Program-made: the position numbers and the translations under genes
Shown: positions 1 to 64,000 of the stretch, piece after piece
Layout: every line of letters begins with the position of its first letter
How positions within the stretch are numbered: the first letter of the stretch is position 1
The notes under the pieces: generated by a model
The model's input: only the letters and a program-made list of their open reading frames with translations
Databases searched by the model: none
What the model was told of the DNA's origin: nothing
IMG/VR virus record: IMGVR_UViG_3300037474_000152
Source: a virus
Strand: one strand, 5' to 3'
DNA: 64,000 nucleotides

Positions 1-1242
1 AACCCCATCCGCTTCACTCCCCTTATTGCCCCGTCCATCTTTGGCAATCGCGATCTTCGAGAAAACATGCTTTCGATTATCGAGGCGAATTCCGAGGGAG
101 CGATCAACGACCGGGCCCCCCACGCGCCAACCGTGGTCTTCACTGACGCTGTTGAGTTCGCTCGTCGCGAACTGGAATACGCAGCCGACAGGATGGCAGA
201 AAAAGCCGCTGTCATTCACCTCCAAACCTGCGGAATCCAGCGAATGTTGGGGCGCAAGGCTCAAGTTACGCTGACCTTCACCCTATCTGCCACACTTACC
301 CAGTTCGTGCTCTCCAAGGGGTACATGGTCACGGGAGGGGGACTGGAATTCTTTACCGATGAGGATGTGGTCGTCACCAACACTTTTCAGTTCAAGGTGA
401 CAGCTTCAGCCAAGGAAGAAGGGGTCAAGTACAACGTCGCCGCCTACACCCTCACCAACCTAAGTCAAACGCGAGCTTACCTAGCCTCTGTCACCAACAC
501 CGAGCCTGCGCGCGGGGGACTCAATGCAGAGACAGAAGAGGAAGCTAAGGCAAGAGGTTTCCAGACTATTCGCCGCAAAAAAGGCGTGTTGATTAGTGCT
601 GACGATTTCGAGCAATATGCAATGGAGGTGCTAGGACCGGGAAGCGTTGTCCGGGTGGTGGGACTACTTACGCCGGACAAACTGAGCAAAAAACCAGGCT
701 TCACGCACGTTTTTGCTCTCAACCCAGATAAAACCCAACTAAATACCGCCCAAGCTCAAGATCTACAATCTCAGATGTCCGCTCAGCTACCCGTCTTTTT
801 GCAGCAGGGAAACAAGAAAAAAGGGACAACTATTGCCTCGGGCGTGAGTGTCTCCACGATTGAGCTTTTCCCCCTAGAGATTGGCGTTATCGCCACCCTA
901 ATCCCTGGCGACAACCCAGAGACTAGGGCGCAGACAATCTATCAAGCATTGGTTGACTACCTTGAGCCAGGACGCTTACCACTGGGACAAACAATCGTGC
1001 TCTACTCCCTTGTGGCTGTAGTGCAAAATTCCGGCGTAGCAGATGTGCAATCCGTAATGGCGTTGATCGCTCGATTCGATGAGACAAGTCAGTCAACCTC
1101 AATCGAAACTTTCTACTCAAACATTCCCCTACCCAATGAATGGACTGCCGGGTATTGCCTTGGTGCGACAATCGATCTAGTCGATCCGGTGAATAACCAG
1201 ACTTTCTCCTTCTCCATGGGAGAGGGGGGCGATGTCGACTAG
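1..1242 (+). CDS. Baseplate J-like protein (5' end probably outside the window)
   Basis: Frame is open from base 1 into the ATG at 67. GGLNAETEEEAKAR...LISADDFEQYA is baseplate-J-like, and a gpI-like gene follows. Confidence 0.8.
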   Translation, partial: NPIRFTPLIAPSIFGNRDLRENMLSIIEANSEGAINDRAPHAPTVVFTDAVEFARRELEYAADRMAEKAAVIHLQTCGIQRMLGRKAQVTLTFTLSATLTQFVLSKGYMVTGGGLEFFTDEDVVVTNTFQFKVTASAKEEGVKYNVAAYTLTNLSQTRAYLASVTNTEPARGGLNAETEEEAKARGFQTIRRKKGVLISADDFEQYAMEVLGPGSVVRVVGLLTPDKLSKKPGFTHVFALNPDKTQLNTAQAQDLQSQMSAQLPVFLQQGNKKKGTTIASGVSVSTIELFPLEIGVIATLIPGDNPETRAQTIYQALVDYLEPGRLPLGQTIVLYSLVAVVQNSGVADVQSVMALIARFDETSQSTSIETFYSNIPLPNEWTAGYCLGATIDLVDPVNNQTFSFSMGEGGDVD

Positions 1243-1283
1243 AGAAAAACGCGGCTTGACACGGGTATGAGGGGAACAACAAA

Positions 1284-1889
1284 ATGAGCGCATGGGACGA
1301 GAAAAAACCAATCTTAAAGCGCTTGCCGCAATACGCATGGCAAGACAATGAAATTGTCAGTTGGATAGTCGATCCATATGACCGCATGCTTGTTGAGTTA
1401 CAGCAGGCAATCCTCAACTTTCCCAAAGACTTCATCGACCCACTAACGTGCAGGGCTGACGCCTTGGACTGGCTTGCTCAGTTGATGGGATTTACGGGGG
1501 ATTATTGGGACACGAGCTGGCCCGAACCAGTTAAGCGCACGCTAATCAAAAACGCCCAGTTCGTATGGAGTTTTAAGGGGACTCAACAGTTACTGGAATA
1601 TCTATTAGCCTTGTTCTCGCTTGATGTTGCGATCGAGCTTCAAGGCTCTTGGCAGGTCGGGGAAACCGCAATTGGTAGCCCCATTGGGGGGGAGTTGTTG
1701 ACCTATTCCTTGCTTGTCAACTCAACAGGGCGAGCTTTTTACCTGCGATCAAGCGACCAATGGCGACTCGTTGAGCAGCTCAATCGACTCTTTATGCCGT
1801 GTTGGTGCTCTCCAGGGTCGCTCAATGGCTCATTTGTACACTATGATAGATTTCGTGTAGGTCTGAGTGCCGTAGGGGAACCCATCTGA
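1284..1889 (+). CDS. P2 gpI-like phage tail/baseplate protein
   Basis: DPLTCRADALDWLAQLMG...W...KRTLIKNAQFVWSFKGT pattern; lies between J and the fibres. Confidence 0.8.
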   Translation: MSAWDEKKPILKRLPQYAWQDNEIVSWIVDPYDRMLVELQQAILNFPKDFIDPLTCRADALDWLAQLMGFTGDYWDTSWPEPVKRTLIKNAQFVWSFKGTQQLLEYLLALFSLDVAIELQGSWQVGETAIGSPIGGELLTYSLLVNSTGRAFYLRSSDQWRLVEQLNRLFMPCWCSPGSLNGSFVHYDRFRVGLSAVGEPI

Positions 1890-1890
1890 C

Positions 1891-3084
1891 TTGACTTTGA
1901 TTACGGGAATTTTTAAAGATTCTGGGGGAGTAGCGATCGCGTCTGGAGTTTTGCGCGTAAAACTGGACGCTCCTTTAAAGGATATCGACACAGATCCGGA
2001 TAGCTACCATCTTCAAGTTGAACACGATTTCTCTATTACAAATGGCGTCTTATCGCCCGTCACTGTAAAAGAAAGTCAAACCAGTAACACTTCCTATACG
2101 TTCACCGTCCTGCAAAGCTTCACCGACTACACCTATTACAAAGCAGGTACTGGCGACTATTACTCGACTAACGACGAATTTCCCTCCCACCTCTACACGG
2201 ACGGGAAATACTATTCAGGTGTTAACCATGCCGCCGAGTCGATTCCTCTAGAAAGAATCGCCAGACCCCGACTAGAGACAGTTGGAGAGGCATTCCAGGC
2301 AATTGTCCCAAACGTAGCAGAAATAAGCTTTGCTCAATTGGAGCGCACGGGATTTGCAACCGATCGCGGACCCCAAACGGCAAAGCAGGTGGGGGAATAC
2401 CTGAAGACTGACCCCTTGTTCTTGCAGTCGCTGGTGAGCATTGTTGTGAGCCAAGGGGAGTGGAATGCGGCAATTCTTTATCGCAGGGGTAATCTTGTTT
2501 CAGTGGGAGGTTCAACTTATCAGTGCCTTGCACAAACGAGCATTAACCAACCCCCAGCCGCTAACCCTACTATCTGGCAGTTGTTCGCCGCTAAGGGAAA
2601 TCCAGGGGGAACGAGTGGCGATAACTCTGCGTTTGGGGCTGGGTGGAGTGGGGACTTAAACGCTCCTTCCAAAAACGCCATTTACCAGGAATTTACCAAC
2701 AACCGAGCAACCAAGGCACAGGTAGACGCCAAGGCTCCTCTCGCCTCCCCTACCTTGACGGGACTCCCTCTTTCGCCCACGCAAATTCCAGGAACTGGGA
2801 CTGGGACGAATAAAACAGCAATTGCTACTTGCGAGTATGTGGATGTTGCGAATGCTGCGCTAATTCAACTTCCCATTAGCGCTATTGCGATCGCTTCTTC
2901 CCCTACTCCTCCAGCTCGGTCAGTGCAAGCCAACGGGCAGGCTCTTTCGCGCACAGTCTATGCAGCCTTGTTTGCAATCATTGGGACGACGTTTGGTGTA
3001 GGCGATGGCTCAACCACCTTCAATGTTCCTACCCTTGTCGCACCGGGGGCTAACATGTACTACGTCATCGTCACGGGGGTTTAA
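1891..3084 (+). CDS. Tail fibre protein (CBM-like module and C-terminal tail-collar-like motif)
   Basis: GEWNAAILYRRGNLVSVGGSTYQCL...IWQL module; NGQALSRTVYAALFAIIGTTFGVGDGSTTFNVP collar motif; TTG start. Confidence 0.75.
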   Translation: MTLITGIFKDSGGVAIASGVLRVKLDAPLKDIDTDPDSYHLQVEHDFSITNGVLSPVTVKESQTSNTSYTFTVLQSFTDYTYYKAGTGDYYSTNDEFPSHLYTDGKYYSGVNHAAESIPLERIARPRLETVGEAFQAIVPNVAEISFAQLERTGFATDRGPQTAKQVGEYLKTDPLFLQSLVSIVVSQGEWNAAILYRRGNLVSVGGSTYQCLAQTSINQPPAANPTIWQLFAAKGNPGGTSGDNSAFGAGWSGDLNAPSKNAIYQEFTNNRATKAQVDAKAPLASPTLTGLPLSPTQIPGTGTGTNKTAIATCEYVDVANAALIQLPISAIAIASSPTPPARSVQANGQALSRTVYAALFAIIGTTFGVGDGSTTFNVPTLVAPGANMYYVIVTGV

Positions 3085-4500
3085 ATGGCGCTTCCAGTCT
3101 ATCAACTCAATTCAATTCCTTCGGTCGAAGACTTTAACGCTTTTCTGCGCCCCAGGTTTACCAAGAAAGCGAACGAGGAAGAGTTCCCAGGTTTTTTGCG
3201 TCAGTTGACTGATGACCAGCTTTCTGACGCATTGCCCAATATCAAGCCCCAGTGGCAAGCGTTTAGAGATGAACTTATAGTCACGGCAGGCACGGGGTTA
3301 AACGTTAACTACACGGGAGGGCGTTGCCTGCTGCCTACAGGTGCGATCGTAACCATTGGCACAGGAAGCTTGACACTTGCAAACAATGCGACAAACTACG
3401 TTTACGTGGACGCAACCGGGGTTGTTCGGGGTGGAGTGATACTTCCCCAGTTTTACTTCCTACTCGCCACGGTGACTACAGTAGCAGGGGCAATCTCGGG
3501 ACTGATTGCCGATAGCCGATTGCGAGGCTTTGAAGTTCATCCCCCCTGGAATCGAGTACGGGTGTTTGGTGGCACTTCGCAAAACGACAAAACTTCCGTC
3601 ACCGGCGACATCCTTAACCTAGGGCAGTACTACTACCGCAACTGGGCAGTTCCTTCTGGCGTGGGAATCACGGTAGACGGCTTTGCCAGAGCGTATTGCT
3701 CTGGAGACGTTACGATTACGGGATTAATTACTGTCACCTCGGCTATTCAAGGGGGTGGGGGACGTACCGTCTGGTTTATTGGCGCGGGAGGTACGTCTGC
3801 CCCTGGCTTTACTCAGTACAGTACGGCGGGTGGCGCGGGTGGTGGTGGTATTGGCGCGGGTGGCGGCGGCGCAGCCGGATCGATGGGCAGGGCTTACAAT
3901 TACCTTCTACAGCCCTACGGAAGTGGGGGAGGCAGTGGGTTTGTTACGCAAGGCTCGGCGTCTTTTCCCAACGGGGGAGATGGAGGGGGAGGGATTTGGA
4001 TTGAGGCGGCTGGGGCAATAACTATAGCCTCTTCTGGGATTATTCGAGCAGACGGGGGTAACGCAGCTGCTTCAGACAATAGTGCCAACATGGGTCTGGT
4101 TGGTGCAGGCGGTGGTAGCGGTGGCACTATCGTCTTGGTGTCGGCTAAAAGCATTACGGTCTCCCCCGGTGCGCTGCTTTCTGTTGTTGGCGGGAATGGC
4201 GGAGATGGACGCCTCAACGGAACTGCTACAACCAGCGGATTTGGTGGCAACGGGGGTGGCGCAGGAGGGGGAGGACAAATTATATTGATTGCCCCGATCA
4301 TTAATGTTACCGGAGCTACGCTGAACGTATCGGCGGGGGTACCTGGGGCTATAGCCCCAGGTATTCAGCATGCTGCCCACGCACCCAGAGGGGGAGGAAA
4401 TGGCGGCAAGGGAGGGGTGGGAGCCTCTTCTGCGGGAGGGGTACCTCTGTTAGCCGCTGAGTCCGGGAAGATAACGACATTGTTTGAACTACCAATTTAA
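3085..4500 (+). CDS. Glycine-rich tail fibre/receptor-binding protein
   Basis: Gly-rich C-terminal half (GGGGSGGTI, GGGAGGGGQI); abuts the previous fibre gene. Confidence 0.65.
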   Translation: MALPVYQLNSIPSVEDFNAFLRPRFTKKANEEEFPGFLRQLTDDQLSDALPNIKPQWQAFRDELIVTAGTGLNVNYTGGRCLLPTGAIVTIGTGSLTLANNATNYVYVDATGVVRGGVILPQFYFLLATVTTVAGAISGLIADSRLRGFEVHPPWNRVRVFGGTSQNDKTSVTGDILNLGQYYYRNWAVPSGVGITVDGFARAYCSGDVTITGLITVTSAIQGGGGRTVWFIGAGGTSAPGFTQYSTAGGAGGGGIGAGGGGAAGSMGRAYNYLLQPYGSGGGSGFVTQGSASFPNGGDGGGGIWIEAAGAITIASSGIIRADGGNAAASDNSANMGLVGAGGGSGGTIVLVSAKSITVSPGALLSVVGGNGGDGRLNGTATTSGFGGNGGGAGGGGQIILIAPIINVTGATLNVSAGVPGAIAPGIQHAAHAPRGGGNGGKGGVGASSAGGVPLLAAESGKITTLFELPI

Positions 4501-4503
4501 GAA

Positions 4504-4947
4504 ATGACAAAGAAAACAAGCGCGGCGGCAGCAGTAAAAGTAATGTGGTGGGTTGACGAAAACGGACAGGTAGTGAGCCTTGCGTCTCCTACTGGATTGC
4601 CCGCCAATATCAGAGAAATCGAAGGCGTGGATTTGCCTTTACCCAATATCTACTTCAATGGCACTGAGGTTGTGGAAAAACCTCCTCAGCCCTCAGGCAA
4701 TGCCGAGTGGGACGCCGTGCTCAAGGATTGGATTACTCCTTCAGAACCTCAACCTCAACCTCCACCACCTCAACCGGATTATTACAACTTTCGCCTAGGC
4801 ATGCTTGTAGCAACCATGTGGAATGCGCTGATTGATGAGCTAGAGGAGAAACCCAAGGCAGCAGAAGTGAAATCTTGGAATGCGATCGCTCAAGCAAGCA
4901 ACGTGCCGATTAAGTTTGGGAAAGACGGCAAGATGAACTTGGCTTAG
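4504..4947 (+). CDS. Putative tail fibre assembly protein
   Basis: Small gene directly after the fibres with a Pro-rich linker; call is positional. Confidence 0.45.
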   Translation: MTKKTSAAAAVKVMWWVDENGQVVSLASPTGLPANIREIEGVDLPLPNIYFNGTEVVEKPPQPSGNAEWDAVLKDWITPSEPQPQPPPPQPDYYNFRLGMLVATMWNALIDELEEKPKAAEVKSWNAIAQASNVPIKFGKDGKMNLA

Positions 4948-4975
4948 GCGCGGTGGAACGCGGGTATCTAAAAAG

Positions 4976-5012
4976 AAAAACCCGCCACAGAGGACGGGCT
5001 GAAGTTTTTTTT
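4976..5012. terminator. Possible bidirectional intrinsic terminator
   Basis: A-run, imperfect CCCGCC/GGACGGG stem, T-run, between convergent genes. Confidence 0.4.
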
Positions 5013-5020
5013 GCAGATGA

Positions 5021-5723
5021 CTAGAAAAACTCGTAGCCTTCTTTTTTCAGCTCTTGAATGGCTCTCTTTATATCGCCTTCCATTTGGACATCGTAGTAGT
5101 CATAGCCTCCATCCACTCTGATTCTTGCAGTGTGTGTTGATTCGTCCAGCCTACCATCTCGCATTGATTGCGCTGAGCCTCGGGCTAACCGATAAGATCG
5201 AAACTGGATAACCTCTGGGCAACTGTTTAAAGACATCTTGTTTTCCTAATTATTGTTCTTGAAACTGTGCAAATAAATTAATCTGATTCTGCTCGTCTTC
5301 CAGCTCCTCCTTGCTGTAAATACTGGAACTGAACTGCCCGTCCTTGCGAAGAATTCTGTAACCCCAGCCGATACCGTGGCTGAGTTGCTGGGTTTGAGAC
5401 ACCCAGCCTTTTGCCTGTAATTGAGATAGTGTTAGCGGCATCTTATTCTTCAACCCTTCTTATTCTTCAACCCTTAATGAATGGTAGCCATTCACGTTGG
5501 CATACGTCGGAACCTCTACTACCTCACCACGTTGATTAACTACCACAAAATCTACTTGGGTGTTTAGCCACCCAAGTACTTTAAAGCTGGCTTTTTTGCG
5601 AGCCCAAGGTAGGGCTTGTTCATCTACAATCGCCTGTGCTTGTTCTTTTGTTTCGGCTTGATAACAAGCGCCAGATGGAGCCTGCCTGAGGATTTTTCCT
5701 GTTGATTCTTCTACGTAAAACAT
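5021..5723 (-). CDS. Three small hypothetical genes (5021-5236, 5250-5453, 5460-5723)
   Basis: Co-oriented, closely packed 67-87 aa ORFs; no family recognised. Confidence 0.5.
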
Positions 5724-5779
5724 TGGGTTCCTTTTGTTTTCTGAACTAAATCCAATCTACTACGTGCTTTAGTGATTCG

Positions 5780-5998
5780 TCAACCCTTTTTGTAGGGAAT
5801 CTTGAAAATCACATTTTCTCCGTCATCAGCAATTACTCCATCAGCGATCGCCTCAATAAAGGCACCCCACCAAGGCGCTGAAATGCCCTGTCTTCTGTAA
5901 CTATAGCCCCAAGCTAGTAAATCCTTGCCAAGTTCTTGTTGCTTGATGGAGTCAACTTTAGTATTGAGAACCTTAGTGTTTCGCTTAATCTGAGCCAT
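5780..5998 (-). CDS. Small DNA-binding protein, possibly ribbon-helix-helix-like
   Basis: Basic N-terminus and GAFIEAIADG helix resembling the RHH-like proteins at 32942 and 42079. Confidence 0.35.
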   Translation of the reverse strand: MAQIKRNTKVLNTKVDSIKQQELGKDLLAWGYSYRRQGISAPWWGAFIEAIADGVIADDGENVIFKIPYKKG

Positions 5999-6135
5999 GC
6001 TTATTTTCGTAAATCTACTACGTGGATAGACTAAGCCTAACAGATTTTAGCATTCGGCTGGAAGGGGGTACTTCCAATCAGCTTAAGGCTCGGTTTTCTT
6101 GAAGTATCCCAAAACACGGGATTATATTCAGCTAA

Positions 6136-6567
6136 CTACTTCCGTAGCCTAGAACCCCGATTCTTTCGTGGGGTATCCAAAAAGACCGGGAAAACACAAT
6201 CGAGTGGGAACTGATGCTGTCCCCTAACCTCAATTAGCGCAATGTGCGGGTAGTCGGAAAGGAATAGTTTCTTCTTCAACTGCCATACCGGGGTCCGCAT
6301 CCCCTTTGATTCCACAATCACAACCTTGCCGCCAGGTAGCTCACACACAAAATCTGCCACATACTTTGCCACCACCTGACCAGAGCGAGCGTACAGGTTG
6401 AATGGTTGTTGCATGGATATGTTTGCAATCGCACCATTGTCGTGCAGTCGCTTGAGGTCGAGGTAGGTGTCCGCTTCCAGTTCAGAGTCAAAGGCGAATC
6501 CGTCCATCTCAGTTTTGGTGGCGTTGTATTTGGTCATCAGTGAGACTCCAGGTAGGTTAATGCCCAA
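6136..6567 (-). CDS. DUF1064-family PD-(D/E)XK nuclease-like protein
   Basis: KYNATKTEMDGFAFDSELEA...YVADF...IVESKG...WQLKKKLF signature. Confidence 0.8.
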   Translation of the reverse strand: MGINLPGVSLMTKYNATKTEMDGFAFDSELEADTYLDLKRLHDNGAIANISMQQPFNLYARSGQVVAKYVADFVCELPGGKVVIVESKGMRTPVWQLKKKLFLSDYPHIALIEVRGQHQFPLDCVFPVFLDTPRKNRGSRLRK

Positions 6568-6706
6568 AACTTACCAGCCATTAGCTGGTTGTAGAAAGGA
6601 TTAAGTTTGCATAGTGGCGGAATGCGTAATGTGACACGACCCCAGTGCAGTGTTCGGGCAAAGGGGCAGTCACTGGGAAGACGGGAAAGGGCGAGTGCAA
6701 GTAACT

Positions 6707-6952
6707 TCATTGGCTCACCTCCTGAATAAAAGCGCCTTTGGAGCAGTTGGGATTGTCCCTTCTGTCGCATCCTGGCGCAGGGGATGGGAACAGTAAGGTG
6801 AAAAGTGCAGCGATCGCAAAACTCAGCCTTCTCTTTCGGATTGCTTCAGTTAGCGCATCTTTTGTCTGCTGCGTTCGGGTGTCTTCATCCTGTTGATTCT
6901 GCTGTTTGTCGCTAGAGCCTTGTTGCCCAAGCTTATCTTGGTTTTCTGCCAT
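6707..6952 (-). CDS. Hypothetical protein with one TM segment
   Basis: ATG at 6952 (MAENQDK...), hydrophobic LSFAIAALFTLLF. Confidence 0.4.
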   Translation of the reverse strand: MAENQDKLGQQGSSDKQQNQQDEDTRTQQTKDALTEAIRKRRLSFAIAALFTLLFPSPAPGCDRRDNPNCSKGAFIQEVSQ

Positions 6953-7179
6953 AATACTGTTGCTCCTTGTAGTGTCGTTATGAGGGCAGTGCAGTCCTGT
7001 CCTGCCAGGGATGTAAGGGCTGCACTTTTGGTCAATCTTGACTTGTGACTTGCTGCCAAATTCTTGTAACGAGAGTTTGTTGTTCCGGTGTTCGCTCTTG
7101 TCCAGGCTTGTCAGATGCAATTATTCTGGCTGCGGCATCAGCGTCTTGTTGACTGACACCCTTGCCGACTAGGGTAGTT

Positions 7180-7536
7180 TTAGTGGCGTCGTAGAGTGTT
7201 GTGTCCATTGTTTTTCTCCTTTAATTCGTTAAAACCTTGCTTGAGCTTTGCTTCCCACTCCGGTGTGTTGCGGCTTTTCCAGAGTGGATTACCCTTGTGC
7301 TTTTTCCAATTCTTGGGGGAGTGGCAAAGGCGATCGCACTGGTCACAAACGGGGTAAACATTCTCGCCTGCTTTGTCGTTTTTCCAGAGGTAGCGAGCGT
7401 GATGCGCGGTTTTAGATGGTCGGGTTTTACAGCAGCAGCAGATACCTCCGGTTGCTCTATGCGCTGCCTTGCGTATCTCTGGCCAGTTGGGAGGGTAACG
7501 AACATCCCAGTTGATATGGTCGTAATAGTGACCCAT
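7180..7536 (-). CDS. HNH-endonuclease-like protein
   Basis: RYPPNWPEIRK...CCCCK...HHARY...CDQCDRLCH; likely start MGHYY overlapping the ATPase stop. Confidence 0.55.
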   Translation of the reverse strand: MGHYYDHINWDVRYPPNWPEIRKAAHRATGGICCCCKTRPSKTAHHARYLWKNDKAGENVYPVCDQCDRLCHSPKNWKKHKGNPLWKSRNTPEWEAKLKQGFNELKEKNNGHNTLRRH

Positions 7537-9086
7537 CAGCCCAAGCCCAATTTGTCGAGGATTATCTTTAAAAGCTTTTCCGATGGAGGTTTTCCGCTTA
7601 GCGATGCCCACTCAGAAGCTATTGACTGGGGTGAGGGCAGTTCGTCAAGAGACTGCATCCAGCTAATCATCTCCTCCATTAGCTGATCGACTGTCTTCAA
7701 GACATGCTCGGTTGCTTCAATTTTGTCTATCTCAACTTCTGTTGATTGCGCCTGATAACCATCTACGTCAAACTGAGGAATTAAAGCAACATAGGGATTG
7801 CCCCGCATTGGAATAACAAGGGCGCATCGCTGACCTGCGCTTGTCATTAACTCAAACGCTTGCTGTAAAACCTCCTGAGTCTCCTTGTTGACATTCAGGA
7901 AGTCGCTGGGATGGTCAAAGATGTAATTTGCAGTGTTTCCTAATGCAATGAAACAACAGGACTTATAGGCAGGACGAGACAGTCCAGTGTCTCCGGACAA
8001 TGGAGATTGACCAATTCCGATGTAATGACCCTTTGCTCCAGCCATGTACTTAATCAAGAAATTCCACAGTGACTGCAAGGATTGAGCTTGTGACGACTGC
8101 ACCTTCTTGTCAGCACCCAAGAAGCCCAAAAAGCCTTTGCCGTTGTTATAGACAGAGTCAACTTCGTCCTGAACAAAGAACAGCTCGCCCACCTCCTTGG
8201 GGTTGCTAGCATAGGCTTTCTTCTGATCGTTCGCTTTTTGGAAGGCAAACTGAATCCAGTTGTCGATTGTCTCAACACCATCAAACCGATAACTAAACTT
8301 GCAAAGCCATCGGCTTACACCGTCTTTTGGGTCGTTGCCAATAATAGTGGATGGGGTCTCAGACTTGAAGGCTATCTTGTTGATGATGACGCCAGCAATT
8401 GTGGACTTGCCGGATTGAGTTTCGCCTGTTATACAAAAGTGGTGATTGAACCGCTTTGACATATTGGAGTTAGATGCAGCATCACATAGCTCATCAATCC
8501 AGATCGCATCAACACGAATGTATTGGGGATAAGCTGCGCTCAACTGATCGAGTTTGACCAGTAAGTCAGGTGCAACCACAGAATCAACCTGAGACTGGTC
8601 AATAGGTGCCACGTTAGGCGATGGGATACTGGCACTTACAGGCTGCTCGACAGGTTCAGCCGTCAAATCCTGCAATGGCGGCATGTTCGACTCAACACCT
8701 GCGCGTCTCGCCCAGTGTCCCCACTCCCACGGATTGGACTTGTTGAGTATCAGTTCAACCTTGCGTGTTGCACCATCCACCTCAGCCGCAAGCTGATAAA
8801 CCTCCTCTTCCTCCTTAAGTTGATACTTCATTGACTCCCATTGCACCGTTTCCAATGCGCTGTCCACTTTGCGAACCTTCTCGGATAACTTGCAGTTGAC
8901 GGTGTAACATGCCAACCCAGCCATGCCCGTCGTCGTGAGCATGGCTTTAGATAACTTATCGAGAGAACCCGCGAACAATAAAGCGCTACCAAATCCAATA
9001 GCAAAGGATGTGAGGAACATTGCGTCGTAGGCATTGGCAATAATCCGGGATGGCTTCAGGGCGGCTTTTTCGGTCTGGAACAGCAT
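7536..9086 (-). CDS. Membrane-anchored P-loop ATPase, FtsK/HerA/TraB-like
   Basis: Two N-terminal TM segments, Walker A GETQSGKST, Walker B FFVQDEVD, downstream IGIGQS sensor-like motif. Confidence 0.75.
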   Translation of the reverse strand: MLFQTEKAALKPSRIIANAYDAMFLTSFAIGFGSALLFAGSLDKLSKAMLTTTGMAGLACYTVNCKLSEKVRKVDSALETVQWESMKYQLKEEEEVYQLAAEVDGATRKVELILNKSNPWEWGHWARRAGVESNMPPLQDLTAEPVEQPVSASIPSPNVAPIDQSQVDSVVAPDLLVKLDQLSAAYPQYIRVDAIWIDELCDAASNSNMSKRFNHHFCITGETQSGKSTIAGVIINKIAFKSETPSTIIGNDPKDGVSRWLCKFSYRFDGVETIDNWIQFAFQKANDQKKAYASNPKEVGELFFVQDEVDSVYNNGKGFLGFLGADKKVQSSQAQSLQSLWNFLIKYMAGAKGHYIGIGQSPLSGDTGLSRPAYKSCCFIALGNTANYIFDHPSDFLNVNKETQEVLQQAFELMTSAGQRCALVIPMRGNPYVALIPQFDVDGYQAQSTEVEIDKIEATEHVLKTVDQLMEEMISWMQSLDELPSPQSIASEWASLSGKPPSEKLLKIILDKLGLG

Positions 9087-9103
9087 TTCATTGACTCCGC
9101 TAG

Positions 9104-11785
9104 TTAAAGAACTTTATAGGAACCAGAGACTTTGCCGTCAGTCTCAACTACGTCAACTATTACCGACTTAGCACCGTGAACGGCTGAATTTGTCCCGTAG
9201 CAATAACCGTAAAGTCGCTCGTCTACGTTGTCTTCGTATCCATCCCTGTTGCTCGCAACTGAATTATTTAAACGCAGATCGTAGTCGCTGCGAGACATTT
9301 CAACTCGAACGTGATTAGTTGCCATTTTTAAAAACAAGAAGGTGAATAACGTGTCCCTCTCAGGCGATCGCTCGTCACTGCCATCGAGCTAGGGGCTTGA
9401 TTACCCGCAATCGCATGTTTTTACCAACCCACGTAAATACCGACTAAGACTAGAAACAGCAGTCCAACTGCGTAGCCAATGTGGGGGGTGACTATCGTTA
9501 TCCAGTCACCGTAAAACCCCTCACCCCCCACATTGGCTTTGTCGAGGAAAGCGTCGATCGCGATTGCGATGAAGTAGCCAATTAGTATCAGTACGCAACC
9601 CCAGCGAATCAGAGGGAAGGACGTGGCTAGCTGGGATATCCATAGCCCGGAGGCTAACAGCGTGGCTATGAGTGAAATCTGAAAGCGTGTCATGATTGCA
9701 CCTCTAAGCTTGGCTGCTGTTCTATTACGTACAATGGCTCGCAACCTTCCTTGGTAGCTTCGTCGTTCATCTCTTTAGCTAGTTGAGTCGCTTCGTCCAA
9801 ATCAAGAGAATCACTAACAAGCTGACCTTCGTAAGTAATCTTAAATGACATTTGAGTTTCTCCTACAGTGAGTCAAACACAGACTGCTTGGCATAAGCCT
9901 GCTGAGTACCAACCGACTCTGACTGAATCACGCCAGTCGCCAATCTGTGTTGAAGCATCATCTCTTGTAATTTCGCTCCTTGCTGCTGCCAAGTCTGCTC
10001 AGCCTTCATCTTGGTTCCAGCGAATTTGATAGCAGCCTCACGGTTGTTAAGCGCTGCGCTGATTTGCCGTGACTGATGGTCGATCTGCTGGTTGATGAGT
10101 TCGTTTTGGTTTTCCATAAAGCTTGCAAGTTTAGCGGCATTCATCACAGCTTGAGCAGAAGATTTCATCGGAATCTTTCCGGCTCGTTGCATCACCTTTT
10201 TCGTTCGGGCTTCCACCTGGCGAATATCCTCAGGATTAAGTCCAGAGGCTAACCCTTGACCGTGACTGATACCACCCGAATTGAAGCGAATCATTTGACC
10301 GAGAACCATTACCGTTGCTCCACTTGTGCGATTTCGTTAGATGGGATGAGAGACGCTGTTCTGATTTGGCTGAACAGTAGATAGGTGTAAGTCAAACTCA
10401 AAAACCCTGAGAGTGCGACCATTCCGAAGAATCGGATTTCATTGCGGCTCATTTTGCAACCTCTACTTGGTGTTGACTAAATGTGGATGAAACCAGACGG
10501 GAGAGTGTGAAGGTCGCCCCGAAGGTTAAGAACGTGAAAAACGCGATCGCTAAACAATGCATCGCAATGTTTTCTGCTGCTGCCACTTCCTTGAGTTTCT
10601 GCCTTGCCTTTTGGCTGTCTTGAGCGGCTTCCCTGGTCTGGTAGATAGCATCGCTCAGTCGCCAGTCTTCAAGCCCTTGAGCGTCAAACTCGACCTTCCC
10701 GTCCGGGGTAATCGAGAATCTGACTTTGTTGGTTGCTTCTGCCTCCTTCACTTCGTTGTAGTTGTCCATAAACTATTGCTCCGAGCGTTAATGACATCAA
10801 GAGTAGGTAGCCTGCCCCCATCCAAACGAGGGCATTGTTAGGCTTCAAATTCAAAGAAAGATGGGAAAAGACTCGAACCAAATGCGTTACCGATTTCGAG
10901 AAAGGATTCGGCGTCAGCCGTTTCCTCCATCAGCTTTTCAGTTACACCTTGAACAATTTCAGTTGAAGTATTGCGAATCTCATTGACAATGCTCTCAGTC
11001 CGCGACTTGACGAACTTGCCTTTATGCTGACGGATAGCTGACTCCATCGTGGTCAGCTCGGTTTCCGTCTCCTTGGCTGCGTGAACAATGGCGTCTTGCA
11101 GGCTAACCTGTTTGGCGCTCTTACGTCCGCGACCTTTTGATTTAGCTGAAGTTGCAGTCTTGCCGTTTCCGTTTGCCACTGTCATTGCAGACTGTGGAGC
11201 AATTTCGTCAGCTACTACTTGAGCGTCTGAATCTGAAAGTTCATCTGGGTTGTAACCGTAATCTTTAACCCGTGATTTTAGCTCGCCCTCGTCGAATTCT
11301 TTACCTCTAGCGGCTAGTATTTCGCGTAACTTATTCACTATTTATGCTCCTTTTTTCTTCTTCATTGCAGACTCTGGAAACTTGAATCGAACGTGATCGC
11401 CAACGAATCGCACCCACTGCTGAGCCTCTTCGGTCGTGTACCACTTCGACTTGATTAAAGGGACGCCTATCTCGACTCCCCAGCGGCGAATTGTAGTTGG
11501 ACTTGGCACTGGATTTAGAAACCTAAAGGCTTCGTAGATGTCCTCACCCGTCACTTCACCGTCCAGGCATCGGGCAAACTCATCAAATCCCTCAACTCGC
11601 TGGACGTGGGCAATTGTTAGATTGCGGCGTCCGTTGATGCTTCTGAGTCGGGCGTGAACCTTGATTGTTTTTAGGTTCACCTCACCGTTCAGATACTCGG
11701 ATCTGATTCGTCTCCACTGGCGAGAACTATAGGTTTTCCCCGTAATTCGCTCGTAAGCCTCCTTTAGTGGATCTATTCGTTTCAT
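9104..11785 (-). CDS. Cluster of small membrane/coiled-coil genes upstream of the ATPase (9104-9337, 9421-9693, 9690-9851, 9863-10309, 10306-10452, 10449-10769, 10684-10881, 10838-11338, 11342-11785)
   Basis: Overlapping ATGA/TAATG junctions; four ORFs have TM segments; 11342-11785 has an HTH-like PSPTTIRRWG motif. Confidence 0.6.
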
Positions 11786-11975
11786 CAGCCTTGAACCATT
11801 GAAATTGTGCGCTTTGAGCCGATTCGGTCATTCTGCGACTATCGCTCAAAGCATTGACGCTTCGTGCTTCACCACGGCGACGATAGTAGGTCGATTGCTG
11901 AAGCTATTGATTTTTCGTGGTTCTATGCGGTCGTGACACCGTAGAATGACCGTCCGCTTTCTTGTTTAATTAGAA

Positions 11976-11995
11976 ACCCACCCCTAGGGGTGGGT
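11976..11995. repeat. Perfect 20-bp palindrome ACCCACCCCTAGGGGTGGGT
   Basis: Self-complementary, read directly; intergenic at the head of the ATPase operon. Confidence 0.9.
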
Positions 11996-12040
11996 CGTGA
12001 TGCAAAGTACTTGCGCTATGTACCCTAGACAGAGTAGTTT

Positions 12041-12325
12041 TTATGTGTTATTCAAGCGCTTTTCCCTCATCTTCCAATAAACATTGATTCGATTGACCCG
12101 CTCAAGCTCATCGTTCAATCCATCCACAATCAACTTAGCTGCCAAGCTAGCTGGCGGAAGCCCTTGATCTTCCGCCAGCGCCTCCAATAAATCACGCTGC
12201 TCAGGCTTGAGCGTCACAGAAATCTGGTTTTCAGCCATCTTACGGTTATTTAACGGTTGACAAACTGTTAATATACCGTTTTTCGGGTAGAATAAACAAA
12301 AAGCAGTTGCTTTTCCCTCTAGCAA
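12041..12325 (-). CDS. CopG/RHH-like regulator (likely start MAENQISVTL)
   Basis: ISVTLKPEQRDLLEALAEDQGLPPASLAAKLI pattern. Confidence 0.6.
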   Translation of the reverse strand: MLEGKATAFCLFYPKNGILTVCQPLNNRKMAENQISVTLKPEQRDLLEALAEDQGLPPASLAAKLIVDGLNDELERVNRINVYWKMREKRLNNT

Positions 12326-12364
12326 AGTTCAAAGCAACTGCAACCCCACAAAGAGGCTGATACT

Positions 12365-12634
12365 ATGATTTCACATGAAGCGGAGTTTGGGCTACATCCC
12401 GTAGCGTTACGTAAAGCTTATTTCTGGACACAGCCAGAGTGCTTTAATTTTCTGTATAAGCATCGCATCGTCAAAAGCTTCGATACATTCATGAGCTGGA
12501 TGAGGGGACGGCGTAACCCCAGAGAAGATGTACTTAAGCGAACGTGGGATGCGTATCAAGAGCTACTGAGTGAGGGAAAGACGCCACTCAATCCCAGTGC
12601 CATTGCTGAGTACACAGTAAAGTTGGAGTGGTAG
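12365..12634 (+). CDS. HTH-like regulator divergent from 12041-12325
   Basis: SFDTFMSWMRGRRNP resembles an XRE recognition-helix region. Confidence 0.45.
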   Translation: MISHEAEFGLHPVALRKAYFWTQPECFNFLYKHRIVKSFDTFMSWMRGRRNPREDVLKRTWDAYQELLSEGKTPLNPSAIAEYTVKLEW

Positions 12635-12638
12635 CAAA

Positions 12639-13247
12639 ATGATAAATGTACTGACACTACCTAAGCTGCTACTCTCAGAGCGATTTGACTTACCCAGGAT
12701 TCATGCGGTCTATCTTGTTTTGACCAAAGAAAACAAGGTTGTTTATATAGGCAGCGCCATGTGCCTTTGGAACCGATTAAATCATCACGAGAAGTTGAGA
12801 GACTTTGAATTAAGTGGCGGATATGCTGTCGCATGGATTCAGTATCAAAGCCTTGCAGAGGCAAGAAAGACAGAAATAAAGCTGATTAAAGCCATTGCGC
12901 CGCCGCTCAACTACCAATACAATCAGAGCAGGAAAAAGCGGGTTCCCTCGCCAAAAAGCATGGATAGACCCGATCCAACCATGACTATCAAGGGATTGCC
13001 AGAAGATGATCGCCCAAAAGTTATAGTAATACCCTGTGGATGCGCTTATCTTCCAGCAACTCAAGATATTTTGTGCGCCATAGCAAACACGAACAAAACC
13101 ATCAAAAACAAATTCTCCATTCAGTTCGCCGACGTTCAGGGAATTCAAATCGCTTATAAAGACGAAGCTCTAGAGGCGGATGGCTACGCAAACTTTGATC
13201 GATTCATTAAGTATGAGGAGATCTGCTTCAGCTCTATACGATTTTAG
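12639..13247 (+). CDS. GIY-YIG nuclease domain protein
   Basis: AVYLVL...VVYIGSA...NRLNHHE...E...I...PPLN. Confidence 0.75.
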   Translation: MINVLTLPKLLLSERFDLPRIHAVYLVLTKENKVVYIGSAMCLWNRLNHHEKLRDFELSGGYAVAWIQYQSLAEARKTEIKLIKAIAPPLNYQYNQSRKKRVPSPKSMDRPDPTMTIKGLPEDDRPKVIVIPCGCAYLPATQDILCAIANTNKTIKNKFSIQFADVQGIQIAYKDEALEADGYANFDRFIKYEEICFSSIRF

Positions 13248-13352
13248 TGAGCAATGGTTGCCCGAACCAATACCTGCACCTGTGGCAGTGTGACCGTACT
13301 ACCCAATCAGTACAATAATTAAATCAGTACTATTCATCAACAACCGCTCCTC

Positions 13353-13826
13353 ATGGCGGTTTTTTTTTCTTTCCTGCTTATGCTCAACGAACAGCGTCGA
13401 TTAGATGCCCTCGAACGTATTCAACAAAAGAAGGAGCAAGGGGAAGCCGCTCCCACTCCTATCCGAATTGTTGGCACCTCATCCCCTTCAAAGACCAAAG
13501 CACCAAAAAGAGTGCAAAAACACTGTGCAGTCTGCAATCAACTTTTCGAGGTTCGCTCTAGTTGGGTTAATCGCGTCTCCACGTGCGGAAAACCTACTTG
13601 TAGCTCGCAGTATCACACCAAACGAAAACCCATCAAGCCCCCAGAACCGAAAGTAAAGGCAGATCGCACGGTTACTAAACTTTGCGCGATTTGTTCAATG
13701 CCATTCACTCTTCCCAATAGCTGGAAAGACCGCATTTTCACCTGTCGCAACAGTGACTGCACTTCTACCTACCGATCTCAAAAAAGAAACCGCCCACAAG
13801 GACGGTCTAAGAAAAACGCGGTCTGA
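13353..13826 (+). CDS. Zinc-finger protein with two CxxC...CxxxxC repeats
   Basis: CAVCNQLF...TCGKPTC and CAICSMPF...TCRNSDC. Confidence 0.6.
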   Translation: MAVFFSFLLMLNEQRRLDALERIQQKKEQGEAAPTPIRIVGTSSPSKTKAPKRVQKHCAVCNQLFEVRSSWVNRVSTCGKPTCSSQYHTKRKPIKPPEPKVKADRTVTKLCAICSMPFTLPNSWKDRIFTCRNSDCTSTYRSQKRNRPQGRSKKNAV

Positions 13827-13834
13827 CGCGGGTA

Positions 13835-14905
13835 TCAAAGAAAAGACAACTGTTCGTACTTGCTCGACCGAGTTTTCTTTCCCTTTCGCTGAAGCCAAGG
13901 TGTAGCCCGAGACTCCTGTTCTCGCACCCACCCCTCTTTGTAGGTTGGAGGATACGATCGCGCTTCTAGTAGCTCGTTTACCAACAACTCAACTTCCTCA
14001 CTCAGCCAACCATATTGTCTGAGTTGTGGAATATGGGGCTGAAGCTTTTCCCAGAAATCAATCCTGGCATCCACCTGGATAGCCCCAGCCTTACCCGTGC
14101 GTTGTGAAAGAATGCGAGGTGCAACCCTGAGTTCTTCGATTAGGTCGCGAACAGCAAGAGAGAATGAAGGAATGATGCCGTCGTCCACCTGCTTGGCAAT
14201 TTGCCCCCTGCCTACAACCGGACACATAAAGCATCCCATTCGCAAACTTCCAGACTGGCTTTCAGAGATGTCGTATAGACTCATCAATTTATCAGATACA
14301 CCCTGATACAGCACCTCATCAGAATGCAGGATTAACCAATCCCACACATCGCAGTTACGCCAAGGGGTTAACGGATCGACACTATTCTTGATTCGGTCGA
14401 TGCCACACTCGGACGATCCGCAGGTTTTTAGGTTAGCGTCGCGCTTAGTTGATTCGCCAGTATGTCGCCCCGTAACGCCGATAGCTTTTAACTTCCGCAT
14501 TGGCTCCCCCTTCAGCTTCTCCGTACACCAGCGATTCTTGTGATTGGGGACTGGATACCCATAGCCTACAAGTAGCACCCAAAAGTTTTTCTTGATGGGG
14601 GGGTGAACTTTGACAAAAGGAATTGAGATGCGATTACATAACTGAGCCACCAAGTCAACCAACTCGTACAGCTTTGGGGATTCCAGAAACGTATCGCTGA
14701 AAACAACCTTCACATTCAGTCGCTTTCCCCTGCTCTCACACCACAGTAGATACACCCCTAGCAGCACATGTGAGTCCTTGCCCCCAGAGAATGCAAGCTG
14801 ATATTCCTGGTCAGTAGAAAGGGAGTTGAACACCCCAAACGACCACTCAATGAGCGACTCAAGGCGGGTTTTTGCCGACGGAAAAAGGGAAAGCTGCTGA
14901 TTCAT
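13835..14905 (-). CDS. PAPS reductase family / DndC-like protein
   Basis: PP-loop FSGGKDS; FWVLLVGYGYPVP...RWCTEKLKGEP; RMGCFMCP. Confidence 0.8.
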   Translation of the reverse strand: MNQQLSLFPSAKTRLESLIEWSFGVFNSLSTDQEYQLAFSGGKDSHVLLGVYLLWCESRGKRLNVKVVFSDTFLESPKLYELVDLVAQLCNRISIPFVKVHPPIKKNFWVLLVGYGYPVPNHKNRWCTEKLKGEPMRKLKAIGVTGRHTGESTKRDANLKTCGSSECGIDRIKNSVDPLTPWRNCDVWDWLILHSDEVLYQGVSDKLMSLYDISESQSGSLRMGCFMCPVVGRGQIAKQVDDGIIPSFSLAVRDLIEELRVAPRILSQRTGKAGAIQVDARIDFWEKLQPHIPQLRQYGWLSEEVELLVNELLEARSYPPTYKEGWVREQESRATPWLQRKGKKTRSSKYEQLSFL

Positions 14906-15237
14906 CTGTTGTCTCCACTCCCGTTCAAGACCGACCTTTCTTTCCGCGAGTTCAATTTATCCAAATTCGCCTGTACCGCTTCATCCAAGTCCAGTCCCAG
15001 TTCAGTGGCAACGGCTGCGACATACCAAAGAACATCGCCCAATTCTTTCTGGATAGCCAGACGCGACTCATCATCAACCACACCCGCCTTATCTCGCAGC
15101 ACTTTCTTTATCTTCTCTGCGACCTCCCCAGATTCGCCAGCTAATCCGAGGGTTGTATAGGCTAAGCCCAGTGGTTCGCCCTTGCCTGGGTAGATAGCTG
15201 TACGTGTGGCGAGATTTTGGTATTCCAATAGGTTCAT
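14902..15237 (-). CDS. mazG: MazG-like nucleoside triphosphate pyrophosphohydrolase
   Basis: GLAGESGEVAEKIKK...KELGDVLWYVA...NLDKLNSR. Confidence 0.9.
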   Translation of the reverse strand: MNLLEYQNLATRTAIYPGKGEPLGLAYTTLGLAGESGEVAEKIKKVLRDKAGVVDDESRLAIQKELGDVLWYVAAVATELGLDLDEAVQANLDKLNSRKERSVLNGSGDNR

Positions 15238-15854
15238 TTGCTTTGCTCCACATAAGGTCTAAATGTCAGATTAATCCTCTCTCCCACTGGCTTGGCTGTC
15301 TTGCAAAGTCGATGCACCCAATGCTCTTGGCATCCTGGTAGCATCAGAATTAGACTGCCGTGCGTTAGCTCGTAGGTGACCGGGTCTTGCTTCAGCTTCT
15401 TTGGCTTGAGCTGAAACCGACGAGTGGCACCCAGTGAGATAGATGCGATCGCGGGACTTTTCCCCATACTTGGCTCATTGTCACTGTGCCAGCCAATATG
15501 GTCGCTGCCACTGCGGTAGTAGTTGCCAATAACCAGCTGATAACGAAACTGGGCTAGCTCGTTTACAGAGTGTCGAATGAAATGCAGCAGAGGCGTCCAG
15601 GGTTGGGCTATTAGTTCCACACTGCCAGAGTACAGATATCGGTAGTTTTCAGAGTCGCCGTGCATCACCTCCAGTCGGGGCAACTCTATCCACTTCCCCA
15701 GCATTCTGATTTTGTTGTGCTGCCACTTCAGTTGCTTGCAATGATCGAATAGCATGTCTGCGTTATGTGGCTCCAAGAAGTTTTGGTAGAACTGGATTGG
15801 GGGTTCTGTTGACTGGGGTGTTGATTGGGGAAATAGCTCTAACTGCTTAGTCAT
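15234..15854 (-). CDS. alkB: AlkB-family 2OG-Fe(II) dioxygenase (ALKBH2/3-like)
   Basis: NYYRSGSDHIGWHSD (HxD), IASISLGATRRF, HGSLILM, H, RINLTFR. Confidence 0.9.
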   Translation of the reverse strand: MTKQLELFPQSTPQSTEPPIQFYQNFLEPHNADMLFDHCKQLKWQHNKIRMLGKWIELPRLEVMHGDSENYRYLYSGSVELIAQPWTPLLHFIRHSVNELAQFRYQLVIGNYYRSGSDHIGWHSDNEPSMGKSPAIASISLGATRRFQLKPKKLKQDPVTYELTHGSLILMLPGCQEHWVHRLCKTAKPVGERINLTFRPYVEQSK

Positions 15855-15950
15855 TTCTCTCCTCCCTTAATAGATCTGATTAGCGCGGACGCCACGATGA
15901 AAGGGATGAAAATAGCAAACACGGCAATGGCTGCTATTGCGCGAATAGGT

Positions 15951-16220
15951 TTAGGCATTGCACTCTTCCTTCTCAGCCTGATACCAAAACTCGGAATTCT
16001 CAATGATTGATTGCTCTAGCCAATAACCGCAAATCAAATAAGACCATGTGCAGAAATCCGGATCGGGTTCGCAATCTTCAATTACACCCTCGCCTTCAAT
16101 GTGACCATCGAAACCCTCAACATCCGTAGAGAGTACTCGAAGCTTAAAGTAGTGCGTTTCCCCTACTTTGTAGAGTGGCTGTCCGCATTGTTCGATGATT
16201 TCTGGTGTTTGTAGTGTCAT
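15951..16220 (-). CDS. Hypothetical protein
   Basis: 89-aa ORF overlapping the neighbour's stop. Confidence 0.5.
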   Translation of the reverse strand: MTLQTPEIIEQCGQPLYKVGETHYFKLRVLSTDVEGFDGHIEGEGVIEDCEPDPDFCTWSYLICGYWLEQSIIENSEFWYQAEKEECNA

Positions 16221-16774
16221 TTGCCCTCCAACAGTTCAAGTATTTCAGCTATCTTTTCAGGCTTGGAATTAACGACTATGTCGATCAGTTTTAGCTTTGC
16301 GTAGTCTTCAACAAAGGAGACGGACTTCCTGATTCTCGTCTTGTTGCTTTTTGCCCACTCGGCGTTTTTCCATTCTTGTGGAGACTCAAATTGAGTGCCG
16401 CCTACAAAAATTCCATCAACATTAAGGTGGTACGAAGTATTAAGAGGATTACTCCATCGAGGTTTACCTACTGAGGTAAAACCATTGGGTCTTCTTCCGT
16501 TTAGGTTTGGATTAAGGCTTGAGATGAATTGGTGTTCTGCCACCTCTAGCGCCGATACTTCGCAATACTGTAGAACGTCAAACTGAAATGCGGTAAAGCC
16601 ATACTTTCGAGAAAGAAAGCTCAACACATTTGAGTGACAGTGCCCAGATCTAAGGCTAGCTTCATGCTGAACCCATCTTTGCTCAATATTTTTTGAGGCT
16701 CCAATATAAAAGTCTTTTGTGGGAAGACACGTAATTTGATAGACACCTGAAGTTGCCATCATTTCTCCTCCCAT
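16217..16774 (-). CDS. GIY-YIG endonuclease
   Basis: SGVYQITC...FYIGASKNIEQRWVQH...E. Confidence 0.8.
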   Translation of the reverse strand: MGGEMMATSGVYQITCLPTKDFYIGASKNIEQRWVQHEASLRSGHCHSNVLSFLSRKYGFTAFQFDVLQYCEVSALEVAEHQFISSLNPNLNGRRPNGFTSVGKPRWSNPLNTSYHLNVDGIFVGGTQFESPQEWKNAEWAKSNKTRIRKSVSFVEDYAKLKLIDIVVNSKPEKIAEILELLEGK

Positions 16775-16968
16775 CCCAAAAACTCACCTGGTTGAACCTT
16801 AAATGTTTTACAGATAAGCTCTTGTATCTGTTTTGACGGGTAGTTGTTTCGGTTCCTGAACAGTCGATGAGCGGTAGACTCTGGAATCTCAGTTTTTTGA
16901 GCAAACTCGTAAGCCGTTTTTATTCCTTGTTGAGTAGCGAACTCCTTAACCTTGTTGATCATTGCCAT
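16759..16968 (-). CDS. Cro/C1-type HTH regulator
   Basis: TAYEFAQKTEIPESTAHRLFRN...ICKTFKVQPGEFL. Confidence 0.85.
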   Translation of the reverse strand: MAMINKVKEFATQQGIKTAYEFAQKTEIPESTAHRLFRNRNNYPSKQIQELICKTFKVQPGEFLGWEEK

Positions 16969-17014
16969 TGGTATTTACTGAATACATCAATACAATACTC
17001 TCATTGATTGATAC

Positions 17015-17029
17015 TGTCAACTATTGACA
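17015..17029. promoter_or_regulatory. Palindromic operator-like site TGTCAA-CTA-TTGACA in a divergent promoter region
   Basis: Inverted repeat containing a -35-like TTGACA, between the HTH gene and the rightward operon. Confidence 0.45.
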
Positions 17030-17118
17030 CTACCATCAAATGACAGTACATTAAATACAGGCAAGCAACCATCTTGCCACTCCCAAGTTTCGGTGCTGCT
17101 CACCTACCCAATACACAC

Positions 17119-17408
17119 ATGACAGATAAGCAGCAGCCACAGCCCAGCAAAGACGAAATCAAGCAGATAGTTCAGAATTTTTTCTGCGTCTCGCCCAAAG
17201 CAAAGCAACTCATCAACGAGCAATCAAAGGAAAAATAATGGCAAAGCTTTCATACAATCAAACGACCGGAATGTTTCAAGTAACCGAGCTAGGTCGTCTA
17301 GTTGACCAGGATAAAGACTTCGATGCCCTAGCAATTCGCCAGGGATTCATGAGCAAGGACGAGAACGAGGATGAGGAGTTCGACCCCCTTGCAGAAGACA
17401 AAGAGTAG
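17119..17408 (+). CDS. Two small ORFs below the track cut-off (17119-17238, 39 aa; 17238-17408, 56 aa acidic)
   Basis: Read by hand; TAATG coupling. Confidence 0.45.
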
Positions 17409-17507
17409 CGCATTTGCCCAAACCAAAACCCGTCCTCTGACCGAATGGACAACGACAGAAGACGGGAAGCCCAGAGAAAACGCGAGTAAACCCTGAGTAA
17501 ACCAATT

Positions 17508-18227
17508 ATGACCTACACAGAACCCAAATCATCAACCTTCCGAGTATTTGACCACGCAACAACAGAAGCAGTAGTAGGCGATGTATTCCATCTACCCTAT
17601 CAGCCTTCAGTTCGTATTATCGCCGCTGTAGATTCCGGTGATTATGTTTGCTACGTAGTTCAATCCGGCAATGAAAAGCCGGAACAGTGGGACATCCTAA
17701 AGCCTGAAGCTGAGCTACGCGAACAGGAACGCAACCGGGTTGAGGCTGAAGCGCTAGAGGCGGAAATAGAGATGAGCGCAATCATTCACGGCGCAAGCCA
17801 AGAAGAGATAGAGTCAGCCATCTTTTCTCTAATGCCTTTAGAGTACGATTGGTTGGCTTGCCGCTCTGACGACATTGAGCCTGCGTTCGACCGATACGCC
17901 CCACCCAATCCAGCGGTTGAAGTTGTCGAGATTAGCCCTTGGCTGGAGACAGAGAAGGGAGAGCTTTACAAACTCAGCGCTTACCGAGTCACTGATGAAA
18001 ATGGCATCCACGATGTGATTCTAGATTCGCGTGGCGCAGTCATCTGCAATTGCCCAGAACATCGCCACAGTGGAGCGTGTGAGCATTCTGAGCTAGTCAA
18101 GGAGCAGTGGCAAGCTTTCTGGTTATACCTGCAATCCTTGCCGGGAGAGCATCAGGCTGACATCCTTCCACTCACTGGCAACGCATATCACGACTCGCAA
18201 TGGACTAGCGAAGGGTGCGAGTTCTAG
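17508..18227 (+). CDS. SWIM zinc-finger protein
   Basis: ICNCPEHRHSGACEH (CxC...CxH). Confidence 0.65.
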   Translation: MTYTEPKSSTFRVFDHATTEAVVGDVFHLPYQPSVRIIAAVDSGDYVCYVVQSGNEKPEQWDILKPEAELREQERNRVEAEALEAEIEMSAIIHGASQEEIESAIFSLMPLEYDWLACRSDDIEPAFDRYAPPNPAVEVVEISPWLETEKGELYKLSAYRVTDENGIHDVILDSRGAVICNCPEHRHSGACEHSELVKEQWQAFWLYLQSLPGEHQADILPLTGNAYHDSQWTSEGCEF

Positions 18228-18332
18228 CCAATAGAGTTAGGGCATCTACCAATCACATAACATTCATAGGGTGTATAACCATCATGCATTTACAAGCACA
18301 ATACCTTGGAATTCTCGTAGACCCATCAAGTC

Positions 18333-18527
18333 ATGACGACATCCCTCCCACCGACTCTCACACCAGAGTACAAGGCGATTCTGGTACAGGCAATACAGGC
18401 GGCACGAACGCACAGTCAGCCCAACACAACTCAGCTCGACCGCATCCACGCATTAAGTCAACTCACGAAACTAGTACTGGAACTAGACGATAACGATCCA
18501 CTTTGGCTAGCCGCATTAGAACAGTAA
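18333..18527 (+). CDS. Hypothetical protein
   Basis: 64-aa ORF in operon context. Confidence 0.45.
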   Translation: MTTSLPPTLTPEYKAILVQAIQAARTHSQPNTTQLDRIHALSQLTKLVLELDDNDPLWLAALEQ

Positions 18528-19261
18528 ACCTTACTTCATTCATTGCAACCATGAACAGCGTTAATCCTTTTGCTCAGTCTTACCAACTTCCCGAACAGGC
18601 GTCCTCTGGCAGCTACATGAAACTGCGTCAAGGCAAAAACAAAATCCGCATCCTGCAAGACCCGATCGCAGGGTGGTTGTACTGGAGTGCCGCAAACCGC
18701 CCTGTCCGACTCAAGGAAGCCCCTGTTGAAGTTCCTGCTGACATCCGTCGCGACGATGAAGGCAAGGCTGAGCGAATCAAACATTTTTGGGCAATGATTG
18801 TTTGGAACTATGCCAGCGAATGCGTCTGCATCCTAGAGATTACACAGACCACGATCCAAAAACACATTCTTGCATTATCTCAGTCAGACTGGGGTAGCCC
18901 TCTCGATTACGACTTAGAAATCAACCGGACAGGCGAAAAACTAGAGACAGAATACACGGTCCTGAACCTTCCCCCTAAACCAGTCCCACCCGCAGCTCTT
19001 AAGTCATTGCAAGAGCGTCCAGTTGACTTAATGGCGTTGTTTGACGGAGCTGACCCATTTTCACCTAAGTCAAAGCCGTGGGAAGCATGGACGACGATGG
19101 ATGCTGCTATTGTTTGGGCTATAGGGCAATGCCGTCAATCAACCGATGAATTAAAAGTGCTGGCAGAGACAGCAGCCGAATCTAAAGGGAGCTGGTCAGA
19201 AGCTTGCCGCGAGTTTTACAACATAGTGTGCAGTATCTCATCGGGTGACACTGATTTTTAG
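18503..19261 (+). CDS. Phage single-stranded DNA-binding protein-like
   Basis: YMKLRQGKNKIRIL...KHFWAMIVWNY...ILEITQTTI...WGSPLDYDLEINRTGEKLETEYTV pattern; real start probably the ATG near 18551. Confidence 0.6.
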   Translation: MASRIRTVNLTSFIATMNSVNPFAQSYQLPEQASSGSYMKLRQGKNKIRILQDPIAGWLYWSAANRPVRLKEAPVEVPADIRRDDEGKAERIKHFWAMIVWNYASECVCILEITQTTIQKHILALSQSDWGSPLDYDLEINRTGEKLETEYTVLNLPPKPVPPAALKSLQERPVDLMALFDGADPFSPKSKPWEAWTTMDAAIVWAIGQCRQSTDELKVLAETAAESKGSWSEACREFYNIVCSISSGDTDF

Positions 19262-19289
19262 AGCAATCAAAACCAAATAACACGCTTGC

Positions 19290-19322
19290 ACCCGCCTTTG
19301 ATTGGGCGGGTTTCTTTTTTTT
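19290..19322 (+). terminator. Intrinsic terminator
   Basis: ACCCGCC/GGCGGGT stem followed by a T-run. Confidence 0.75.
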
Positions 19323-19501
19323 GGACAGGCCCCCACCCAATTAAGATAACCGCGTTACACCGCGCCTTGTGTGGGGTGTGAGCTTTCTCCTTCAAATGGG
19401 CGACAGTCGTTAAAATACTCTTTTACGACTGTCACAGGCTTGGTTCCCTTTTCCCTCGACTCGGCTCAAAACTTGGACACTTACAGCTAGCGGCTAAAGG
19501 C

Positions 19502-19777
19502 ATGGAATTAAACCAAAACCACGAGCATGAGACGGTTTCTCGGTTTCTCACTGACCTGCAAAAACGCTTGGAGTCAAGCCACGACCCCAGGACTTTTTCA
19601 ATCTCGCTAATTGAAAACCTTATCATTGTTCGTTGTGGTGATTGTTCGATCGCTGGAGACGCATGGAAGTCAAAAAACCAGATTGCGTCAACTGGGTATG
19701 GTTTTGCAGTCTATTACGGGCGGGAAGAGTTTGATTCAGTGCCACCCACAAAAAAAAGAGGGCAAAAACCCTCATAG
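19502..19777 (+). CDS. Hypothetical protein
   Basis: 91-aa ORF. Confidence 0.4.
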   Translation: MELNQNHEHETVSRFLTDLQKRLESSHDPRTFSISLIENLIIVRCGDCSIAGDAWKSKNQIASTGYGFAVYYGREEFDSVPPTKKRGQKPS

Positions 19778-19798
19778 CGTTCCTCAGATAGCAAGAAC

Positions 19799-20551
19799 CT
19801 AGTTGATCGAATGGCTTCCGTTCGATTGTTCTAGGTTATGAGCGCGAATAAGATTTGCGCTAAACCTTGGGTCGCCAGTCAAAACCCGCAACCCAGCCGC
19901 AATATATCCAATCAACTCGTCGGGTAGTACGTTCGTTTCCCCTCTCATAAAACGTCTTAACTCGGGAAGAACCTGCTCTACTTCAGTTGCTTCTGCGATC
20001 GCTTCTAATGCGGCATCCTCTGTTAGTCCGCTGGAAGCGATCGCATCTCTAATAAGTTGTCTTAGTCCCACGGCCATGCACCTCAGTAATTCCGAATTAT
20101 TGTAGGGCTGACACGCGCCACGGGTATGAAGGCTGTCATCTACCTTAAAAAAATTTTCCCCTTTCAATCGAGGGAAGAAAAATTCTTCAGCTACTGAGAA
20201 TACTTCCGTAACCGGGGCCCTGCTTAACCACGCAATAGCAGCAGAGCGTTCCTCTTGGGTCGTCAACGTGCTTTGTTCGCTAGTCCGCTGTCTGACTAGG
20301 CGCTCTAGGTTTTCCTCAAGTTTCCCCCGCAACCCATACTCAATCTCTAGGTACCGAGCAACGGCGGCACGACCCGATTGCTTCATCTCAGCCCCGTGTT
20401 CGGCTCGCCACAGCGCACCTCTATCAATGTCTAGCTGCGTAAGGTTCGTTATTTTTGCGGCTAAACCCCGGAGACTTAACCCCGTCAACTCTCGTTCTTG
20501 CTTTATCCACTCCGATAGCCAGCGAGATTTAGTCATTTCCTTAACGCTCAA
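19799..20551 (-). CDS. CI-like repressor (N-terminal XRE HTH)
   Basis: WIKQERELTGLSLRGLAAKI...RGALWRAEHG; divergent from a Cro-like gene that heads the replication operon. Confidence 0.65.
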   Translation of the reverse strand: MSVKEMTKSRWLSEWIKQERELTGLSLRGLAAKITNLTQLDIDRGALWRAEHGAEMKQSGRAAVARYLEIEYGLRGKLEENLERLVRQRTSEQSTLTTQEERSAAIAWLSRAPVTEVFSVAEEFFFPRLKGENFFKVDDSLHTRGACQPYNNSELLRCMAVGLRQLIRDAIASSGLTEDAALEAIAEATEVEQVLPELRRFMRGETNVLPDELIGYIAAGLRVLTGDPRFSANLIRAHNLEQSNGSHSIN

Positions 20552-20720
20552 TCTTTCCTCCGAGCGTGTTGTGTCACGCCACTACACTTTATCATCACGC
20601 ATCTTTCCACTAACGCTGTTAATAAGTTTTGTTAAGCAACGTGTCTGTCACGAGTCAGTCACGCGACAATAAAGAAGGTCTCAAAAGAGACTACCTCAAA
20701 ACTCGAAAAAGTAGGAGAAA

Positions 20721-20886
20721 GATGGCAAAGGCGACACAAGCACAAAAGAAAAAAATCCTTCAACTGTACTGGGCACAAGTTCCGGTCTCGGAAATCACAA
20801 GACGCTGTTCAGTTGCAAGAGCAACCGTTTTTCGCTATGTGGCAGAAGAGAAAAAGCAGCGCGAGGAAGGGGGGGAAGTCGCGTGA
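20721..20886 (+). CDS. Cro-like HTH protein
   Basis: VPVSEITRRCSVARATVFRYV; ATG at 20721 preferred over 20629. Confidence 0.65.
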
Positions 20887-21598
20887 GCTTTGAGAAATTC
20901 TTGAGAAAGACGTTAGAGACAAACGGCTATCAGGTCAGTAGAGATCGGGGAAACTGGAAAGTTTCGTATTGGAAAGTTTCAGGGTCTGCGTTTAGCGAAA
21001 GGGCTGGAATTATTGCAATTGTCGCGAATCCGAAGGACAAAGAATGTGCGGTCGCTAAACCCTTCGGTTACAAAAACAGCTCCCCCCAGTTTTTACACTT
21101 GCGCTGCTGCTTAGCCGTAGCCGTCTATAACTACGATTGCGCGGCTAAGGAGGTTGCATGACGTTTACCCAATCTCAGCAACAAGAAGCACTGAAAGAAC
21201 GAGACCAATTAATCCAATCAGTCCAGTTACAAAACATCGGGTTGAGGGGTGCTCTGCGAGAAAGCGATCGCCTGCTTCGAGTGTGCGTTGCGCTGTTGCT
21301 TGATTCTGGCGTGACGCCTCCTGTGGAGGTTTCTAATCACCTTGGTTCGCAGGTGTTAGCCCCAGCAGTGAAGCCAGAGCTAGTCCTCACAGAGTGGCAA
21401 GTCAAGGCACTTAAGGCGTTGTTGGTAGCTCGTACAAACGGAAAGAGTTGGGTTCATTACGGAAACCAAGTTTACCCAGTCCCCACAGTTCGACTACTCA
21501 AAGAAAAGGGACTTATTGATGTTAACGAGCGCGGATGCTCGCTAACAGACAAGGGACTTTTTGTTGCCAAGCAATTAGTAGGAAAAACGCATGAATAG
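20883..21598 (+). CDS. Two hypothetical early genes (20883-21161, 21158-21598)
   Basis: Overlapping start/stop junctions; the second has a wHTH-like C-terminus. Confidence 0.55.
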
Positions 21599-22445
21599 CA
21601 TAACCGTTGCCCCGATAGAGTCGCTAACTATTGGCTCTTACGACGAAGCTCTTGTGGCAAAGTTTGTTGAACAAATAAAAAACGATGGAGACTTGCCCCC
21701 CATCGAAATTAGCCCAGACAATATTGTAATCAAAGGAGCTGAAACAGTCGTTGCTGCAAAGCAATTAGGATTTTCCACTCTTGCAGCCATTGTAACAGGA
21801 GGGGTTAACCCACCTCTAGAGAGCGAACCAGATGAAAACGCGATCGCCCTGTTATCTGATGAAGAGTTAATCAACCAAGTCAATGCCGAGGCTGACCTAG
21901 CCTTCAATGCAGCAGGGGAAGCCCTCAAGCGTGCCAGACGTGCCGGGATGATTCTCTTAGAGCAGCGGCGCAGGACAAAGCGAGGGGGATGGCTCCCTTG
22001 GCTTAAGGCAAACTGCCCTCGGATCAGCGAGCGGACTGCTCAGGAGTGGTGCCAAATCGCTCGCGACTGGGACGAAATACAAAAAGGCGCGGCAGAACGC
22101 GGATTGGATTTAGGGAACCTCACTCAGTCCAGCGCACTAAAACTATTAAGGGGAACAAGTGAGGCTACTGATGACAGCACCTCAAAGCCACCCAAGCAGA
22201 CAGAGGCAGAGCCACAGCAGAGCGCAGCCCCAGCCCCCATGCCAACGGTTGAGGACGTATACGCGGCATTCAGCTCTCACCTGCATTCCCTCCCACCCCG
22301 CAGGGTGGTGGCAACGGTGAAGCAGGTTTCAGAGACATTCAGCTCAGACCGACTCTCTTCCCTCGACCGAAGAGACCTCGAAGACTTAATCCACTCCAGT
22401 TCCTGTCTAATTCGCCAAGCCAAAGCAGCGCTGGGGGGACGATGA
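21591..22445 (+). CDS. Degenerate ParB-N plus DUF3102-like domain protein
   Basis: LPPIEI...VIKG...AAKQLG (ParB-like, no GxxR); GMILL...GGWLPWLKANCPRISERTAQEWCQIA. Confidence 0.6.
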   Translation: MNSITVAPIESLTIGSYDEALVAKFVEQIKNDGDLPPIEISPDNIVIKGAETVVAAKQLGFSTLAAIVTGGVNPPLESEPDENAIALLSDEELINQVNAEADLAFNAAGEALKRARRAGMILLEQRRRTKRGGWLPWLKANCPRISERTAQEWCQIARDWDEIQKGAAERGLDLGNLTQSSALKLLRGTSEATDDSTSKPPKQTEAEPQQSAAPAPMPTVEDVYAAFSSHLHSLPPRRVVATVKQVSETFSSDRLSSLDRRDLEDLIHSSSCLIRQAKAALGGR

Positions 22446-23052
22446 GAGAAGCAGATCGCTCATTACCCCAGAATCGCTTTGCTTACACCCCAAAAGCGAT
22501 CGCTAGTTTTGTGGAAAACGCCGGCTGGTATTACGCCGGATGCGGTGATAGTGATTCCCTGCTTGAAGTGGGGGAAGCTGTACTAGCTGACTACCTCCTC
22601 GACTGGAAGATTCAAATTTTTCCCCACACTGCCTTAATCCACGAACCCACCGGGCATTACTGGCTCCCCTGGTTTGACGCTTGCGAAGACGTGGGGATGC
22701 TTCGGAAGGTTATCAGGGCTGGTGTTGAACTTGAGTTGTCGGGAGGTTTGGCATGAGTCACCCTCACGACTGCGGTCATGCTGCTGTGTTGTTGGAAGCG
22801 ATCGGTTTTCAATATAGCGGACAACTCCCACCAGAGGCGTTTGAGGCTGAGATAGACCCTCAATGGTGCGAACTTGATGAGTACCTAGGTTGGGAGATTC
22901 AGTCGTGGCCCATCTTTGCGGTAATGCACAGACGGACGGGACATGGCTGGACTCCCCTGTTCGAGGAAACGATGTCGGTCGAGCGAATCAAGGTGCTGAT
23001 TCTTGAGGGATTCAAGGCGGATTGTGAGAAAGCGCTGGGGGTAGGGAGATGA
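22442..23052 (+). CDS. Two distantly related hypothetical genes (22442-22756, 22753-23052)
   Basis: Both contain an L(D/G)WxIQxxP...H..TG..W.P motif; overlapping junctions. Confidence 0.55.
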
Positions 23053-24188
23053 ACTTTGATGAATTTAAGGAGCTGTATCCTTCCCCCGAAATCTCATCAT
23101 TCTTGGTTAGCGAGCGGATTGACCGAGACAAAATTGTCCTCAAAAAAATTTACATCGACATGGCAGAAGACTTGGTTGCTGGCATCGTCCTCAATCAAAT
23201 CGTCTTCTGGCATTGTCCCAATGACAACGGTGAAATTAAGTTAACTGTTGTTCGTGACGGACACCTCTGGCTGAGAAAGAAGCGAGAGGACTGGTGGAAA
23301 GAGTGCCGCGTCACTACAGCTCAGTTTGACAAAGCCTGCAAGCGACTAGAAGACCTCGATCTGATCGTAGTCAAGAAATACAAGTGGAATGGCTCGCCCG
23401 TAAAGCACATCAGGGTTGACTGGGCGGTATTTCTAGCCGTTTTGGAGCGAGCTAAAGCCAACTACGGAAAGAAAGAAGGCTATCGCCATAGGCCTCCTAC
23501 TAAGACTTCAGGGGCAAATCGCTACAAAGCTGACACAGCATCCATTTCCACTAATAGCGAAAATCAGGTGAATTTCGCTAATAGCGAAAATCCAACTTCG
23601 CTATTAGCGAAAAACCGGGAACTTCGCTATCAGGGAAAATCCAACTTCCCTAATAGCGAAAATGATCTATATAACAATGAGACATTCAATGAGACTACCA
23701 GAGAGACTGTCTCCCCCCCGATTCGTCAAGCCGAAGAGAGTCCGGATTCTAAGCAGAACTCCTTGGCTCCAGAAAAGCCTCAGCCTGAATTAGCCCCAGA
23801 GAATTTAAAACAGGGTTCAGATTTAGTCATTCCGCCGCAGTGTGATAACACGCCATTTGTGCATCCAGTCACCAAGAGTGACGAGTGGCTAAAGGGTGGC
23901 TACAAAATGCCGGAATGGGCAATCAAGCGAGTTGGGCAAAAGTGGATTGCCCGACAAGAGCTTGTTAATTGGTATGCAGAGCGAGAGAAGCAGTCAAAGG
24001 CTTTTGCTCGTGACTACCTGCAAAAAATTGGAGAGGAAGATCGCACCAACGATGTTTGGTCGGAATACAAGGCGACTAAAGCTGTTCGCCAGATGGTTGA
24101 GGCACCTAAGCCCATTGCAGGTACAGAGTCAATTACATCAGACCAAGTCAAGGGACTGTTAGCCAAGATTAAGGGAGTCAGCAAGTAA
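23049..24188 (+). CDS. Replication initiator (lambda O-like position, wHTH N-terminus)
   Basis: AGIVLNQIVFWH...W..K.REDWWKEC.VT..QFDKACKRL; contains iterons; upstream of DnaB. Confidence 0.75.
   Translation: MNFDEFKELYPSPEISSFLVSERIDRDKIVLKKIYIDMAEDLVAGIVLNQIVFWHCPNDNGEIKLTVVRDGHLWLRKKREDWWKECRVTTAQFDKACKRLEDLDLIVVKKYKWNGSPVKHIRVDWAVFLAVLERAKANYGKKEGYRHRPPTKTSGANRYKADTASISTNSENQVNFANSENPTSLLAKNRELRYQGKSNFPNSENDLYNNETFNETTRETVSPPIRQAEESPDSKQNSLAPEKPQPELAPENLKQGSDLVIPPQCDNTPFVHPVTKSDEWLKGGYKMPEWAIKRVGQKWIARQELVNWYAEREKQSKAFARDYLQKIGEEDRTNDVWSEYKATKAVRQMVEAPKPIAGTESITSDQVKGLLAKIKGVSK
23546..23705. other. Replication origin: five palindromic iterons TTCGCTA(A/T)TAGCGAA plus AT-rich tract
   Basis: Copies near 23546 (degenerate), 23574, 23597, 23623, 23646; spacing 23-26 bp; inside the initiator gene. 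Confidence 0.75.
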
Positions 24189-25561
24189 TGCAAGCCAAGT
24201 CTGAAAAGGTTCTGAATTTTGCTGCCTATGCTGGCAGCGTCCCACCTCAAAACGTAGAAGCTGAAGAAGCTATTCTTGGCGGCATCCTGCTCGACCCTGG
24301 TGCTATATCGCGAGTTGCAGAAGACCTAAAACCGGAGGCCTTCTACGTCCTCTCTCACCGAGAAATCTACAAAGCTGCGATCGCATTACACGGTCAAGGT
24401 AAGCCTACCGACTTGATGTGCGTATCGACCTATCTGGACGATCGCGGAATATTGGAGCGGGTTGGAGGCTTGGCAAAGCTTGCTCAACTGGTTGGTAGCA
24501 CGATATCAGCCGCCAATATTGACCGTTACGCTGACCTCGTGATGGATAAGTACCACCGGCGTCAAATCATCCAGGTTGGAAACGAGATAGCGGAACTGGG
24601 CAATGAAACCGCTCTAGATTTGCCCTCCGTGGTCAATGAAGCCCAGTCAAAGCTAATGGAGGCTACATCGTACCAGCAAGGAGAGAAATGGGCGGCAAAG
24701 CCCATCTCAGACTTACTGGTTGATGTCTTCCAGGAAATCGAAGCTGGAGGGCAACCAGGCTATAAGACTGGACTACTGGATCTGGATGGGCTGACGGGCG
24801 GACTATTCAAGCAGGACTTGGTTGTGGTGGCTGGTCGTCCAGGAATGGGTAAGACATTTTTCGGATGCTACCTAGCCAATCACTTTGCCGTTCATCACCA
24901 GTTGCCAGTCGTCTTCTTCAGTGCAGAGATGGACTGCGCCAAGCTGACCAAGCGTTTTGTCTCCATGCATTCGGGGATTGACTTGGCTCGACTTGTGCAA
25001 AATCGAGTAGCTCCAAACGAGTGGGAGTCCCTATCAAACGCAGTCGGGACAATCGCGCAGCTGCCGCTATACATCAACGACACTCCAGCCAGCAAGCTCA
25101 CGCCTAACATGATTCGGGCAGAGCTGCGCCGAATTCAAGTTGAGACGGGTTCTCCGATTGGATTAGTTGTTTTAGACTATCTGCAAAAACTAGGTGATAG
25201 GGCAGCTTCAAATCGAGCACAAGTTGTTGGGGCTTTTGCTGGTGAAGCTAAGGACATTGCAAAAGAGTTTAACTGTCCATTCGTTGCGCTAGCTCAGATT
25301 AATCGAGAGGTCGAATCAACAAAAGACAATCGACCCAGTATTGCCAACCTGAAAGACAGTGGTGATATCGAACAGGATGCTGACGAAATATTCCTTTTGT
25401 ATCGCGATGAATATTATCGTCCAGCCACTCCTGACCGAAACATTTTAGAGATTAACGCAGCCAAAAACCGTAACGGTCCAGTTGGTCTATGCAAGGTGAT
25501 TTTCAAGCCAGAGATTGGCTTCTATGGGTCGATACAAAAGAGGGGTTTTGGCAATGACTAA
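24188..25561 (+). CDS. dnaB: Replicative DNA helicase DnaB
   Basis: PPQNVEAEEAILGGILL, Walker A GRPGMGKT, FFSAEM, LDYLQ, LAQINREVE, RP...LKDSGDIEQDAD, KNRNGP. Confidence 0.97.
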   Translation: MQAKSEKVLNFAAYAGSVPPQNVEAEEAILGGILLDPGAISRVAEDLKPEAFYVLSHREIYKAAIALHGQGKPTDLMCVSTYLDDRGILERVGGLAKLAQLVGSTISAANIDRYADLVMDKYHRRQIIQVGNEIAELGNETALDLPSVVNEAQSKLMEATSYQQGEKWAAKPISDLLVDVFQEIEAGGQPGYKTGLLDLDGLTGGLFKQDLVVVAGRPGMGKTFFGCYLANHFAVHHQLPVVFFSAEMDCAKLTKRFVSMHSGIDLARLVQNRVAPNEWESLSNAVGTIAQLPLYINDTPASKLTPNMIRAELRRIQVETGSPIGLVVLDYLQKLGDRAASNRAQVVGAFAGEAKDIAKEFNCPFVALAQINREVESTKDNRPSIANLKDSGDIEQDADEIFLLYRDEYYRPATPDRNILEINAAKNRNGPVGLCKVIFKPEIGFYGSIQKRGFGND

Positions 25562-26203
25562 AAGCACGGCTCCCTTGCTGGAGTTACTTGAATCACCAAA
25601 ACCTCGCCCCACTTACGAGCTAATTGTTGAGGCAGTACCTTCTACTTTGTCTATTGAATCTGGCAGGTTTTGGATTGTTTCAGTTCGCAAGGTTGGTGCT
25701 GAAGTTGTAGGGCGCTATCAAGTGCCAGGGCAGTGGAGGCATGAAGAAATGTATGCGTTACTTCACCATATTCAACGCTCTGGATGGCAGTTAAAAGAGG
25801 GTGATGTTTGGCAGGTGCGTCCGTATTGCGATGACGAGATTGAGTTTATCTGCGAACAGCTTTGAAAGGGGCTGTTGAAGTAATGATCGCACAACCATCC
25901 TTCATTAATCTCCAGCCCATCATTGCAGACATGGGCTACTGGCAACGGGTACAAGACGAACAACATCTACATGCGTTGTTGAAAAAAACTACAATCCGAG
26001 CCAATACCAGAGAACCAAAAGCAAAACCAAGAGGAGGTAGCGTGACTGGTCGAGGTTTCATTCGGATTGTCTTAATTGCCCTAGCTGTATCGGCAGCAGT
26101 TGGCTTATCCCTATCAATCAAAAACAGTCAAGCCATCAGTGTTTTTCTTTCATCTTTGCAACTTGTATTAATCCTGCAACTAAGTCTTTTGTTGGAAGTG
26201 TGA
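25554..26203 (+). CDS. Two hypothetical genes (about 25554-25865; 25862-26203 with C-terminal TM segments)
   Basis: Operon context; hydrophobic C-terminus in the second. Confidence 0.5.
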
Positions 26204-27993
26204 TGATTATGTTGGCCACAGAAAAACCATTCAATATCGACAAGGCAATTGAGCAATTAGCCCAAGAGCGTGACAGCATTAACCCCGACCAATATCGGGG
26301 AAAGAACGGAGGAAAGACCCCTCAGTACGAAAGGGCAAAACGCCGTCAATCCCAATTCAATGACGATATCAAATCCGTTGAAAAGATGCGGCAGCTTGCC
26401 ATTAATTCAACGGTCACTTACAAACAGTTTGGAGAAGGCATAGTGACGGCTCATCAGATTGATGACCGAGGCATTCCAATGGTCTATGTGGAGTTTCCTG
26501 AAACTGGGAGCAATTGGTTCCCCCCAAGAGAAGTAGAGCTAGTCACACAGTTTTGGAGGAATCCCCACGGGCTTCACCCAGTTGATGGAGTTGATGAAGA
26601 CCTGCTGAAATACAACGTCATTCCTTGCCACACTTTGCCGGTAAACGAGCAAGTTGAACTGTGCCAAAAACGGATTGAATTGCAGCAGGACCACCTTTCC
26701 GACATTGAGAAACACAAGCCCAGCGCAGCGGCAAAAGTCAAAGAAGCGGTTGAGGCAGTGATTCAGGAAGAAAGCGATCGCATTAAGATGCTGAGTACCA
26801 AATTATCAAACGAGCCTTTCCTCAAGTGGGCTGGCGGCAAGTCTTGGGCAGTAGAGCTAGTAAAGGAACTCTACGCACCATTTAAGAATTTTCGCCTTGT
26901 AAGCCTCACCCTTGGTGGAGGGGCGATAGAGTTAGGGCTTCAACCCAAACGAGCGCTACTGTGTGACATTAATCCCTACCTCATTAATTGTTGGCAATGG
27001 GTAAAAGAGAATGGAAAATTCACCATTCCCCTAAAAAGCCGGGAGGACTATTTCAATGAAATTCGCAACCGTTTCAACGCAAATCCCCTGCATCCAGAGG
27101 CTCCGCAGTGGTTCTACCTACTCAACCACACTTGCTTTAACGGGTTGCAGCGCAGTAGCTCTATAAAACATTTCAATGTGGGCTGGGGAAAGTACAAAAA
27201 ATTCCACGGTCAAAGCGATCTAACCCACTACAAAACCGGGATGACTGAATGGGAGTTTAAAGCTCAGTCGTGGGAGCAAACACTATTAGAAATTCAGGAA
27301 GACGATTTTCTGGTTTTTGACCCGCCGTATCACGGCACTGGATTTAAAGAGTACTACGGCAAGTTCACTGATGACGATCAGATGTTTGCCGCGTCGGGTC
27401 TAGGTAGGTTGTCAAATCCGATGGTGGTTTTCAACGCAGCTACCCCTGAAATGCTTGAGCTATACCAAGATTTAGGTTTTGATGTGGAGGTAAAAGAAGT
27501 TGCTCGCAGCATTTCTTGTAATGGTGATCGCACTCCAGCGCTAGAAATGATTGCAACCAAGAACTTGAAAACTGTTTTACCTTGCTCGCTGCTCTCATTA
27601 GATGACCGCATTAACACCGTCCTACAACGCATTTTAGTTATTCCCAACCTTGAGCAACTGCAAAAGGAAGGAGCAACAGACGAGCAACTGAAAGAATCGC
27701 TTGCCTCTGCGTTTGGCCCCGGTACTGGCGCAAGCCTACCCGAGTGGTGGTATGCCTCTTGTGAAAAATCCCCCAAGTTTTGGTTGAAGCAGGTTCCGGA
27801 AGGTAAGCCTGATTTGCAGGGGAATGCGTTTGTTGAACGAATCAGGAGACTTTACAGCATCGGTCAACCCGTGGAGATATGCGCGTCAGACCGCGTATTA
27901 ACCAACAGCGATTTGGTGTACCGCCAGTTTTTGTCGATGGGATTGCCGCCAGCGCAGGCAAGATATTTAGCTGGTCAATCTGAACCTGCGTGA
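26200..27993 (+). CDS. dam: Dam-like (D12 class) DNA adenine methyltransferase with N- and C-terminal extra domains
   Basis: PFLKWAGGKS, CDINPYLIN, FYLLNHTCFNGL, FDPPY, VARSISCNG. Confidence 0.85.
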   Translation: MMIMLATEKPFNIDKAIEQLAQERDSINPDQYRGKNGGKTPQYERAKRRQSQFNDDIKSVEKMRQLAINSTVTYKQFGEGIVTAHQIDDRGIPMVYVEFPETGSNWFPPREVELVTQFWRNPHGLHPVDGVDEDLLKYNVIPCHTLPVNEQVELCQKRIELQQDHLSDIEKHKPSAAAKVKEAVEAVIQEESDRIKMLSTKLSNEPFLKWAGGKSWAVELVKELYAPFKNFRLVSLTLGGGAIELGLQPKRALLCDINPYLINCWQWVKENGKFTIPLKSREDYFNEIRNRFNANPLHPEAPQWFYLLNHTCFNGLQRSSSIKHFNVGWGKYKKFHGQSDLTHYKTGMTEWEFKAQSWEQTLLEIQEDDFLVFDPPYHGTGFKEYYGKFTDDDQMFAASGLGRLSNPMVVFNAATPEMLELYQDLGFDVEVKEVARSISCNGDRTPALEMIATKNLKTVLPCSLLSLDDRINTVLQRILVIPNLEQLQKEGATDEQLKESLASAFGPGTGASLPEWWYASCEKSPKFWLKQVPEGKPDLQGNAFVERIRRLYSIGQPVEICASDRVLTNSDLVYRQFLSMGLPPAQARYLAGQSEPA

Positions 27994-28039
27994 TTGACCA
28001 CCGCATACAAGAATTTGCAGCGATTCATTCTTTAACCAT

Positions 28040-28072
28040 AAAACCACTCAAAAGTGAGTGGTTTTATATTTT
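28040..28072. terminator. Intrinsic terminator
   Basis: AAAACCACTC/GAGTGGTTTT stem. Confidence 0.7.
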
Positions 28073-28208
28073 GCCCCCTTGACATCCGTTTAAGCAATAG
28101 CTTAAATAAATATAGAGACACAAAGCAACCCAAATAAACACCCTAGCAATCGCCCAACACTTAAATTTAGCCAAAGAGTTAATTCTCGAAGTTCAGGAAT
28201 GGGCGACA

Positions 28209-29730
28209 GTGCTATGGGTGCGAATCAAGGGACTGCGTCCAAAATTTGTAAGCAAGAGGGTGGTAAATGTGAAATTAACTCTAAAGCAGGCAACACGAAT
28301 TGTTGAAGACCCCGAAGCAATTCAACGCAATTACCTAAACCAAGAGGTACTAGAGCAAGCGATTGCAATGGCTGAGGAACTAAAGTCAGGTGGATTTAGC
28401 GCCCGTGACGGAATGTGCGTGTTTCCGAACACAGCACACATCACCGACAAGTATCAAGACAGTATGAAGAACCGGCAGTTTACATGCTGTGAAGAGATTG
28501 CCGTCCACCTACTGAGCCTTTGATTATGCAAAGAGTTACCAATGTGATTGACGAAGACGCCAACGAGCAAGGGACTCAATGGCAAGCTACAGAGTACGTC
28601 GAGGGCGTAGGAAAAGTTGAGTTGTGCAAAGATAAGCCAGTTAACAATCCGCTTACGTGGCTCGAATGGTATCAAGCAATGGATGAGTCTGGCAATGTTT
28701 ACTGGTATCAGGAGGATTTGTAATGCAACTTGCACAGCTAGCCAGCCATTCTTACGAAAACCTAAAAACTCAATTGCAGCTTGTTTTAGTGGATGACTTG
28801 AAGTCTCTTGACTTTGCATTAATGAGCTTACCTAGGATGATTCACCAAAAGTTAAATAGTGATTCCATGCAGCACAAAAGCATGGACGCGGACACGCTGA
28901 GGTGGCTAATTCAGCGAGAATTAGATAAAAGGCAAGCCGGGGAGTTGCCCTACACATGGACTCAAATGTATAAGGCGATGGGTATCCCAAAGGAGTTTTT
29001 GTATTGACTTGCCCGAACATAGAGGTTTGGCACTTTAGTCCAGTGTCAAACCTAAAAACTCTTGTGCCTCACACGCCTTTGCACCCAGAGTATAACGACT
29101 TTTGCGTTGTTTATTTAGCGACTTCAATCTACTGGTGCAAAGCTTGGGCTGACGCAATGACAAAGGAGGGGTACCGTAAACCTCCTTTTTATATTTATAA
29201 GGGTTTTGTTTCTATCAACGATCTATTCTGTATAGAGTCAAATAACGAAAAGCAGTATTTTTTGACTCCTGTCTCGACAGAAGAAATTCAATCTATCGAT
29301 CAGGTTTTGTCAAAATCTCCTGTCAATGTTGAATTGATTGAGGTTTACAATGCCAGCTAAAGGAACACGGAAGCTCAAGCCAAAAGGAAAGCGTTCCGAA
29401 ACTCAAATGGCGCTTCCCAATGAGCTTTATGACGAAATTGAACGACTAGCGGCGGTCCATGACCTCATCAATCCTCGGAATGGCAAAGGTAATCGCACCA
29501 AATTAATTGAAATGGCGGTTCGTGCCTTTAAATTATTCTGCCGCCAGTACAACACCGACTCCATGCCATACCCTCAAAAATTAGCAGACTATCTCATCAG
29601 GAGAGCAAACGAGGGAGATGAGGAGGCTCAGCAACACCTAGATTACCTGGAGTCGTGGTCTACAGAACGAAGCTACGAAGAGGTGTTAGCTGAAAGCACA
29701 GTCAAGATTAGAGATAGCTACATTGTTTAG
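28209..29730 (+). CDS. Five small genes (28209-28523, 28520-28723, 28723-29007, 29004-29360, 29338-29730); last is an RHH-like DNA-binding protein
   Basis: Tight overlaps; last has TQMALPNELYDEIERLA...GNRTKLIEMAV. Confidence 0.55.
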
Positions 29731-29751
29731 CTGCCCCTACTCCAAAGATTT

Positions 29752-29780
29752 AAAAAAAGCGCGACTCACCGCGCTTTTTT
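29752..29780. terminator. Bidirectional intrinsic terminator
   Basis: A7-GCGCG/CGCGC-T6. Confidence 0.65.
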
Positions 29781-29819
29781 CATGCGTCAGAATAGAAGCT
29801 TCAGGACAAGTCAGGACGC

Positions 29820-30296
29820 ATGCCTACTCAAGCAATCCTCAAGATTAGATACAAGACAGGGGAAGAAGATGAGTTCAAACTAGAAAGCGATCGCGCCTAC
29901 TACACCTTTGGTCGTTCTCACGAATGCGACTATAGGCTGTGTAGCAGCAAAATCAGCAACGTTCATTTCACCATCCTGCGTCACCCTAGTGCAAACGCTC
30001 ATCGAATCATCGACGGCTTTCCCGGTCGCAGACAGGGGGGAGAAATCGTTAGCCGCCGCGTAAGTACCAATGGCATCCTACTTAATGGCGAACCCGTGAC
30101 ATCAAGCGAAGAAAAGCTAAGAGACGGGCAAGGGCGACACGAGCTAAAGCATGGGGATAAGCTTGTGTTACCCGACGAGACTGAGATCGAATATTTCATC
30201 CATCGCCCCAGCCGCACGCTTGAGAGAGCCGAGGAGGACACTGAGGCATCCTATCCCATCTTCACTGAAGTGAACCTAAGTGACTCAAAGCAATAG
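29820..30296 (+). CDS. FHA domain protein
   Basis: TFGRS...ISNVH...STNGILLNG...LKHGDKL: GR, SxxH and NG pThr-binding motifs all present. Confidence 0.9.
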   Translation: MPTQAILKIRYKTGEEDEFKLESDRAYYTFGRSHECDYRLCSSKISNVHFTILRHPSANAHRIIDGFPGRRQGGEIVSRRVSTNGILLNGEPVTSSEEKLRDGQGRHELKHGDKLVLPDETEIEYFIHRPSRTLERAEEDTEASYPIFTEVNLSDSKQ

Positions 30297-30927
30297 GCAA
30301 CAAATTTACGTGTTGGTTAGGAACGCAGTCATTGCCTTCCTGATTTTTATTGCCCTTGAGTCGCTTATTGTTTTAGTCAATTGGAAAAGGGTCAACTGGG
30401 AAGTCGTCACCCCTACCGTCCTGTCGCTTGCTGCGTCGTTTGGAATTTGGGGAGCCGATCGCTACAAAAATGGACAAGAGCGCAAGGCTGCCATTGTTGC
30501 TCAGTTTAGGGCAGAGCAAGACGCAAAGCTGGAACAACGCCAAGCAGAGAACCTAAAGCTGATTGAAACGCTGGGAGAGTCAATCGACTCTCTCGTCATC
30601 TCCCTTTCTGCTTTTGAATCTTCCCTTGCTGAATTAAAACGAACGGATGCCAAAACTTTAGACCGTCTTGCCGTCTTGGAAACTGACCTCGAGACTCATC
30701 GCGATCGCTGGGCCCACCAAGGGGCTGAAGAATCAATCCAGAAACTACAACAATCGATGTTTCAGCTCAAGGCTCAAGTGGAAGGGTTAGCGGGTATCCT
30801 CGAAACCCAGAAGAGAATTGATGTTGTAGCGGAGAGTGTCAACAACGTCAATGCAGAGGTGGAGCGGTTGCGGCATGTGGTGCGGAAACTACCGGGGATT
30901 GTTGCGATTGATGAGAAGGAGGAGTGA
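30280..30927 (+). CDS. Two-TM protein with long coiled coil (holin-like or membrane-associated)
   Basis: Two N-terminal hydrophobic helices, then heptad-rich C-terminus. Confidence 0.45.
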   Translation: MTQSNRQQIYVLVRNAVIAFLIFIALESLIVLVNWKRVNWEVVTPTVLSLAASFGIWGADRYKNGQERKAAIVAQFRAEQDAKLEQRQAENLKLIETLGESIDSLVISLSAFESSLAELKRTDAKTLDRLAVLETDLETHRDRWAHQGAEESIQKLQQSMFQLKAQVEGLAGILETQKRIDVVAESVNNVNAEVERLRHVVRKLPGIVAIDEKEE

Positions 30928-30929
30928 CA

Positions 30930-30965
30930 AAAGAAAAACCCTCCTTTGCAAGGGGAGGGTTTGTT
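30930..30965. terminator. Bidirectional terminator between convergent operons
   Basis: AAACCCTCC/GGAGGGTTT stem. Confidence 0.7.
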
Positions 30966-30991
30966 AATCTGCGTTAATAGATTACTTGTCC

Positions 30992-31651
30992 TTATTTTTT
31001 TTGTTTTAACTCGGTCTTTCCGAGTAATCCCGAATCCCATGAAGTGATGACTATTTCACGATCTGACCATTCCGACTGCCCATTTTTGGGGCAGTCAGAA
31101 TGCGGTTCACCGTCAAACTTTGTTCCGTCAATTGAAACTACAAAAGCGTCACATTCGGTGCATCTGTAGTTAATCGCTTTATTGGTTGATGGCGTTGAGC
31201 TTGTTATTTCATTTGCTTTTGTGTATGGCTCCCAAGTCTCACGCCACTTTTGCATCATTTCTTCTGGTACGTTGTGAATGCTGCCATGCTCTCCCTCGCA
31301 GTGGATAACCTGGAATCGGTATCCGTACTGGTGAGCTAGTTTTTCGTAAGGTTCAATCCACTGATTCAAGACGAAGGTGTTGTGAACAGCAATCTTGCGC
31401 TTACCTTCTTCCATCCAACGCTCAATTGTGTCTTTACACCACTGGTGAGATTGAGATTGAATTTCGCGGTTGTAGCTGCCGTCTTTGTTGTAGAGTCCGG
31501 GCATCATGTCCGCTGCACAATGCCAGGGGGTAAGGGCTTCAGCTAGTGTCGTCTTACCTGTGCCTGCAATACCCCTGATGAGGTAGAGCGTGCGGGGTTG
31601 TTGCTGTCGGGTGAGCCAAAATTGGAGGAGTCTTAGCATTGTTGTTACCAA
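30992..31651 (-). CDS. AAA_33/polynucleotide-kinase-like P-loop protein
   Basis: LYLIRGIAGTGKTTLA...AD...HQWC...VHNTF...HGSIHNVPEE...MRETWE-like signature. Confidence 0.8.
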   Translation of the reverse strand: MVTTMLRLLQFWLTRQQQPRTLYLIRGIAGTGKTTLAEALTPWHCAADMMPGLYNKDGSYNREIQSQSHQWCKDTIERWMEEGKRKIAVHNTFVLNQWIEPYEKLAHQYGYRFQVIHCEGEHGSIHNVPEEMMQKWRETWEPYTKANEITSSTPSTNKAINYRCTECDAFVVSIDGTKFDGEPHSDCPKNGQSEWSDREIVITSWDSGLLGKTELKQKK

Positions 31652-32040
31652 ATAACAGGGTTAACACTGTAGTCACTAGCTACCACTTGGACGCATTCAG
31701 TTAAGTGCTTTTGGATTAACACCCAATTGATAGGCATTGCAAGAATCTCATCTTCCGTCCAAAGTTGCCCTTCTGCTAAGCGATGCGGGGGAGTGAATAG
31801 CCCAACCACAAGAACTTCTCCCTAGTTCAGTTCAACTTGGGTGCGGTTGGTAACGACAGGAATAGAAAGGCGTTCAGTAAACAGCTTAGCCGTGCTGTCA
31901 TGTCCTACGCAGGACTCCCACGATTGAACAACTAGTAGTTCCTTGACCTTGTCTTCTGTTACACCCGTCACTGTTAGCGTGTAGCCATCTTGAGCGGCTA
32001 ACAAGCTATTAGGCATTGCTGACATTAATTTGACGGTCAT
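31645..32040 (-). pseudogene. acrIII-1: AcrIII-1/DUF1874-like viral ring nuclease interrupted by in-frame TAG at 31822-31824
   Basis: SCVGHDSTA...NRTQVELN*GEVLVV...HRLAEGQLWTEDEIL; 58 more in-frame codons after the TAG to TAA at 31645. Confidence 0.75.
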
Positions 32041-32113
32041 ATTCTCCAAATATCCTGCTTGTCAGGGTAGCTAATTGAATGGAAACAAACTGGGTTAAAA
32101 ACTAATCTTTGAT

Positions 32114-32146
32114 GTGCCGTCTTAGACTGCGAATCTAAGACGGCAC
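32114..32146. repeat. Perfect 13-bp hairpin GTGCCGTCTTAGA/TCTAAGACGGCAC
   Basis: Read directly; intergenic just upstream of the AcrIII-1-like gene. Confidence 0.8.
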
Positions 32147-32150
32147 TCGT

Positions 32151-32909
32151 TTATACATCCATGCCGCCAGCATCACCACCCTCTTCTCGCCCTTCCTCAA
32201 AAGCCTCTAGTTGCTGCTCAGTCCATGTCTTTTGTCTAGTTTCCCTTTCTAGTCGATCGCTTTCATCTTCTTCCCACCCTTCCATTTCATAGCCATAAGC
32301 CTCTGCGTAACCCAGGCTCCAGCCCTCTTGGTAAAACTCATAGAGTGGATGGTTTTCATCGTATTTCACAGCCATTTGTTTTTGCTCCTACTTGTATCAA
32401 ATTAGTTAAACAATTAAAGCTCAAACACAATGCTCGGTGGCAATGTATCTAGCCATTCCTGCTTAATCCCCATAAACTCACTGTTTTCTTCAGCTTGCGC
32501 TGCGTAGTCCGGGTGAACTTTGTAGCATCGGGTATCTTCGTAGGAACTTGTCCAAACATCCACATAAGCAGCCTCCTTTAGTGAAGCCAGAAACGCAGAT
32601 TCAGCTTTATTGAATTGTTTTTGCAAGTTGAGGATTTGGTTGACTTGCTCTTGATTGAATGACATGTTGTTACCTCCATTAAACGAATGAATTCAAGACA
32701 GCATTTAGCTACTCATCAATGCCAACCCATAATCCGTTGTCGTCACCGTAGTCGAGTGAGTGGCCCTCAAATCGAATTGTTTTACCGTCAATGGTCAACT
32801 CTAAACCATCAAAATAGCTATCTTCTCTGCTGTGTACTTCAACTGAAACATTCTCGATAACCTTGCCTTTTAGCGATTTTAAAAGTTGGACAAGCTTGTC
32901 TCTAGTCAT
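32151..32909 (-). CDS. Three small genes (32151-32375 very acidic; 32414-32665; 32709-32909)
   Basis: 66-83 aa, co-oriented, each with an SD-like upstream element. Confidence 0.6.
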
Positions 32910-32941
32910 TTTTTGCTCCCGTTTTCACCTACCTCTATAAA

Positions 32942-33163
32942 CTACATCAGTTTATAGAGTGTGTCAAGTGTCTGCCTGAAGATCTCTCCCTCCTTTGACT
33001 GGGCTTTCCAGAGATGAGCTATAGAGTCCATAAGCTTACCTATATTCCCTTCTTCATCCCTTGACTGTCCTAACTTTAGCGCCATATCCTTTAGCACCGG
33101 TTCCGTGTCAACCCAAATGGTTGCACTAATCCTCTTGCGTCCTTCAATCGCCTTTCTTGGCAT
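32942..33163 (-). CDS. Small RHH-like regulator
   Basis: MPRKAIEGRKRISATIW...GNIGKLMDSIA; paralog at 42079. Confidence 0.5.
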   Translation of the reverse strand: MPRKAIEGRKRISATIWVDTEPVLKDMALKLGQSRDEEGNIGKLMDSIAHLWKAQSKEGEIFRQTLDTLYKLM

Positions 33164-33241
33164 GTCAATGCTTTATAAACTACAGCACTTTTATGTTATC
33201 ATAACAAAAAGCGATCGCACCCGTCCCGTCCAAGTTCAGGA

Positions 33242-34078
33242 ATGCGATCGCCACTCACTCACAAAGGAAGTAAGCAAATGAATAATAGCACTGTGTTGCG
33301 CGTGCAAGAGAATGGCGTTGAGTATTTCACTGTTGTTGCGACAGGCGAATCTGGTATCTCAATTACTGGATTGTCTCAACTCAGTGAAATACCAAGAAAA
33401 ACGCTGGGAGGATGGCTTGAGAACCTAGGCGAAGGAAAACTAGTAAAAGGATTAGAAGCTTTACTTGGCAAGGATTTGTACCTTGGCGAAGAAATCAAGA
33501 AACGGGGTGGGACAGTTAAAGCTGTTAAGGCTGAATATGCCTATGAGGTTCTAGAGTTTGCAGCTTATGAACGAGGTAGCCAAGTAGCGCGAAAGGTTTT
33601 AAAGGCTTGCGGAGTTATTGGTTTAAACTCATTTATTCAAGGTAAGACGAATTGGCTGCCTAACGAATATCAATCCTCTCATGAGTCACGAGACGCGATT
33701 AACTGTATTCTTGACGCCCCCGAACCTTGGTCACAAATGTTTGAGCAGCGCTTTGAGAAGAATCTAGAACGCATTTCTGGGCTGCACAAGTGCGATATCC
33801 GTAACGCATCACTGTACTGGGAGTTCATCTACCACTGGTTGACAACAGAAGAGCGTATCAAATTGGACGCTATAAACCCGGTACTGCAAAACGGACGCCG
33901 GAAGTACAAAATCCATGCCTGCATTGAACAGGCAACCAAAGACAGGTTGCGGAGTCACATTCAAGCCGTTCTAATTCTGATGGAATCAGCAAACTCTGTC
34001 AGCGAACTTCGCCGCTTGCTACAACGTCGCGAAGGCTTTGACCAGGGTGACTTATTTGACGGATGGGGTGCCGCATAG
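33242..34078 (+). CDS. Antirepressor-like DNA-binding protein with P63C-like C-terminus
   Basis: NGVEYFTVVATGESGISITGLSQL N-terminus; WSQMFEQRF...YWEFIY...LDAINP...RKYKIH. Confidence 0.5.
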   Translation: MRSPLTHKGSKQMNNSTVLRVQENGVEYFTVVATGESGISITGLSQLSEIPRKTLGGWLENLGEGKLVKGLEALLGKDLYLGEEIKKRGGTVKAVKAEYAYEVLEFAAYERGSQVARKVLKACGVIGLNSFIQGKTNWLPNEYQSSHESRDAINCILDAPEPWSQMFEQRFEKNLERISGLHKCDIRNASLYWEFIYHWLTTEERIKLDAINPVLQNGRRKYKIHACIEQATKDRLRSHIQAVLILMESANSVSELRRLLQRREGFDQGDLFDGWGAA

Positions 34079-34261
34079 ATCTGGCGTAACCGCCACCCGC
34101 CTTGCCTGGCCTGCAATTGTTGGGTGAGGCGGATATACTAGTACTAGCTGAATCAGACATTCAGCCTCCTATAAAGTTGTGTTTTTGCAAGAGCTTGACC
34201 TACTTAGCAGGCTTGCAAACTTTTGAGTAGGTCACCGCTCTATCATCAGAATTAGTTTGCC

Positions 34262-34289
34262 AAACCCTCTTATCAATAAGAGGGTTTTT
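34262..34289 (+). terminator. Intrinsic terminator upstream of the endolysin
   Basis: AAACCCTCTTA/TAAGAGGGTTTTT. Confidence 0.7.
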
Positions 34290-34315
34290 GCGTTCACCAA
34301 ATCATATATTGATAT

Positions 34316-35611
34316 ATGGCATCTGCCAGCCTAGAAAAAGCGATCGCATTAATCAAACAATTTGAGGGCTTCAACCCCAACGCTTACCCCGACCCTAGGA
34401 CTGGAGGCAAGCCTATTACGATTGGCTGGGGTTCAACCCGCAATGCAAGTGGCGGCGAATGGCGGATGGGCGATCGCATTACCGAGACTGAGGCTCACTC
34501 CCTCTTGCTCCACCAACTGCAAGTGTATTACCTGCCACCCCTATCTAGGATTCCCTGTTGGCAACGCCTAAATGACAACCAGCAGGCAGCACTTATTTCC
34601 TTTGCTTACAATCTGGGTGCTAACTTTTATGGAGGTGAGGGGTTTGACACGATAACCCGGTGTCTCCGTGAAGGGAACCTTGGACAAATTGAGCCAGCGC
34701 TGTTACTCTACTGCAATCCAGGAACGAACGTAGAACAGGGATTGAGGCGACGCAGGCAAGCTGAGGCGAAACTGTTTCTGACGGTCGATAATAGCGATAT
34801 GGTTACAACCCTCACCCCTTCCCCTGCCATCTTTCGGATAATTCGCCCAACCTGGCTCAAGCGCGCTCCCCAGAGTGCCAAAGATTTACCATTGAGCAGC
34901 AAGGTTGAACTGCCAGTTGATGCCTACCTCAAAGCCACTAGTTTTACTCCAGTGGGTAAGCATTACAAGGTAGTTGTAGAGTCGCAGTCAATATTGTGCG
35001 AGCAACAGGGTAAGGCAATGAAGATAGCCATTGAGCCGGGTGAGTGGTATCTTTATGGCTCTCCATTAACCACTGACCCGCATGTGGAAGTATTTCTTTC
35101 CACCCCATCTCTTCCCGTTGTGCCGCAACCTCAGTCAGTAGAGCCATTTGCAACATTCAACATGCCTCTACCAGCGCAGTCGCAGCGAGCGCTGGTTACA
35201 GGTACGCTTGACCTTGTGGGGACGAGTGAACCCCATTCGTTTACCTGTACATCAGGACAACCGGGGTATCAATACCAAGGCAGCACGCACCTCAAGGGCA
35301 AGGCTCCCCTTCCCAGTTGCAAAGAAGTGGATCTTGTTGCTTACTGGATACTGACCGAGGAGTTGGAGCGGTTTCAGACCAAGGGGATTGAGGGGTACGC
35401 CTTCCATATCTTCCCCGACCCTGTGAATATTAGGGGGGTGATGCGGGGAGAGTTCATGGTTCACAACGACACCAACCGTGCGGTATTCCCTGGCAGTAGC
35501 GGTTGCATTGTGTTTCTCTTTGATAATGGCTGGAATGTTTGGCGGGAGTGTATGAAGGAATTCCGCGCTAGGGGAATTGAGAAAATTCCTTTAAAGGTAG
35601 TGCATGAATAA
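34316..35611 (+). CDS. Endolysin: GH24 lysozyme plus central cell-wall-binding-like domain plus YkuD/Tlde1-like C-terminal domain
   Basis: IKQFEG...YPDP...ITIGWGST...ALISFAYNLG...GLRRRRQAEA; C-terminal FMVHND...PGSSGCI. Confidence 0.85.
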   Translation: MASASLEKAIALIKQFEGFNPNAYPDPRTGGKPITIGWGSTRNASGGEWRMGDRITETEAHSLLLHQLQVYYLPPLSRIPCWQRLNDNQQAALISFAYNLGANFYGGEGFDTITRCLREGNLGQIEPALLLYCNPGTNVEQGLRRRRQAEAKLFLTVDNSDMVTTLTPSPAIFRIIRPTWLKRAPQSAKDLPLSSKVELPVDAYLKATSFTPVGKHYKVVVESQSILCEQQGKAMKIAIEPGEWYLYGSPLTTDPHVEVFLSTPSLPVVPQPQSVEPFATFNMPLPAQSQRALVTGTLDLVGTSEPHSFTCTSGQPGYQYQGSTHLKGKAPLPSCKEVDLVAYWILTEELERFQTKGIEGYAFHIFPDPVNIRGVMRGEFMVHNDTNRAVFPGSSGCIVFLFDNGWNVWRECMKEFRARGIEKIPLKVVHE

Positions 35612-35792
35612 CTTCAGCGCAAATCTCCTGCTCTATCCACTTCTCGATCACGTCATCTTCTACGTAAAACATATCGGCTTGGCGAGAATCAATCAGGTTA
35701 GACATGAGCTGTCCCAGCCTGATGTCAGGGTGCTTCTGCCATGCTTGCTCTAACTTTGCGATAATTCTGGAAATTCGCTCTGGGTTTCTCAT
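35568..35792 (-). CDS. Conserved small phage hypothetical protein
   Basis: MRNPERISRI...AWQKHPDIRLGQL motif. Confidence 0.6.
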   Translation of the reverse strand: MRNPERISRIIAKLEQAWQKHPDIRLGQLMSNLIDSRQADMFYVEDDVIEKWIEQEICAEVIHALPLKEFSQFP

Positions 35793-35849
35793 GTTTTCTT
35801 CTTATGTTCAAGGTAGACAAATGTCAGGGGATTCTAGAGAGTAAGTCTA

Positions 35850-36275
35850 CTAAGGTTCGTCATCATATTGTTTTGCTAGGTTTGCGGGTTCGACATGGTA
35901 GGGAGGGACAGGGGTGAGGAATGGCGGGGAGTAGGAATAGTGGTCAGAGGTGGTGACGCTGCTTCCTGGTGTGGGAGCGATCGCATTATCAACCTCTCCC
36001 TGAAACTCCTGATTCACTGTTACATTGCCTCGTTGCCTGCGGCCCACCAATCCCAACCCCCCTCCAGCGGTCAGCGCTCCGCCGCCCAACAGGATAAGAT
36101 TGTTGCTGGTGTCGAAAATCTTGTCAACAATCCGCTCGCTGGATTTGGAGGACAGGACGGTCATCAAAAGCGCGATTGCAATCAAGAACACCCCTAACCC
36201 TGCAAATAACAGGGGGATAAGGAGTTTGACGATTTCAACCTTTCTTTCCCATTTTTCCTCGTCGGTCGTGTTCAT
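35850..36275 (-). CDS. Two-TM membrane protein, holin candidate
   Basis: Two hydrophobic segments; likely start MNTTDEEK at 36275; next to the endolysin. Confidence 0.45.
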   Translation of the reverse strand: MNTTDEEKWERKVEIVKLLIPLLFAGLGVFLIAIALLMTVLSSKSSERIVDKIFDTSNNLILLGGGALTAGGGLGLVGRRQRGNVTVNQEFQGEVDNAIAPTPGSSVTTSDHYSYSPPFLTPVPPYHVEPANLAKQYDDEP

Positions 36276-36386
36276 GAGATAAGCGCGGTTTGACGCGGCT
36301 AACTTTCGTGGCGTGTCTAAGCTTCCATTTTGCCTTAACACCCCGGACATGCCGATAATTGAGGAAACCCTTTACCTGCTAAACCC

Positions 36387-37091
36387 GTGACTGTGACTCC
36401 TTGGACAAAAGAAGAATGCCGAGATCGCTACGTGCGAGGCGCTCAAATTAGCTTAAAGAACCTAGCTTCTGAATCTGGCAATAGCCGTAAAACTCTAGAG
36501 GATTGGTCGCGTTTTGACACCCCTAAGTGGTCGGAACAGCGTCGGCACTTTCAGGGAGAGTTAAGGGTAAAGTGTGATAATCAGGCGATAGAAAAAGTTA
36601 GCAATCACGTCAGCGAACTAGCTGTCGAACACCTCAGGAGCTATCAAACGGCTCGCAAAGTTATCGATGAGTATTTTAGTTGGCAAGCTAAGCGACTTGA
36701 TGAAGTTAGGGGAATTCCCGAGCACCATGAGGCTGAGATTAAATCCATTCGAGCAAGTAACCTCAACTTCATGTCGCTTACTCAAGAGCGGGTGATTAAT
36801 GGAGAGCGGCTAGCGGCTGGACTCGAATGGGAGAATGTTCCTAAAGCGATCGCATTCTTGCAAAGGCTTGGTTATGTCATCACTGACCCTTCCCTCCCTT
36901 CTACGACCGACGCCGAAGCAGAGCTTGAAGCTACGCCCAAAGGATTTACCGACGAGCAGGCAGGAGACATCCGAGCTAGAATCCTTGGAATTCCGCAAGG
37001 GTCCGCCAGTCCTTCTCCCTTACCAGGCGAGATGGATATCAGGAACCAAGAGAATTCAGATAGCAGAGAAGTCACGGCGAGTCGGGATTAG
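36387..37091 (+). CDS. Terminase small subunit-like protein
   Basis: N-terminal HTH (SLKNLASESGNSRKTLEDWS...W..QR); precedes TerL. Confidence 0.65.
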   Translation: MTVTPWTKEECRDRYVRGAQISLKNLASESGNSRKTLEDWSRFDTPKWSEQRRHFQGELRVKCDNQAIEKVSNHVSELAVEHLRSYQTARKVIDEYFSWQAKRLDEVRGIPEHHEAEIKSIRASNLNFMSLTQERVINGERLAAGLEWENVPKAIAFLQRLGYVITDPSLPSTTDAEAELEATPKGFTDEQAGDIRARILGIPQGSASPSPLPGEMDIRNQENSDSREVTASRD

Positions 37092-38313
37092 TTGGGCTGA
37101 CGCTGCGCTGTCCGCTCTTGATGCATCTCGGATTAACGGCAACGATACAAGCTACGTGGGCTATAACCGGGAGATGGCAGAGCAGTACATCATTGATGTG
37201 GCATTCTGGGCTAAGGCTTACCAGATGATAGCCTCAACCGTTGAGACAACAGTGCTGGAGGACGAAGGGAAGGATATCCTTGTTTATCGAGTTAAGTTTG
37301 CCACTGGGTTTAAAGTGACAGCCCTTTCCTCTCGCCCATCTAACCTGCGATCGCGAAAAGGAAAGTTGGTTCTTGATGAAGCGGCTTTTCATGACGACTT
37401 GGGGGAACTGTTGAAAGCTGCCAATGCCATTGTGATGTGGGGTGGCTCGCGTCCGGGGTTGGTGCGAATCATCTCAACTCACAATGGTGTCGGCAACCGA
37501 TTCAATCAACTGTGCGAAGATGTTCGCTCCGGCAAGCTTGACTACGGATTGCATCGAATCACATTAGCCGATGCGATCGCAGATGGACTCTTCAAGCGCA
37601 TCTGTTTGATAAACGGAGAACAGTGGACGCTTGAGAAGGAATTTAATTGGTATAACCAACTCTATAGAGACTACGGCATTGGAGCCGATGAGGAATTAGG
37701 GTGCGTCCCTCTAGACGTGAAGGGTGGGGGCCTCGTATTTGACCGCACTTGGTTTGAAGTTGTTAAGTCTCTCCCCATTTTCAGCGCTGAAGTCCGTTTC
37801 TGGGATATGGCTGCAACAGCTCGCGAGTTTAATGCGAACGCTTTCTATACAGCAGGTTTGCATCTCGGTCGTTTTGGTTCTGACTACTACGTGGCTCACT
37901 TGATTGCAGAGCAAGTTGGACCCGTCGAGGGCGACAACTTGATTGTCTCTACCGCAGAAAGTGATGGATATAGTATCCCCGTGAGGTGGGAGCTAGAGGG
38001 CGGCTCGGCTGGATTAAAGGTTGAGGCTAATTTGCGATCGCTTCTTCCGGGGTTCAATGCAAGGGGAGTCAAACCCTTAGGAGACAAGCTAACCCGCGCT
38101 AAACCCGTGGCAGGCGAAGCGAAACGAGGTAATATCAAACTATTGCGCGGTACGTGGAACTCGATGTTTCTAGACGCGGTTCATGGTTTTGATGGAACTA
38201 GTCAGGCATTAATAAATGATGTTGTGGATGCCTTGAGCGGCGCTTATGGAGAGATTTCAACTTCCCGTAACTATTCGGTGTCAGGTTCAATTGCAAAGCC
38301 AAGAATTAGTTAA
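36985..38313 (+). CDS. Terminase large subunit, Mu gp28-like (start uncertain)
   Basis: LLPYQARW...EKSRRVGISW, SSRPSNLRS..G..VLDEAAF, ISTHNG, RFWDMAAT, DVVDALSGA. Confidence 0.92.
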   Translation: MEFRKGPPVLLPYQARWISGTKRIQIAEKSRRVGISWADAALSALDASRINGNDTSYVGYNREMAEQYIIDVAFWAKAYQMIASTVETTVLEDEGKDILVYRVKFATGFKVTALSSRPSNLRSRKGKLVLDEAAFHDDLGELLKAANAIVMWGGSRPGLVRIISTHNGVGNRFNQLCEDVRSGKLDYGLHRITLADAIADGLFKRICLINGEQWTLEKEFNWYNQLYRDYGIGADEELGCVPLDVKGGGLVFDRTWFEVVKSLPIFSAEVRFWDMAATAREFNANAFYTAGLHLGRFGSDYYVAHLIAEQVGPVEGDNLIVSTAESDGYSIPVRWELEGGSAGLKVEANLRSLLPGFNARGVKPLGDKLTRAKPVAGEAKRGNIKLLRGTWNSMFLDAVHGFDGTSQALINDVVDALSGAYGEISTSRNYSVSGSIAKPRIS

Positions 38314-38358
38314 GCGCGGTATGGCGCGGTTTTATTGAGGAGCGATCGCACATAAATA

Positions 38359-40197
38359 ATGCCCCTTGACGTTGCAACCAAATTAGAACTTGCTCGCACT
38401 GACCCAGCCCTCATTACTTGGGTATTTAACAATGGGCCTGAGGCGGAAGATATCTATCTTTACCAGAAATTTGGTGGAGATTTTTTCCGCTATGAAGAGA
38501 TGCTCATCGACCCACAAGTCGGCGGCAAACTAGACGAGCGAGTGGGGGCGTTACTGGGTAGAGCTGTTCTAGTGGATGCAGCGAGTGACGAGAAAGCGGA
38601 TGTAAATGCGGCGAACCTTGTCAAGAAAATCCTGGACATTTACGACGATGAGAAAAAGGGAAAGAAAGACAAAAAGAAAAAGCCACTCATCCCTTACGAG
38701 CAAATCTGTGGAAACTGGCTCAATAGTGGGCTGCTGATTGGCTTTGCCGTGCAAGCTCTGGAATGGGAGGAGAGAGACGGATTAATTCTACCCAGTGTCG
38801 AGTTTGTGCCTCAGCGACGTTTCACTTTCCGCTACAGAGAGCCGGATAACAAACTCATTAAGGTTTGCACGGATGAAGACCTTGACCCAACCAAGGACAT
38901 TATTTTAGTCAACGGCTATGAGCTGCGGTTGCTCACTAAGCGAAGTCCGATTGATGGCGAGCGCTGCCCTCGCAATCGGTTTATCTGCTACACCTACGGC
39001 AGCATGAAGGGATTGCCTCAGGGATTGGGATTGGGGTATCGCATCCGTAAGTTCTTTGAGATTCGCAAGGAGGTATTGAAGTCTGGGGTACTGAATGGCG
39101 ATCGCTTGGGTAGTCCCCCAGTTCATGGCACTTACCCAATAGACCTAAACCCTCAAAATCCGGGTGATAAGTTAGTTCTTGACGCATTTAACCGCTTACT
39201 CAAAGCCATCTCTCCCAATGCTCACGCCGCCACAACAGACGGGTTTAAGATTAACTTCCTAGAACCTCAATCTGGGGGACATGAGATACTAAAGTGGCTT
39301 TACGACACTTCAGCCGTGGAAATAACCCGCTCTATTTGGGGTGAAGGTAGTTACTCAGAGAAATCCACTGGCAGCTATGCGGCAGAAACTCAGCAAGCAG
39401 AGAACCGCAATGAGAACGTAGTGGATGCCGATTGCAATAGTCTTGACGAGGGACCATGCGCTCAACTGTGGCAGTTAATCGGGGAATATAACTGGCCCGA
39501 TGCTGCAAGCCCAATTGTCAGGAGAGAGACACGCTCTGAAATCCGACGAATGGAGCAAGAGCGACTGGAAGAGGAACGTCAGGAAGCGAAACGCAATGGA
39601 CGAGTGACAAGCGATCGCACGCTCATTCTAGACATTGGTTTAAATGTCACTGATGATTACATCAAGGAGACCTACGGTGAAGCCTTCTCTTTACCTGCCC
39701 CAGGCGAACCTGCCCCTGAAGAGGAACTGCCGCCAGAGGAGCAGGTTGCACCGGGAGAGGAGGTTGACCCCGAACTATCAGAATCTATTGACTTTGGTGC
39801 AATCATCGACCGTAAGCTCTCTTGGAACGGATTGGATATCGGTGTCGAATACCTCCCCGGTGCTGTTCGCTTCCCCGGTCGCAGGAATAGCAAGAAACTC
39901 CGCTCCGGTTACGGTCACATTCGCGGCTACCGAGGTGTAGACGGTGAAGCGCTCGACTGTTACCTCTGCCCTGGCTTAGTTCCCAGTAGAGGAGAAGAAC
40001 CCAAGGGAAGCGATCGTATTTTTGAGGTGTCCCAGGTTTCTCCCGAAGATGGGGACTTTGACGAACACAAGTATATGCTGGGCTGGGATTCCGTAGACGC
40101 AGCAAAGGCTGCCTACCTCACCGAGATGCCTGAGGAGTATTTCGGGCGGATTCGGGAGATTGCGATCGCAGACTTGGAACAGTACAAGCGGGGGTAA
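38359..40197 (+). CDS. Portal protein (DUF935/Mu gp29-like) fused to a C-terminal InPase-like domain
   Basis: YEEMLIDPQV, GLGLG, GSYAAETQ portal motifs; C-terminus YGHIRGYRGVDGEALDCY...DEHKYMLG.DS.DAAKAAYL. Confidence 0.85.
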   Translation: MPLDVATKLELARTDPALITWVFNNGPEAEDIYLYQKFGGDFFRYEEMLIDPQVGGKLDERVGALLGRAVLVDAASDEKADVNAANLVKKILDIYDDEKKGKKDKKKKPLIPYEQICGNWLNSGLLIGFAVQALEWEERDGLILPSVEFVPQRRFTFRYREPDNKLIKVCTDEDLDPTKDIILVNGYELRLLTKRSPIDGERCPRNRFICYTYGSMKGLPQGLGLGYRIRKFFEIRKEVLKSGVLNGDRLGSPPVHGTYPIDLNPQNPGDKLVLDAFNRLLKAISPNAHAATTDGFKINFLEPQSGGHEILKWLYDTSAVEITRSIWGEGSYSEKSTGSYAAETQQAENRNENVVDADCNSLDEGPCAQLWQLIGEYNWPDAASPIVRRETRSEIRRMEQERLEEERQEAKRNGRVTSDRTLILDIGLNVTDDYIKETYGEAFSLPAPGEPAPEEELPPEEQVAPGEEVDPELSESIDFGAIIDRKLSWNGLDIGVEYLPGAVRFPGRRNSKKLRSGYGHIRGYRGVDGEALDCYLCPGLVPSRGEEPKGSDRIFEVSQVSPEDGDFDEHKYMLGWDSVDAAKAAYLTEMPEEYFGRIREIAIADLEQYKRG

Positions 40198-40242
40198 TAA
40201 AAAACCGCCCAATGAGAGCGGGTGAAAGATATCAGCAAGGCT

Positions 40243-40488
40243 TCAAAGAACGATAAACTCTTGCCCAATTCGATTAACTAATGCCTGCAACTCTTCCTCC
40301 GGTTTGTCCAGCAAGGTAGAAACCTCTTTATCTGACATGCCAGATTGAATTGCCAGTATTGCAACAAAACCCCTGGGTGGCGTGTACGACTTAACGACAT
40401 CCCCCTGCTCGTTGATGATGTTTGCTTTTAAGTTACTGTGGTCTTCCATTCTCTCATCCCTCCATATCGCCCTCGGATACCGCCTCAC
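40243..40488 (-). CDS. Hypothetical protein
   Basis: 81-aa ORF. Confidence 0.4.
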   Translation of the reverse strand: MRRYPRAIWRDERMEDHSNLKANIINEQGDVVKSYTPPRGFVAILAIQSGMSDKEVSTLLDKPEEELQALVNRIGQEFIVL

Positions 40489-40520
40489 TCCGGGCGTGAT
40501 AAGTGAGGCGGGTTGTGTGG

Positions 40521-41300
40521 TTAGTCCTGAGTTAGCTTGACTTGGCAGTAATCTTCAGTGACTTCGATAATCACAGGCAGAAAATCTTCCGGGTAAACCT
40601 TGATTTCAGTCTGATGATTAGTTCCTACATACTTTGGTGCAGTCGTCGGATCGCATTTCCGTTGCTCGCGCCAAGCCTCAGCTATCTTGCGCCCTAACCA
40701 ATTCTCCTTGTTAGTTGGTGGACGATAGCCAAGAGTGCCAAGCCATTCTGTTGCTGAAAGGAGTTTAGGTTCGTCGGACGGAGCGGCAACGCCCTCAATC
40801 ATGTTCTTCAGCATTGCGCTTGCTGCCATTGCTAGCCGCTCATCATAGCGAAGATCCAAGAAGCCTTTACTCAAGTCCAGCAGCCTTAGCTGATTCTCGT
40901 AAGACATTGGTGGGAGCTTAGGTTGCTCAGACTTAGGTTCTGACTCCGCTGATACAAAGCCAAGTAGCGTGAGATTACACCAAAGGCGAAAAGCTGCACT
41001 AATCCACTGTGCAACATCAATAGCGATGAGTGGATGAACCCAAGTTCCGCGCGTCTCATTGGACCCCGTCTTGATTTCGATAATTAGTTGGTTGGTCGTC
41101 AATCCGACCGACCTTGATACTTCATCTAAATACTCGGCTGTTGAATCTAACTCCTTGTAATGCTTCCACTGCTTGCCGTTTGCCTTGCACATCTGCGTAG
41201 CATTGACGTAATGCCGAGGGATGTCATATTTCGCAATCGTCATGGGTTGCTTTAGCTGAGCAATGCCGTATCCGTTCCAATCATGTGTGATAATGTTCAT
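40521..41300 (-). CDS. KilA-N domain protein
   Basis: YVNATQMCKANGKQW.HY...GTWVHPLIAIDVAQWISAAF. Confidence 0.9.
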   Translation of the reverse strand: MNIITHDWNGYGIAQLKQPMTIAKYDIPRHYVNATQMCKANGKQWKHYKELDSTAEYLDEVSRSVGLTTNQLIIEIKTGSNETRGTWVHPLIAIDVAQWISAAFRLWCNLTLLGFVSAESEPKSEQPKLPPMSYENQLRLLDLSKGFLDLRYDERLAMAASAMLKNMIEGVAAPSDEPKLLSATEWLGTLGYRPPTNKENWLGRKIAEAWREQRKCDPTTAPKYVGTNHQTEIKVYPEDFLPVIIEVTEDYCQVKLTQD

Positions 41301-41402
41301 CGTGCATTCCTGCTAGTTAGGGTGTACTCCCCTTGGATGCTCACAACATCGCGAAGGGGGAGCGGCTTTTTACGACTTCCGTTCACAGGTCAAAGGGTTA
41401 GC

Positions 41403-42018
41403 TCAAAAAGATGAGTTTGCCCCTCGAAATCGTTGCCACTTTTCTTTTACTTCTGCCATCAAAAGACTTGGTATGTAAATAGCACATTGCTTCTCTGACT
41501 GATCAATAAAGTACTGGGTAAAATTAGCCTTGCCATTCCAAATGCGAAGCATCTGCCCTTCTATATCTGGAGCCGCTATCATCCAGTTCCCGTCAGACTT
41601 CGTTGCAAACTCAATCCCTAGATCGGAAATCGAGTTAATCTTGTAAGCAACTAGAGTCTTAATCGTTTCATCCATGTACAATACTCCTGTGTTTCGTTAT
41701 TCGTGGGAGTGCAATCGCCCCTGAAGCCTGAAATCTTTGGGGCGATTTGCGTGGGTAGGGTTAAGCGAGCCAGGGATAGGATTTGCCTTGGATCGCCGGA
41801 GGCTCCTCATCAATTGACTCAACAGCAAAGCCCACATCGGCTCCGTCTACATGTGGCATTCCACTTTCATCGAATAAGTGCTGATAGATCAATTGAGCTG
41901 CTGCTCTTTCTGCGTCCTCGCGAGTGACACCGTATTGCGGTGAATCCCATGTATCGGACTGGTAGTTTAATACTTCCGTAACTAGGTGTTCTACCGCTTT
42001 CTTTAGTTCTTCGTCCAT
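41403..42018 (-). CDS. Two hypothetical genes (41403-41681; 41761-42018 acidic)
   Basis: Co-oriented small ORFs. Confidence 0.5.
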
Positions 42019-42078
42019 TTGACATTCCTTTGATTAATGGTATTGACACCATCAAATTAGCTTGACATCTTATAAATG

Positions 42079-42285
42079 TCAACCGTTTTTACTCTTTCTC
42101 TCTATGACCGATTTAGGTACTATCACGTAATCCCCTGATGCTATAGCATCCAACATTTTGCCTGTGGCACCGCCTCTACCATGCAGAAAACCAAGCATGG
42201 TAGCAATCTTGCTTAGTTCGTTAGGTGTGCTTTCATTCACTCTCCAGTTTCCTCGAACCCGTCCTTCTATTGCTCGCCTACCCAT
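42079..42285 (-). CDS. Small RHH-like regulator
   Basis: MGRRAIEGRVRG...GATGKMLDAIASG; paralog of 32942-33163. Confidence 0.5.
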   Translation of the reverse strand: MGRRAIEGRVRGNWRVNESTPNELSKIATMLGFLHGRGGATGKMLDAIASGDYVIVPKSVIERKSKNG

Positions 42286-42339
42286 TTAATCGTCTTCCGT
42301 TTATACTTATTACATGGTTGACGTTTATCAGTGTAACAA

Positions 42340-42846
42340 ATGAAAAGCGGAGTGTATTTAATACGGAACGTAAAGAACCAAAGAATATATATTGGTTCGA
42401 GTGAAAACGTATATCACCGCAAAAAGGAACATTGGTGGACACTAAGAGCAGGCAAGCACCATTCGCAAAAACTTCAAGCGGACTGGAACGTCTACGGTGA
42501 GGATTGTTTTGAATTTGTTGTTGTACGGCTAACGTCGAATGACAAAGAGATTAAAAACCTAGAAGAGAGCTTAATAGAAAAACTGAATGCCGTTCAATCC
42601 GGCTACAACACGCTAGTTTACTCGACTCGACCAATCAAGATCAGGTGTGAAATTCATGTTAGTATCGGCAACCCTACGTCAAAAATTCATCCAAACGACT
42701 GGGAGACATGGCAAGAGCTAATCCAGTCGATTAAAGAAGGTCAGCGACCAAACCTAGCTAGCAACAAGAGGAAAAGAGCGTTGTTGGCAATAGCAAGGCT
42801 AGTTGAAGAGGCGCAGGGTGAGAAAATGTTTGAGGTAGGAGAATGA
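42340..42846 (+). CDS. GIY-YIG endonuclease
   Basis: SGVYLIRNVKNQRIYIGSS...R...H...H.S.KLQ.DWN.YGED.FEF...E...GYN. Confidence 0.88.
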   Translation: MKSGVYLIRNVKNQRIYIGSSENVYHRKKEHWWTLRAGKHHSQKLQADWNVYGEDCFEFVVVRLTSNDKEIKNLEESLIEKLNAVQSGYNTLVYSTRPIKIRCEIHVSIGNPTSKIHPNDWETWQELIQSIKEGQRPNLASNKRKRALLAIARLVEEAQGEKMFEVGE

Positions 42847-43316
42847 CTGTTGGAATATATGTGATTCGATGCAAGACAACAAATAAAGCTTACATAGGTT
42901 CAAGTAAAAACATCCGATTGCGTTGGAATGCACACAGATACAAGCTGAGGAAAGGAATTCACCATTCAAAGAAACTGCAACACGCATGGAATAAATATGG
43001 AGAAGAATCTTTTGAATTTATTGTTGCAGAAGAAGTAATTGATGGATTGCTCTCAGTTTTTGAGCAGATATATATCAACAAGTTCAATGCTTGCAAGGAC
43101 GGATACAACATATTAACCCACGCTGGCACTACAATTGGCGCAAATAAAATTTACGAGGAGCAGAAGGTAAACGTCAATTCGTCTCTCACCCCAACCGCTC
43201 GCGACAACTACGACGAAGCAGCTAAACACCTCAACATCAGCCGCAGCGAACTCATCGAGCGACTGGGACGCAAGGGTGTGGTCTGGTTGGTGGAAGCGGT
43301 GAGGGATGAGAGGTAA
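42843..43316 (+). CDS. GIY-YIG endonuclease with C-terminal RHH-like domain
   Basis: GIYVIRC...YIGSS...R...H; C-terminal SLTPTA...AAKHLNISRSELIERLGR. Confidence 0.85.
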   Translation: MTVGIYVIRCKTTNKAYIGSSKNIRLRWNAHRYKLRKGIHHSKKLQHAWNKYGEESFEFIVAEEVIDGLLSVFEQIYINKFNACKDGYNILTHAGTTIGANKIYEEQKVNVNSSLTPTARDNYDEAAKHLNISRSELIERLGRKGVVWLVEAVRDER

Positions 43317-43348
43317 ACTGAGAATGTCAGAATCACCCACCCAACTAG

Positions 43349-44419
43349 TTGCAGTTAATTGAAGCCTTTGCCGAACTAGGTCGAGTTGTCCGTTCCCAAG
43401 CAAACCGAGATATTGCCGATATCTACGAAGAGCGCATTGCAACTGCGTTCCACAAAGATGTGGGGAATCTGCTCTCCTCTATCAAGAATGAAATGTCATC
43501 TGACATGGACTGGCAAGCGCAGTACTCAAAATTGGATACTACAGCGCTTGCTTCCACACTTTCCACTATCAATCAACTTGGGAGAATACTGGGGCGTTAT
43601 TCCGAGCGTGCTGACAGGGAGGGTGTGGAGTTTGCGGACGACCCCACTCGCCTGCCATTTGATAAAGCGATCGCATATTTCCGTCAAAAGCTCAATATCC
43701 CCACCGGTACGTGGAAAACCATCCAAGGGGCTGAGAATGACTGGGCGTTTGGGATAGCTAAAGTCACCTGTGCCGAGATGTTACAGGATTTCAGGGAGGC
43801 ACTGGATAGGTATATTGCAGACGGTACGGGATTTGCTCAATTTGCAAAGGACTTCGATGCGATCGCACAAAACTATGGATGGCAGCCCAAAGGAGGAATA
43901 GCAAGGTCGGCTGACCTTGTGGCTAAGACTAACTTTCGTATGGCTTACGCAGCAGGACAGTGGGAGCAAAGACAAGACCCCGTGGTGAAGCAATTGCGTC
44001 CGGGTTTGATGTGGAGACACCGAGATTCCCCTAACTTCCGCCCTCACCACAAGGCACTAGATGGGATGGTGTTTGATGGGAATGACCCGCAGTATGCTGG
44101 GTTAAGCGCGCCATCGGGATTTGGGTGCAGGTGCCGACTCTACTCCGTTCCGTTGCCAGACAATGGGTTTGACGTGTTGAGCGATCGCCTCCCCTGCCAA
44201 CTCCCTAACGGTAAGGTGGGAAAAGTGCCAGCTATCAAGATCGAGGATAAGCTCTACCCGGTTGCCGATCCGGGTTTTTTCTATGTACCGGGTGCTAGTC
44301 CCATTTCTGCTCGCCCCCAGCTATTCCAGCAGATGCTTGAGAGGCAGCCGCCAGTGTGGCAGAAACTAATTAAACGAGCAATCCCACGAGCAATACTAAA
44401 GGTGATAGGCGCGGTGTGA
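43349..44419 (+). CDS. MuF-like head morphogenesis protein
   Basis: LPFDKAIAYFRQK, TNFRMAYAAGQWEQ, RPHHKALDG, PSGFGCRCR; TTG start MQLIEAFAELG. Confidence 0.9.
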   Translation: MQLIEAFAELGRVVRSQANRDIADIYEERIATAFHKDVGNLLSSIKNEMSSDMDWQAQYSKLDTTALASTLSTINQLGRILGRYSERADREGVEFADDPTRLPFDKAIAYFRQKLNIPTGTWKTIQGAENDWAFGIAKVTCAEMLQDFREALDRYIADGTGFAQFAKDFDAIAQNYGWQPKGGIARSADLVAKTNFRMAYAAGQWEQRQDPVVKQLRPGLMWRHRDSPNFRPHHKALDGMVFDGNDPQYAGLSAPSGFGCRCRLYSVPLPDNGFDVLSDRLPCQLPNGKVGKVPAIKIEDKLYPVADPGFFYVPGASPISARPQLFQQMLERQPPVWQKLIKRAIPRAILKVIGAV

Positions 44420-44475
44420 CGCGGATATGAGTTGAATGACCAGCAGGTAATTGTATCCATTCATCGGTTGATTAA

Positions 44476-45570
44476 ATGTTATTGATTGAAGCGTTTGCTG
44501 AATTAGGGCAACTCTTTAAAGAATCTAGCTTTGCCCAATCAGGGGGGCAACCCATAACTGATTCGGAAGTACTGGATTATGTGAATGGTGTTGTTCGCTC
44601 CATGATTCGCGATCGCAATTTATCCGTTGTTGGGGTAACAGTAGACGGCGATACCTTCAAGGGCGAAGCGCGGGTCAAGACCAGCCTCCGGCTGACCAAG
44701 CGATTTAGTTTTGAGATTTCTCCAGATTTCAAAACTTTCCAATCGCTCAACGCCGAAGAGATTGAGAAATTTGCGGAGCCAGTAGAGTTTAGGGCATCTG
44801 GCGGAAAAACCCTCAAGTGTAAAATTCAGCAATGTGGTGGTCGATGCCTTAAAGGTAAAGAGAAGTGTCGCATCACGATGAATGCCGAAGAGCGAAAAGC
44901 TCACGACAAAGCTTTGCGAAAGGTGGGAACCGTGGAAACATCCCTAGCCAAAAAACGACGGGAGACGAAAGAGGCAAAGAACGCTAACATTAATCCTCTT
45001 GCCAGCAAAAACCAGCAAACTGGCAACCGCCAGAATAATGATTTAAAGGCTACCTCCACTGATACTGCTTCAAAAAAACAACCAAGTAAGCTTTTGGCGA
45101 TACAGGACAACAATAAGATAAAGTCTAATTTCGATAGTCAATGGGCAAAAGCTGTTGATGACCTAAGTCTTTCTAGGATTAGTCAAGAAAAACTCAAGGA
45201 TTATAAGTTTGTTTTGAATGAAATTACAGCTTCCGAAGACAAAAAGTATGCAATCTTTGACGACAAAGGGAACATGCAAGCTGTCGCGACTTGGAAGAAA
45301 AAAAACGACTGTGTTTCTATTGGTCATTTGGCAACTGCCCCCTGGAATATATCTGGAGATGACCCGCGAAGTGTTAAAGGGGCAGGAACAAAGGCTGTTG
45401 TGCAAGCCGTCAAAATTAGTCAGCGCTTAGGTTTTGAAGGAAAAATTAGACTAGAGAGTGCTGATACCGCAAAGGCATTTTATGAAAAATTAGGATTTAA
45501 GTCACCCAGCAAAGATGTTTACGTCTTGAGCAAAAAAAATGCAGAAGAATTATTGAAAAAACATGGATAA
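44476..45570 (+). CDS. Virion-region effector 1: shared carrier domain, Cys-rich motif, C-terminal GNAT acetyltransferase
   Basis: MLLIEAFAELG leader; CKIQQCGGRCLKGKEKC; IGHLATAPWN...VKGAGTK...IRLES...AFYEKLGF. Confidence 0.75.
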   Translation: MLLIEAFAELGQLFKESSFAQSGGQPITDSEVLDYVNGVVRSMIRDRNLSVVGVTVDGDTFKGEARVKTSLRLTKRFSFEISPDFKTFQSLNAEEIEKFAEPVEFRASGGKTLKCKIQQCGGRCLKGKEKCRITMNAEERKAHDKALRKVGTVETSLAKKRRETKEAKNANINPLASKNQQTGNRQNNDLKATSTDTASKKQPSKLLAIQDNNKIKSNFDSQWAKAVDDLSLSRISQEKLKDYKFVLNEITASEDKKYAIFDDKGNMQAVATWKKKNDCVSIGHLATAPWNISGDDPRSVKGAGTKAVVQAVKISQRLGFEGKIRLESADTAKAFYEKLGFKSPSKDVYVLSKKNAEELLKKHG

Positions 45571-45629
45571 ACTGATTTCCACTTACGCAATACAAGATAG
45601 GCTTACAAGGAAAACTGTAACTAGTTTGC

Positions 45630-46055
45630 ATGAAAGTAGAAATTAATCTAACTCAAGTCAATGCCATGTTTGCAAAGGTCGATCGCGCATTGGGCGATGC
45701 GACACCTCTGTTCAACTTGATCGGGCAAGAGATGGAGCTAAGTATTGACGATGGGTTCAAGGGAGAGGTTGACCCTGACGGAAGTCCATGGGCAGCGCTC
45801 TCTCCTGGCTATGAAGCCCAAAAGCAGAAAAAGGGATTTATTGCCAAGATTAACCAGCGTCGTGGCGATCTAAGGGGGACGATAGCCTATAGAGCTTATC
45901 GCGATCGCTTGGAGATTGGGTCAAATGTGCCGTATAGTTTGCACGTCCAACGAAAGCGACCCTATCTCTACTCAAAATCAGGTGGATTGGGGCGAAGGGC
46001 TGAGCTTAGGATTGAGCGAGTAGCGGATAATTATATTCAGTCGTTGGTTCGTTAG
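45630..46055 (+). CDS. Phage virion morphogenesis protein (Mu gpG / P2 gpS-like)
   Basis: FKGEVDPDGSPWAALS...GDLRGTI...IGSNVPYS..Q...RPYL. Confidence 0.85.
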   Translation: MKVEINLTQVNAMFAKVDRALGDATPLFNLIGQEMELSIDDGFKGEVDPDGSPWAALSPGYEAQKQKKGFIAKINQRRGDLRGTIAYRAYRDRLEIGSNVPYSLHVQRKRPYLYSKSGGLGRRAELRIERVADNYIQSLVR

Positions 46056-47276
46056 ATGCTATTGATTGAAGCGTTTGCTGAATTGGGGCGAGTTGCTAGA
46101 GAGTATGCGGATAATTTCGCCGAGTCTATCACTGACCCAGACATCTTGAGTGATATTGAGGGCATCATCCAAGCTAAGTACACAGACTGGGATTCTGATT
46201 GCAGGATTACCAGTCTCACATTGGACGGAGATACTTTCAATGGTGAGTTTACCGACAGGGTTAACCTGAGAGTTGTCAAACGCTATGGTTTTACGGCAAC
46301 ACCTGTACGGCTGAGTTTCAAGCTAGTCAACCCTAGCGTTGTTGAAAGCTTTACAGAGGTAGACTTTGTAGCAGGCAAGAAGAAAAGCTGCCCAAAAGGT
46401 ACGCCATGTGGTGGCAGTTGCATCAGCAAGACTAAAACTTGCGTCAGTGAGTTGTCCCCCGAACAACAGAAGGCTCACAAAGCTGCATTGAGAAAAGCTG
46501 GAACCGTTGACACTTCGCTTGCCAAGAAACGGCGAGAGATGAAGGAGGCAAAACGCAACGACAGGCTTGGTATTACAAATATGGAGAAAACCCTCGAAAG
46601 AGGGAAGCGGATGACTGATGACATGAAGGTAGTGGGCAAGCGCTTAGAGAAGGGGTTTAAGGAACTTGAGAAAAAAAAGAAAGAAGCAAAAGTAACTTCA
46701 CTTGATAGCAAGAGAAAGAAAGGAGGTGATAATGCGGGGAAAGAACCAAGTGGGACAAAGAAAGATAACGTAACGTCACTTCAGTCTAAAAGGGCAAGTA
46801 AGTCAGTTAAGGAAAGGCTAGGCAAAGATGATGTTGAGGGAGCCATTAACCAAGTAATCAAAGATGCCGACGACGCCAAGAAAATTGCTAAAGAGGCGGT
46901 TACTGGGCTTGACAAAGCTCAGAAGCGCCTAGAGAAAGTGGCAGATGACGCACTGAAAAAGTATCCAGTCCTTTCCGGGGAAGAAACAACTAAAGGTAAA
47001 AACCCAAACCTTGGATCTAAGGAAAGAAATTTAAAAAACGGCAAATGGCTAGAGTTGCAGACAAATAACCCTGACATCCCCGATTCTGCCAGATATCTCC
47101 TAAATGCAATGGGGAAAGGAATGGCTAGACCGTTTCCGCTAGGGGATAGTAGAACTCGACAATCCGCTTGGCATGAATGGGCTAGAAATGCTCTGGGTGA
47201 AGCTGGCATTGATTACGATAGAAACGGAAAAATGCCAGCCCCTTCGGGTGGAGGTAAGCGAAGCAAAGGGAAGTAG
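46056..47276 (+). CDS. Virion-region effector 2: shared carrier domain, Cys-rich motif, Lys-rich linker, unknown C-terminal domain
   Basis: MLLIEAFAELG; SCPKGTPCGGSCISKTKTC; KAHKAALRKAGTVDTSLAKKRRE. Confidence 0.7.
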   Translation: MLLIEAFAELGRVAREYADNFAESITDPDILSDIEGIIQAKYTDWDSDCRITSLTLDGDTFNGEFTDRVNLRVVKRYGFTATPVRLSFKLVNPSVVESFTEVDFVAGKKKSCPKGTPCGGSCISKTKTCVSELSPEQQKAHKAALRKAGTVDTSLAKKRREMKEAKRNDRLGITNMEKTLERGKRMTDDMKVVGKRLEKGFKELEKKKKEAKVTSLDSKRKKGGDNAGKEPSGTKKDNVTSLQSKRASKSVKERLGKDDVEGAINQVIKDADDAKKIAKEAVTGLDKAQKRLEKVADDALKKYPVLSGEETTKGKNPNLGSKERNLKNGKWLELQTNNPDIPDSARYLLNAMGKGMARPFPLGDSRTRQSAWHEWARNALGEAGIDYDRNGKMPAPSGGGKRSKGK

Positions 47277-47279
47277 ATC

Positions 47280-47720
47280 GTGCCATTCGGAGCCTACGCA
47301 CCAAATCAAAAGCGCTTTCCTGGAGCGCAGATTGTCTACAGCATCCCCTATGACAGTGAAAACGCTGGTACGACAGAGCCAACAATTTTCACGGGCGCAA
47401 TAGCACCCCCTCTAGTTCTCGCCATTGCAAACCAGGAATACTTGTTTGCCGTATCGCAAGCTATGCGAATCGAGTTTTTCTGCCGCACTGACGACGAAGT
47501 TAGATACGCCTACCAGGAAGGTGGAACACATCTCCCCGGTCTTGGCTACCGAACGTTGCGACCAGGAAGCGAGAAAGATCTAAACTTTGGGAATGGGTAC
47601 TTCGATGGCACTCTCTACTTTGCCTCAAGTACGGCTGGAGCAGTTATCGAACTGGAGGTGTGGAGTGCCAACGCGATCAATTTATCGGCAGATGGGGGAG
47701 GCTCCGAGTTCAACCCTTGA
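47280..47720 (+). CDS. Hypothetical virion-region protein
   Basis: GTG start, 146 aa, beta-rich; operon context. Confidence 0.55.
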   Translation: MPFGAYAPNQKRFPGAQIVYSIPYDSENAGTTEPTIFTGAIAPPLVLAIANQEYLFAVSQAMRIEFFCRTDDEVRYAYQEGGTHLPGLGYRTLRPGSEKDLNFGNGYFDGTLYFASSTAGAVIELEVWSANAINLSADGGGSEFNP

Positions 47721-48072
47721 GCTACCCGCCGCATCCAATCTTAGCGGTCATCGGCTTGTGGTCATTGAACGAACCCGCCGCGTGAACTATGCTGACAACC
47801 TCAACCTCACGCATCCTGGCCGTATTATTGGACTGACATTAGGCGCAGCCTCAGTGGGAGAGTTAGCGCTAATTCAACGAGCGGGAAAAGTAGTCGAACC
47901 CAGCTGGAGTTGGATTCCTTCAAGGTCGCTGTGGCTAGGAGCGTCCGGAACTCTAACTCAAGCCAAACCCACAGCAGGATTTTTATTGGTTGTCGGAGTT
48001 GCGTTAGGGTCTAGCGCTATATTGATGGCAAATATTCAATCCGCACACGTTACCTACTTATTCGATGGCTGA
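47692..48072 (+). CDS. DUF2190-like capsid cement/head fibre protein
   Basis: NLSGHRLV...IIGLTLGAASVG...G...W.W...LWLGASGTLTQ..P..GF...VG.A; ATG at 47692. Confidence 0.55.
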   Translation: MGEAPSSTLELPAASNLSGHRLVVIERTRRVNYADNLNLTHPGRIIGLTLGAASVGELALIQRAGKVVEPSWSWIPSRSLWLGASGTLTQAKPTAGFLLVVGVALGSSAILMANIQSAHVTYLFDG

Positions 48073-48592
48073 CAAATACTTAATTCTCGATAGTTCTGGT
48101 GTTGCCTACCGTGAAACCGAGGCGCTCGTTCAAACCCGTGGTGCTCAAGACGGCGGCAAAATTCTTGCGCTTGGCACAGACGGCAAAGTTGATCAGTCGA
48201 TTCTGCCGACTGGGGTGGGACCAGATACCCTTGTTGCCCCAGCGTCGGAAAGCCTAGCGGCCGGTGATTGGCTCAACGCTTGGAACGACAACGGCACGGT
48301 TAAGTTCAGGAAAGCCGACGCCAGTGCAGGCATTGGAAAAAGGGCCACTCATTTCACGCTTTCAGCAACAGCAGCGGCTCAAAACGCCACGGGGTACCCA
48401 ATAGGGTCAGGAACCAACTCCGCGCTCTCTGGTCTGACACCAACTTCCCCCTATTTCTTGAGTAACACCGTACCGGGTGGTGTTACCGCCACTCTCGTCA
48501 CGACCTCCGGACACCTCAACCAATTCCTAGGGTTCGCTCGCAGTGCCACCGCGCTTGAATCTCGTCAGGGCTATGTAGTAATCAGAGCCTGA
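48065..48592 (+). CDS. DUF2190-like head fibre protein
   Basis: ASESLAAGD...RKADA...GLTP..PYFLS..PGG.T...QFLG.A.SAT.L. Confidence 0.55.
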   Translation: MADKYLILDSSGVAYRETEALVQTRGAQDGGKILALGTDGKVDQSILPTGVGPDTLVAPASESLAAGDWLNAWNDNGTVKFRKADASAGIGKRATHFTLSATAAAQNATGYPIGSGTNSALSGLTPTSPYFLSNTVPGGVTATLVTTSGHLNQFLGFARSATALESRQGYVVIRA

Positions 48593-49032
48593 TGAAATTC
48601 CTCACTGCTGGCAATCCTTGGTTTCAGGAGTACGACAATGGGCAACTATTCCTAAGCTGCGTTACCAATCGAACCGCCGCAGCTACACCCCTCACCCAAT
48701 CCGATGGCAGTCAACTGACAATCCCCAACAATACGGCTCTCGGCTTCAACTTCCTAATTGGCGGTCGAGGGACAGGGGGAACCAACGACACTAAGGTGGG
48801 TTACTACCAACTGACGGGGATTGCCAAGAATATCAACGGAACCCTAACCGTAGTTGCGGGTTCGGGCGGGGGACTGACGGGGCGGGCAACTGTCTATCTT
48901 GTGCAAATAGAAGAGGTGTCAGGATGGGATGTCGCCGTCGTGGCGTCTGGCACTACTCTCAGCTTTCAGGTTAGTGGCGATACTGGGACGGTTGTGCAGT
49001 GGAGGGCAGTGGGGCAGTTGTTGTACATTTAG
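48592..49032 (+). CDS. Hypothetical beta-rich virion protein
   Basis: TGATG coupling to the previous gene. Confidence 0.5.
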   Translation: MKFLTAGNPWFQEYDNGQLFLSCVTNRTAAATPLTQSDGSQLTIPNNTALGFNFLIGGRGTGGTNDTKVGYYQLTGIAKNINGTLTVVAGSGGGLTGRATVYLVQIEEVSGWDVAVVASGTTLSFQVSGDTGTVVQWRAVGQLLYI

Positions 49033-49054
49033 CCGCGTCATACCGCGCTTTCCC

Positions 49055-49852
49055 TCACCAATCGCTGCTCAATTCTGGCAACACCCCAGCATCATCAGGA
49101 ATCAGCGTCAGACCATACCATGCGACAATACCACGCTCGTTTAGGCTGTAGCCGTGCCAGTCTACCTCTGACGCATAAACAACCGACTCTCCCGTCGTCA
49201 TCACCACAACGTCTTGCTGGGCTTCCTTGCGGCGATAAGATGCAATCCCCCGAAACAACGCATCGTAGACAAGCTTTCCCATTGCACCCTTGCCGGGGAA
49301 GTCATCTAGCTCACAGCCTCTCTCGCCAACTAACACCTCTTCTAGAACCTCAAGTAAGACACAAGCCAGGGGAAGATTAAAACCTAAAAGGGCAGGAGGG
49401 CGTCTAGCGTTAGCGTCACCTTTGCAACCCTTTGGAAGTGGTAGACTTTTGAACCGGAATAACTTGAAAGTGTCGCGCAATTCGTAACGGTACTTCCTTA
49501 GAGATGCTTCTGATATCTTGATTTGCCAGAATGCACCAATCTGGTCAGCTACGCCTTCAATCGTGACGTTGAACTGCCCAATTCCCTTGAGCGCCAATTC
49601 TCGAATATTGCTAGCAACCCGATGGAATCCCTTTGCTTCCCCTTGCGCTCGTCTCACCTTGGTCACAATTCCAGTAGAGCAACAAGCGCGATAGGTCAAG
49701 GCGTTGAGATAGGCAAACACTACCTTGAGCTTTTGAGTTCGCCAACCACGGACAAGTGAAGTGAAGTGAGTCCGTATGGCGGTTATCTGTGATTTACTGG
49801 GAATTCTTGATTGAAAGCCTTGCGGCATGCTAGCATTCATATTGTCAATCAC
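49055..49852 (-). CDS. Orphan basic protein, possible wHTH (GVADQIG...ISEASLRKYRYEL)
   Basis: 265-aa ORF antisense to the structural operon. Confidence 0.5.
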   Translation of the reverse strand: MIDNMNASMPQGFQSRIPSKSQITAIRTHFTSLVRGWRTQKLKVVFAYLNALTYRACCSTGIVTKVRRAQGEAKGFHRVASNIRELALKGIGQFNVTIEGVADQIGAFWQIKISEASLRKYRYELRDTFKLFRFKSLPLPKGCKGDANARRPPALLGFNLPLACVLLEVLEEVLVGERGCELDDFPGKGAMGKLVYDALFRGIASYRRKEAQQDVVVMTTGESVVYASEVDWHGYSLNERGIVAWYGLTLIPDDAGVLPELSSDW

Positions 49853-50123
49853 TGGTGATTAAAGTAATTGGTTGACCAACCCCGGAGCGCGTCAACGCTG
49901 CCGGGAACTTTTGTATTTTACCAATCTTTCGGCTAAAGCACAATTTTCTTCATCCTTTGAGGTGCTACCTTTTAGCCATTTTGTTAGCCAAGAAATGGAA
50001 GGGGATTCTTTGCACGGTTCAACCCAAGCAGCAAAAAGACAAGGCATTTGAGCGGTCAGTAGAAGATATTGCTTTAGCCGAAACTTTGCATAAGCGCGGC
50101 ATAACGCGGGTTTCTTCTTGCTA

Positions 50124-50363
50124 TTACTTGCACATCCACTTCCAAAACTCAATTAGCGACAGTCCATAAACCCGCGCGATCGCTTCTGCGTATTCAGTCG
50201 TCAGCGACGTTCGCCCTCGTTCTAGCCGACGAACCGTGTCGTAGCTCACGCTAAGCGCTAGGGCCAGCCGTTCTCTGCTCCATCGGTTTTCTTCTCGCAG
50301 GGCTGTCAGCCGGCCCCCGTAATCAACTTTCTGCAATATTTGCACGGCAATTGAGGCAAACAT
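50124..50363 (-). CDS. XRE-family HTH regulator
   Basis: RLTALREENRWSRERLALALSVSYDTVRRLERGR...AIARVYG. Confidence 0.85.
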   Translation of the reverse strand: MFASIAVQILQKVDYGGRLTALREENRWSRERLALALSVSYDTVRRLERGRTSLTTEYAEAIARVYGLSLIEFWKWMCK

Positions 50364-50406
50364 TCTCCAATTCTAAAGGATTGAGAAATTAATCTAAAAG
50401 CTGGTG
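50332..50406 (+). promoter_or_regulatory. Upstream region, copy 1 of a 75-bp diverged duplication
   Basis: Aligns ungapped with 55162-55236 (56/75 identical by hand). Confidence 0.65.
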
Positions 50407-50435
50407 GATAAAAGCGATGGAGGCCTTAAGGTCGG

Positions 50436-51125
50436 ATGCCGCCTTTTTTAATTATTGAGCCAGTGAAGATCGGAGATCGACTGTATTTTCCAGGTGAGGT
50501 CGTGCAACTGGATGGGCAAGCGGCAAGCCTTCTCCTGCTGGGAAAGATAAAACCACAAAGTAATGACCCCATTCCTGCGCCTTCGCCGGACTTTGGGTTT
50601 GGCTCTGCTGGGGTTAATTTCTACTTTGGGACGGCTCCCCCAGAGAATGGAACCTACGACAAAGGCGATCGCGTTTTTAACGTTAATCCAATTGACGGAA
50701 GTTTTGACGGTTGGGTTTGCGTTGCCAGTGGCACACCTGGGACGTGGATTGGATACGGAAGAATTGGGACAAGTGGTGGCTCGACTGAATTGGGAGTCAG
50801 CCTGTCTGCATCAACAACTACGGGGGTGGTTGGGGTAGCAATTACGTTAACCGCTACGGCTGTTGTGCCCAATGGTCGAATAATTGCAAAAATTGAGTTC
50901 TATGACGGTGCAAGTAAGTTGGGGGAAAAAACAAGCTCTCCTTACACCTTTAACTACACGCCTTCTACACCTGGCTCTAAGCAGCTTACAGCAAAGATTA
51001 CTGACAACACATCTGCTGTAAACACAAGCAACGTTGTTGTTGTTGTGATTGCGTCACCTGTATCTACTCCGGGTGACGCAATCGCGCGAGGACTTATTCT
51101 TTTAGGTTTCCCTGTAGCGATTTGA
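50436..51125 (+). CDS. Virion decoration protein with C-terminal bacterial Ig-like domain
   Basis: AKIEFYDGASKLGE.TSSPYTF.YTP...G...LTAK.TDN; GWVCVASGTPGTW module; N-terminus similar to 58068. Confidence 0.7.
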   Translation: MPPFLIIEPVKIGDRLYFPGEVVQLDGQAASLLLLGKIKPQSNDPIPAPSPDFGFGSAGVNFYFGTAPPENGTYDKGDRVFNVNPIDGSFDGWVCVASGTPGTWIGYGRIGTSGGSTELGVSLSASTTTGVVGVAITLTATAVVPNGRIIAKIEFYDGASKLGEKTSSPYTFNYTPSTPGSKQLTAKITDNTSAVNTSNVVVVVIASPVSTPGDAIARGLILLGFPVAI

Positions 51126-51126
51126 T

Positions 51127-51477
51127 ATGCCAAAAACTGTAATTAATTCAACTGCGTACACGATAGACCCGTCAACGTACACAGATAGAAGCGCGGCTTC
51201 TGATGCCAGTGTTGCAAACTTTACTACTGTTTTTGCGGCTGGCACTACCCGAACTGAATTCTTTTTTCAAGCTAGCGACCCTGGCACGGGCAATGATACA
51301 GGCCCATTTTTCTTGTACTACGGCACAGGTGTGGGGGCAAAGATGTTTCGTAAGGTTTTTCCTGGTGAGTCAGTTCACAAAATTAATAACTTAAATAACT
51401 CAGACCTAGGGATCATTTCGGTCAAGTCTGCGATTGCTTCTCAGGGATTTATAGCTTGGGAGTGTACAGTAGCATAA
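51127..51477 (+). CDS. Hypothetical beta-rich protein
   Basis: 116 aa, coupled to neighbours. Confidence 0.55.
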   Translation: MPKTVINSTAYTIDPSTYTDRSAASDASVANFTTVFAAGTTRTEFFFQASDPGTGNDTGPFFLYYGTGVGAKMFRKVFPGESVHKINNLNNSDLGIISVKSAIASQGFIAWECTVA

Positions 51478-54400
51478 TGGCTGTAAATCTTTTTGATTCT
51501 GGAATAGCTAAGCCCGGAAGTTTGCAAAAGCGAGTGGCTCAAAAGCTGCCATACGCGCCCCGTCATCAACGTGCTCGAGTTGTCAAAAGCGCTCAAGCTG
51601 CATCGGTATTTCTCAACCAATCTTTTACGGCAAGTCAAGTTATCGATCTGTTAGGGCAATGCCGTTGGTTTAGCTTTGAGGAATACGTCACTTTCAAAGA
51701 TGTGTCAGCTACGCAACGAACCAACTTTGACACGATCAATACTGAGACTGTTCGAGATGCAAATTTTATTTATAGGGCTGACGTTCAAGTTAAGGCTGCT
51801 AGGGGTTTAGTCAAAGGAGAACTGTTAGTTTCTCCTGCTACTGGAGGGAATCCAGCTTTTCTTCGGGTTGATGGCATGTCTTTGGTAGGCGATCGAACGT
51901 TTGATATTTCAGGGAGTTTTTTATTAAATTCTAATTTTTCGATTATTACAGGATTGTCTGTTAATTATCTCGATGATCCGGCAAATACTTATCCAATGCG
52001 TTTAGTAGATGCAACAGAATTATCGATTAGATATGCAGCATACAATTCAATTACTTTTAAGGTAGGATCAACAACAATTACGGGTTCTCTCACAGAGTCT
52101 CAAGTCCCCTATAAAAAAGCTCGTCATTTCGTGACAACACGTCTTGATTCTTCGGGAATGGGACTTTGGATTAATGATGACAGTATTGCTGTAAGTTCCA
52201 CGAATACACAACTGTCTACGCTAACAAATTTTCAATTAGGTTCCGGATTAAAGGGAACTGTCTCTGATTTGATTTTTGCTCCAGCATTAACAAGCAATGA
52301 GCTAAAGGCTATTAGAACTTTTTTAGCGATTTACAAAGACATAGAGTCAGCAACTTATCAAAAATCTCAAACAAGTCTTATAACTGATTCATATTCTCGA
52401 ACATTTTTACCTTTTGGGAACACGGCAACCAAGGGAAAGAGTTTTACACAAAATGCCGATGCTATTTGCGTAGACAGCGACGGAACTCTGTATACAGCAG
52501 GAATTTACGACGAAGACGCTCATGCATGTGGAGCCTATACATCGGCTGGAATAAATAAAGGTATTTTTCCTTTTGGAGCCGTAGCCTCTTCTCATGCAGT
52601 AGCTACGGATGCAACCTACGCTTATTTTGCTGGAAGCGTGGGATCGACCTCCGGACAGTTTGGAGTAAGAAGATACAATAAAACAACTTTTGCTTTAGTA
52701 AATTATTCAAGTGTCAATGGTTTTCCTACTAGTACGTCAGCAGGAACTTCCTCCGATCCGTCGTTCTATCCAATTAGAGGACTTTCTGTTTCAGGTTCAG
52801 AAATCTATGTCTCCGATGTTCAGGCTAATAAAGTAAAAGTTTATAACACAGGAACTGGCGCTTTTGTTCGTGAATTTGCTTGTACAAACCCCTACCAGTC
52901 AACTATCGATGGTTCTGGAAACATTTGGGTAGTGCAGAAAATTGCGGGAGCGGGATTGGTTACGTTATTTTCTTCAACAGGCACTCAGCTTAAGCAAATT
53001 ACAACTGTTACGAAACCTTCAGGAGTAGCGATTAGTGGCACAACTCTTTATGTGGGAGACAACGGAACGAAGCAAATTCGTATTTTTGACGTGTCGAGTA
53101 CTCCTACTCAATCCTCTGTAATTGGTGCTTCTGTATTTGCTAGCTCCCGTCCAGTAGCAAGTCGAGGAAAAATTACGCCACTCTTTTGGAGAGAAATCAC
53201 TGACATTGATATAGATGGATCTGGTAATCTCTACGTATCAGATAGCCGATATGATATCGGAGCAAGAGTTGAATCTTATAAACTTAGCGATAGTTCACGA
53301 AACTATCAATTACTGGGATTATTATTTGTAGATGTTTGTGACATCGATCCAGACGACCAAACGATTGTATATTCTCGTTCTCATAAATTTAAGCTCAATT
53401 ACGCTAATAAAACCTGGTCTTATGATGCGTGTCTTGTAAACTCGGACAAATTCACTACGGATATCCGCCCCGATCATATTGGCAACAGCTTTGTCAATAT
53501 TGTTAATATTCTCGGTGATAAATTTTTATTACTTTCTAAAGCAACAAATAGTACTGAAGCTATTTTTGCTTTGTTTAGATTTAATAAAACATCGGAAGGA
53601 GAAACAGCCATTCCCTGCTTAACTTATAACTATTCAACAGGAAGTTATTGGGTAGATGGCAATGGAGATGGAATCGTTCAATCTGGTGAGCAAAACGTTG
53701 CACTAGGTCTACCATTTGGAACAATAGCTTCTAACGGTAATTTATTAAGTATCTCAGTATCTAGTGGAACCTTTATTCTTAAAATAACGCCAGTAGCAAG
53801 TCTAAATGGTTATGGTGTTCCGGTTTATGACTTTAATTCTGTTCAGTCTTTTACAATTCCAGGGACAGCTAACTTTGCTAATGTCAAAAGACTCATAGAA
53901 TCTAACGGAAGAATTTTTATTTCCGCTACTAGTAACTCTGCAAATACAGATGGTCGGTTTGCTGGGGAGATTATAGCTGAATATAGGTTGCAATCCAATC
54001 TAGTCAAGATCAGAGAATTTAAGATTCCCAACAACGACAATCTCTTGCACGTATCAAAAAACATAGCAGTGCAAGATGATTTACTGTTTGTCAGTTATTT
54101 AACTTCGGATGAGTACTATTACCCTAAGACGTTTAGATTAATTAGAGTGTTTAATCTATTAACAGGGGCAGAAATAGCAAAAACTCATCTATCTCCTTTT
54201 CCAGAAAATCTAAGCTGGCTGGACATCGACGAACCGATTCGAGTCAAAAAATCATCGACTTACCCTAATCAATACTTGATTGCCGCACAAGATGTGGCTT
54301 ATTTACAAAATCAAGTAACAATCTTGGACTTTCAGCTAAATGTCATTATTGGATACGATCCTCTAACTACTGCTTTTGTAGATCGAATAAACCGTAGTGG

Positions 54401-55109
54401 CGGGAGTATTTCTAGTAACGACATATTATCGGTTAATACTTTTATTGGATCAATACGTTCATTGATCGACGCTGGATTAATTTACGAGTTCGATCCATTT
54501 GCGGGAGATGATGCAAAGTCCGCCATTTGCAAACTGATCTATCAAGGTGCCGATCCTGAGTTTCTAACTAATACTAGTTACAGTCAATCTCCTGCAGGAA
54601 AAGCTCTGTATGCCCGAAATAAGGGCTTTACCATGCTTCGAGGCTCGGATCACAGCTATCTTGATACAGGTGTTCCTGGTAATAAATACGCAACAGTTTC
54701 AAATGGTGGATTAGGAGTTTATGTTCGTAATTGGATAGATAATACTGGAACTGCTATCGGTTCAGGACAACTATATATTAAACCTCGAACAACAGGAGGA
54801 ACCCTAGTAAACTATGCTGCCAATGCCACTAGGGGAACTAATTATTTTGTTGAAACTTTTGGGTTTGGTTGGTATACAAGTAATTCAGACTCTGCATATC
54901 GAAACGGTATTTTTCAGGCGAGTTTAGGTCAAGAAGCAATAGATACAGCTAATATTTCTATTGGACAAAGAATCGGACAACTGGATACAACTGCATCTGA
55001 TTTGGGATGCGCTTGCATTAAAAAGAACTTGACGGCGTCTCAAGAATTAACTTTGTACAATGCTGTTCAAACTTTGATGACGGCTTTTGGTCGTAATTCC
55101 ACTCCATAA
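51477..55109 (+). CDS. Large virion-associated protein: LamG-like domain, NHL/beta-propeller repeats, C-terminal lectin-like domain
   Basis: Repeats such as IDGSGNIWV, GVAISGTTLYVGD, IDIDGSGNLYVSD; TAATG coupling gives start 51477; AT-rich. Confidence 0.65.
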   Translation: MAVNLFDSGIAKPGSLQKRVAQKLPYAPRHQRARVVKSAQAASVFLNQSFTASQVIDLLGQCRWFSFEEYVTFKDVSATQRTNFDTINTETVRDANFIYRADVQVKAARGLVKGELLVSPATGGNPAFLRVDGMSLVGDRTFDISGSFLLNSNFSIITGLSVNYLDDPANTYPMRLVDATELSIRYAAYNSITFKVGSTTITGSLTESQVPYKKARHFVTTRLDSSGMGLWINDDSIAVSSTNTQLSTLTNFQLGSGLKGTVSDLIFAPALTSNELKAIRTFLAIYKDIESATYQKSQTSLITDSYSRTFLPFGNTATKGKSFTQNADAICVDSDGTLYTAGIYDEDAHACGAYTSAGINKGIFPFGAVASSHAVATDATYAYFAGSVGSTSGQFGVRRYNKTTFALVNYSSVNGFPTSTSAGTSSDPSFYPIRGLSVSGSEIYVSDVQANKVKVYNTGTGAFVREFACTNPYQSTIDGSGNIWVVQKIAGAGLVTLFSSTGTQLKQITTVTKPSGVAISGTTLYVGDNGTKQIRIFDVSSTPTQSSVIGASVFASSRPVASRGKITPLFWREITDIDIDGSGNLYVSDSRYDIGARVESYKLSDSSRNYQLLGLLFVDVCDIDPDDQTIVYSRSHKFKLNYANKTWSYDACLVNSDKFTTDIRPDHIGNSFVNIVNILGDKFLLLSKATNSTEAIFALFRFNKTSEGETAIPCLTYNYSTGSYWVDGNGDGIVQSGEQNVALGLPFGTIASNGNLLSISVSSGTFILKITPVASLNGYGVPVYDFNSVQSFTIPGTANFANVKRLIESNGRIFISATSNSANTDGRFAGEIIAEYRLQSNLVKIREFKIPNNDNLLHVSKNIAVQDDLLFVSYLTSDEYYYPKTFRLIRVFNLLTGAEIAKTHLSPFPENLSWLDIDEPIRVKKSSTYPNQYLIAAQDVAYLQNQVTILDFQLNVIIGYDPLTTAFVDRINRSGGSISSNDILSVNTFIGSIRSLIDAGLIYEFDPFAGDDAKSAICKLIYQGADPEFLTNTSYSQSPAGKALYARNKGFTMLRGSDHSYLDTGVPGNKYATVSNGGLGVYVRNWIDNTGTAIGSGQLYIKPRTTGGTLVNYAANATRGTNYFVETFGFGWYTSNSDSAYRNGIFQASLGQEAIDTANISIGQRIGQLDTTASDLGCACIKKNLTASQELTLYNAVQTLMTAFGRNSTP

Positions 55110-55161
55110 GGGAAAGAAGAGTGTGAAGCAGAGCGCGAGGTGGCAAAAGCTTTGCTCTAAT

Positions 55162-55236
55162 TGCAATATCTGCACGGCAAGTAAAGCGAAAACCCTTCAG
55201 TTTCAAGGTTTTAAGGAATTAACCTGAAAGCTGGTG
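55162..55236 (+). promoter_or_regulatory. Upstream region of the protease-capsid operon, copy 2 of the 75-bp duplication
   Basis: TGCAATATYTGCACGGCAA...AATTAAYCTRAAAGCTGGTG shared with 50332-50406. Confidence 0.65.
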
Positions 55237-55252
55237 ACTCGTTGAAACGTGC

Positions 55253-56686
55253 ATGTCAGATGGACTGAAGTGGTTAGAGATATTCAGAGCGGGAAAGCGG
55301 ACTTCGTCTAACGGCGTTACTCGCGACTATTCCACTAGCGACCTGGATCAGGCGGTTGAAACTTACAACCCGGATAGCTTCAAGGCTCCACTTATTATTA
55401 GCTACCCAGCGCATCACACTGGCTCTTACGCAGATAGCGAATTACACAAAAGCCAACTTGCCTTTGGCTATCCCGAAAAGCTCAAGCGCATAGGTGACAA
55501 GCTTATGGGCGGCTTCAAAAAGATTTCTCCCAAGGTAGGCGAATGGATTCGCAATGGAGAAATCCTGGGGTTTAGCTCTAGCTTCTATCTGCCCAACTCC
55601 TTATACAATCCTTACCCTGGCAAGTTGTCTCTTCGTCACGTTGCGGGTTGCGGCGTCGATCCGCCAGCCGTAAAAGGAATGGAGTTGCCCGACAACTTCA
55701 GCGATGCTGAGCGGTCTGACGCGCTTGTTTACTCCCTTGATGAGTTTGAGGACTACTCAGAAGAGCAAGACGATACGGTCGAGTTTGGATTGGATGCTGA
55801 CGACGAAACGATAGAAGATGCCGTACTTGGAGCGAAAGTATGGAATGCCCTTAGGAATGTCGCCAGCTTCACGGGAACGTCTGATTTCATGGCGTTTGGT
55901 GACGGAGGGGTTGCCACTTTATTTAAAGATTTCTATCAACGAACGCGCGATCGTTTCATTGAAGAAAAAGGGGTAGAAGAAGCGGATAAGACTTACCCCA
56001 CTTACGTGCTAGACCAACTAGCTATCATGACTTCCCAGCCTTCCCCCTCATTTGCCACATGGGAAGACATCAGAGTATTGCAATCCCAGATTAATGAATT
56101 GAGGGTGCCGTCCGGTGGTAGTGACGGCAAGGACAATCTTGGGGAGTTTTTAAACGATTACAGCGAGGAGGATGACGAAGAGTTTATGCCCAGTGAAGCA
56201 GAATTCGAGGAGATGAAAGAGGAACTCTCCGACTTGAAGATAAAGGTCAAGCTGCTTGGTCAGGAAAACGAAAGGCTGACCAGCGAAAACGTCAACATCG
56301 CACAACAGCGTGAAACTGACCGAGTAACGGCATTTTGCGAACAATTGGTACGCGATCGCAAGCTTCTCCCTACCCAAAAAGACAAGGAAGTCCGCTTCAT
56401 TCTTTCCCTGGATAGTACCAACACTGCCGACTACGGAGAAGAGGGAACGCTAACACCCCGCGACGCTTATATGAATAAGCTTTCCGGTGGTCGGGAGCTG
56501 TGGTCGAACAAGCAAATGCCAATCGGTCCCGAAGATGCCCCTGCGTCATTTAGGGAGCGGGTGCCAGATGGTTTTGACGCCAAGAGCACGGCTCAGCACC
56601 GGCAGGTTCAGTCTTATGCCCAGGAACACAGCATTAGCTATTCCGAGGCTATAGATGCACTTCAAAAAACGGGAGCGCTGGACTAA
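55253..56686 (+). CDS. Mu gpI-like prohead protease/scaffold
   Basis: LEIFRAGK...DLDQAVETY.P...AP...H...AFG...FSSSFY...LRHVAGCG..PPAVKGM; acidic coiled-coil C-terminus. Confidence 0.88.
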   Translation: MSDGLKWLEIFRAGKRTSSNGVTRDYSTSDLDQAVETYNPDSFKAPLIISYPAHHTGSYADSELHKSQLAFGYPEKLKRIGDKLMGGFKKISPKVGEWIRNGEILGFSSSFYLPNSLYNPYPGKLSLRHVAGCGVDPPAVKGMELPDNFSDAERSDALVYSLDEFEDYSEEQDDTVEFGLDADDETIEDAVLGAKVWNALRNVASFTGTSDFMAFGDGGVATLFKDFYQRTRDRFIEEKGVEEADKTYPTYVLDQLAIMTSQPSPSFATWEDIRVLQSQINELRVPSGGSDGKDNLGEFLNDYSEEDDEEFMPSEAEFEEMKEELSDLKIKVKLLGQENERLTSENVNIAQQRETDRVTAFCEQLVRDRKLLPTQKDKEVRFILSLDSTNTADYGEEGTLTPRDAYMNKLSGGRELWSNKQMPIGPEDAPASFRERVPDGFDAKSTAQHRQVQSYAQEHSISYSEAIDALQKTGALD

Positions 56687-57036
56687 TGGCTATTAAGCAA
56701 AGTGTTGTCAACTTAAACATTGTCACTACGGGCGCAATTGCAAAAAAGCGGTTTATTAACCGCCTGGGCGCTCAGGCTACTGCTAACCAAAACACCCTTG
56801 GCGTTAACGATTACGCCGTCGTAGCTGGGGAGTGCGCTTTGTGCGACCACTTGGGCGTGTCAATGGTCGAGGCTGGTGCGGCGATTGCAGCCAACGTGAC
56901 CGAACGCAGGTTAGAGACTAATGCAACCGGTCAAGCTGTCACCTACACCACGGGCCCAGCTGTAGCCGTCTTGCTGCCCGGTCAGTCTGCCACGGCAGCA
57001 GGTCAGCTCATCAGCGTTATTTTGTTGTCGAACTAG
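56686..57036 (+). CDS. DUF2190-family capsid cement protein
   Basis: Small Ala/Gly/Thr-rich gene between protease and MCP; VEAGAAIAA...TNATGQAV. Confidence 0.7.
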   Translation: MAIKQSVVNLNIVTTGAIAKKRFINRLGAQATANQNTLGVNDYAVVAGECALCDHLGVSMVEAGAAIAANVTERRLETNATGQAVTYTTGPAVAVLLPGQSATAAGQLISVILLSN

Positions 57037-57044
57037 GGGGAGGA

Positions 57045-58043
57045 ATGGTCGTAGAATTTGTCCGCGAGGGCATGAATCGAAGTGAGGTGAAGGCTGGGTA
57101 CAACATGGTCCTCAGCGCTTACGCCACTGGCTACACTAACGCTGAATTTAAAGGACGCTTTCTTTCTCCCTTTGCTGAGGTCCCGGCACGAACGGGGAAT
57201 ATCGTTCAGTTTGACGACTCGGCATTTGAGATAGCAGAAGATGACAGAGCAGACGGTGGTCCTTTTAACGAAATTCAAAGCGGATACGAAGGCTTACCTT
57301 ACAGCTTGAGAAACAAAGGGCTTGCTTTTAAAGTTCCTGTCGAGCACGAGGAACAAGCGCAAACCGCCAACATCAATCTAGGGAAGCGTGCCAGTAACGC
57401 ACTAATGATGCGTTCGGCCCTCAATATTGAACTCGAACAAGCCCGCGTTGCTCGAAACCCAGCCAATTACAACGGGTTGGTTATTGCTCTTTCGGGGGCT
57501 TCTCAGTTTAGTGACTCAGGTTCTCGCCCCGATCAAGTTGTGGAAGTTGCAAAGCTTGCGATCGCATCTCGCACTGGGCGCAAACCCAACGTGATGCTGG
57601 GCGGAGAGCAAGTTACCTCGGCGCTGCGAACTCACCCGTTAATCCGTGCTAACTTTCAGCCGACTAGCTCAATGTCCATTACGGACGAGATGCTGGCTCA
57701 GTATTTCAACGTCGATCGTTACGTGAGTGGCGAAGCGATTTGGCGTAACCCAGCAACTAGGGCTTTGGAGTTTATTTGGGGCAAAGACTTAATTCTTGCC
57801 TACACCAACCCCAAGGCATTTGAAGGGAACGAAGGTCGAATCGCTTACACAACCGATAACGACATTGACAGAATGGCGGAACCCAGCAAGTTCTATACCT
57901 ACGTCCTTAAAGGTGTTCCCAAGGTGAGCAATCCCTTCTGGTGGGAAATGAACGATAGCTGGTACTACAAAATTCGCTTTGAGCGCCAGCATTTTGTCAC
58001 TGGCATGGATTCTGGTTATTTGGTTCAAAACGCAGTTGCATAA
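57045..58043 (+). CDS. Major capsid protein
   Basis: 332 aa after protease and cement; TGRKPNVML...ALRTHP.I...LAQYFNV..Y..GEA...WGKD.ILAY. Confidence 0.85.
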   Translation: MVVEFVREGMNRSEVKAGYNMVLSAYATGYTNAEFKGRFLSPFAEVPARTGNIVQFDDSAFEIAEDDRADGGPFNEIQSGYEGLPYSLRNKGLAFKVPVEHEEQAQTANINLGKRASNALMMRSALNIELEQARVARNPANYNGLVIALSGASQFSDSGSRPDQVVEVAKLAIASRTGRKPNVMLGGEQVTSALRTHPLIRANFQPTSSMSITDEMLAQYFNVDRYVSGEAIWRNPATRALEFIWGKDLILAYTNPKAFEGNEGRIAYTTDNDIDRMAEPSKFYTYVLKGVPKVSNPFWWEMNDSWYYKIRFERQHFVTGMDSGYLVQNAVA

Positions 58044-58067
58044 GCGCGGTATAACGCGGTTTTAAAA

Positions 58068-58472
58068 ATGCCCAAACAATACGAAGTGGTTGAACCCGTC
58101 AACCACAATCTCAAAAACTACAACCCCGGAAACAAATTAGAGCTAGAAGAGGATGCCGCTCAACCTCTTTTGGAGCTGGGGAAAATCAAGGAAATAGGAG
58201 GACAGAGGGAGAGCACGCTACCTCCTGTCGTTGACGGCATTGGCACTTCATCAACAACCGAGGCTGACTTGCTCCAAAACCTACCCAGCCGAGCCGAACG
58301 AGAAGCCGAACTGAAAGAGAAATTCGACAAAGAAGGCTGGAAATCGATCCAGGCGATCGCTCAAATCCACGGCATTGTCAAACCCGCTGGGGGTTGGGAT
58401 AGCGCTATTCCCTTAATCCTGGATAGGGAATTCCCACCCAACAATGAGCCACCTCTTTTGACCACCCCATGA
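58068..58472 (+). CDS. Head completion/packaging accessory protein
   Basis: YEVVEPVNHN...Y.PG..LEL....AQPLLELGKI N-terminal module; position after MCP. Confidence 0.55.
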   Translation: MPKQYEVVEPVNHNLKNYNPGNKLELEEDAAQPLLELGKIKEIGGQRESTLPPVVDGIGTSSTTEADLLQNLPSRAEREAELKEKFDKEGWKSIQAIAQIHGIVKPAGGWDSAIPLILDREFPPNNEPPLLTTP

Positions 58473-58918
58473 TTTACGTGACCCCCCTTGACATGAAGGC
58501 TCTCTACAACCCAGAAACTCTCGTTCAAGCCACCAATTATGCCAATCCGAACGCCGAGACTATCAACGAATCGCAGTTGCAGAGCGCGTGCCAAATGGGG
58601 TCTGCGATTGCCGATAGTTACCTTTCTTTGTTGCCGTTAAATCCAATGGATTTCAACGATCGCTTTAAGTCGATGCTCAAGGTTCATTGCGCTCGGTTAG
58701 CTTTAGATTCGCTTGACGGGGCTAGTGCCGATCCGCAGATTCGGGAGCATGCAAAGGAAGCGTTGAAGTGGCTGGAAACATTGACCAAGCTGGGAAAGGA
58801 TGCACTGGATAACTTGGCAACCAGTAGCGACGTAACGCCAGAAGATGGCGTACTTGTTGAGCCTGCTGCCTCGGTGGCCTTTGTTGATGAGGGTCGTCGT
58901 TGGGAGCTGAGCTTTTAA
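58469..58918 (+). CDS. Head-tail adaptor, Mu gp36/DUF1320-like
   Basis: YVTPLDM...ASAIADSYL...LK.HCARLA...AKEALKWLE.L.KLG. Confidence 0.7.
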   Translation: MIYVTPLDMKALYNPETLVQATNYANPNAETINESQLQSACQMGSAIADSYLSLLPLNPMDFNDRFKSMLKVHCARLALDSLDGASADPQIREHAKEALKWLETLTKLGKDALDNLATSSDVTPEDGVLVEPAASVAFVDEGRRWELSF

Positions 58919-59607
58919 TGAAGTTTTCCGACTTTGTTTTGGCAATCAGACGGTTCAATCCTGCACTGACCCAAGCTCAAGCAAGCAAGGTTTGGGAAAC
59001 TTTCTTGCCTTTTCCACTCCAAGAAGCTATTGAGGAACGCATCGCCGTACTTAAAGTGCGATCGCGCAATCTTAAGGGCGACCCTTACGGGGGTGAGTCC
59101 CAAGCTCGGTCGCAATCCCAGCACTGGGTTGCCTATCAAGGCAGTAGTTATCCCGATTCTGGCGCAGCTCCTTTGCCGGGGGAAAGCTTCTCTCAGTCGA
59201 GAGAGCTGACGTTTGAGCACTATGTCGAGGTTGAAGACCTTAGACGGGATTACGAGAGAGCGCTGCTCATCCACGAATTAATTAAAGGGTTGCTCGCAGG
59301 GTATAGACCTTGCCACATCAAAGGGGTGAGGGGTCCAATGCGATTGGTTAGCGACGGACTTGTCTCCGCACGTACCGAAAACGAAACGGTCTATCGATAC
59401 AAGGCAACGTATCAGATCGGTTGCCTTTGGAGGCCTGCTGATATACCAGGGCTGTTTACCGTCGATCCGGATGCCGGGGATGGGTTTATTCCCGAGGGGG
59501 TGTTGGTTGGGATATTGCGATCGCCCGTCGATCGAGTGGGCGAACTGCCCGTAAGTCCAAAGTTTACTGATTTGAGGGTAGGGGAAGATGGTAGCAATTC
59601 TGGTTAA
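58918..59607 (+). CDS. Tail terminator/completion protein
   Basis: Between adaptor and sheath; TAATG coupling. Confidence 0.55.
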   Translation: MKFSDFVLAIRRFNPALTQAQASKVWETFLPFPLQEAIEERIAVLKVRSRNLKGDPYGGESQARSQSQHWVAYQGSSYPDSGAAPLPGESFSQSRELTFEHYVEVEDLRRDYERALLIHELIKGLLAGYRPCHIKGVRGPMRLVSDGLVSARTENETVYRYKATYQIGCLWRPADIPGLFTVDPDAGDGFIPEGVLVGILRSPVDRVGELPVSPKFTDLRVGEDGSNSG

Positions 59608-61105
59608 CCGAGGAACACCAGGTTATGAGTTATTGGTTGATTCGGCGGGTCCACAGACACCCGTCGTTGCAGTCTACAGTAGGTGCTACTTACTAATTAC
59701 AGCAACGGCGACTCTGACCAATCCACTGGAATTTGTACCGGTGGGAAGTATGGATGATTTTACCAACCTGTTTGGTTCATCTAGCGCTTTAATCCTCAAT
59801 AGCGTTGAGAACTACCTAGAGAATTTTGACCAGGGTTTGTACGTAGCGCGGATTGTTCCAGCCAGCATAGCCGCCGTAACAATTGGCACGCTCACCGCCG
59901 CTGCTACTTATACAGTGACAATCAACGGAACCCCAATCCCCTTCACTCTTGATGCTTCCCCCACAATGGCTGAGGCTGTATTAGCAGCCATAACGGCTAT
60001 CAACAATACCGAGGCGACAAACCTTGCAGTCGAAGCTGAGCCTAACCTGAACACAGATGGCACGCCCAATTATTCCACTGGGGTGTTTCGTTTGCGCTCC
60101 AAAAATCGTCAACCCTTCACGGCAACGGCAACTGGCAACGTCACTGTTTCGGCTGTGACCACCCCCACATCTCCTCAATACTGGGATTGGATTGCAGCTT
60201 TCAAAGAAACCGCCCGACTTTACGACGATGAAGCCCTTGGCTTCCTGTGCGCTCCTCAAGCTTTTTACGACACTCTTAACCAATGGGAGCGGACCCAAGT
60301 CGGCAACAGTATGGCGGAGTATGCCCGTGCCTTGCGCTGGGTTGCACTTCTCGATCCACACCAGCCGAGCGTTATTGACCACCCACGCAAAGCCAAGGCT
60401 GATGCAGCCGACTACGTTGCACCTCAAGGACACAGCTACTACTCCTATCCCTACTTCATCGACCGAGATTCTGACTATGTTGCTCCCTCGACAGCGATTG
60501 CCTCTGTGGGACTTCGCCGCTATTACGAACAAGGAATACAAGAGCCTCCCTGCGGCCCGCGTTGCGTTCTGAACGGCATATCAGGGGTGGCATACAAACT
60601 GGATAAGGCTCAGAAGATTGACCTAGCTGAAGCAAGTGTCAATATCAATATCTTTGAGCGCGGACGGGGGGCGATGCCTTACGACGATCTGACCCGCTCA
60701 ACCAATCCAGCGTTTGAGGCAATTAACGGGGTAGTGATTCTCAACAGCTTTGTAGAAACAGCCGAACGCACATTCAGGGCCTCTGACCTTATCCACACCT
60801 CGGTAGACAGCAGGGGTAAGTTTTACCTGCAAGTCCAACTGCTGCTTACTGGGGTTTGCCAACTGTTCTATGCGGCTGGTTGCCTTTATGGCATTCGGCC
60901 GGCTGACGGTTATCGAGTCGAATGCACGCCAGAGATGCAAAATGCTACAAACCTAGAGCAACGCATCGTCCAAGCGCGGGTGTTTCTTGTGCCAGTACCA
61001 ACAGCTAGAAGATTGCGGATTTATGCCTACCGAGTGGCAATCGATCAGATAAACGCCGCAATCGCAATCGTCGGCGGTTCTACCCAGTTATTGAACAACG
61101 CTTAA
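59588..61105 (+). CDS. Contractile tail sheath protein
   Basis: TPGYELL, VAPSTAIA, EPPCG...L.G, SVNIN, C..EMQ...LEQ..V.ARVFLVPVPTA..L.I. Confidence 0.9.
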   Translation: MVAILVNRGTPGYELLVDSAGPQTPVVAVYSRCYLLITATATLTNPLEFVPVGSMDDFTNLFGSSSALILNSVENYLENFDQGLYVARIVPASIAAVTIGTLTAAATYTVTINGTPIPFTLDASPTMAEAVLAAITAINNTEATNLAVEAEPNLNTDGTPNYSTGVFRLRSKNRQPFTATATGNVTVSAVTTPTSPQYWDWIAAFKETARLYDDEALGFLCAPQAFYDTLNQWERTQVGNSMAEYARALRWVALLDPHQPSVIDHPRKAKADAADYVAPQGHSYYSYPYFIDRDSDYVAPSTAIASVGLRRYYEQGIQEPPCGPRCVLNGISGVAYKLDKAQKIDLAEASVNINIFERGRGAMPYDDLTRSTNPAFEAINGVVILNSFVETAERTFRASDLIHTSVDSRGKFYLQVQLLLTGVCQLFYAAGCLYGIRPADGYRVECTPEMQNATNLEQRIVQARVFLVPVPTARRLRIYAYRVAIDQINAAIAIVGGSTQLLNNA

Positions 61106-61120
61106 GGGAGGGGTTAGCAC

Positions 61121-61558
61121 ATGCCTACACAATACGATCCGGCATCAGAAGCCGAGTTTAGCGTTCAACTGGGTGGCGATTTCGGGCAATACTTTTTTAC
61201 TAAGTTTTCGGGAGGCGATCGCTCAAGAGATTCGACCAAGTATCCGCTAGCCGATCGCAACCAGATGGGGAGTCTTGTAGGGCTGAGAAGCTATGGTGAC
61301 ATCAAACTGGAAACCGAATACATCCCCGAAATCCATGACGAACTTGACGACAAACTCTCTCGTTGGTGTGGCGAGAACCTGATTGTTCAGATTACGCCTC
61401 TCCAGCGTTGCTCCATTAACCTAGAGCAACGAGGAAGAATCAGAACCTATACCGGATGCAAGCCAAAGTCTGAGGCGTTTGGAGCTGTTGATCGGGGAGG
61501 TGGTAGACCTTCTGTTTTTTCAATTGAATTTACCGTCCAAGACATGGAATCGCAGTAA
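61121..61558 (+). CDS. Tail tube protein
   Basis: 145 aa after sheath; YFFTKFSGG...YGDIKLE...YTGCKP. Confidence 0.75.
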   Translation: MPTQYDPASEAEFSVQLGGDFGQYFFTKFSGGDRSRDSTKYPLADRNQMGSLVGLRSYGDIKLETEYIPEIHDELDDKLSRWCGENLIVQITPLQRCSINLEQRGRIRTYTGCKPKSEAFGAVDRGGGRPSVFSIEFTVQDMESQ

Positions 61559-61559
61559 C

Positions 61560-62195
61560 ATGCCAAAAGTTGAACTTTTATCAGACGCGGATAGCGAATC
61601 TCCAAACAACCACCCCTCCACCCCAGTAGAAGAGAAAACCCTATCATTCCCCTTGATCGGACAACCAGGGGAGGCAGTATTCAGGCTCCCCACTATTGGA
61701 AATGCGATCGCAGTTCAGTCTCGATATCCCAACCTTGAAGCAATAGACATCTGTCGAAAAATGGCAGAGGATGCGTTGATTAGCTGGGGGGATAACACCT
61801 CACTTCCTCCTGATGACGAGATTGACATGGCTGACGATTACGCAATGGTCGAACTATTCATGATTGATGGATCGACGGGGGAGTTTGACGTATTGCCGGA
61901 CAAAAGCCTTGCTTGCCAGACAGCCAAGGGCTTACTAGTTCTGCGCCGCCCAACAAGGGTCGATGCTCGTAAGGGCGAAAGCCTTTCGGCTCAAGTGCTC
62001 AAAGGCAAAGTAAACGCCATAACTTCAGATCTTATGTGGGCATGCGACTTGTGTGTCAAGTGGTGGAACGAAAGCCGCAAAATCATGCCTGGAGATTTTA
62101 ACGATCTACCTATCTCTGACTACGTGAACATTCAGGCGGCTTTGCGCTCCTTTTTTCCGCGTCGTACCGCGCCTAACAGAACAGGAGTATCTTGA
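61560..62195 (+). CDS. Tail assembly chaperone (short form)
   Basis: After tube; LRRPTRVD...DFNDLPISDY.NI..AL.SFF; slippery T6 near the end. Confidence 0.7.
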   Translation: MPKVELLSDADSESPNNHPSTPVEEKTLSFPLIGQPGEAVFRLPTIGNAIAVQSRYPNLEAIDICRKMAEDALISWGDNTSLPPDDEIDMADDYAMVELFMIDGSTGEFDVLPDKSLACQTAKGLLVLRRPTRVDARKGESLSAQVLKGKVNAITSDLMWACDLCVKWWNESRKIMPGDFNDLPISDYVNIQAALRSFFPRRTAPNRTGVS

Positions 62196-62337
62196 AGCGA
62201 CGTATCTCATGAATGGCGGCAACTTCAGCGGGTTCGAGGCTTACGAGCGACTGCCTGTAGAAGAGTGGCACGAGATGCTCAAAGTTCACAACCGAGTGGT
62301 AGAGCGGCACAACCGAGAGGTGGAAGGACGACAGTAA
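62151..62337 (+). CDS. Frameshift extension of the tail chaperone (gpGT-like) in the +1/-2 frame
   Basis: After TTTTTTC: FFRVVPRLTEQEYLEATYLMNGGNFSGFEAYERLPVEEWHEMLKVHNR...Q*; no upstream start with an SD. Confidence 0.65.
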
Positions 62338-63881
62338 TGCTAACGGGTGAGGCGACTGTATTTTCACAATTAGGTCAAGCCTTTAAGGGGTGGGTTTCGT
62401 TTGCCAGTGCCACAGATGACATAACAGACCCCGGCACCCTCGAAGAAATCAAGGGAATACTGGAAACCCAGTATAGTGACGGCATCACAAGTATAGACAA
62501 AGCCTACATAGATGGGGAAGACATCAGAGGTCAGTTTAGCGACCAACTAAACCTGCGCCTAGTGAAGCGCTACGCATTCCGCATCTCTGAGGATGACATT
62601 GCCTACAAGATGCTGAACAGCAAGGACATGGCAGCGTTTAACGAGGTGGATTTTGCGGCAACAAAGCCTGCGTCAGGGCGCAAAGCTCCCAATTGCAAAC
62701 CAGGAAATACTCGCTGTGGAGGTCGCTGTATTAGAGGGGAGGCTATCTGTAGGCCAAAGAATGACCAGGCAACCAAGGAAAAGGTAAAAGCGGTTAAGGA
62801 GAAAATCAAGTCAACTGAACCCAAGACAAAAACGACAAAGACTAAAAAGACATCTAATTCGGAAGAGTCAGTATCAGCTCAAGCCAAGCCAGTCAAAGAG
62901 GGTCAAAATGACCAGGCAACAGGAAAAACTAAAACACCTAACGAAAAATTAAAAGCAAAAAGTACTGCCAATAAAAAGCTAAAGCCAGAATTAGATGAAG
63001 ATGGATTGCCTTCTGCTGATGCTTTGTCTAGTGCTAAAAGGCAATCGCTGGGGGCTAACAGTTACAACGGAGAGCTAATAGGAAAAGCCAAGATCGGAGA
63101 AAAAGAATATTTTGTAAAAGGAATGCTTGGAGGAGAAAAAGCTGTTAATAACGAAATTGCCGTCTCAAAACTCGCAAAAATAGCAGGACTAGAAGAACAC
63201 TTCTTATCCGTTAAAAGCTTTGATATGGATGGCAAGCCAGCAGTGGCAACCGATTTCGTTAAAGGCAAAGACACTGTTGATATAGTGCCTAGAGAAGCCT
63301 TTAAAGGTGTCCCAGACAAAAGAAAAGAAGAATTGCTAGCTTTTGATTATCTTATTGGGTCACAAGACAGAAACCCCGCTAACGTCTTCGTAACAGACAA
63401 AGGCAAGATATTAATGATAGATAATGAATTTTCCTTAAAAAACAAAAGTGACAATTACAGCGACTTTGCCGAAGCTTACAACGTCGTGGCGGCTTCACGA
63501 TTTATCCAGAGCGATAACAAATTAAAACCAAGTAAAGATTTTATTTCTCGAATCAATAAAAACAAGAAAGAAATGGTTGAAGAGATGGAGTCAAAAGGGA
63601 TTGACTCCACGGGGTTTGTTAATCGACTGGAAAAAATGAAGTCAGGGGCAACATGGAAAGAACTACTTGGAGATGAGCAATGGGATGCATTGCCAACAAC
63701 AAGAGACTTAAGAAAACTAAAAGCGGAAGCTAAGCAGAAAAAAGAAGAGTTCGATAGAAGGATTGCTGAAGCACAAGCAAGATACGCCAACAGCGCAAAG
63801 CCCAAACCAGCTACTGCTGCTACGGTAGACGGTTTGTCGCTTTCGGCAGAACAAGTAGCTAAACTAATGGCAACACTATGA
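62337..63881 (+). CDS. Virion-region effector 3: shared carrier domain, Cys-rich motif, C-terminal HipA/PI3-4K-like kinase
   Basis: MLTGEATVFSQLGQAF leader (TAATG coupling); NCKPGNTRCGGRCI; YFVKG, NEIAVSKLA, FDYLIGSQDRNPAN, IDNE. Confidence 0.75.
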   Translation: MLTGEATVFSQLGQAFKGWVSFASATDDITDPGTLEEIKGILETQYSDGITSIDKAYIDGEDIRGQFSDQLNLRLVKRYAFRISEDDIAYKMLNSKDMAAFNEVDFAATKPASGRKAPNCKPGNTRCGGRCIRGEAICRPKNDQATKEKVKAVKEKIKSTEPKTKTTKTKKTSNSEESVSAQAKPVKEGQNDQATGKTKTPNEKLKAKSTANKKLKPELDEDGLPSADALSSAKRQSLGANSYNGELIGKAKIGEKEYFVKGMLGGEKAVNNEIAVSKLAKIAGLEEHFLSVKSFDMDGKPAVATDFVKGKDTVDIVPREAFKGVPDKRKEELLAFDYLIGSQDRNPANVFVTDKGKILMIDNEFSLKNKSDNYSDFAEAYNVVAASRFIQSDNKLKPSKDFISRINKNKKEMVEEMESKGIDSTGFVNRLEKMKSGATWKELLGDEQWDALPTTRDLRKLKAEAKQKKEEFDRRIAEAQARYANSAKPKPATAATVDGLSLSAEQVAKLMATL

Positions 63882-64000
63882 AAGTGATTATTTTTAATCT
63901 AGGCGAGCAAATGGGTTCGGTTGAATTAGATGGAGAAGAATTGATTATCAATGGAGACAGCAAGTTTGTCAGGTTTCTTTTGAGTTTATACGTAACTGGA
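63878..64000 (+). CDS. Partial small ORF coupled to the kinase (candidate immunity protein)
   Basis: ATGA overlap; MKVIIFNLGEQMGSVELDGEELIINGDSKFVRFLLSLYVTG..., open to window end. Confidence 0.5.
   Translation, partial: MKVIIFNLGEQMGSVELDGEELIINGDSKFVRFLLSLYVTG

Follow-up and report, generated by a model that had tools for sequence, protein, structure and literature searches.

A pair of CGCGG boxes set five nucleotides apart, repeated at one gene boundary after another along a viral contig, raises the question of what these elements are and what might read them. The analysis covered a 64-kb stretch (the window) of a 138-kb contig, and all site counts given for this phage are counts within the window.

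A discrete family of 25-bp sites

The exact motif, CGCGG-N5-CGCGG, was observed 11 times, compared with an expectation of 0.06 copies from 100 dinucleotide shuffles (none of which reached 11), in agreement with the first-pass annotation of this DNA, which had put chance at well under one copy. That annotation had listed nine exact copies and one with a mismatch, and all ten were found in place, but its count was too low: exact copies at 22088 (+ strand, spacer CAGAA, intragenic) and 62157 (- strand, spacer TACGA) had been overlooked. Two family members with one mismatch each, at 1250 (+, 30.3 bits) and 27881 (-, 28.0 bits), were recognised with a position weight matrix and bring the total to 13. 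The members score 28-37 bits, against 18.5 bits for the next-best match. Other one-mismatch matches were excluded from the family, that at 3855 being a Gly-rich coding repeat and that at 29759 (18.5 bits) a classical terminator hairpin with a T-run. When pairs of CGCG separated by 0-15 nt were counted over the whole window, 13 had the N6 spacing, one had N12, and all other spacings were empty.

The consensus of the 13, W-A-R-G-CGCGG-YNTRA-CGCGG-n-T-W-T, is asymmetric and 25 bp long, and conservation runs from about -4 to +21, well beyond the 15-bp element that had been described at first. Positions 7 and +16 carry zero information while their neighbours are invariant, and free positions beside invariant ones favour selection driven by a reader over recent copying. 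G5 and G15 are invariant in the family, which is explained by a direct repeat and not by a 4-bp hairpin; there is no dyad symmetry except in the self-complementary CGCG core, and G5, G15 and the flanks follow a direct repeat. The 25-bp sites are a discrete family under position-specific constraint.

Placement, spacing and orientation

The annotation had put six + strand copies on or directly after stop codons, and all six placements proved correct. The copy at 1250..1264 (one mismatch, G12 to A) lies 7 nt past the stop of a baseplate-wedge gene (1242), and the next tail gene starts at 1284; that at 4949..4963 (exact) lies 1 nt past the stop of 4504-4947, at a convergent junction with a bidirectional terminator at 4979-5000; and at 13817..13831 (exact), also a convergent junction, the TGA of the spacer is itself the stop of ORF 13353-13826, with a - strand terminator (13787-13808) adjacent. 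Exact copies are likewise found 1 nt past the TerL stop and 29 nt ahead of the portal gene start (38315..38329), at 44410..44424, where a MuF-like gene has its stop in the spacer TGA and the gene after it begins 51 nt further on, and 1 nt past the major capsid gene stop, 8 nt ahead of the next start codon (58045..58059). The remaining + strand copies, all exact, lie at 36284..36298, ahead of the terminase operon where transcription diverges, 11 nt away from the start codon (ATG, 36272) of the gene that runs leftward; at 50095..50109, 14 nt from the stop of an XRE-type HTH gene (50124-50363, -); and at 22088..22102, within codons 166-171 of a ParB_N-like/DUF3102 gene, in surroundings of overlapping genes with zero intergenic gaps.

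Where two - strand copies had been claimed, four were found. The exact copy at 19350..19364 occupies a 240-nt intergenic gap, opposes the flanking + genes and sits beyond a + strand terminator (19290-19311) about 30 nt away; 27881..27895 (one mismatch, G15 to C) lies in the 3' part of a D12-class methyltransferase gene (26200-27993); 49033..49047 (exact) fills the 22-nt gap of the convergent genes 48592-49032 (+) and 49055-49852 (-); and 62157..62171 (exact) falls within the final 40 nt of a tail-chaperone ORF (61479-62195, +) and opposes the local genes. The gene of a 265-aa protein is enclosed by the copies at 49033 (-) and 50095 (+), an inverted pair whose outer ends are 1,077 bp apart.

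In a window that is 92% coding, ten of the 13 sites are non-coding (P 2e-9), and eight lie no more than 15 nt from a stop codon. They are spaced at about 5 kb per site, more evenly than chance would give (gap CV 0.47, P 0.005-0.006). A first impression of co-orientation with transcription was lost once small ORFs had been scored for coding potential: with these ORFs vetted by codon usage, nine of the 13 sites are co-oriented, which is not significant (P 0.13), and four are antisense to local genes. Classical strong terminators are separate from the sites, three of which coexist with adjacent terminators, and, set against the criteria for an intrinsic terminator (a GC-rich stem of at least 5 bp and a U-run), the motif has a 4-bp stem and no consistent T-run; a role as terminator substitute was rejected since strong classical terminators exist separately. 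Stop-codon readthrough was also discarded, the frame being open solely at the MCP junction on direct reading of the sequence, as was a duplicated cassette, because the MuF-leader paralogs (43349, 44476, 46056, 62265) do not track the sites.

A counterpart family in a related phage, and searches elsewhere

The nearest complete relative is the cyanophage G521, with a genome of 103 kb and nine genes in common with the window. The annotation had held that binding sites should be conserved in related phages; CGCGG-N5-CGCGG is absent from G521, but an analogous family of different sequence is present. ACCGC-N8-GCGGT occurs there 12 times, against 0.07 copies expected, at a single spacing and with even gaps (CV 0.28, P 6e-5); the copies are mostly intergenic, and two are clearly intragenic, within ORFs of 12.5 kb and 4 kb. 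Unlike our motif this site is truly palindromic, and the GCGGT half-site appears in it again. Despite the absence of our motif, G521 encodes homologs of two window proteins that are candidate readers, a KilA-N protein and the 265-aa protein, and a G521-family site stands just downstream of the latter homolog as well. G522 has one copy of the G521 palindrome and no 265-aa homolog, and the sole ACCGC-N8-GCGGT match of the window, at 13343, is an ordinary terminator.

A generic repeat of the host chromosome, which would have spoken against the binding-site idea, was sought in 545 cyanobacterial genomes, taken as genomes of the host type; the motif was at control level there, and the idea was not refuted. 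Bare matches numbered 5-16 per genome, the same as a reversed-pattern control, constrained matches came to 15 across 401 genomes, and extended matches to 0 in 144. Scans of IMG/VR and metagenomes for the extended motif gave single chance-level copies, with the exception of L234, a plasmid-like metagenome contig with zero genes in common with the window, which carries the motif three times, one copy oriented with transcription and two antisense. The presence of the motif on a contig so unrelated in genes suggests that its reader may be encoded by the host, or beyond the sequence analysed. No usable relative was found among GenBank phages (by DNA, or with TerL, MCP, DnaB and 265-aa protein queries), among plasmids, or in viral-contig searches with the 21591 protein and its homolog P0122. 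Among TerL relatives (L001-L011, L302-L304), analogous motifs were rejected, the repeated words being protein-leader coding sequence or chance.

What the sites may be for

To our minds there is about an even chance that the 13 elements, as double-stranded DNA, serve for the docking of a single sequence-specific protein by which the genome is organised or silenced; from these data we infer binding by a protein, its possible identity and the effect that its binding might have. The reader would contact two GCGG-type boxes that lie on one side of the helix at a distance of exactly one turn, as well as the A/T-rich flanks, and might consist of two head-to-tail subunits or be a single protein with two similar reading heads. 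Sites would be set about every 5 kb, in short gene-end gaps where these are present and otherwise inside genes, and placement in gaps or genes as available suggests that the array spans the whole genome. The likely role would then be genome-wide, either to silence or insulate transcription units or to organise or condense the phage chromosome. The wide score gap to the next match, the single N6 spacing, the position-specific constraint, the non-coding placement, the even gaps, an orientation independent of transcription, the control-level counts in cyanobacterial genomes and the counterpart family of G521 all support docking sites; counted against them are the negative outcome of tests for an association of KilA-N genes with the sites, G521 as a phage with homologs of two candidate readers but without the motif, the unrelated L234 and an orientation that does not follow the rule of mycobacteriophage stoperators. 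The broad suggestion of the annotation, sites for a specific protein on one helical face, stands as the best explanation, and its narrower proposals are weaker. A wider proposal, which we regard as unlikely, is that "ruler" arrays, specific to each lineage, are a feature of the large phages and plasmids of filamentous-type cyanobacteria: twin GCGG-box sites would recur at intervals of 5-8 kb, giant genes included, and a DNA-organising protein of undescribed type would load or anchor at them, with the KilA-N domain one possible reader.

The motif might instead work as RNA, a CGCG/CGCG hairpin with a conserved hexaloop at cistron 3' ends through which an RNA-binding protein or RNase would process or stabilise the upstream message. 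For 12 of the 13 copies the folding energy of the stem is -6.4 to -8.2 kcal/mol, the proximity of eight sites to stop codons fits, as do the three sites that adjoin operon-end terminators, and the G521 palindrome could form stems of 5-9 bp. We nevertheless think this quite improbable: fold z-scores are ordinary (-0.1 to -2.0), the helix is not extended (the -2/+16 pair exists in 4/13 copies only), G5 and G15 are invariant though unpaired, the variant at 1250 disrupts the stem, no compensatory changes occur in the stems, and even spacing along the DNA would be unexpected. In addition, the conserved loop and flanks would be missing from the transcript of the four antisense copies and of two of the three on L234; the same four copies, with a 4-bp hairpin of unremarkable stability, argue against the antitermination and RNA-processing roles proposed earlier. 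There is a similarly small chance that the sites are a mini-element, selfish or linked to recombination, left over from a mobile element or targeted by one (IS630-like ends, sites of homing endonucleases, linkers for module exchange) and harmless beside stops. Its attractions are the identical motif on L234, occurrence in both orientations, the abutment of stop codons and the capacity to provide one, the inverted pair of 49033 and 50095 around a gene whose product has IS630-type HTH domains as its nearest atlas neighbours (score 0.81, a lead only), and four GIY-YIG endonuclease genes in the window. Free positions next to invariant ones, however, indicate purifying selection and not recent copying, and random insertion would not be expected to leave sites evenly spaced in both phages (P 0.005 and 6e-5). 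Homology stops at 25 bp with no consistent target duplication, no transposase or recombinase was detected among the window ORFs scanned, and the sites fail as module-boundary markers, with a site at one of six head-module synteny breakpoints and two sites at junctions that are not breakpoints.

Even physical spacing would suit a DNA-mechanical role better than a gene-specific one, and the long, asymmetric, bipartite consensus and the abundance of nuclease genes (the four GIY-YIG genes) could point to recognition by a site-specific nuclease or nickase, or by some other enzyme of DNA transactions such as gyrase or those of replication or packaging check-points. In the DNA of phages T5 and phiKMV one strand is interrupted at localised points that carry a consensus sequence. 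To our knowledge, though, the known phage nick sites are strand-specific, whereas the present copies lie on both strands, the G521 version is palindromic, no sign of cleavage was seen in the sequence and the endonuclease genes are not adjacent to sites, and we give such sites a low probability. Least probable are promoters for a phage-redirected RNA polymerase, for all that the asymmetric 25-bp consensus, followed by T-A/T-T, is of a size comparable to T7-type promoters, seven + copies lie within the + oriented late region and 36284 is ideally positioned ahead of the terminase operon. The site at 4949 is directed into a terminator 15 nt off, those at 13817, 19350, 49033, 62157 and 27881 are aimed at the 3' ends of genes that run the other way, and 58045 stops 8 nt short of the next ATG. 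The hexamer at +17 to +22 does not have the conserved final T of a -10 element, and a scan of ~80 ORFs turned up no RNA polymerase or sigma factor.

Comparison with known systems

Precedents for docking sites of this kind are few: we know of only a few phage and plasmid systems with genome-wide arrays of identical sites, of none described for cyanophages and of none noted for regular spacing. The KorB operators (OB) of RK2 and the ParB/SopB sites of N15 are about a dozen identical sites scattered on a mobile replicon, some of them intragenic or distant from promoters, at which a reader of the ParB family acts globally, and one of our sites lies within a ParB_N-like gene. Those sites, however, are palindromic, and the proteins on them are HTH dimers that carry a CTP-binding ParB_N domain. 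The present motif is a direct repeat, the ParB_N-like domain of the 21591 protein is below the Pfam threshold and by eye lacks the GxxRxxA arginines, and no ParA was found among the ORFs scanned, which leaves the parS/N15-type centromere that the annotation had suggested less well supported. The REP/BIME elements of enterobacteria resemble the motif as short GC-rich repeats that lie after stops or between convergent genes, in both orientations. A REP, however, is an imperfect palindrome at least 20 nt long and present in hundreds of chromosomal copies, whereas the motif is a direct repeat with a 4-bp palindromic core and is at background level in the 545 cyanobacterial genomes.

The stoperators of cluster A mycobacteriophages, read by L5 gp71 or the TipsytheTRex repressor, are dispersed repressor sites in short intergenic spaces (PMC9283540), and they share with the present array more than 10 copies of one asymmetric site, genome-wide and including structural genes (PMC9283540), as well as, we think likely, reading by a single phage protein. 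The stoperator is a 13-mer read by a monomer, unlike the 25-bp tandem repeat of two GC boxes found here (PMC9283540), and its orientation strictly follows transcription, as against 9/13 in the window (P 0.13) and 1/3 on L234. The present sites also differ in being evenly spaced and in having a cyanobacterium as host. Stoperators are bound by an immunity repressor, made up of an HTH and a stoperator domain, that blocks elongation; with Pfam, PHROGs and NCBIfam, none of the ORFs scanned could be recognised as its homolog. The MCB/SCB elements, read by the fungal APSES/KilA-N factors Mbp1, Swi4 and PCG2 (PMC4862756), share the CGCG core, and this phage encodes a KilA-N protein modelled closest to Mbp1 and the PCG2-DNA complex; no association of site and KilA-N gene was seen, however, in 80 KilA-N contigs or in G521.

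Candidate readers

The two binders named by the annotation are possible, putative readers. One is the protein of 21591..22445 (+), a degenerate ParB_N-like and DUF3102 (HTH) protein with one site in its own gene. In Pfam it matches DUF3102 alone (E 1e-3), ParB_N falling below threshold; 39% of its atlas-neighbour members carry ParB_N (a lead only, at score 0.89), and the N-terminus looks ParB_N-like by eye, with G-A-E-T-V-V-A at the position of the CTP-binding GxxRxxA box. The other is the 265-aa orphan of 49055..49852 (-), bracketed by the sites at 49033 (-) and 50095 (+), whose closest atlas neighbours gave the IS630-type lead. Nothing useful emerged when profiles of the KilA-N and 265-aa families were compared with PDB sequences. 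The window also encodes an RHH protein (12041-12325).

Knowledge of the reader would explain the silencing or folding of such genomes, which are large, mosaic and transcribed in both directions, in Rho-less hosts, would give the DNA specificity of one of three poorly understood families (viral KilA-N, DUF3102/ParB_N-like or a 260-aa orphan family), and would supply a compact, highly specific protein-DNA pair for cyanobacterial genetics. Two phages that share genes have private, evenly spaced families with a common GCGGT half-site in different arrangements. The DNA specificity of viral KilA-N domains is uncharacterised (PMC4862756); if the KilA-N protein does read the sites, they would be the first recognition sequence for such a domain and a link to the CGCG specificity of derived fungal cell-cycle factors.

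The KilA-N protein (40521..41300, -; Pfam KilA-N, E 9e-21) is a third candidate, which the annotation had overlooked. In the AF2 model its N-terminal domain (pLDDT >90) is folded like the DNA-binding APSES domains in Mbp1 and PCG2, the top PDB matches being 1bm8, 1mb1 and 4ux5 (Foldseek probability 0.94-0.98). Among 80 KilA-N-encoding contigs there was no excess of CGCG-N6-CGCG, and the KilA-N domain of G521 is 51% identical, yet that phage is without a CGCG-N6-CGCG site. Homologs of the protein exist at 75% and 64% identity, and the wing residue ahead of the conserved GTW is Arg here, as against Gln in the homolog consensus.

A discrete family of dispersed sites

The CGCGG-N5-CGCGG sites are far too numerous to be accidental, as the first-pass annotation had already argued in putting the chance expectation well under one copy: 11 exact copies were found in the 64-kb window versus 0.06 expected, and seven copies satisfy the spacer-constrained pattern. 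The ten copies reported at that time, nine exact and the one-mismatch copy at 1250, are all present, and the total was an undercount in which 22088+ and 62157- had been overlooked. A weight matrix delimits a discrete family of 13 scoring 28-37 bits (the 11 exact copies, 1250+ and 27881-), with the best match outside it reaching 18.5 bits (29759) and the maximum in shuffled sequence 16.7 bits. Alignment of the sites extended the conserved block to about 25 bp, W-A-R-G-CGCGG-Y-N-T-R-A-CGCGG-n-T-W-T-n-W, with an A at -3 in 13/13 copies and a T at +17 in 12/13, and zero information at positions 7 and +16. Among pairs of CGCG 0-15 nt apart in the window, 13 have the N6 spacing, CGCG-N6-CGCG, one has N12, and no other spacing occurs.

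The match at 29759 fits the pattern with one mismatch, yet it is a classical terminator hairpin, and it was not accepted into the family. The segment 29757-29776 has the A-run, hairpin and T-run of a bidirectional terminator, and its stem, GCGCG/CGCGC, resembles the motif.

Placement and spacing

With a gene list vetted by codon-usage score, the window is 92% coding, and 10/13 sites are mostly non-coding (P 2e-9). In eight of the 13 a stop codon on either strand lies within 15 nt; at four sites the stop directly precedes the motif as TAA or TAG followed by G, and at two the TGA of the spacer is itself the stop codon. Convergent junctions carry a site more often than co-directional ones (3/7 vs 5/82, P 0.014), and sites are absent from all 32 junctions within leftward gene blocks. 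The fully intragenic copies farthest from gene ends, 22088 and 27881, both lie in a gapless run of overlapping genes. A rule of co-orientation with transcription was abandoned: two small ORFs that had supported it score as non-coding, and the count therefore falls to only 9/13 (P 0.13). Sites are spaced more evenly than expected from random placement (CV of the gaps 0.47, P about 0.005), and this held both for uniform draws and for draws restricted to the 51 junctions whose gaps measure at least 15 nt.

A counterpart family in a related phage

A homolog search with the 265-aa protein encoded at 49055-49852 (-) reached G521 (IMGVR_UViG_3300035683_000001; L475-L480), a complete cyanophage genome of 103,420 bp with terminal repeats. 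It has nine genes in common with the window, including those for DnaB (75% identity), the initiator (54%) and the 265-aa protein (60%), with about 50% identity in the KilA-N domain and a different virion module. The first-pass annotation had counted a lack of conservation in related phages against its reading, and there is no CGCG-N6-CGCG anywhere in the G521 genome. What G521 has is a discrete family of its own, 12 copies of T-n-(A/C)-ACCGC-N8-GCGGT-T-A-R versus 0.07 expected, at that spacing only. Nine or ten of the 12 are intergenic and several lie within 10 nt of a stop; two fall within ORFs, one of 12.5 kb and one of 4 kb. Their spacing is very even (gaps 4.4-12.3 kb, CV 0.28, P 6e-5). 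The spacers fall into two subfamilies, TAGATCTA, with GATC inside, and AATTTCAA, in either orientation.

Positions 2-6 of the window's first box spell the same GCGGT as this half-site, which is arranged as a direct repeat in the window and as an inverted repeat in G521. Each of these two phages, which draw on one gene pool, thus has a private family on a shared half-site, evenly spaced and mostly between genes. That even spacing occurs in both phages is the least expected feature.

Host genomes and other elements

The possibility that the motif is a generic repeat of the host, raised as a check in the first-pass annotation, was not borne out by counts in cyanobacterial genomes. Three genomes with the closest TerL relatives contain 5-16 copies each of the bare pattern, equal to the reversed-pattern control, and none with a YNTRA spacer; 401 cyanobacterial genomes together yield 15 copies of the spacer-constrained pattern, no more than two in any of them and at the control level; and the extended pattern is absent from 144 genomes of the Microcoleus-type family. 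The evidence that the sites are not a host repeat is strong but not final, as the tested genomes may not include the actual host.

Outside these genomes, the extended motif had a single, chance-level match in IMG/VR and 105 single-copy matches among 241 million metagenome contigs, the one multi-copy exception being L234, a plasmid-like contig of 11.9 kb (48% GC, six HIP1) with three full-consensus copies of 30-33 bits (638-652, 6009-6023 and 8387-8401). One is a G15-to-C variant, as is the 27881 copy of the window; two of the three adjoin stop codons, and two are oriented against local genes. L234 encodes a DUF3854/helicase protein of a type found on cyanobacterial plasmids, and no protein or DNA similarity between it and the window was detectable. 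Three CGCGG units in tandem with a 10-bp period also occur on an unrelated viral contig of 47% GC (L162:1570-1605); other tandem repeats follow them, and the segment looks like an iteron or origin region.

What the sites may be

A terminator reading fits poorly: the motif's own stem is only 4 bp with an inconsistent T-run, and the phage has good classical terminators at operon ends, of which three adjoin a site, in varying order relative to it, while eight sites have none nearby. As promoters, six sites would be aimed into terminators or the 3' ends of opposing genes, and one ends 8 nt before the next ATG; no RNA polymerase or sigma factor was found among about 80 ORFs scanned. The boxes could also pair in RNA, with a stem of -6.4 to -8.2 kcal/mol, which does not surpass shuffled sequence (z -0.1 to -2.0); there is no co-variation in the flanks, G5 and G15, which never vary, would be left without a partner, and roughly one copy in three is antisense. 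Readings as a duplicated cassette or a module-boundary marker were likewise rejected.

The best-supported reading is an array of putative double-stranded-DNA docking sites for one protein, which would contact a pair of boxes separated by one helical turn, at sites distributed so as to cover the genome. Among known systems the KorB-OB and N15 SopB arrays come closest to it. So do the stoperators described for cluster A mycobacteriophages (PMC9283540). The window's array is unlike all three in its tandem-repeat architecture, its regular spacing, its freedom from an orientation rule and the recurrence of its motif on an unrelated element.

Candidate readers

Three proteins of the window are candidates for reading the sites, none of them established. 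In the KilA-N protein (40521-41300, -) the domain was modelled confidently, with Mbp1 and the PCG2-DNA complex as best matches; in that family a CGCG core is read by the wing, and the DNA specificities of viral KilA-N domains are uncharacterised (PMC4862756). Among 80 KilA-N-encoding viral contigs there was no excess of N6. The G521 KilA-N protein is a stand-alone 116 aa with a different wing and no C-terminal domain, and a conserved KilA-N head with a differing oligomerisation architecture might account for one half-site occurring in two arrangements. In the window's protein the C-terminal half is common to Bro-N proteins lacking KilA-N (P0005-P0007), a DNA-binding head having evidently been swapped onto a common tail.

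The 265-aa orphan is one of a small family for which Pfam, NCBIfam and PDB gave no matches. The closest pair of sites, inverted and 1,077 bp end to end, flanks its gene, and in G521 there is likewise a site just downstream of the homolog, 29 nt past the stop. The third candidate (21591-22445, +) combines a DUF3102 HTH region with an N-terminus that, by eye, resembles a degenerate ParB_N domain; its own gene contains one of the sites. Because L234 has the motif without shared genes, a reader encoded by the host or beyond the visible DNA is equally possible.

Other features of the phage

The window, in which the HIP1 octamer GCGATCGC occurs 45 times, is part of a cyanobacterial phage; its proteins are recorded on a contig of 138,466 bp, so the window shows only roughly half of the element. 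Among its virion genes is a Mu-type head module (TerL, portal, MuF, gpS-like, MCP) split, in comparison with Mu-like relatives, by three inserted blocks (40243-43316, 44476-45570 and 46056-55252), containing, among others, leftward regulatory genes and the gene for an NHL-repeat protein of 1,217 aa. Replication genes comprise a DnaB helicase and, directly upstream, an O/DnaD-like initiator (23049-24188), within which the 11-mer CTAATAGCGAA occurs four times, three in direct and one in inverted orientation, as iterons of what is probably a lambda-style origin (23551-23660). Several small proteins of HTH and RHH type are also encoded, as is a Dam-class methylase. At least four free-standing GIY-YIG endonuclease genes (12639-13247, 16217-16774(-), 42340-42846 and 42843-43316), including a tandem pair between the portal gene and the MuF gene, suggest heavy homing-endonuclease traffic. 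Genes at 43349, 44476, 46056 and 62265 have a common N-terminal (M/L)(L/Q)LIEAFAELG module, in which three of the four are 37-40% identical over some 130-190 aa, and differing C-terminal parts, one of which is a HipA/PI-kinase-like domain.

Follow-up and report, generated by a model that had tools for sequence, protein, structure and literature searches.

We observed that the minor head protein MuF and three effector-like proteins (E1, E2 and E3) of a cyanobacterial phage begin with a common N-terminal leader, that purifying selection acts on the peptide sequence of this leader, and that its presence tracks whether the module behind it is free-standing or fused to the portal. The leader is, with a probability of roughly 55%, a portable targeting-and-processing propeptide, which would be analogous to the capsid targeting sequence (CTS) of T4 but not descended from it; by analogy, the leader and the fusion-state pattern of MuF together fit a capsid-loading tag like that of T4. 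The window, by which we mean the whole stretch of 64,000 nt analysed (IMG/VR record IMGVR_UViG_3300037474_000152), contains a Mu-type head module. The preliminary description had proposed a portable packaging tag in a Mu-like head. What stands of this is a peptide-conserved element at the N-termini of two unrelated families with a Glu-containing end; on the other hand MuF is not an independent gene, and the phage, despite its head module, is not a Mu-like transposable phage; it encodes DnaB and a Dam-type methylase.

The peptide M[Q/L]LIEAFAELG forms the N-terminus of MuF (43349), E1 (44476) and E2 (46056), and a six-frame scan of the window with LIEAFAELG returned exactly three copies, each at the first codon of one of these open reading frames. 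A degenerate DNA pattern for M-x-L-I-E-A-F-A-E-L-G matched the window at 44476 and 46056, where 0.00 matches are expected by chance. MuF starts with TTG immediately 3' of an in-frame TAG, which is credible because the same ORF in relatives begins with ATG at the same place. The leaders, all on the plus strand, comprise residues 1-23 in MuF (MQLIEAFAELGRVVRSQANRDIA, 43349..43417), 1-21 in E1 (MLLIEAFAELGQLFKESSFAQ, 44476..44538) and 1-23 in E2 (MLLIEAFAELGRVAREYADNFAE, 46056..46124). E3, a paralogue of E1 and E2, begins MLTGEATVFSQLGQAF; its leader (MLTGEATVFSQLGQAFKGWVSFAS, 62337..62408), previously noticed as a variant, is a long form with two additional residues, which is the usual form in relatives.

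The shared start had been put at about 11 residues, and it is indeed common to MuF, E1 and E2, with Q or L at position 2, but the real shared unit is longer, at about 17-25 residues, and consists of an amphipathic helix (core A-F-A-E-L-G-R-hydrophobic), a short variable spacer and an [F/Y]-[A/S/T]-[E/D] boundary motif. The MuF leader has the helix core AFAELGR and a degenerate boundary motif, DIAD, which corresponds to DFAD in relatives, and homology to fused MuF starts at D24 (DIYEER). In the structural model of E2 the leader is a separate helix (residues 4-19, mean pLDDT 86) followed by NFAE in a loop, and in that of MuF it is a helix of residues 2-16, with the VEFAD motif further downstream in a segment with pLDDT <50. 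The sequence of the leader reads as amphipathic, with charges at E5, E9, R12 and R15 and no hydrophobic run. A signal peptide or membrane-targeting N-terminus was rejected, as neither a hydrophobic core of >=10 residues nor a lipobox or twin-arginine motif was found.

MuF (356 aa, 43349..44419, plus strand) is a member of the SPP1 gp7 family of minor head proteins (PF04233, Phage_Mu_F, E 3.5e-13; phrog_220, E 6.7e-48) and is composed of the leader, a helical N-part, the VEFAD linker (F95-D97, nt 43631-43639) and the MuF core. The E proteins, also encoded on the plus strand, share an N-terminal carrier domain of about 165 aa with a Cys knuckle, for which no Pfam or PDB match was found, and differ in their C-terminal domains, which are weakly GNAT-like in E1 (44476..45570), Lys-rich in E2 (46056..47276) and HipA/PI3-4-kinase-like (weak Pfam matches) in E3 (62337..63881). 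Across the family the ends that follow the carrier include GNAT-like, kinase-like, ART-like and zincin-like domains. Since the carrier domain is common to E1, E2 and E3, the resemblance of their leaders is partly ordinary paralogy. MuF had been described as otherwise unrelated to the effectors, and profile-profile alignment of MuF against the E family does recover 18 leader columns only (E 4.5e-5). When a leader HMM was run in six frames over all the loci compared (0.74 Mb), confident matches were confined to the start of E-family and MuF ORFs, each at the first codon; the other matches were weak, internal and located on two unrelated contigs that had been found via the leader DNA pattern.

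The boundary motif that ends the leader also marks module joints. FAE-type motifs are located at every such joint, in the acidic linkers of the protease-scaffold protein and in the capsid protein (residues 43-45). Head-interior proteins contain 23 copies of [FY][AGS][ED] against 7.4 expected (about 3-fold), compared with 4 against 8.9 expected in the remaining virion proteins, and enrichment in head-interior proteins only recurs in three related loci (L002, L013 and L016). Given its position at module joints and this restricted enrichment, the motif is likely to be a prohead-protease site. The presumed processing enzyme is the prohead protease-scaffold protein (phrog_976; 55253..56686, plus strand), which itself carries seven [FY][AGS][ED] motifs in acidic linkers, mostly kept in orthologues. 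The major capsid protein (phrog_1005; 57045..58043, plus strand) contains a conserved SPFAE|VPARTG (F43-E45, nt 57171-57179), where maturation of its N-terminus may take place.

A variation in the arrangement of these modules is observed among the related loci. In L002, L003 and L004 a single 1043-aa protein comprises portal, InPase, linker and MuF, with no leader at the MuF junction, and L001 encodes a polyprotein of portal, InPase, MuF N-part, carrier and zincin in which the carrier begins at an FAE motif and lacks the leader helix. In the window, the Mu-type portal fused to an InPase domain (38359..40197, plus strand) stops three residues before the point at which relatives continue into VNFAE, the linker domain and MuF. 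It is separated from MuF by a variable island (40198..43348) that encodes a KilAC/BstA-like regulator (40521-41300, minus strand), small minus-strand ORFs and two GIY-YIG homing endonucleases (42340-42846 and 42843-43316); relatives have different cargo at the same place. The window MuF is about 71-75% identical, depending on the alignment, to the MuF part of portal-fused relatives. Whereas the fused forms lack the leader, all five free-standing MuF proteins that retain the N-part (in the window, L045, L014, L046/47 and L013) start with it. They do so at two junctions, before DIYEER or before the linker domain, the latter reading ASFTE|LALWGVWF in L013 against VNFAE|SVLWGVWF in fused L002. As four of the five share one junction, probably through one event, only two independent acquisitions by MuF can be counted. 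Core-only MuF proteins have M-A-D-D-P-T-R-L as their N-terminus, which picks up directly behind the F of VEFADDPTRL, and those of L001 and L016 have no leader at all. MuF is the C-terminal part that split off from a portal-InPase-MuF fusion and gained an E-family leader by recombination. A corresponding pattern is seen in the E family (243 representatives; 122 N-terminal and 21 internal carrier domains scored); the 21 representatives with an internal carrier have it downstream of portal, InPase or MuF. The leader core is found in 49/122 N-terminal and 0/21 internal domains (Fisher p = 9e-5), while the F[AST][ED] motif persists in either setting (88/122 and 12/21, respectively). GFAELL is present internally in one protein, P0074.

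It is very unlikely that the shared 5' ends merely reflect concerted evolution of DNA by gene conversion or duplication, with a peptide that has no function, as could arise from a common context for translation initiation or from a recombination hotspot tied to the HIP1 octamer GCGATCGC, which encodes A-I-A of the long-form leader. The near-identity of E1 and E2 reported over about 30 nt is real (31 of the first 33 nt, 94%), and extends to 24 of the 35 nt upstream, with identity further downstream at chance level. Upstream of E1 a G-like gene has left a relic of its 3' end (44441..44475, plus strand), reading GNCIHSSVD* where DNYIQSLVR* stands upstream of E2, so the similarity reaches outside the coding region. 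A G-like virion morphogenesis or neck protein (Phage_tail_S) is encoded at 45630..46055 (plus strand), with a stop codon abutting the E2 start. The E1/E2 near-identity is a recent duplication or conversion tract including the 35 nt upstream, and some of it reflects recent DNA exchange, not long-term selection. An in-frame stop codon immediately 5' of all three window starts, and A-I-A being written GCGATCGC without synonymous variation in 10 of 12 tabulated long-form leaders, also favour events at the DNA level. HIP1 is not leader-specific, however, since it occurs genome-wide (45 copies against 0.8 expected) and 5/9 A-I-A tripeptides in other genes use it, and the window's three leaders do not contain it. 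Outside A-I-A synonymous sites vary and residues are kept. The claim that the MuF copy differs mostly at synonymous positions is substantiated by codons 3-13 of MuF and E2, which show six synonymous and no non-synonymous differences (pS 0.69, pN 0; the probability that all six fall at synonymous sites under neutrality is ~3e-4). Moreover the 35 nt upstream of MuF are unrelated to those of E1/E2 (9/35 identical), although the peptide is identical. In the suggested comparison of amino-acid with nucleotide conservation, it is the peptide that is conserved: 17 leaders from six genomes keep A-F-A-x-L-G-R, although every one of the six Leu and four Gly codons, as well as several for Arg, Lys and Gln, occurs among them.

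Selection on the peptide could have a cause other than targeting. The leader might be the first structural helix or pro-segment of the E carrier, concerned with folding, effector inactivity or a protease exosite, and MuF would have received it as a passenger when recombination with an E gene at an FAE-type joint gave the orphaned MuF fragment a start codon. Contiguity of the leader with a confidently modelled domain is in keeping with this, as are the position of the junctions exactly at FAE-type motifs, expected of recombination between joints, the function of core-only MuF without a leader, and the retention of a leader-like segment internally in one distant subfamily (P0045 against P0051). 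We nevertheless consider it unlikely, because a segment that only supplied a start codon could drift, yet MuF copies keep the E-family core A-F-A-x-L-G-R despite about 66-71% whole-protein identity to the window MuF and saturated synonymous change; furthermore the leader helix is gone from 21/21 internal carrier domains, so the carrier folds without it. It is also possible to envisage the leader as a non-covalent tether to the portal (its crown or the InPase region) that replaces the lost covalent link, as opposed to a T4-like binder of the scaffold core. Covalent portal fusion and leader are alternative states of the same modules, and portal-InPase lies directly upstream in all split genomes; but MuF and up to three or four E proteins would have to divide twelve portal sites among them, and E3 is encoded in the tail module, 3' of chaperone genes. 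A tether is distinctly unlikely. Against a targeting role of any kind, stand-alone MuF proteins in other phages are not known to require a tag like this, and SPP1 gp7 binds its portal directly.

If the leader is a portable targeting-and-processing propeptide, head-interior proteins would have two interchangeable routes, either as a C-terminal extension of the portal (portal-InPase-linker-MuF, or portal-...-carrier-effector) or as a free protein with a leader. The leader would recruit the free protein into the assembling procapsid, the partner being the scaffold/protease core, as in T4, or the inner face of the portal. The prohead protease would cut at the FAE-type motif, the scissile bond being either the one behind Glu, as in T4, or the F-A bond, thereby removing the leader, and the same cut in the fused forms would free the modules from the portal, allowing them to exit with the DNA. 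More tentatively, a two-part cargo “grammar” may exist, in which the leader helix is a non-covalent stand-in for translation as part of the portal and the FAE-type joint is cut by a Mu-type prohead protease. MuF, InPase and toxin-like enzymes could then move freely between a portal polyprotein and a free gene, and a head lineage for which none is known would possess modular, engineerable cargo loading, with a receptor on the portal or scaffold.

Experimental demonstrations of capsid targeting peptides are limited to a few phages (T4 and P1), and the present loci approach a natural swap experiment, in which the same module is either tethered covalently to the portal or equipped with a conserved leader. 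This bears on the way in which Mu-type and SPP1-type heads take up and release “polyvalent” effectors linked to MuF or the portal. If correct, our reading would provide a defined tag of about 20-25 residues with which proteins could be loaded into cyanophage heads, a motif at which Mu-type prohead proteases may cut and a rule for telling which effectors encoded by metagenomic phages are injected. Should the leader be dispensable, the finding reduces to well-documented recombination at module joints.

The T4 CTS is reportedly common to the internal proteins IPI, IPII and IPIII and to Alt (Mullaney and Black 1996). We read the N-termini of IPIII and IPII from the T4 genome as MKTYQEFIAE|A, in agreement with the N-terminal targeting sequence of about 10 residues ending in Glu cited in the preliminary description. 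In the CTS, which has been reviewed (PMC9026906 and PMC5694885), residues 4 and 7 target the protein and residues 8 and 10 direct processing (PMC9026906). Like the CTS, the leader is a short, portable peptide at the extreme N-terminus, common to proteins with diverged or unrelated mature parts, as the CTS is to diverged internal head proteins, and has a hydrophobic-small-Glu end (F-I-A-E in T4, A-F-A-E or N-F-A-E here) at or in the presumed prohead-protease site. The cargo, as in T4, would be anti-host effectors injected with the DNA. In contrast to T4, with gp20, gp21 and gp22, the head described here has a Mu-type portal, MuF and a gpI-like protease-scaffold, the unit is longer (helix, spacer, second motif), and it alternates with covalent portal fusion, which has no counterpart in T4. 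Descent from the T4 CTS/gp21 system was rejected because the head is built of Portal_Mu, Phage_Mu_F, phrog_976 and phrog_1005 instead of a T4-type module (gp20, gp21, gp22 and gp23) and the CTS resembles the leader only in its last residues.

Encapsulin cargo-loading peptides are short terminal peptides that load unrelated cargo into an HK97-fold shell; they are usually C-terminal, bind the shell protein directly and are not known to be cleaved or to resemble the leader in sequence. In P1 the first 30 residues of DarB suffice for packaging (Gonzales et al. 2022, PMC9024508), so that there, as proposed for the leader, an N-terminal segment of <=30 residues sends an effector, in this case a large anti-restriction protein, into a myovirus head, but the Dar proteins have no consensus N-terminus, whereas that of the leader is strong and family-wide, and cleavage of the DarB signal is not described. 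In the giant phages phiKZ, 201phi2-1 and SPN3US, paralogues at about 34% identity keep identical N-termini with x-x-E protease motifs, as in SPN3US gp53 and gp54 with an identical 15-residue N-terminus (PMC5694885), and multiple cleavage motifs are found inside the propeptide. These propeptides differ from the leader in being mostly >100 residues long, with an A/S/G-x-E motif and a T4-like protease, and involve neither exchange with a portal fusion nor transfer to an unrelated family. The part of the survey of polyvalent head proteins by Iyer et al. 2017 (PMC5512222) used here describes fusions of the portal-InPase, MuF-effector and portal-effector types that carry ART, zincin, GNAT and kinase-like ends and would be packaged and injected, but suggests an embedded metallopeptidase (MPTase) as the agent that releases the domains; in that part we found no description of an N-terminal leader, an FAE-type joint motif or alternation between free and fused forms. 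The E family shares with these polyvalent effectors a constant carrier joined to variable enzymatic or toxin-like ends, often behind a portal, InPase or MuF.

Exactly three open reading frames begin with an initiator, one further residue and LIEAFAELG. These encode the window's SPP1 gp7-family minor head protein MuF (43349-44419) and two effector-like proteins, E1 (44476-45570) and E2 (46056-47276), as the preliminary description had reported. E1, E2 and E3 (62337-63881, with a kinase-like C-terminus) are paralogues that have ~165 N-terminal residues in common but possess different C-terminal domains. This common region, termed the carrier domain, comprises the leader helix, the FAE loop, a helix, a four-strand sheet, a Cx5CGGxCx6C knuckle and basic helices (AlphaFold model, mean pLDDT 86). 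The leader is the sole region common to the MuF and E families (18 columns align in profile-profile comparison and nothing elsewhere), and a leader HMM run over all loci examined gave confident matches solely to E and MuF ORFs, in each case at the first codon. A secretion signal is ruled out, as the leader has no hydrophobic core. The closest leader to that of the window MuF is found on E2 of the same genome. Such co-variation is clear for the window alone; there is no such signal in the related loci L014 and L046, and the MuF leader of L045 is nearest to E2 of the window, not to the L045 E protein compared. The window MuF has a TTG start located immediately behind an in-frame TAG, and the same ORF starts with ATG in relatives. 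A 12-codon ORF in another frame, MSESPTQLVAVN (43324-43362), overlaps the TTG start and no Shine-Dalgarno sequence is evident; translation of MuF may be coupled to this ORF, or may be weak.

The window represents most of a ~82-kb phage genome (a contig of 82,531 bp is on record for its E2 protein). Among its genes are those for baseplate and fibres, for DnaB and for a Dam-type methylase. Its Mu-type head module begins with terminase (36835) and a portal fused to an InPase domain (38359-40197), followed by a 3.1-kb island (40198-43348) encoding a KilAC/BstA-like regulator and two GIY-YIG homing endonucleases. MuF and E1 come next, then a G-like neck protein (45630-46055) and E2, with small genes downstream. 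A fibre-like gene encoding 1217 aa (51456-55109) is located inside the module, with the head-accessory genes on one side and the protease gene on the other; its product resembles an NHL or beta-propeller-like fibre by eye and has no PHROG match. The protease-scaffold (55253-56686), a 116-aa scaffold-like protein, the capsid protein (57045), adaptor, sheath and tube follow, and E3 completes the order. The tail chaperone genes precede E3, at a position where one would expect the tape measure gene; in the related locus L001 this position is instead taken by a gene for a PG-binding protein and one resembling a tape measure gene. The HIP1 octamer GCGATCGC, which is characteristic of cyanobacteria, is present in 45 copies (0.8 expected; window 1-64000, e.g. 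43667, 43859, 44181, 44609 and 45901) and is also abundant in relatives, with 16-40 copies in each locus of ~16-22 kb. Since structural relatives identified by fold search are likewise Nodularia and similar cyanophages, the host is almost certainly a cyanobacterium, and the octamer counts point to a HIP1-rich one. A scan of species genomes with MuF returned distant proteobacterial prophage MuFs only, and no cyanobacterial prophage. L046 carries a gene of the Acb2/Tad1-hairpin family (Pfam; anti-CBASS/Thoeris sponge family) between terminase and portal (4075-4311).

Few relatives exist for comparison, and their architectures differ. In L002/3/4, portal, InPase, linker and MuF form one protein of 1043 aa, and in L001 the portal, InPase, MuF N-part, carrier and a zincin form a polyprotein (P0014, 3-2246) accompanied by a separate core-only MuF. 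None of these bears a leader on the MuF part; the L001 carrier begins at its own FAE motif with the leader helix missing, and the core-only MuF starts MTDPTRL. In the window, L045, L014 and L046/47 the split occurs before DIYEER, with a different accessory island in each gap, and in L013 it occurs one domain earlier, where the leader is followed in the fragment by the joint ASFTE/LALWGVWF (VNFAE/SVLWGVWF in the fused protein of L002). The MuF part has a leader in all of these. The leader is therefore present on 5/5 free-standing MuF proteins that keep the N-part, at two junctions, and on no fused MuF, although this represents only two independent acquisitions by MuF. A similar tendency is seen in the 243 carrier-domain proteins that a profile search recovered from 1.84 billion representative proteins: the leader core occurs on 49/122 carrier domains that are N-terminal but on 0/21 that are internal (p = 9e-5). 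Both groups retain the F[AST][ED] motif, and one distant carrier subfamily retains a leader-like segment internally. The cargo of the gap between portal-InPase and MuF differs by genome (window 40198-43348, L045 7331-9858, L046 6701-9851, L014 5268-7304) and includes a lysozyme with a PG-binding domain in L046, and a DUF1653 gene with small minus-strand genes in L045. Downstream of the L001 polyprotein, the stop of an E gene (2533-3693) lies 2 nt before the core-only MuF gene (3696-4499); L016 (8910-10753) shows the same abutment, but with stop and start overlapping.

A [F/Y]-[A/S/T]-[E/D] motif closes the leader and makes up part of it; the motif is also found at module joints. The InPase-linker joint bears FAE, FAE, YAE or FTE, and the joint between the MuF N-part and core is VEFAD, in a segment modelled with pLDDT <50; core-only MuF proteins that start M-A-D-D-P-T-R-L begin exactly past the F of VEFADDPTRL. 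The carrier has the motif at its start and at a second site just before the Cys knuckle. Seven [FY][AGS][ED] motifs (DNFSD, EDYSE, NDYSE, ADYGE, SYSE and others) lie in acidic linkers of the protease-scaffold, which also has VEFG, a variant of this type of joint. The capsid protein has a conserved SPFAE/VPARTG, with FAE at residues 43-45 (57171-57179), ~45 residues from the N-terminus. All of these sites are candidates for self-cleavage and for capsid maturation. Head-interior proteins contain 23 [FY][AGS][ED] motifs versus 7.4 expected, and other virion proteins 4 versus 8.9, a pattern that recurs in three relatives. Such a distribution is what a prohead-protease site would be expected to show, and the motif is a likely candidate for one. 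Hydrophobic-x-Glu sites of T4 and giant phages are similar to the motif (PMC5694885, PMC9026906); we found no literature on the cleavage specificity of Mu gpI-type proteases.

The preliminary description had proposed selection on the peptide, to be set against conservation of the nucleotide sequence. In codons 3-13, MuF and E2 differ by 6 synonymous changes and by none that is non-synonymous (P ~3e-4), and A-F-A-x-L-G-R is retained in 17 leaders from 6 genomes with free variation in the codons for Leu, Gly, Arg and Ala/Ser, so that overall the conservation is at the amino-acid level. The only DNA stretch that does not vary encodes the A-I-A of long-form leaders, which are two residues longer; it is spelled GCG ATC GC, the HIP1 octamer, in 10/12 tabulated, but HIP1 is rejected as the cause of conservation because it is genome-wide and missing from the window's three leaders. 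E1 and E2 are identical at 31/33 nt at their 5' ends and match at 24/35 nt upstream, where a relic of the G-like gene end is retained before E1; this near-identity is a patch of recent duplication or conversion.

The preliminary description had suggested looking for the leader on unrelated proteins in phage proteomes; outside this phage clade, none appeared in the IMG/VR and JGI metagenome pattern scans. The short-form DNA pattern gave 6 IMG/VR matches, all internal or chance (one in an RNA-virus polymerase), the long-form pattern gave 2 relatives and nothing else in IMG/VR, and its 11 matches in JGI metagenomes were all internal and close to the number expected by chance. A leader-only protein search with residues 1-40 of the protein P0007 returned the self-match only. 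The E2 N-terminus had no tblastn match in 50,697 cultured phage genomes, among which Nodularia phages were matched by a distant family member only; gp198 of Nodularia phage vB_NspS-kac65v161 is a member in a culturable phage (N-terminus MLADLFFRLNNYNCSVVNFSE). Fold searches with the carrier model gave no meaningful match in the PDB and, in BFVD, returned uncharacterised cyanophage paralogues only. The knuckle (E2 residues 112-129, 46389-46442), also present in the paralogues, recurs, sometimes several times per protein, in ORF044, 045, 047 and 048 of Aphanizomenon phage CL131 (L049 39276-48140), which adjoin the tape measure gene. LC-MS/MS of purified virions identified every one of these four proteins (supplement of PMC6293099), which lends indirect support to family relatives being virion proteins.

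We propose that head-interior cargo would arrive by one of two routes, built into a portal polyprotein or made as a separate protein that bears the leader as a tag, and that the protease would then cut FAE-type joints, removing the leader or releasing modules. It is possible that the leader is merely the first helix of the carrier domain, carried along by recombination at FAE joints, but the same core residues are still conserved on MuF, which counts against pure hitch-hiking. A role in targeting and processing is slightly favoured, with a probability of roughly 0.55. The idea of a portable packaging tag in a Mu-like head stands in part: the correlation with fusion state strengthens the targeting reading, and the comparisons partly support the leader as a capsid-targeting-like propeptide in Mu-type heads, a variation on a known theme. 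Portal, MuF and InPase polyvalent proteins have been described by Iyer et al. 2017 (PMC5512222), where a targeted reading turned up no mention of the leader or the FAE-type joint motif. P1 DarB and SPN3US gp53/gp54 provide further precedents. The closest functional analogue is the capsid targeting sequence of T4, where IPIII and IPII both have the N-terminus MKTYQEFIAE/A (read from the T4 genome), although it differs from the leader in lineage, length and context.

Follow-up and report, generated by a model that had tools for sequence, protein, structure and literature searches.

The window analyzed here, a 64,000-nucleotide stretch of viral DNA, contains three genes whose protein products begin alike and end differently, which raises the question of what a common N-terminal part does for such dissimilar C-terminal parts. 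We consider that the three proteins, called C1, C2, and C3 below, probably represent an uncatalogued family of cyanophage virion-cargo proteins, in which a constant carrier brings a variable enzyme into the particle, where it would be present as the DNA enters the next host.

Three Genes Share an N-Terminal Module

All three genes lie on the plus strand. C1 (nt 44476–45570) encodes a carrier module (aa 1–172, nt 44476–44991), a basic linker, and a putative GNAT-like acetyltransferase tail (about aa 215–364, nt 45118–45570). C2 (nt 46056–47276) encodes a carrier module (aa 1–172, nt 46056–46571), a long Lys/Glu-rich helical linker, and a conserved, unrecognized tail of ∼76 aa (nt 47046–47276). 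C3 (nt 62337–63881) encodes a carrier module (nt 62337–62855), a basic linker, and a predicted protein-kinase-like (HipA/PI4K-like) tail (about nt 63048–63689). We placed the start of C3 at the ATG at 62337 because the leader then lies at the extreme N-terminus, as in C1 and C2, and the public gene calls agree with this 514-aa form (P0011); the GTG at 62265 was rejected because it would leave the leader away from the extreme N-terminus.

The initial annotation of this DNA, which was made from the sequence without database searches, had claimed that the three proteins share about 140–170 aa at their N-termini. The open reading frames were as it described, and in a MAFFT alignment the first ∼135–172 residues could be aligned with 35 invariant columns, including the leader, ITD, DG, LR..KR..F, N, F.E.(V)(D/E)F.A, and four Cys. 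The module, of ∼150–170 aa, consists, in order, of a leader helix, an acidic alpha/beta domain, the linker motif F-x-E-(V/I/L)-(D/E)-F-A, a four-Cys knuckle (C-x5-CGG-x-C-x6-C in C2, nt 46389–46442; equivalents at nt 44818–44868 in C1 and nt 62694–62750 in C3), and basic helices, and beyond it the three proteins diverge. The acidic half (leader and alpha/beta domain) has a pI of 4.3–4.7, versus 9–10 for the basic remainder. C1 and C2 were also said to share a basic block before parting; this block (KAH..ALRK.GTV.TSLAKKRRE.KEAK) is indeed 80% identical in amino acids, with divergence after it.

The Module Defines an Uncatalogued Domain Family

A profile built from the three N-termini was searched against 1.84 billion representatives and matched 233 clusters at E ≤ 1e-3 and 136 at E ≤ 1e-10, the 233 family clusters being defined at 50% identity. 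Since the search returned 233 clusters and the four knuckle Cys were invariant in 100 aligned family members, chance matching is excluded, and the carrier module is a real, conserved domain family. The profile matched no named family, and the module had no match in Pfam, NCBIfam, PHROGs, the PDB, or AFDB except its own relatives. The AF2 model of the module was confident (pLDDT 87.5). For its beta domain, compared with a cystatin/NTF2-like alpha+beta roll (a helix packed on a curved antiparallel sheet), the best VIA Z score was 5.6 (latexin and cystatins), below the level that the tool calls meaningful; a Foldseek search of the PDB gave nothing at E ≤ 1e-3, and Atlas comparisons gave TM scores ≤ 0.50, with a weak shape likeness to the N-terminal domains of AEP primases (TM 0.45–0.50). 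The carrier is an uncatalogued four-cysteine domain and most likely a new vehicle for a strategy already known from phages, in which enzymes are loaded into the virion and so delivered to the host. The family has so far been seen in phages of cyanobacteria.

The C-Terminal Tails Are Highly Variable

The initial annotation had named a known structural family with invariant C-termini as an outcome that would speak against it; instead, the relatives found with this profile differed greatly beyond the module, with at least 55 different C-termini (BLAST clusters) among 149 family representatives. The tails recognized by Pfam included ART/ADPrib_exo_Tox/ART-PolyVal/PARP, GNAT, DUF3626, DnaJ, InPase, kinases, ParB_N, and Peptidase_M90, and there were also tails with an HExxH motif.

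The initial annotation had read the tails of C1, C2, and C3 as a GNAT, an unrecognized domain, and a HipA/PI4K-like kinase, respectively, and all three readings held. A profile of 14 tails homologous to that of C1 matched solved N-acetyltransferases (E 3e-5), and G-A-G-T, which fits the acetyl-CoA-binding motif A (Q/R-x-x-G-x-G/A), was invariant or nearly so in these homologues; C1 alone stayed below the threshold for Pfam GNAT (17 bits versus a cut-off of 20.7). A GNAT-like acetyltransferase assignment is thus supported at the level of the tail family. For the C3 tail, all the top Foldseek matches of the AF2 model in the PDB were kinases, the best being CtkA and RNase L (both E 1.1e-4), and PI4KIIalpha was matched at E 2.7e-4. 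D-R-N-x3-N and I-D-N, corresponding to the catalytic-loop D..N and the metal-binding D, were invariant in the tail alignment; in Pfam, C3 alone scored 23 bits for HipA_2 (cut-off 27), and PI3_PI4 was likewise sub-threshold. The predicted fold therefore supports a HipA/PI4K-like protein kinase. The C2 tail recurred only in P0013 and matched no recognized family.

Two other claims stood in part. The C1 and C3 tails are AT-richer, as had been noted, with a GC content of 0.39–0.40 versus 0.47–0.50 in the carrier parts; they also lack HIP1 sites, but this carries no weight because the whole 64 kb has only 45 such sites. A “cassette system” had been proposed; the term should not be taken to mean recent swapping, as the beta domains of the three paralogues are only ∼30% identical.

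The Genes Are Embedded in Late Structural Operons

The carrier had been described as something other than MuF itself, and this proved right: C1–C3 gave no Phage_Mu_F match (Pfam, E ≤ 1), whereas the neighboring plus-strand gene at nt 43349–44419, which encodes a Mu gp30-like MuF minor head protein with a leader like that of C1–C3, matched at 3.5e-13. C1 starts 57 nt past the MuF stop. It is followed by the gene of a Mu gpG-like virion morphogenesis protein (nt 45630–46055, plus strand), with no small ORF, and the start of C2 abuts the gpG stop. Upstream, a Mu-type portal gene (nt 38359–40197, plus strand) is fused to an InPase domain (nt 39796–40185; IDFG junction at nt 39787–39798), which here fills the same cargo slot as the carrier module does in other phages. 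A Mu gpI-like prohead protease, the presumed processing enzyme, is encoded at nt 55253–56686 on the same strand. C3 follows a tail-assembly chaperone gene and precedes the expected tape measure gene, and family members in phages PaV-LD and CL131 likewise occupy the chaperone/tape-measure position. All three genes are part of late structural operons and closely coupled to them. In some relatives the gene and the baseplate genes lie on opposite strands, so late co-expression is not universal in the family.

A small plus-strand ORF (nt 63878–64000) has an ATGA overlap with the C3 stop and runs to the end of the window without a stop of its own; it may encode a partner or an immunity protein for C3. 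Small ORFs of a similar kind occurred downstream of family members at four other loci (L001, L021, L022, and L024), and no immunity family was recognized among the small downstream ORFs. Such ORFs, found directly downstream of many members, bring to mind polymorphic toxins or competition factors that are made late, are released at lysis or carried passively, and act on neighboring bacteria rather than being delivered with DNA, a role that has been proposed for MuF toxins, with the small ORFs providing immunity. The tails are polymorphic, several of the domains they carry (ART, kinase, and GNAT) are typical of toxins, and the AT-richness of tails suggests horizontal acquisition. We nevertheless regard this explanation as improbable: the proteins have no secretion signal or known trafficking domain, gpG rather than a small ORF comes after C1, and the portal fusions described below set the module inside the capsid. 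A toxin role would in any case be compatible with virion packaging and does not exclude it.

Family Members Are Probably Associated With the Virion

In at least 10 representatives, Portal_Mu is followed by the module on a C-terminal extension of the portal (e.g., portal-InPase-module-tail and portal-module-ART), and in two representatives MuF is fused to the module. The portal fusions are direct architectural evidence that would put the module inside the head. In phage Mu, the portal gp29 is present in the virion without its last 124 residues, a truncation ascribed in that study to protease I (PMC11915804).

In cultured phages the family is present in several copies, most of them within structural gene blocks. 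Nodularia phage kac65v161 has five, of which three lie in the interval from the terminase gene to the prohead protease gene, and PaV-LD has four full modules and several matches to the Cys-knuckle part only. ORF048 of Aphanizomenon phage CL131 is a distant family member with the full module (profile E 1e-15), and it was detected in CsCl-purified virions by LC-MS/MS with the top score in SI Table 5, which also lists the Cys-knuckle proteins ORF044, 045, and 047 (PMC6293099). The initial annotation had envisaged that the proteins might be absent from purified virions, and ORF048 speaks against this at the family level. Its gene adjoins the tape measure gene, so ORF048 could be in the tail rather than in the head; because C3 and the PaV-LD and CL131 members all lie beside the tape measure position, the compartment may be either the head or the tail lumen. 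Overall, the proposal of head-packaged, injected effectors is supported by the portal fusions and by one distant member in virions, and for C1–C3 themselves we infer packaging, cleavage, and injection.

The position of C3, after the chaperone gene and ahead of the expected tape measure gene, would also suit a structural or assembly component, whose module is an internal histone-like DNA-condensing or tail-lumen domain and whose enzyme tails work on the cell envelope or while the particle is assembled, and not as cytoplasmic effectors. Beyond the knuckle the proteins are basic (pI 9–10), and in CL131 and PaV-LD several basic virion proteins encoded beside the tape measure gene have the Cys knuckle without the rest of the module. 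We give this explanation only a small chance, as ART, GNAT, DnaJ, and protein-kinase-like tails have cytoplasmic substrates, and copy number and tail identity vary freely among related phages, unlike essential structural parts. Alternatively, the proteins might not belong to the virion at all but be late cytoplasmic regulators, or abortive-infection or superinfection-exclusion “morons,” with the module as a zinc-dependent DNA-binding domain. The opposite-strand relatives in baseplate gene clusters are moron-like, a Zn knuckle with basic helices could bind nucleic acid, and the resemblance to AEP primases, weak as it is, points the same way. Against this stand the portal and MuF fusions, the member detected in virions, the leader in common with MuF, and the consistent placement inside structural operons, and we consider it very improbable.

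A Shared Leader and a Recurrent Motif Suggest a Route Into the Head

The leader helix (MLLIEAFAELG... in C1, nt 44476–44529) has equivalents at nt 46056–46109 in C2, nt 62337–62396 in C3, and nt 43349–43390 in MuF. In a six-frame translation of the 64 kb, the leader pattern occurred exactly four times, at the N-termini of these four proteins, and it is also found in the MuF of a related phage. The MuF and C2 leaders are identical over 13 residues and their codons differ synonymously; that is, the leader peptide has been kept despite synonymous differences in the DNA.

The linker motif (F-x-E-V-D-F-V-A in C2, nt 46350–46373; equivalents at nt 44770–44796 in C1 and nt 62637–62660 in C3) lies between the acidic and basic halves in a region of low pLDDT and is a candidate protease or docking motif. 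Its core, (V/I)(D/E)F, occurred eight times in seven head proteins and not in any other listed protein, is kept in two related phages, and stands at the domain boundaries of portal fusions. It appears as VEFA at aa 93 of MuF, as VEFG at aa 176 of the prohead protease, and as IDFG at the portal-InPase junction. In the major capsid protein it occupies residues 3–6, where cutting would remove almost nothing, so the motif fits docking as well as a cut site; cleavage at the linker motif is suggested by motif conservation.

In the virion-cargo reading that we favor, the leader helix, or covalent fusion to the portal, would place the protein in the prohead. The prohead protease would then cut at the acidic-aromatic (V/I/L)(D/E)F-small motif or motifs, parting the leader and alpha/beta domain from a basic remainder made up of the zinc knuckle, the Lys/Arg helices, and the enzyme. 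This basic part would remain with the packaged DNA and exit with it at infection, and once inside the next cell, the C1 GNAT, the C3 kinase, and the unrecognized C2 domain might modify host targets for takeover or counter-defense. A further proposal, which we put forward tentatively and hold to be somewhat unlikely, is that the leader and acidic domain form a removable pro-region and that (V/I/L)(D/E)F-small is a Mu-type prohead protease site, together making a portable cargo-loading code for Mu-like heads and a counterpart of the T4 capsid targeting sequence. One motif would then label the junction of portal and cargo as well as MuF, the protease, and all carriers, and any protein could be loaded as a C-terminal extension of the portal or as a free fusion to the leader module, freed in the head, and delivered with the DNA.

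Comparison With Known Delivery Systems

MuF toxins (the Mu gp30, SPP1 gp7 family) join a constant head-associated N-terminus to a variable C-terminal toxin or enzyme (Zhang et al., 2012, PMC3482391; Jamet et al., 2017, PMC5576092). The present family resembles them in its variable C-termini on a constant N-terminus (the 55 clusters above), in the location of its genes, adjacent to the portal gene within the head modules of phages that are temperate or Mu-like, and in its overlapping tail repertoire (ARTs, GNATs, and metallopeptidases). In contrast to MuF toxins, the carrier of C1–C3 lacks Phage_Mu_F (PF04233) and has a different fold (acidic alpha/beta domain and four-Cys knuckle), and it works beside a separate MuF of the same phage, with only the 13-residue leader in common.

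Polyvalent proteins combine 2–15 effector domains in a single polypeptide, in a virion or conjugation setting; effector domains joined to the portal or MuF are presumed to be packaged and then injected, and polyvalent proteins are reported to be scarce in cyanobacteria (Iyer, Burroughs, Anand, de Souza, and Aravind, 2017, PMC5512222). InPase, ART-PolyVal, GNAT, and ParB_N are components shared with the present family, and its long relatives are of the portal-InPase-module-DUF3626 type. C1–C3 differ in having one tail each, whereas long relatives such as portal-InPase-module-tail do qualify as polyvalent; Pfam recognized no polyvalent-associated or other family in the module region of C1–C3.

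In phage T4, the internal proteins and Alt bear a short N-terminal capsid targeting sequence, common to unrelated cargo, that guides them into the core of the prohead. The prohead protease cuts this peptide off at a short motif, and the mature proteins, which are basic and include the ADP-ribosyltransferase Alt, are ejected along with the DNA (PMC9026906). C1–C3 and MuF likewise share a short leader and conserved motifs, which are known here from sequence. They differ from the T4 cargo in having a Mu-like head with a gpI-type protease, and their carrier is a folded module of ∼150 aa, versus the 10-aa peptide of T4. The Dar antirestriction proteins of phage P1, as described by Piya et al. in 2017, are reportedly large enzymatic head proteins that are incorporated in a defined order and injected, and that protect the DNA. 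We detected no sequence or domain relationship to them, and the sole link was a PHROG match of the InPase part of the portal to a DarB-like family.

Implications

Because the family is present in several cultured phages, the hypothesis is open to direct testing. The family HMM offers a handle for annotating hundreds of “hypothetical” late proteins, and the tail catalogue is a source of enzymes that may modify the host; should the proposed code for targeting and cleavage hold, it would provide a route for loading foreign proteins into Mu-like heads. Enzymes pre-loaded in the particle can act on the host before phage gene expression, which is central to takeover and to escape from defense. Scarcity in cyanobacteria has been reported for the carriers known so far, namely MuF, portal fusions, polyvalent proteins, and the T4 capsid targeting sequence (PMC5512222). 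The present family suggests a separate carrier in phages of bloom-forming and filamentous cyanobacteria (Nodularia, Planktothrix, Aphanizomenon, and Calothrix prophages), one that is combined with a large and exchangeable set of enzymes, among them many ADP-ribosyltransferases, and it may fill the cyanobacterial gap in the distribution of polyvalent proteins.

Genomic Setting of the Three Genes

The 64-kb window consists of phage DNA throughout and, according to its cluster record, is part of a contig of ~82.5 kb. The 45 HIP1 sites found in these 64 kb point to a cyanobacterial host; they are too few for their absence from the C-terminal domains to count as evidence, and this argument of the initial annotation was discarded. 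The left end (1–4500) carries baseplate J and a gene for a tail fibre that has Collar and CBM_5_12 domains, followed by DnaB and Dam-like methylase genes. Given this start, the assembly is a circular permutation, and the gene for the tape measure must be located past 64000.

After an endolysin gene (34316–35611), a Mu-like morphogenesis block extends on the plus strand from the large terminase (36835–38313) to the last of the three genes studied here, C1 (44476–45570), C2 (46056–47276), and C3 (62337–63881). The terminase is followed by a Portal_Mu domain fused to an InPase domain (38359–40197; InPase, Pfam 3.5e-27), and two overlapping GIY-YIG homing-endonuclease genes lie in tandem (42340–43316) between the portal region and MuF (43349–44419). 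A KilA-N/Bro-like regulator on the minus strand (40521–41300; phrog_129, with a weaker match to a BstA-like family) separates the portal from the endonucleases, and Nodularia phage vB_NspS-kac65v161 has a KilA-N gene at the equivalent place. C1 and C2 flank a Mu gpG-like gene (45630–46055). Several small unknown genes follow C2, among which two adjacent paralogues (47587–48592) both match phrog_4368, of unknown function. Next comes a gene for an NHL/SGL beta-propeller repeat protein of 1217 aa (51456–55109; GC 0.39), which has no HIP1 site and no PHROG match, and has the appearance of a foreign insertion among the head genes. The block continues with the protease (from 55253), scaffold (from 56686), major capsid protein (from 57045), adaptor, sheath (from 59588), probable tube (from 61121; assigned by position, without a family match), and tail assembly chaperone (from 61479). 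The context is that of a Mu-like myovirus, and C1, C2, and C3 are all closely coupled with the genes around them: C1 starts 57 nt past the MuF stop, the gpG stop abuts the C2 start, and C3 overlaps the end of the chaperone region.

A Shared N-Terminal Module Without a Named Family

The three proteins align over their first 135–172 residues with 35 invariant columns, which bears out the shared N-terminal module noticed in the initial annotation. Past the cysteine cluster, C1 and C2 also have a block of basic helix in common, beyond which all three proteins are wholly divergent. The identity between C1 and C2 is 75% (aa) and 81% (nt) in the leader and 80% (aa) and 72% (nt) in the basic block, vs. 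11–40% (aa) in the intervening beta domain; outside the leader and basic block, the nucleotide identity is ~45%. A recent cassette exchange between the two genes was rejected, because the nucleotide identity merely follows the amino acid conservation. This mosaic conservation implies that the paralogues are old, and that the leader and basic block are kept by selection or conversion, not by recent duplication.

A profile built from the three N-termini was searched against 1.84 billion representatives, and detected 233 clusters at E ≤ 1e-3, of which 136 reached E ≤ 1e-10. Four cysteines were invariant in 100 aligned members. With a single sequence as the tblastn query against phage records, one weak place was found per Nodularia phage, whereas all copies were visible to the profile. 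No relatives were found in genome contigs when one protein and the three-sequence alignment were used as queries. The AlphaFold2 model calculated from the family alignment was confident (pLDDT 87.5) and contained, in order, a leader helix (residues 3–18), a conserved N-F-A-E turn, a helix packed against a four-stranded antiparallel sheet (residues 28–97), a low-confidence linker bearing the linear motif that the family conserves best, F-(S/A)-E-(V/L/I)-(E/D)-F-A, a C-x5-C-G-G-x-C-x6-C knuckle, and two long Lys/Arg-rich helices. In C1, C2, and C3, the sequence is acidic ahead of the motif (pI 4.3–4.7) and basic throughout the remainder (pI 9–10.3).

The module had no match in Pfam (E ≤ 1), PHROGs, NCBIfam, or a Foldseek search of the PDB, in agreement with the earlier impression that the carrier belongs to no named family, and we found no description of this domain in the literature. 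Among the AFDB clusters, the only significant rows were apparent family members; the top match was a PARP-domain protein of 489 aa, 38% identical and matched at its N-terminus. Beyond these, Foldseek against the PDB, VIA, the AFDB clusters, and the Atlas returned only generic alpha+beta rolls (cystatin/NTF2/LolA-like; cystatin/latexin-like in VIA-align, Z 5.6) or a weak resemblance in shape to AEP primases (Atlas, TM ≤ 0.50 to N-terminal domains) in which none of the catalytic residues were conserved. These were rejected as signs of homology, and no fold was assigned to the module. Repeats also occur: nine stretches of the representative P0133 (1210 aa) match the beta-domain part of the profile, and in P0006 (675 aa, L001:10001–12028) a tandem pair of complete modules precedes an HExxH domain.

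Diversity of the C-Terminal Tails

For 149 representatives, the tails were grouped by their C-terminal 170 residues, since low-complexity linkers had joined 90 proteins when entire tails were clustered by single linkage. This catalogue contained 55 groups, so the variability first seen in three proteins extends across the family. The largest groups were GNAT (14 members, including C1), ADP-ribosyltransferases (ART; 14), an HExxH domain (14), an unknown domain that is repeated (11), DUF3626 (7), and DnaJ (5), and further tails included kinases, Hva1_TUDOR, ParB_N, and Peptidase_M90. The GNAT and kinase assignments of the initial annotation were supported. The profile of the 14-member group containing C1 matches solved N-acetyltransferases at E 3e-5. 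In the C3 tail, D-R-N-x3-N and I-D-N are invariant, and its AlphaFold2 model matches protein-kinase-like structures only, led by CtkA, a HipA-like kinase, and RNase L, and including PI4KIIalpha. The C2 tail remained unrecognised; it had no usable match in the Atlas or Pfam and is common to just one other cluster. Small ORFs (53–102 aa) begin at or just past the stop codons of many family members (63878–64000 in the window; L001:12018–12326, L021:5873–6109, L022:11479–11640, and L024:7840–8040 in related loci), and may serve the enzyme tails as inhibitors, immunity proteins, or chaperones.

Links to the Portal, MuF, and Other Head Proteins

The module is internal in 19 representatives, and in at least 10 it follows a Portal_Mu domain, sometimes with an InPase between them, as in the fusions portal–InPase–module–350 aa and portal–module–ART. 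A Phage_Mu_F domain is also present in two representatives. A domain fused C-terminally to a Mu-type portal is enclosed by the prohead and, by analogy with Mu portal gp29, whose last 124 residues are absent from the virion (attributed to protease I; PMC11915804), the portal extension would be a natural slot for cargo freed inside the head. This slot holds an InPase in the window and a module with an enzyme in relatives. The portal/InPase junction reads ...ESIDFGAIIDR, and an LDFG-IIDR start also precedes the InPase in unrelated family members. A predicted complex of the portal (aa 1–478) with C2 (aa 1–110) scored 0.00 with a poorly folded partner, and counts neither way.

Six-frame translation of the window yields only four occurrences of the leader pattern, all of them at the N-terminus of a gene (MuF, C1, C2, and C3). 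The MuF and C2 leaders share 13 identical residues encoded by synonymously different codons, which indicates conservation at the peptide level. In a related phage, too, the leader is common to module proteins and MuF, which is internal to the head. In kac65v161, gp021 (L008:14764–15720) bears that phage's own version (..LFxNL..Y...LDF.EF) without the module, just as the MuF of the window has its leader but no module. As a signal, the leader seems to be separable and to co-vary within each phage.

Seven head proteins of the window together contain eight occurrences of the motif (V/I)(D/E)F plus a small or basic residue, vs. a rough expectation of ~0.6: within the portal domain (VEFV, aa 147), at the portal/InPase junction, in MuF (residue 93), just ahead of the knuckle in C1, C2, and C3, in the protease (residue 176), and in the major capsid protein (residues 3–6). 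It is absent from the other 18 window proteins examined, one of them 1217 aa long. Two related phages conserve the sites in the protease, capsid, portal junction, and carriers, and in the portal fusions one domain boundary after another bears a similar motif. In the carriers, the motif divides the acidic from the basic half within a flexible linker. Judged by sequence, it would look like a prohead-protease site or a scaffold-docking motif, and is a candidate either way; its place at the extreme N-terminus of the capsid protein calls for caution in reading it as a cleavage site. The capsid protein starts M-V-V-(E/D)-F-(A/V) in the window (57045–57062) and in two relatives (L019:18293 and L020:14279), matching the cargo-junction motif.

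Probable Location in the Virion

Cultured cyanophages carry several copies of the family, mostly within structural gene blocks. Phage kac65v161 has five, three of which lie between the terminase and prohead protease genes; PaV-LD has four full modules and several matches to the cysteine knuckle only; and in Aphanizomenon phage CL131, ORF048 contains a full module and ORF044, 045, and 047 match in the knuckle only. LC-MS/MS of CsCl-purified CL131 particles placed ORF044 to ORF048, all of them basic, within the 23 virion proteins, and ORF048 had the top score (105 peptides, 55% coverage) (PMC6293099 SI Table 5). The four-cysteine knuckle with a basic helix appears to be an independent sub-module; without the alpha/beta domain, it is found in several basic proteins, which we regard as virion proteins and whose genes immediately precede the one for the tape measure in CL131 (L010:39276–48140) and PaV-LD (L018:35630–40205).

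The module family is placed in the virion because of its position at the portal end, the copies in structural blocks, the CL131 mass spectrometry, the leader shared with MuF, and the effector-type tails. From these relationships, we infer that C1–C3 would be packaged in the virion and, by analogy with known effectors, that they may be injected into the host. Some members may instead be located in the tail lumen: the virion-detected ORF048 of CL131 is a distant member encoded beside the tape measure gene, several PaV-LD members adjoin that gene, and C3 is encoded just before its expected position. Some relatives lie on the opposite strand within baseplate clusters.

Relationship to Known Packaged Effectors

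Packaging of effectors is already a well-known strategy; it is the carrier domain that is absent from the libraries searched. T4 Alt is an ART (PMC9026906), and ART tails also occur in the module family; the MuF toxins and polyvalent proteins likewise have domains similar to its tails (PMC5512222). Polyvalent proteins have been reported to be scarce in cyanobacteria (Iyer et al., 2017; PMC5512222), and the module family may explain this paucity.
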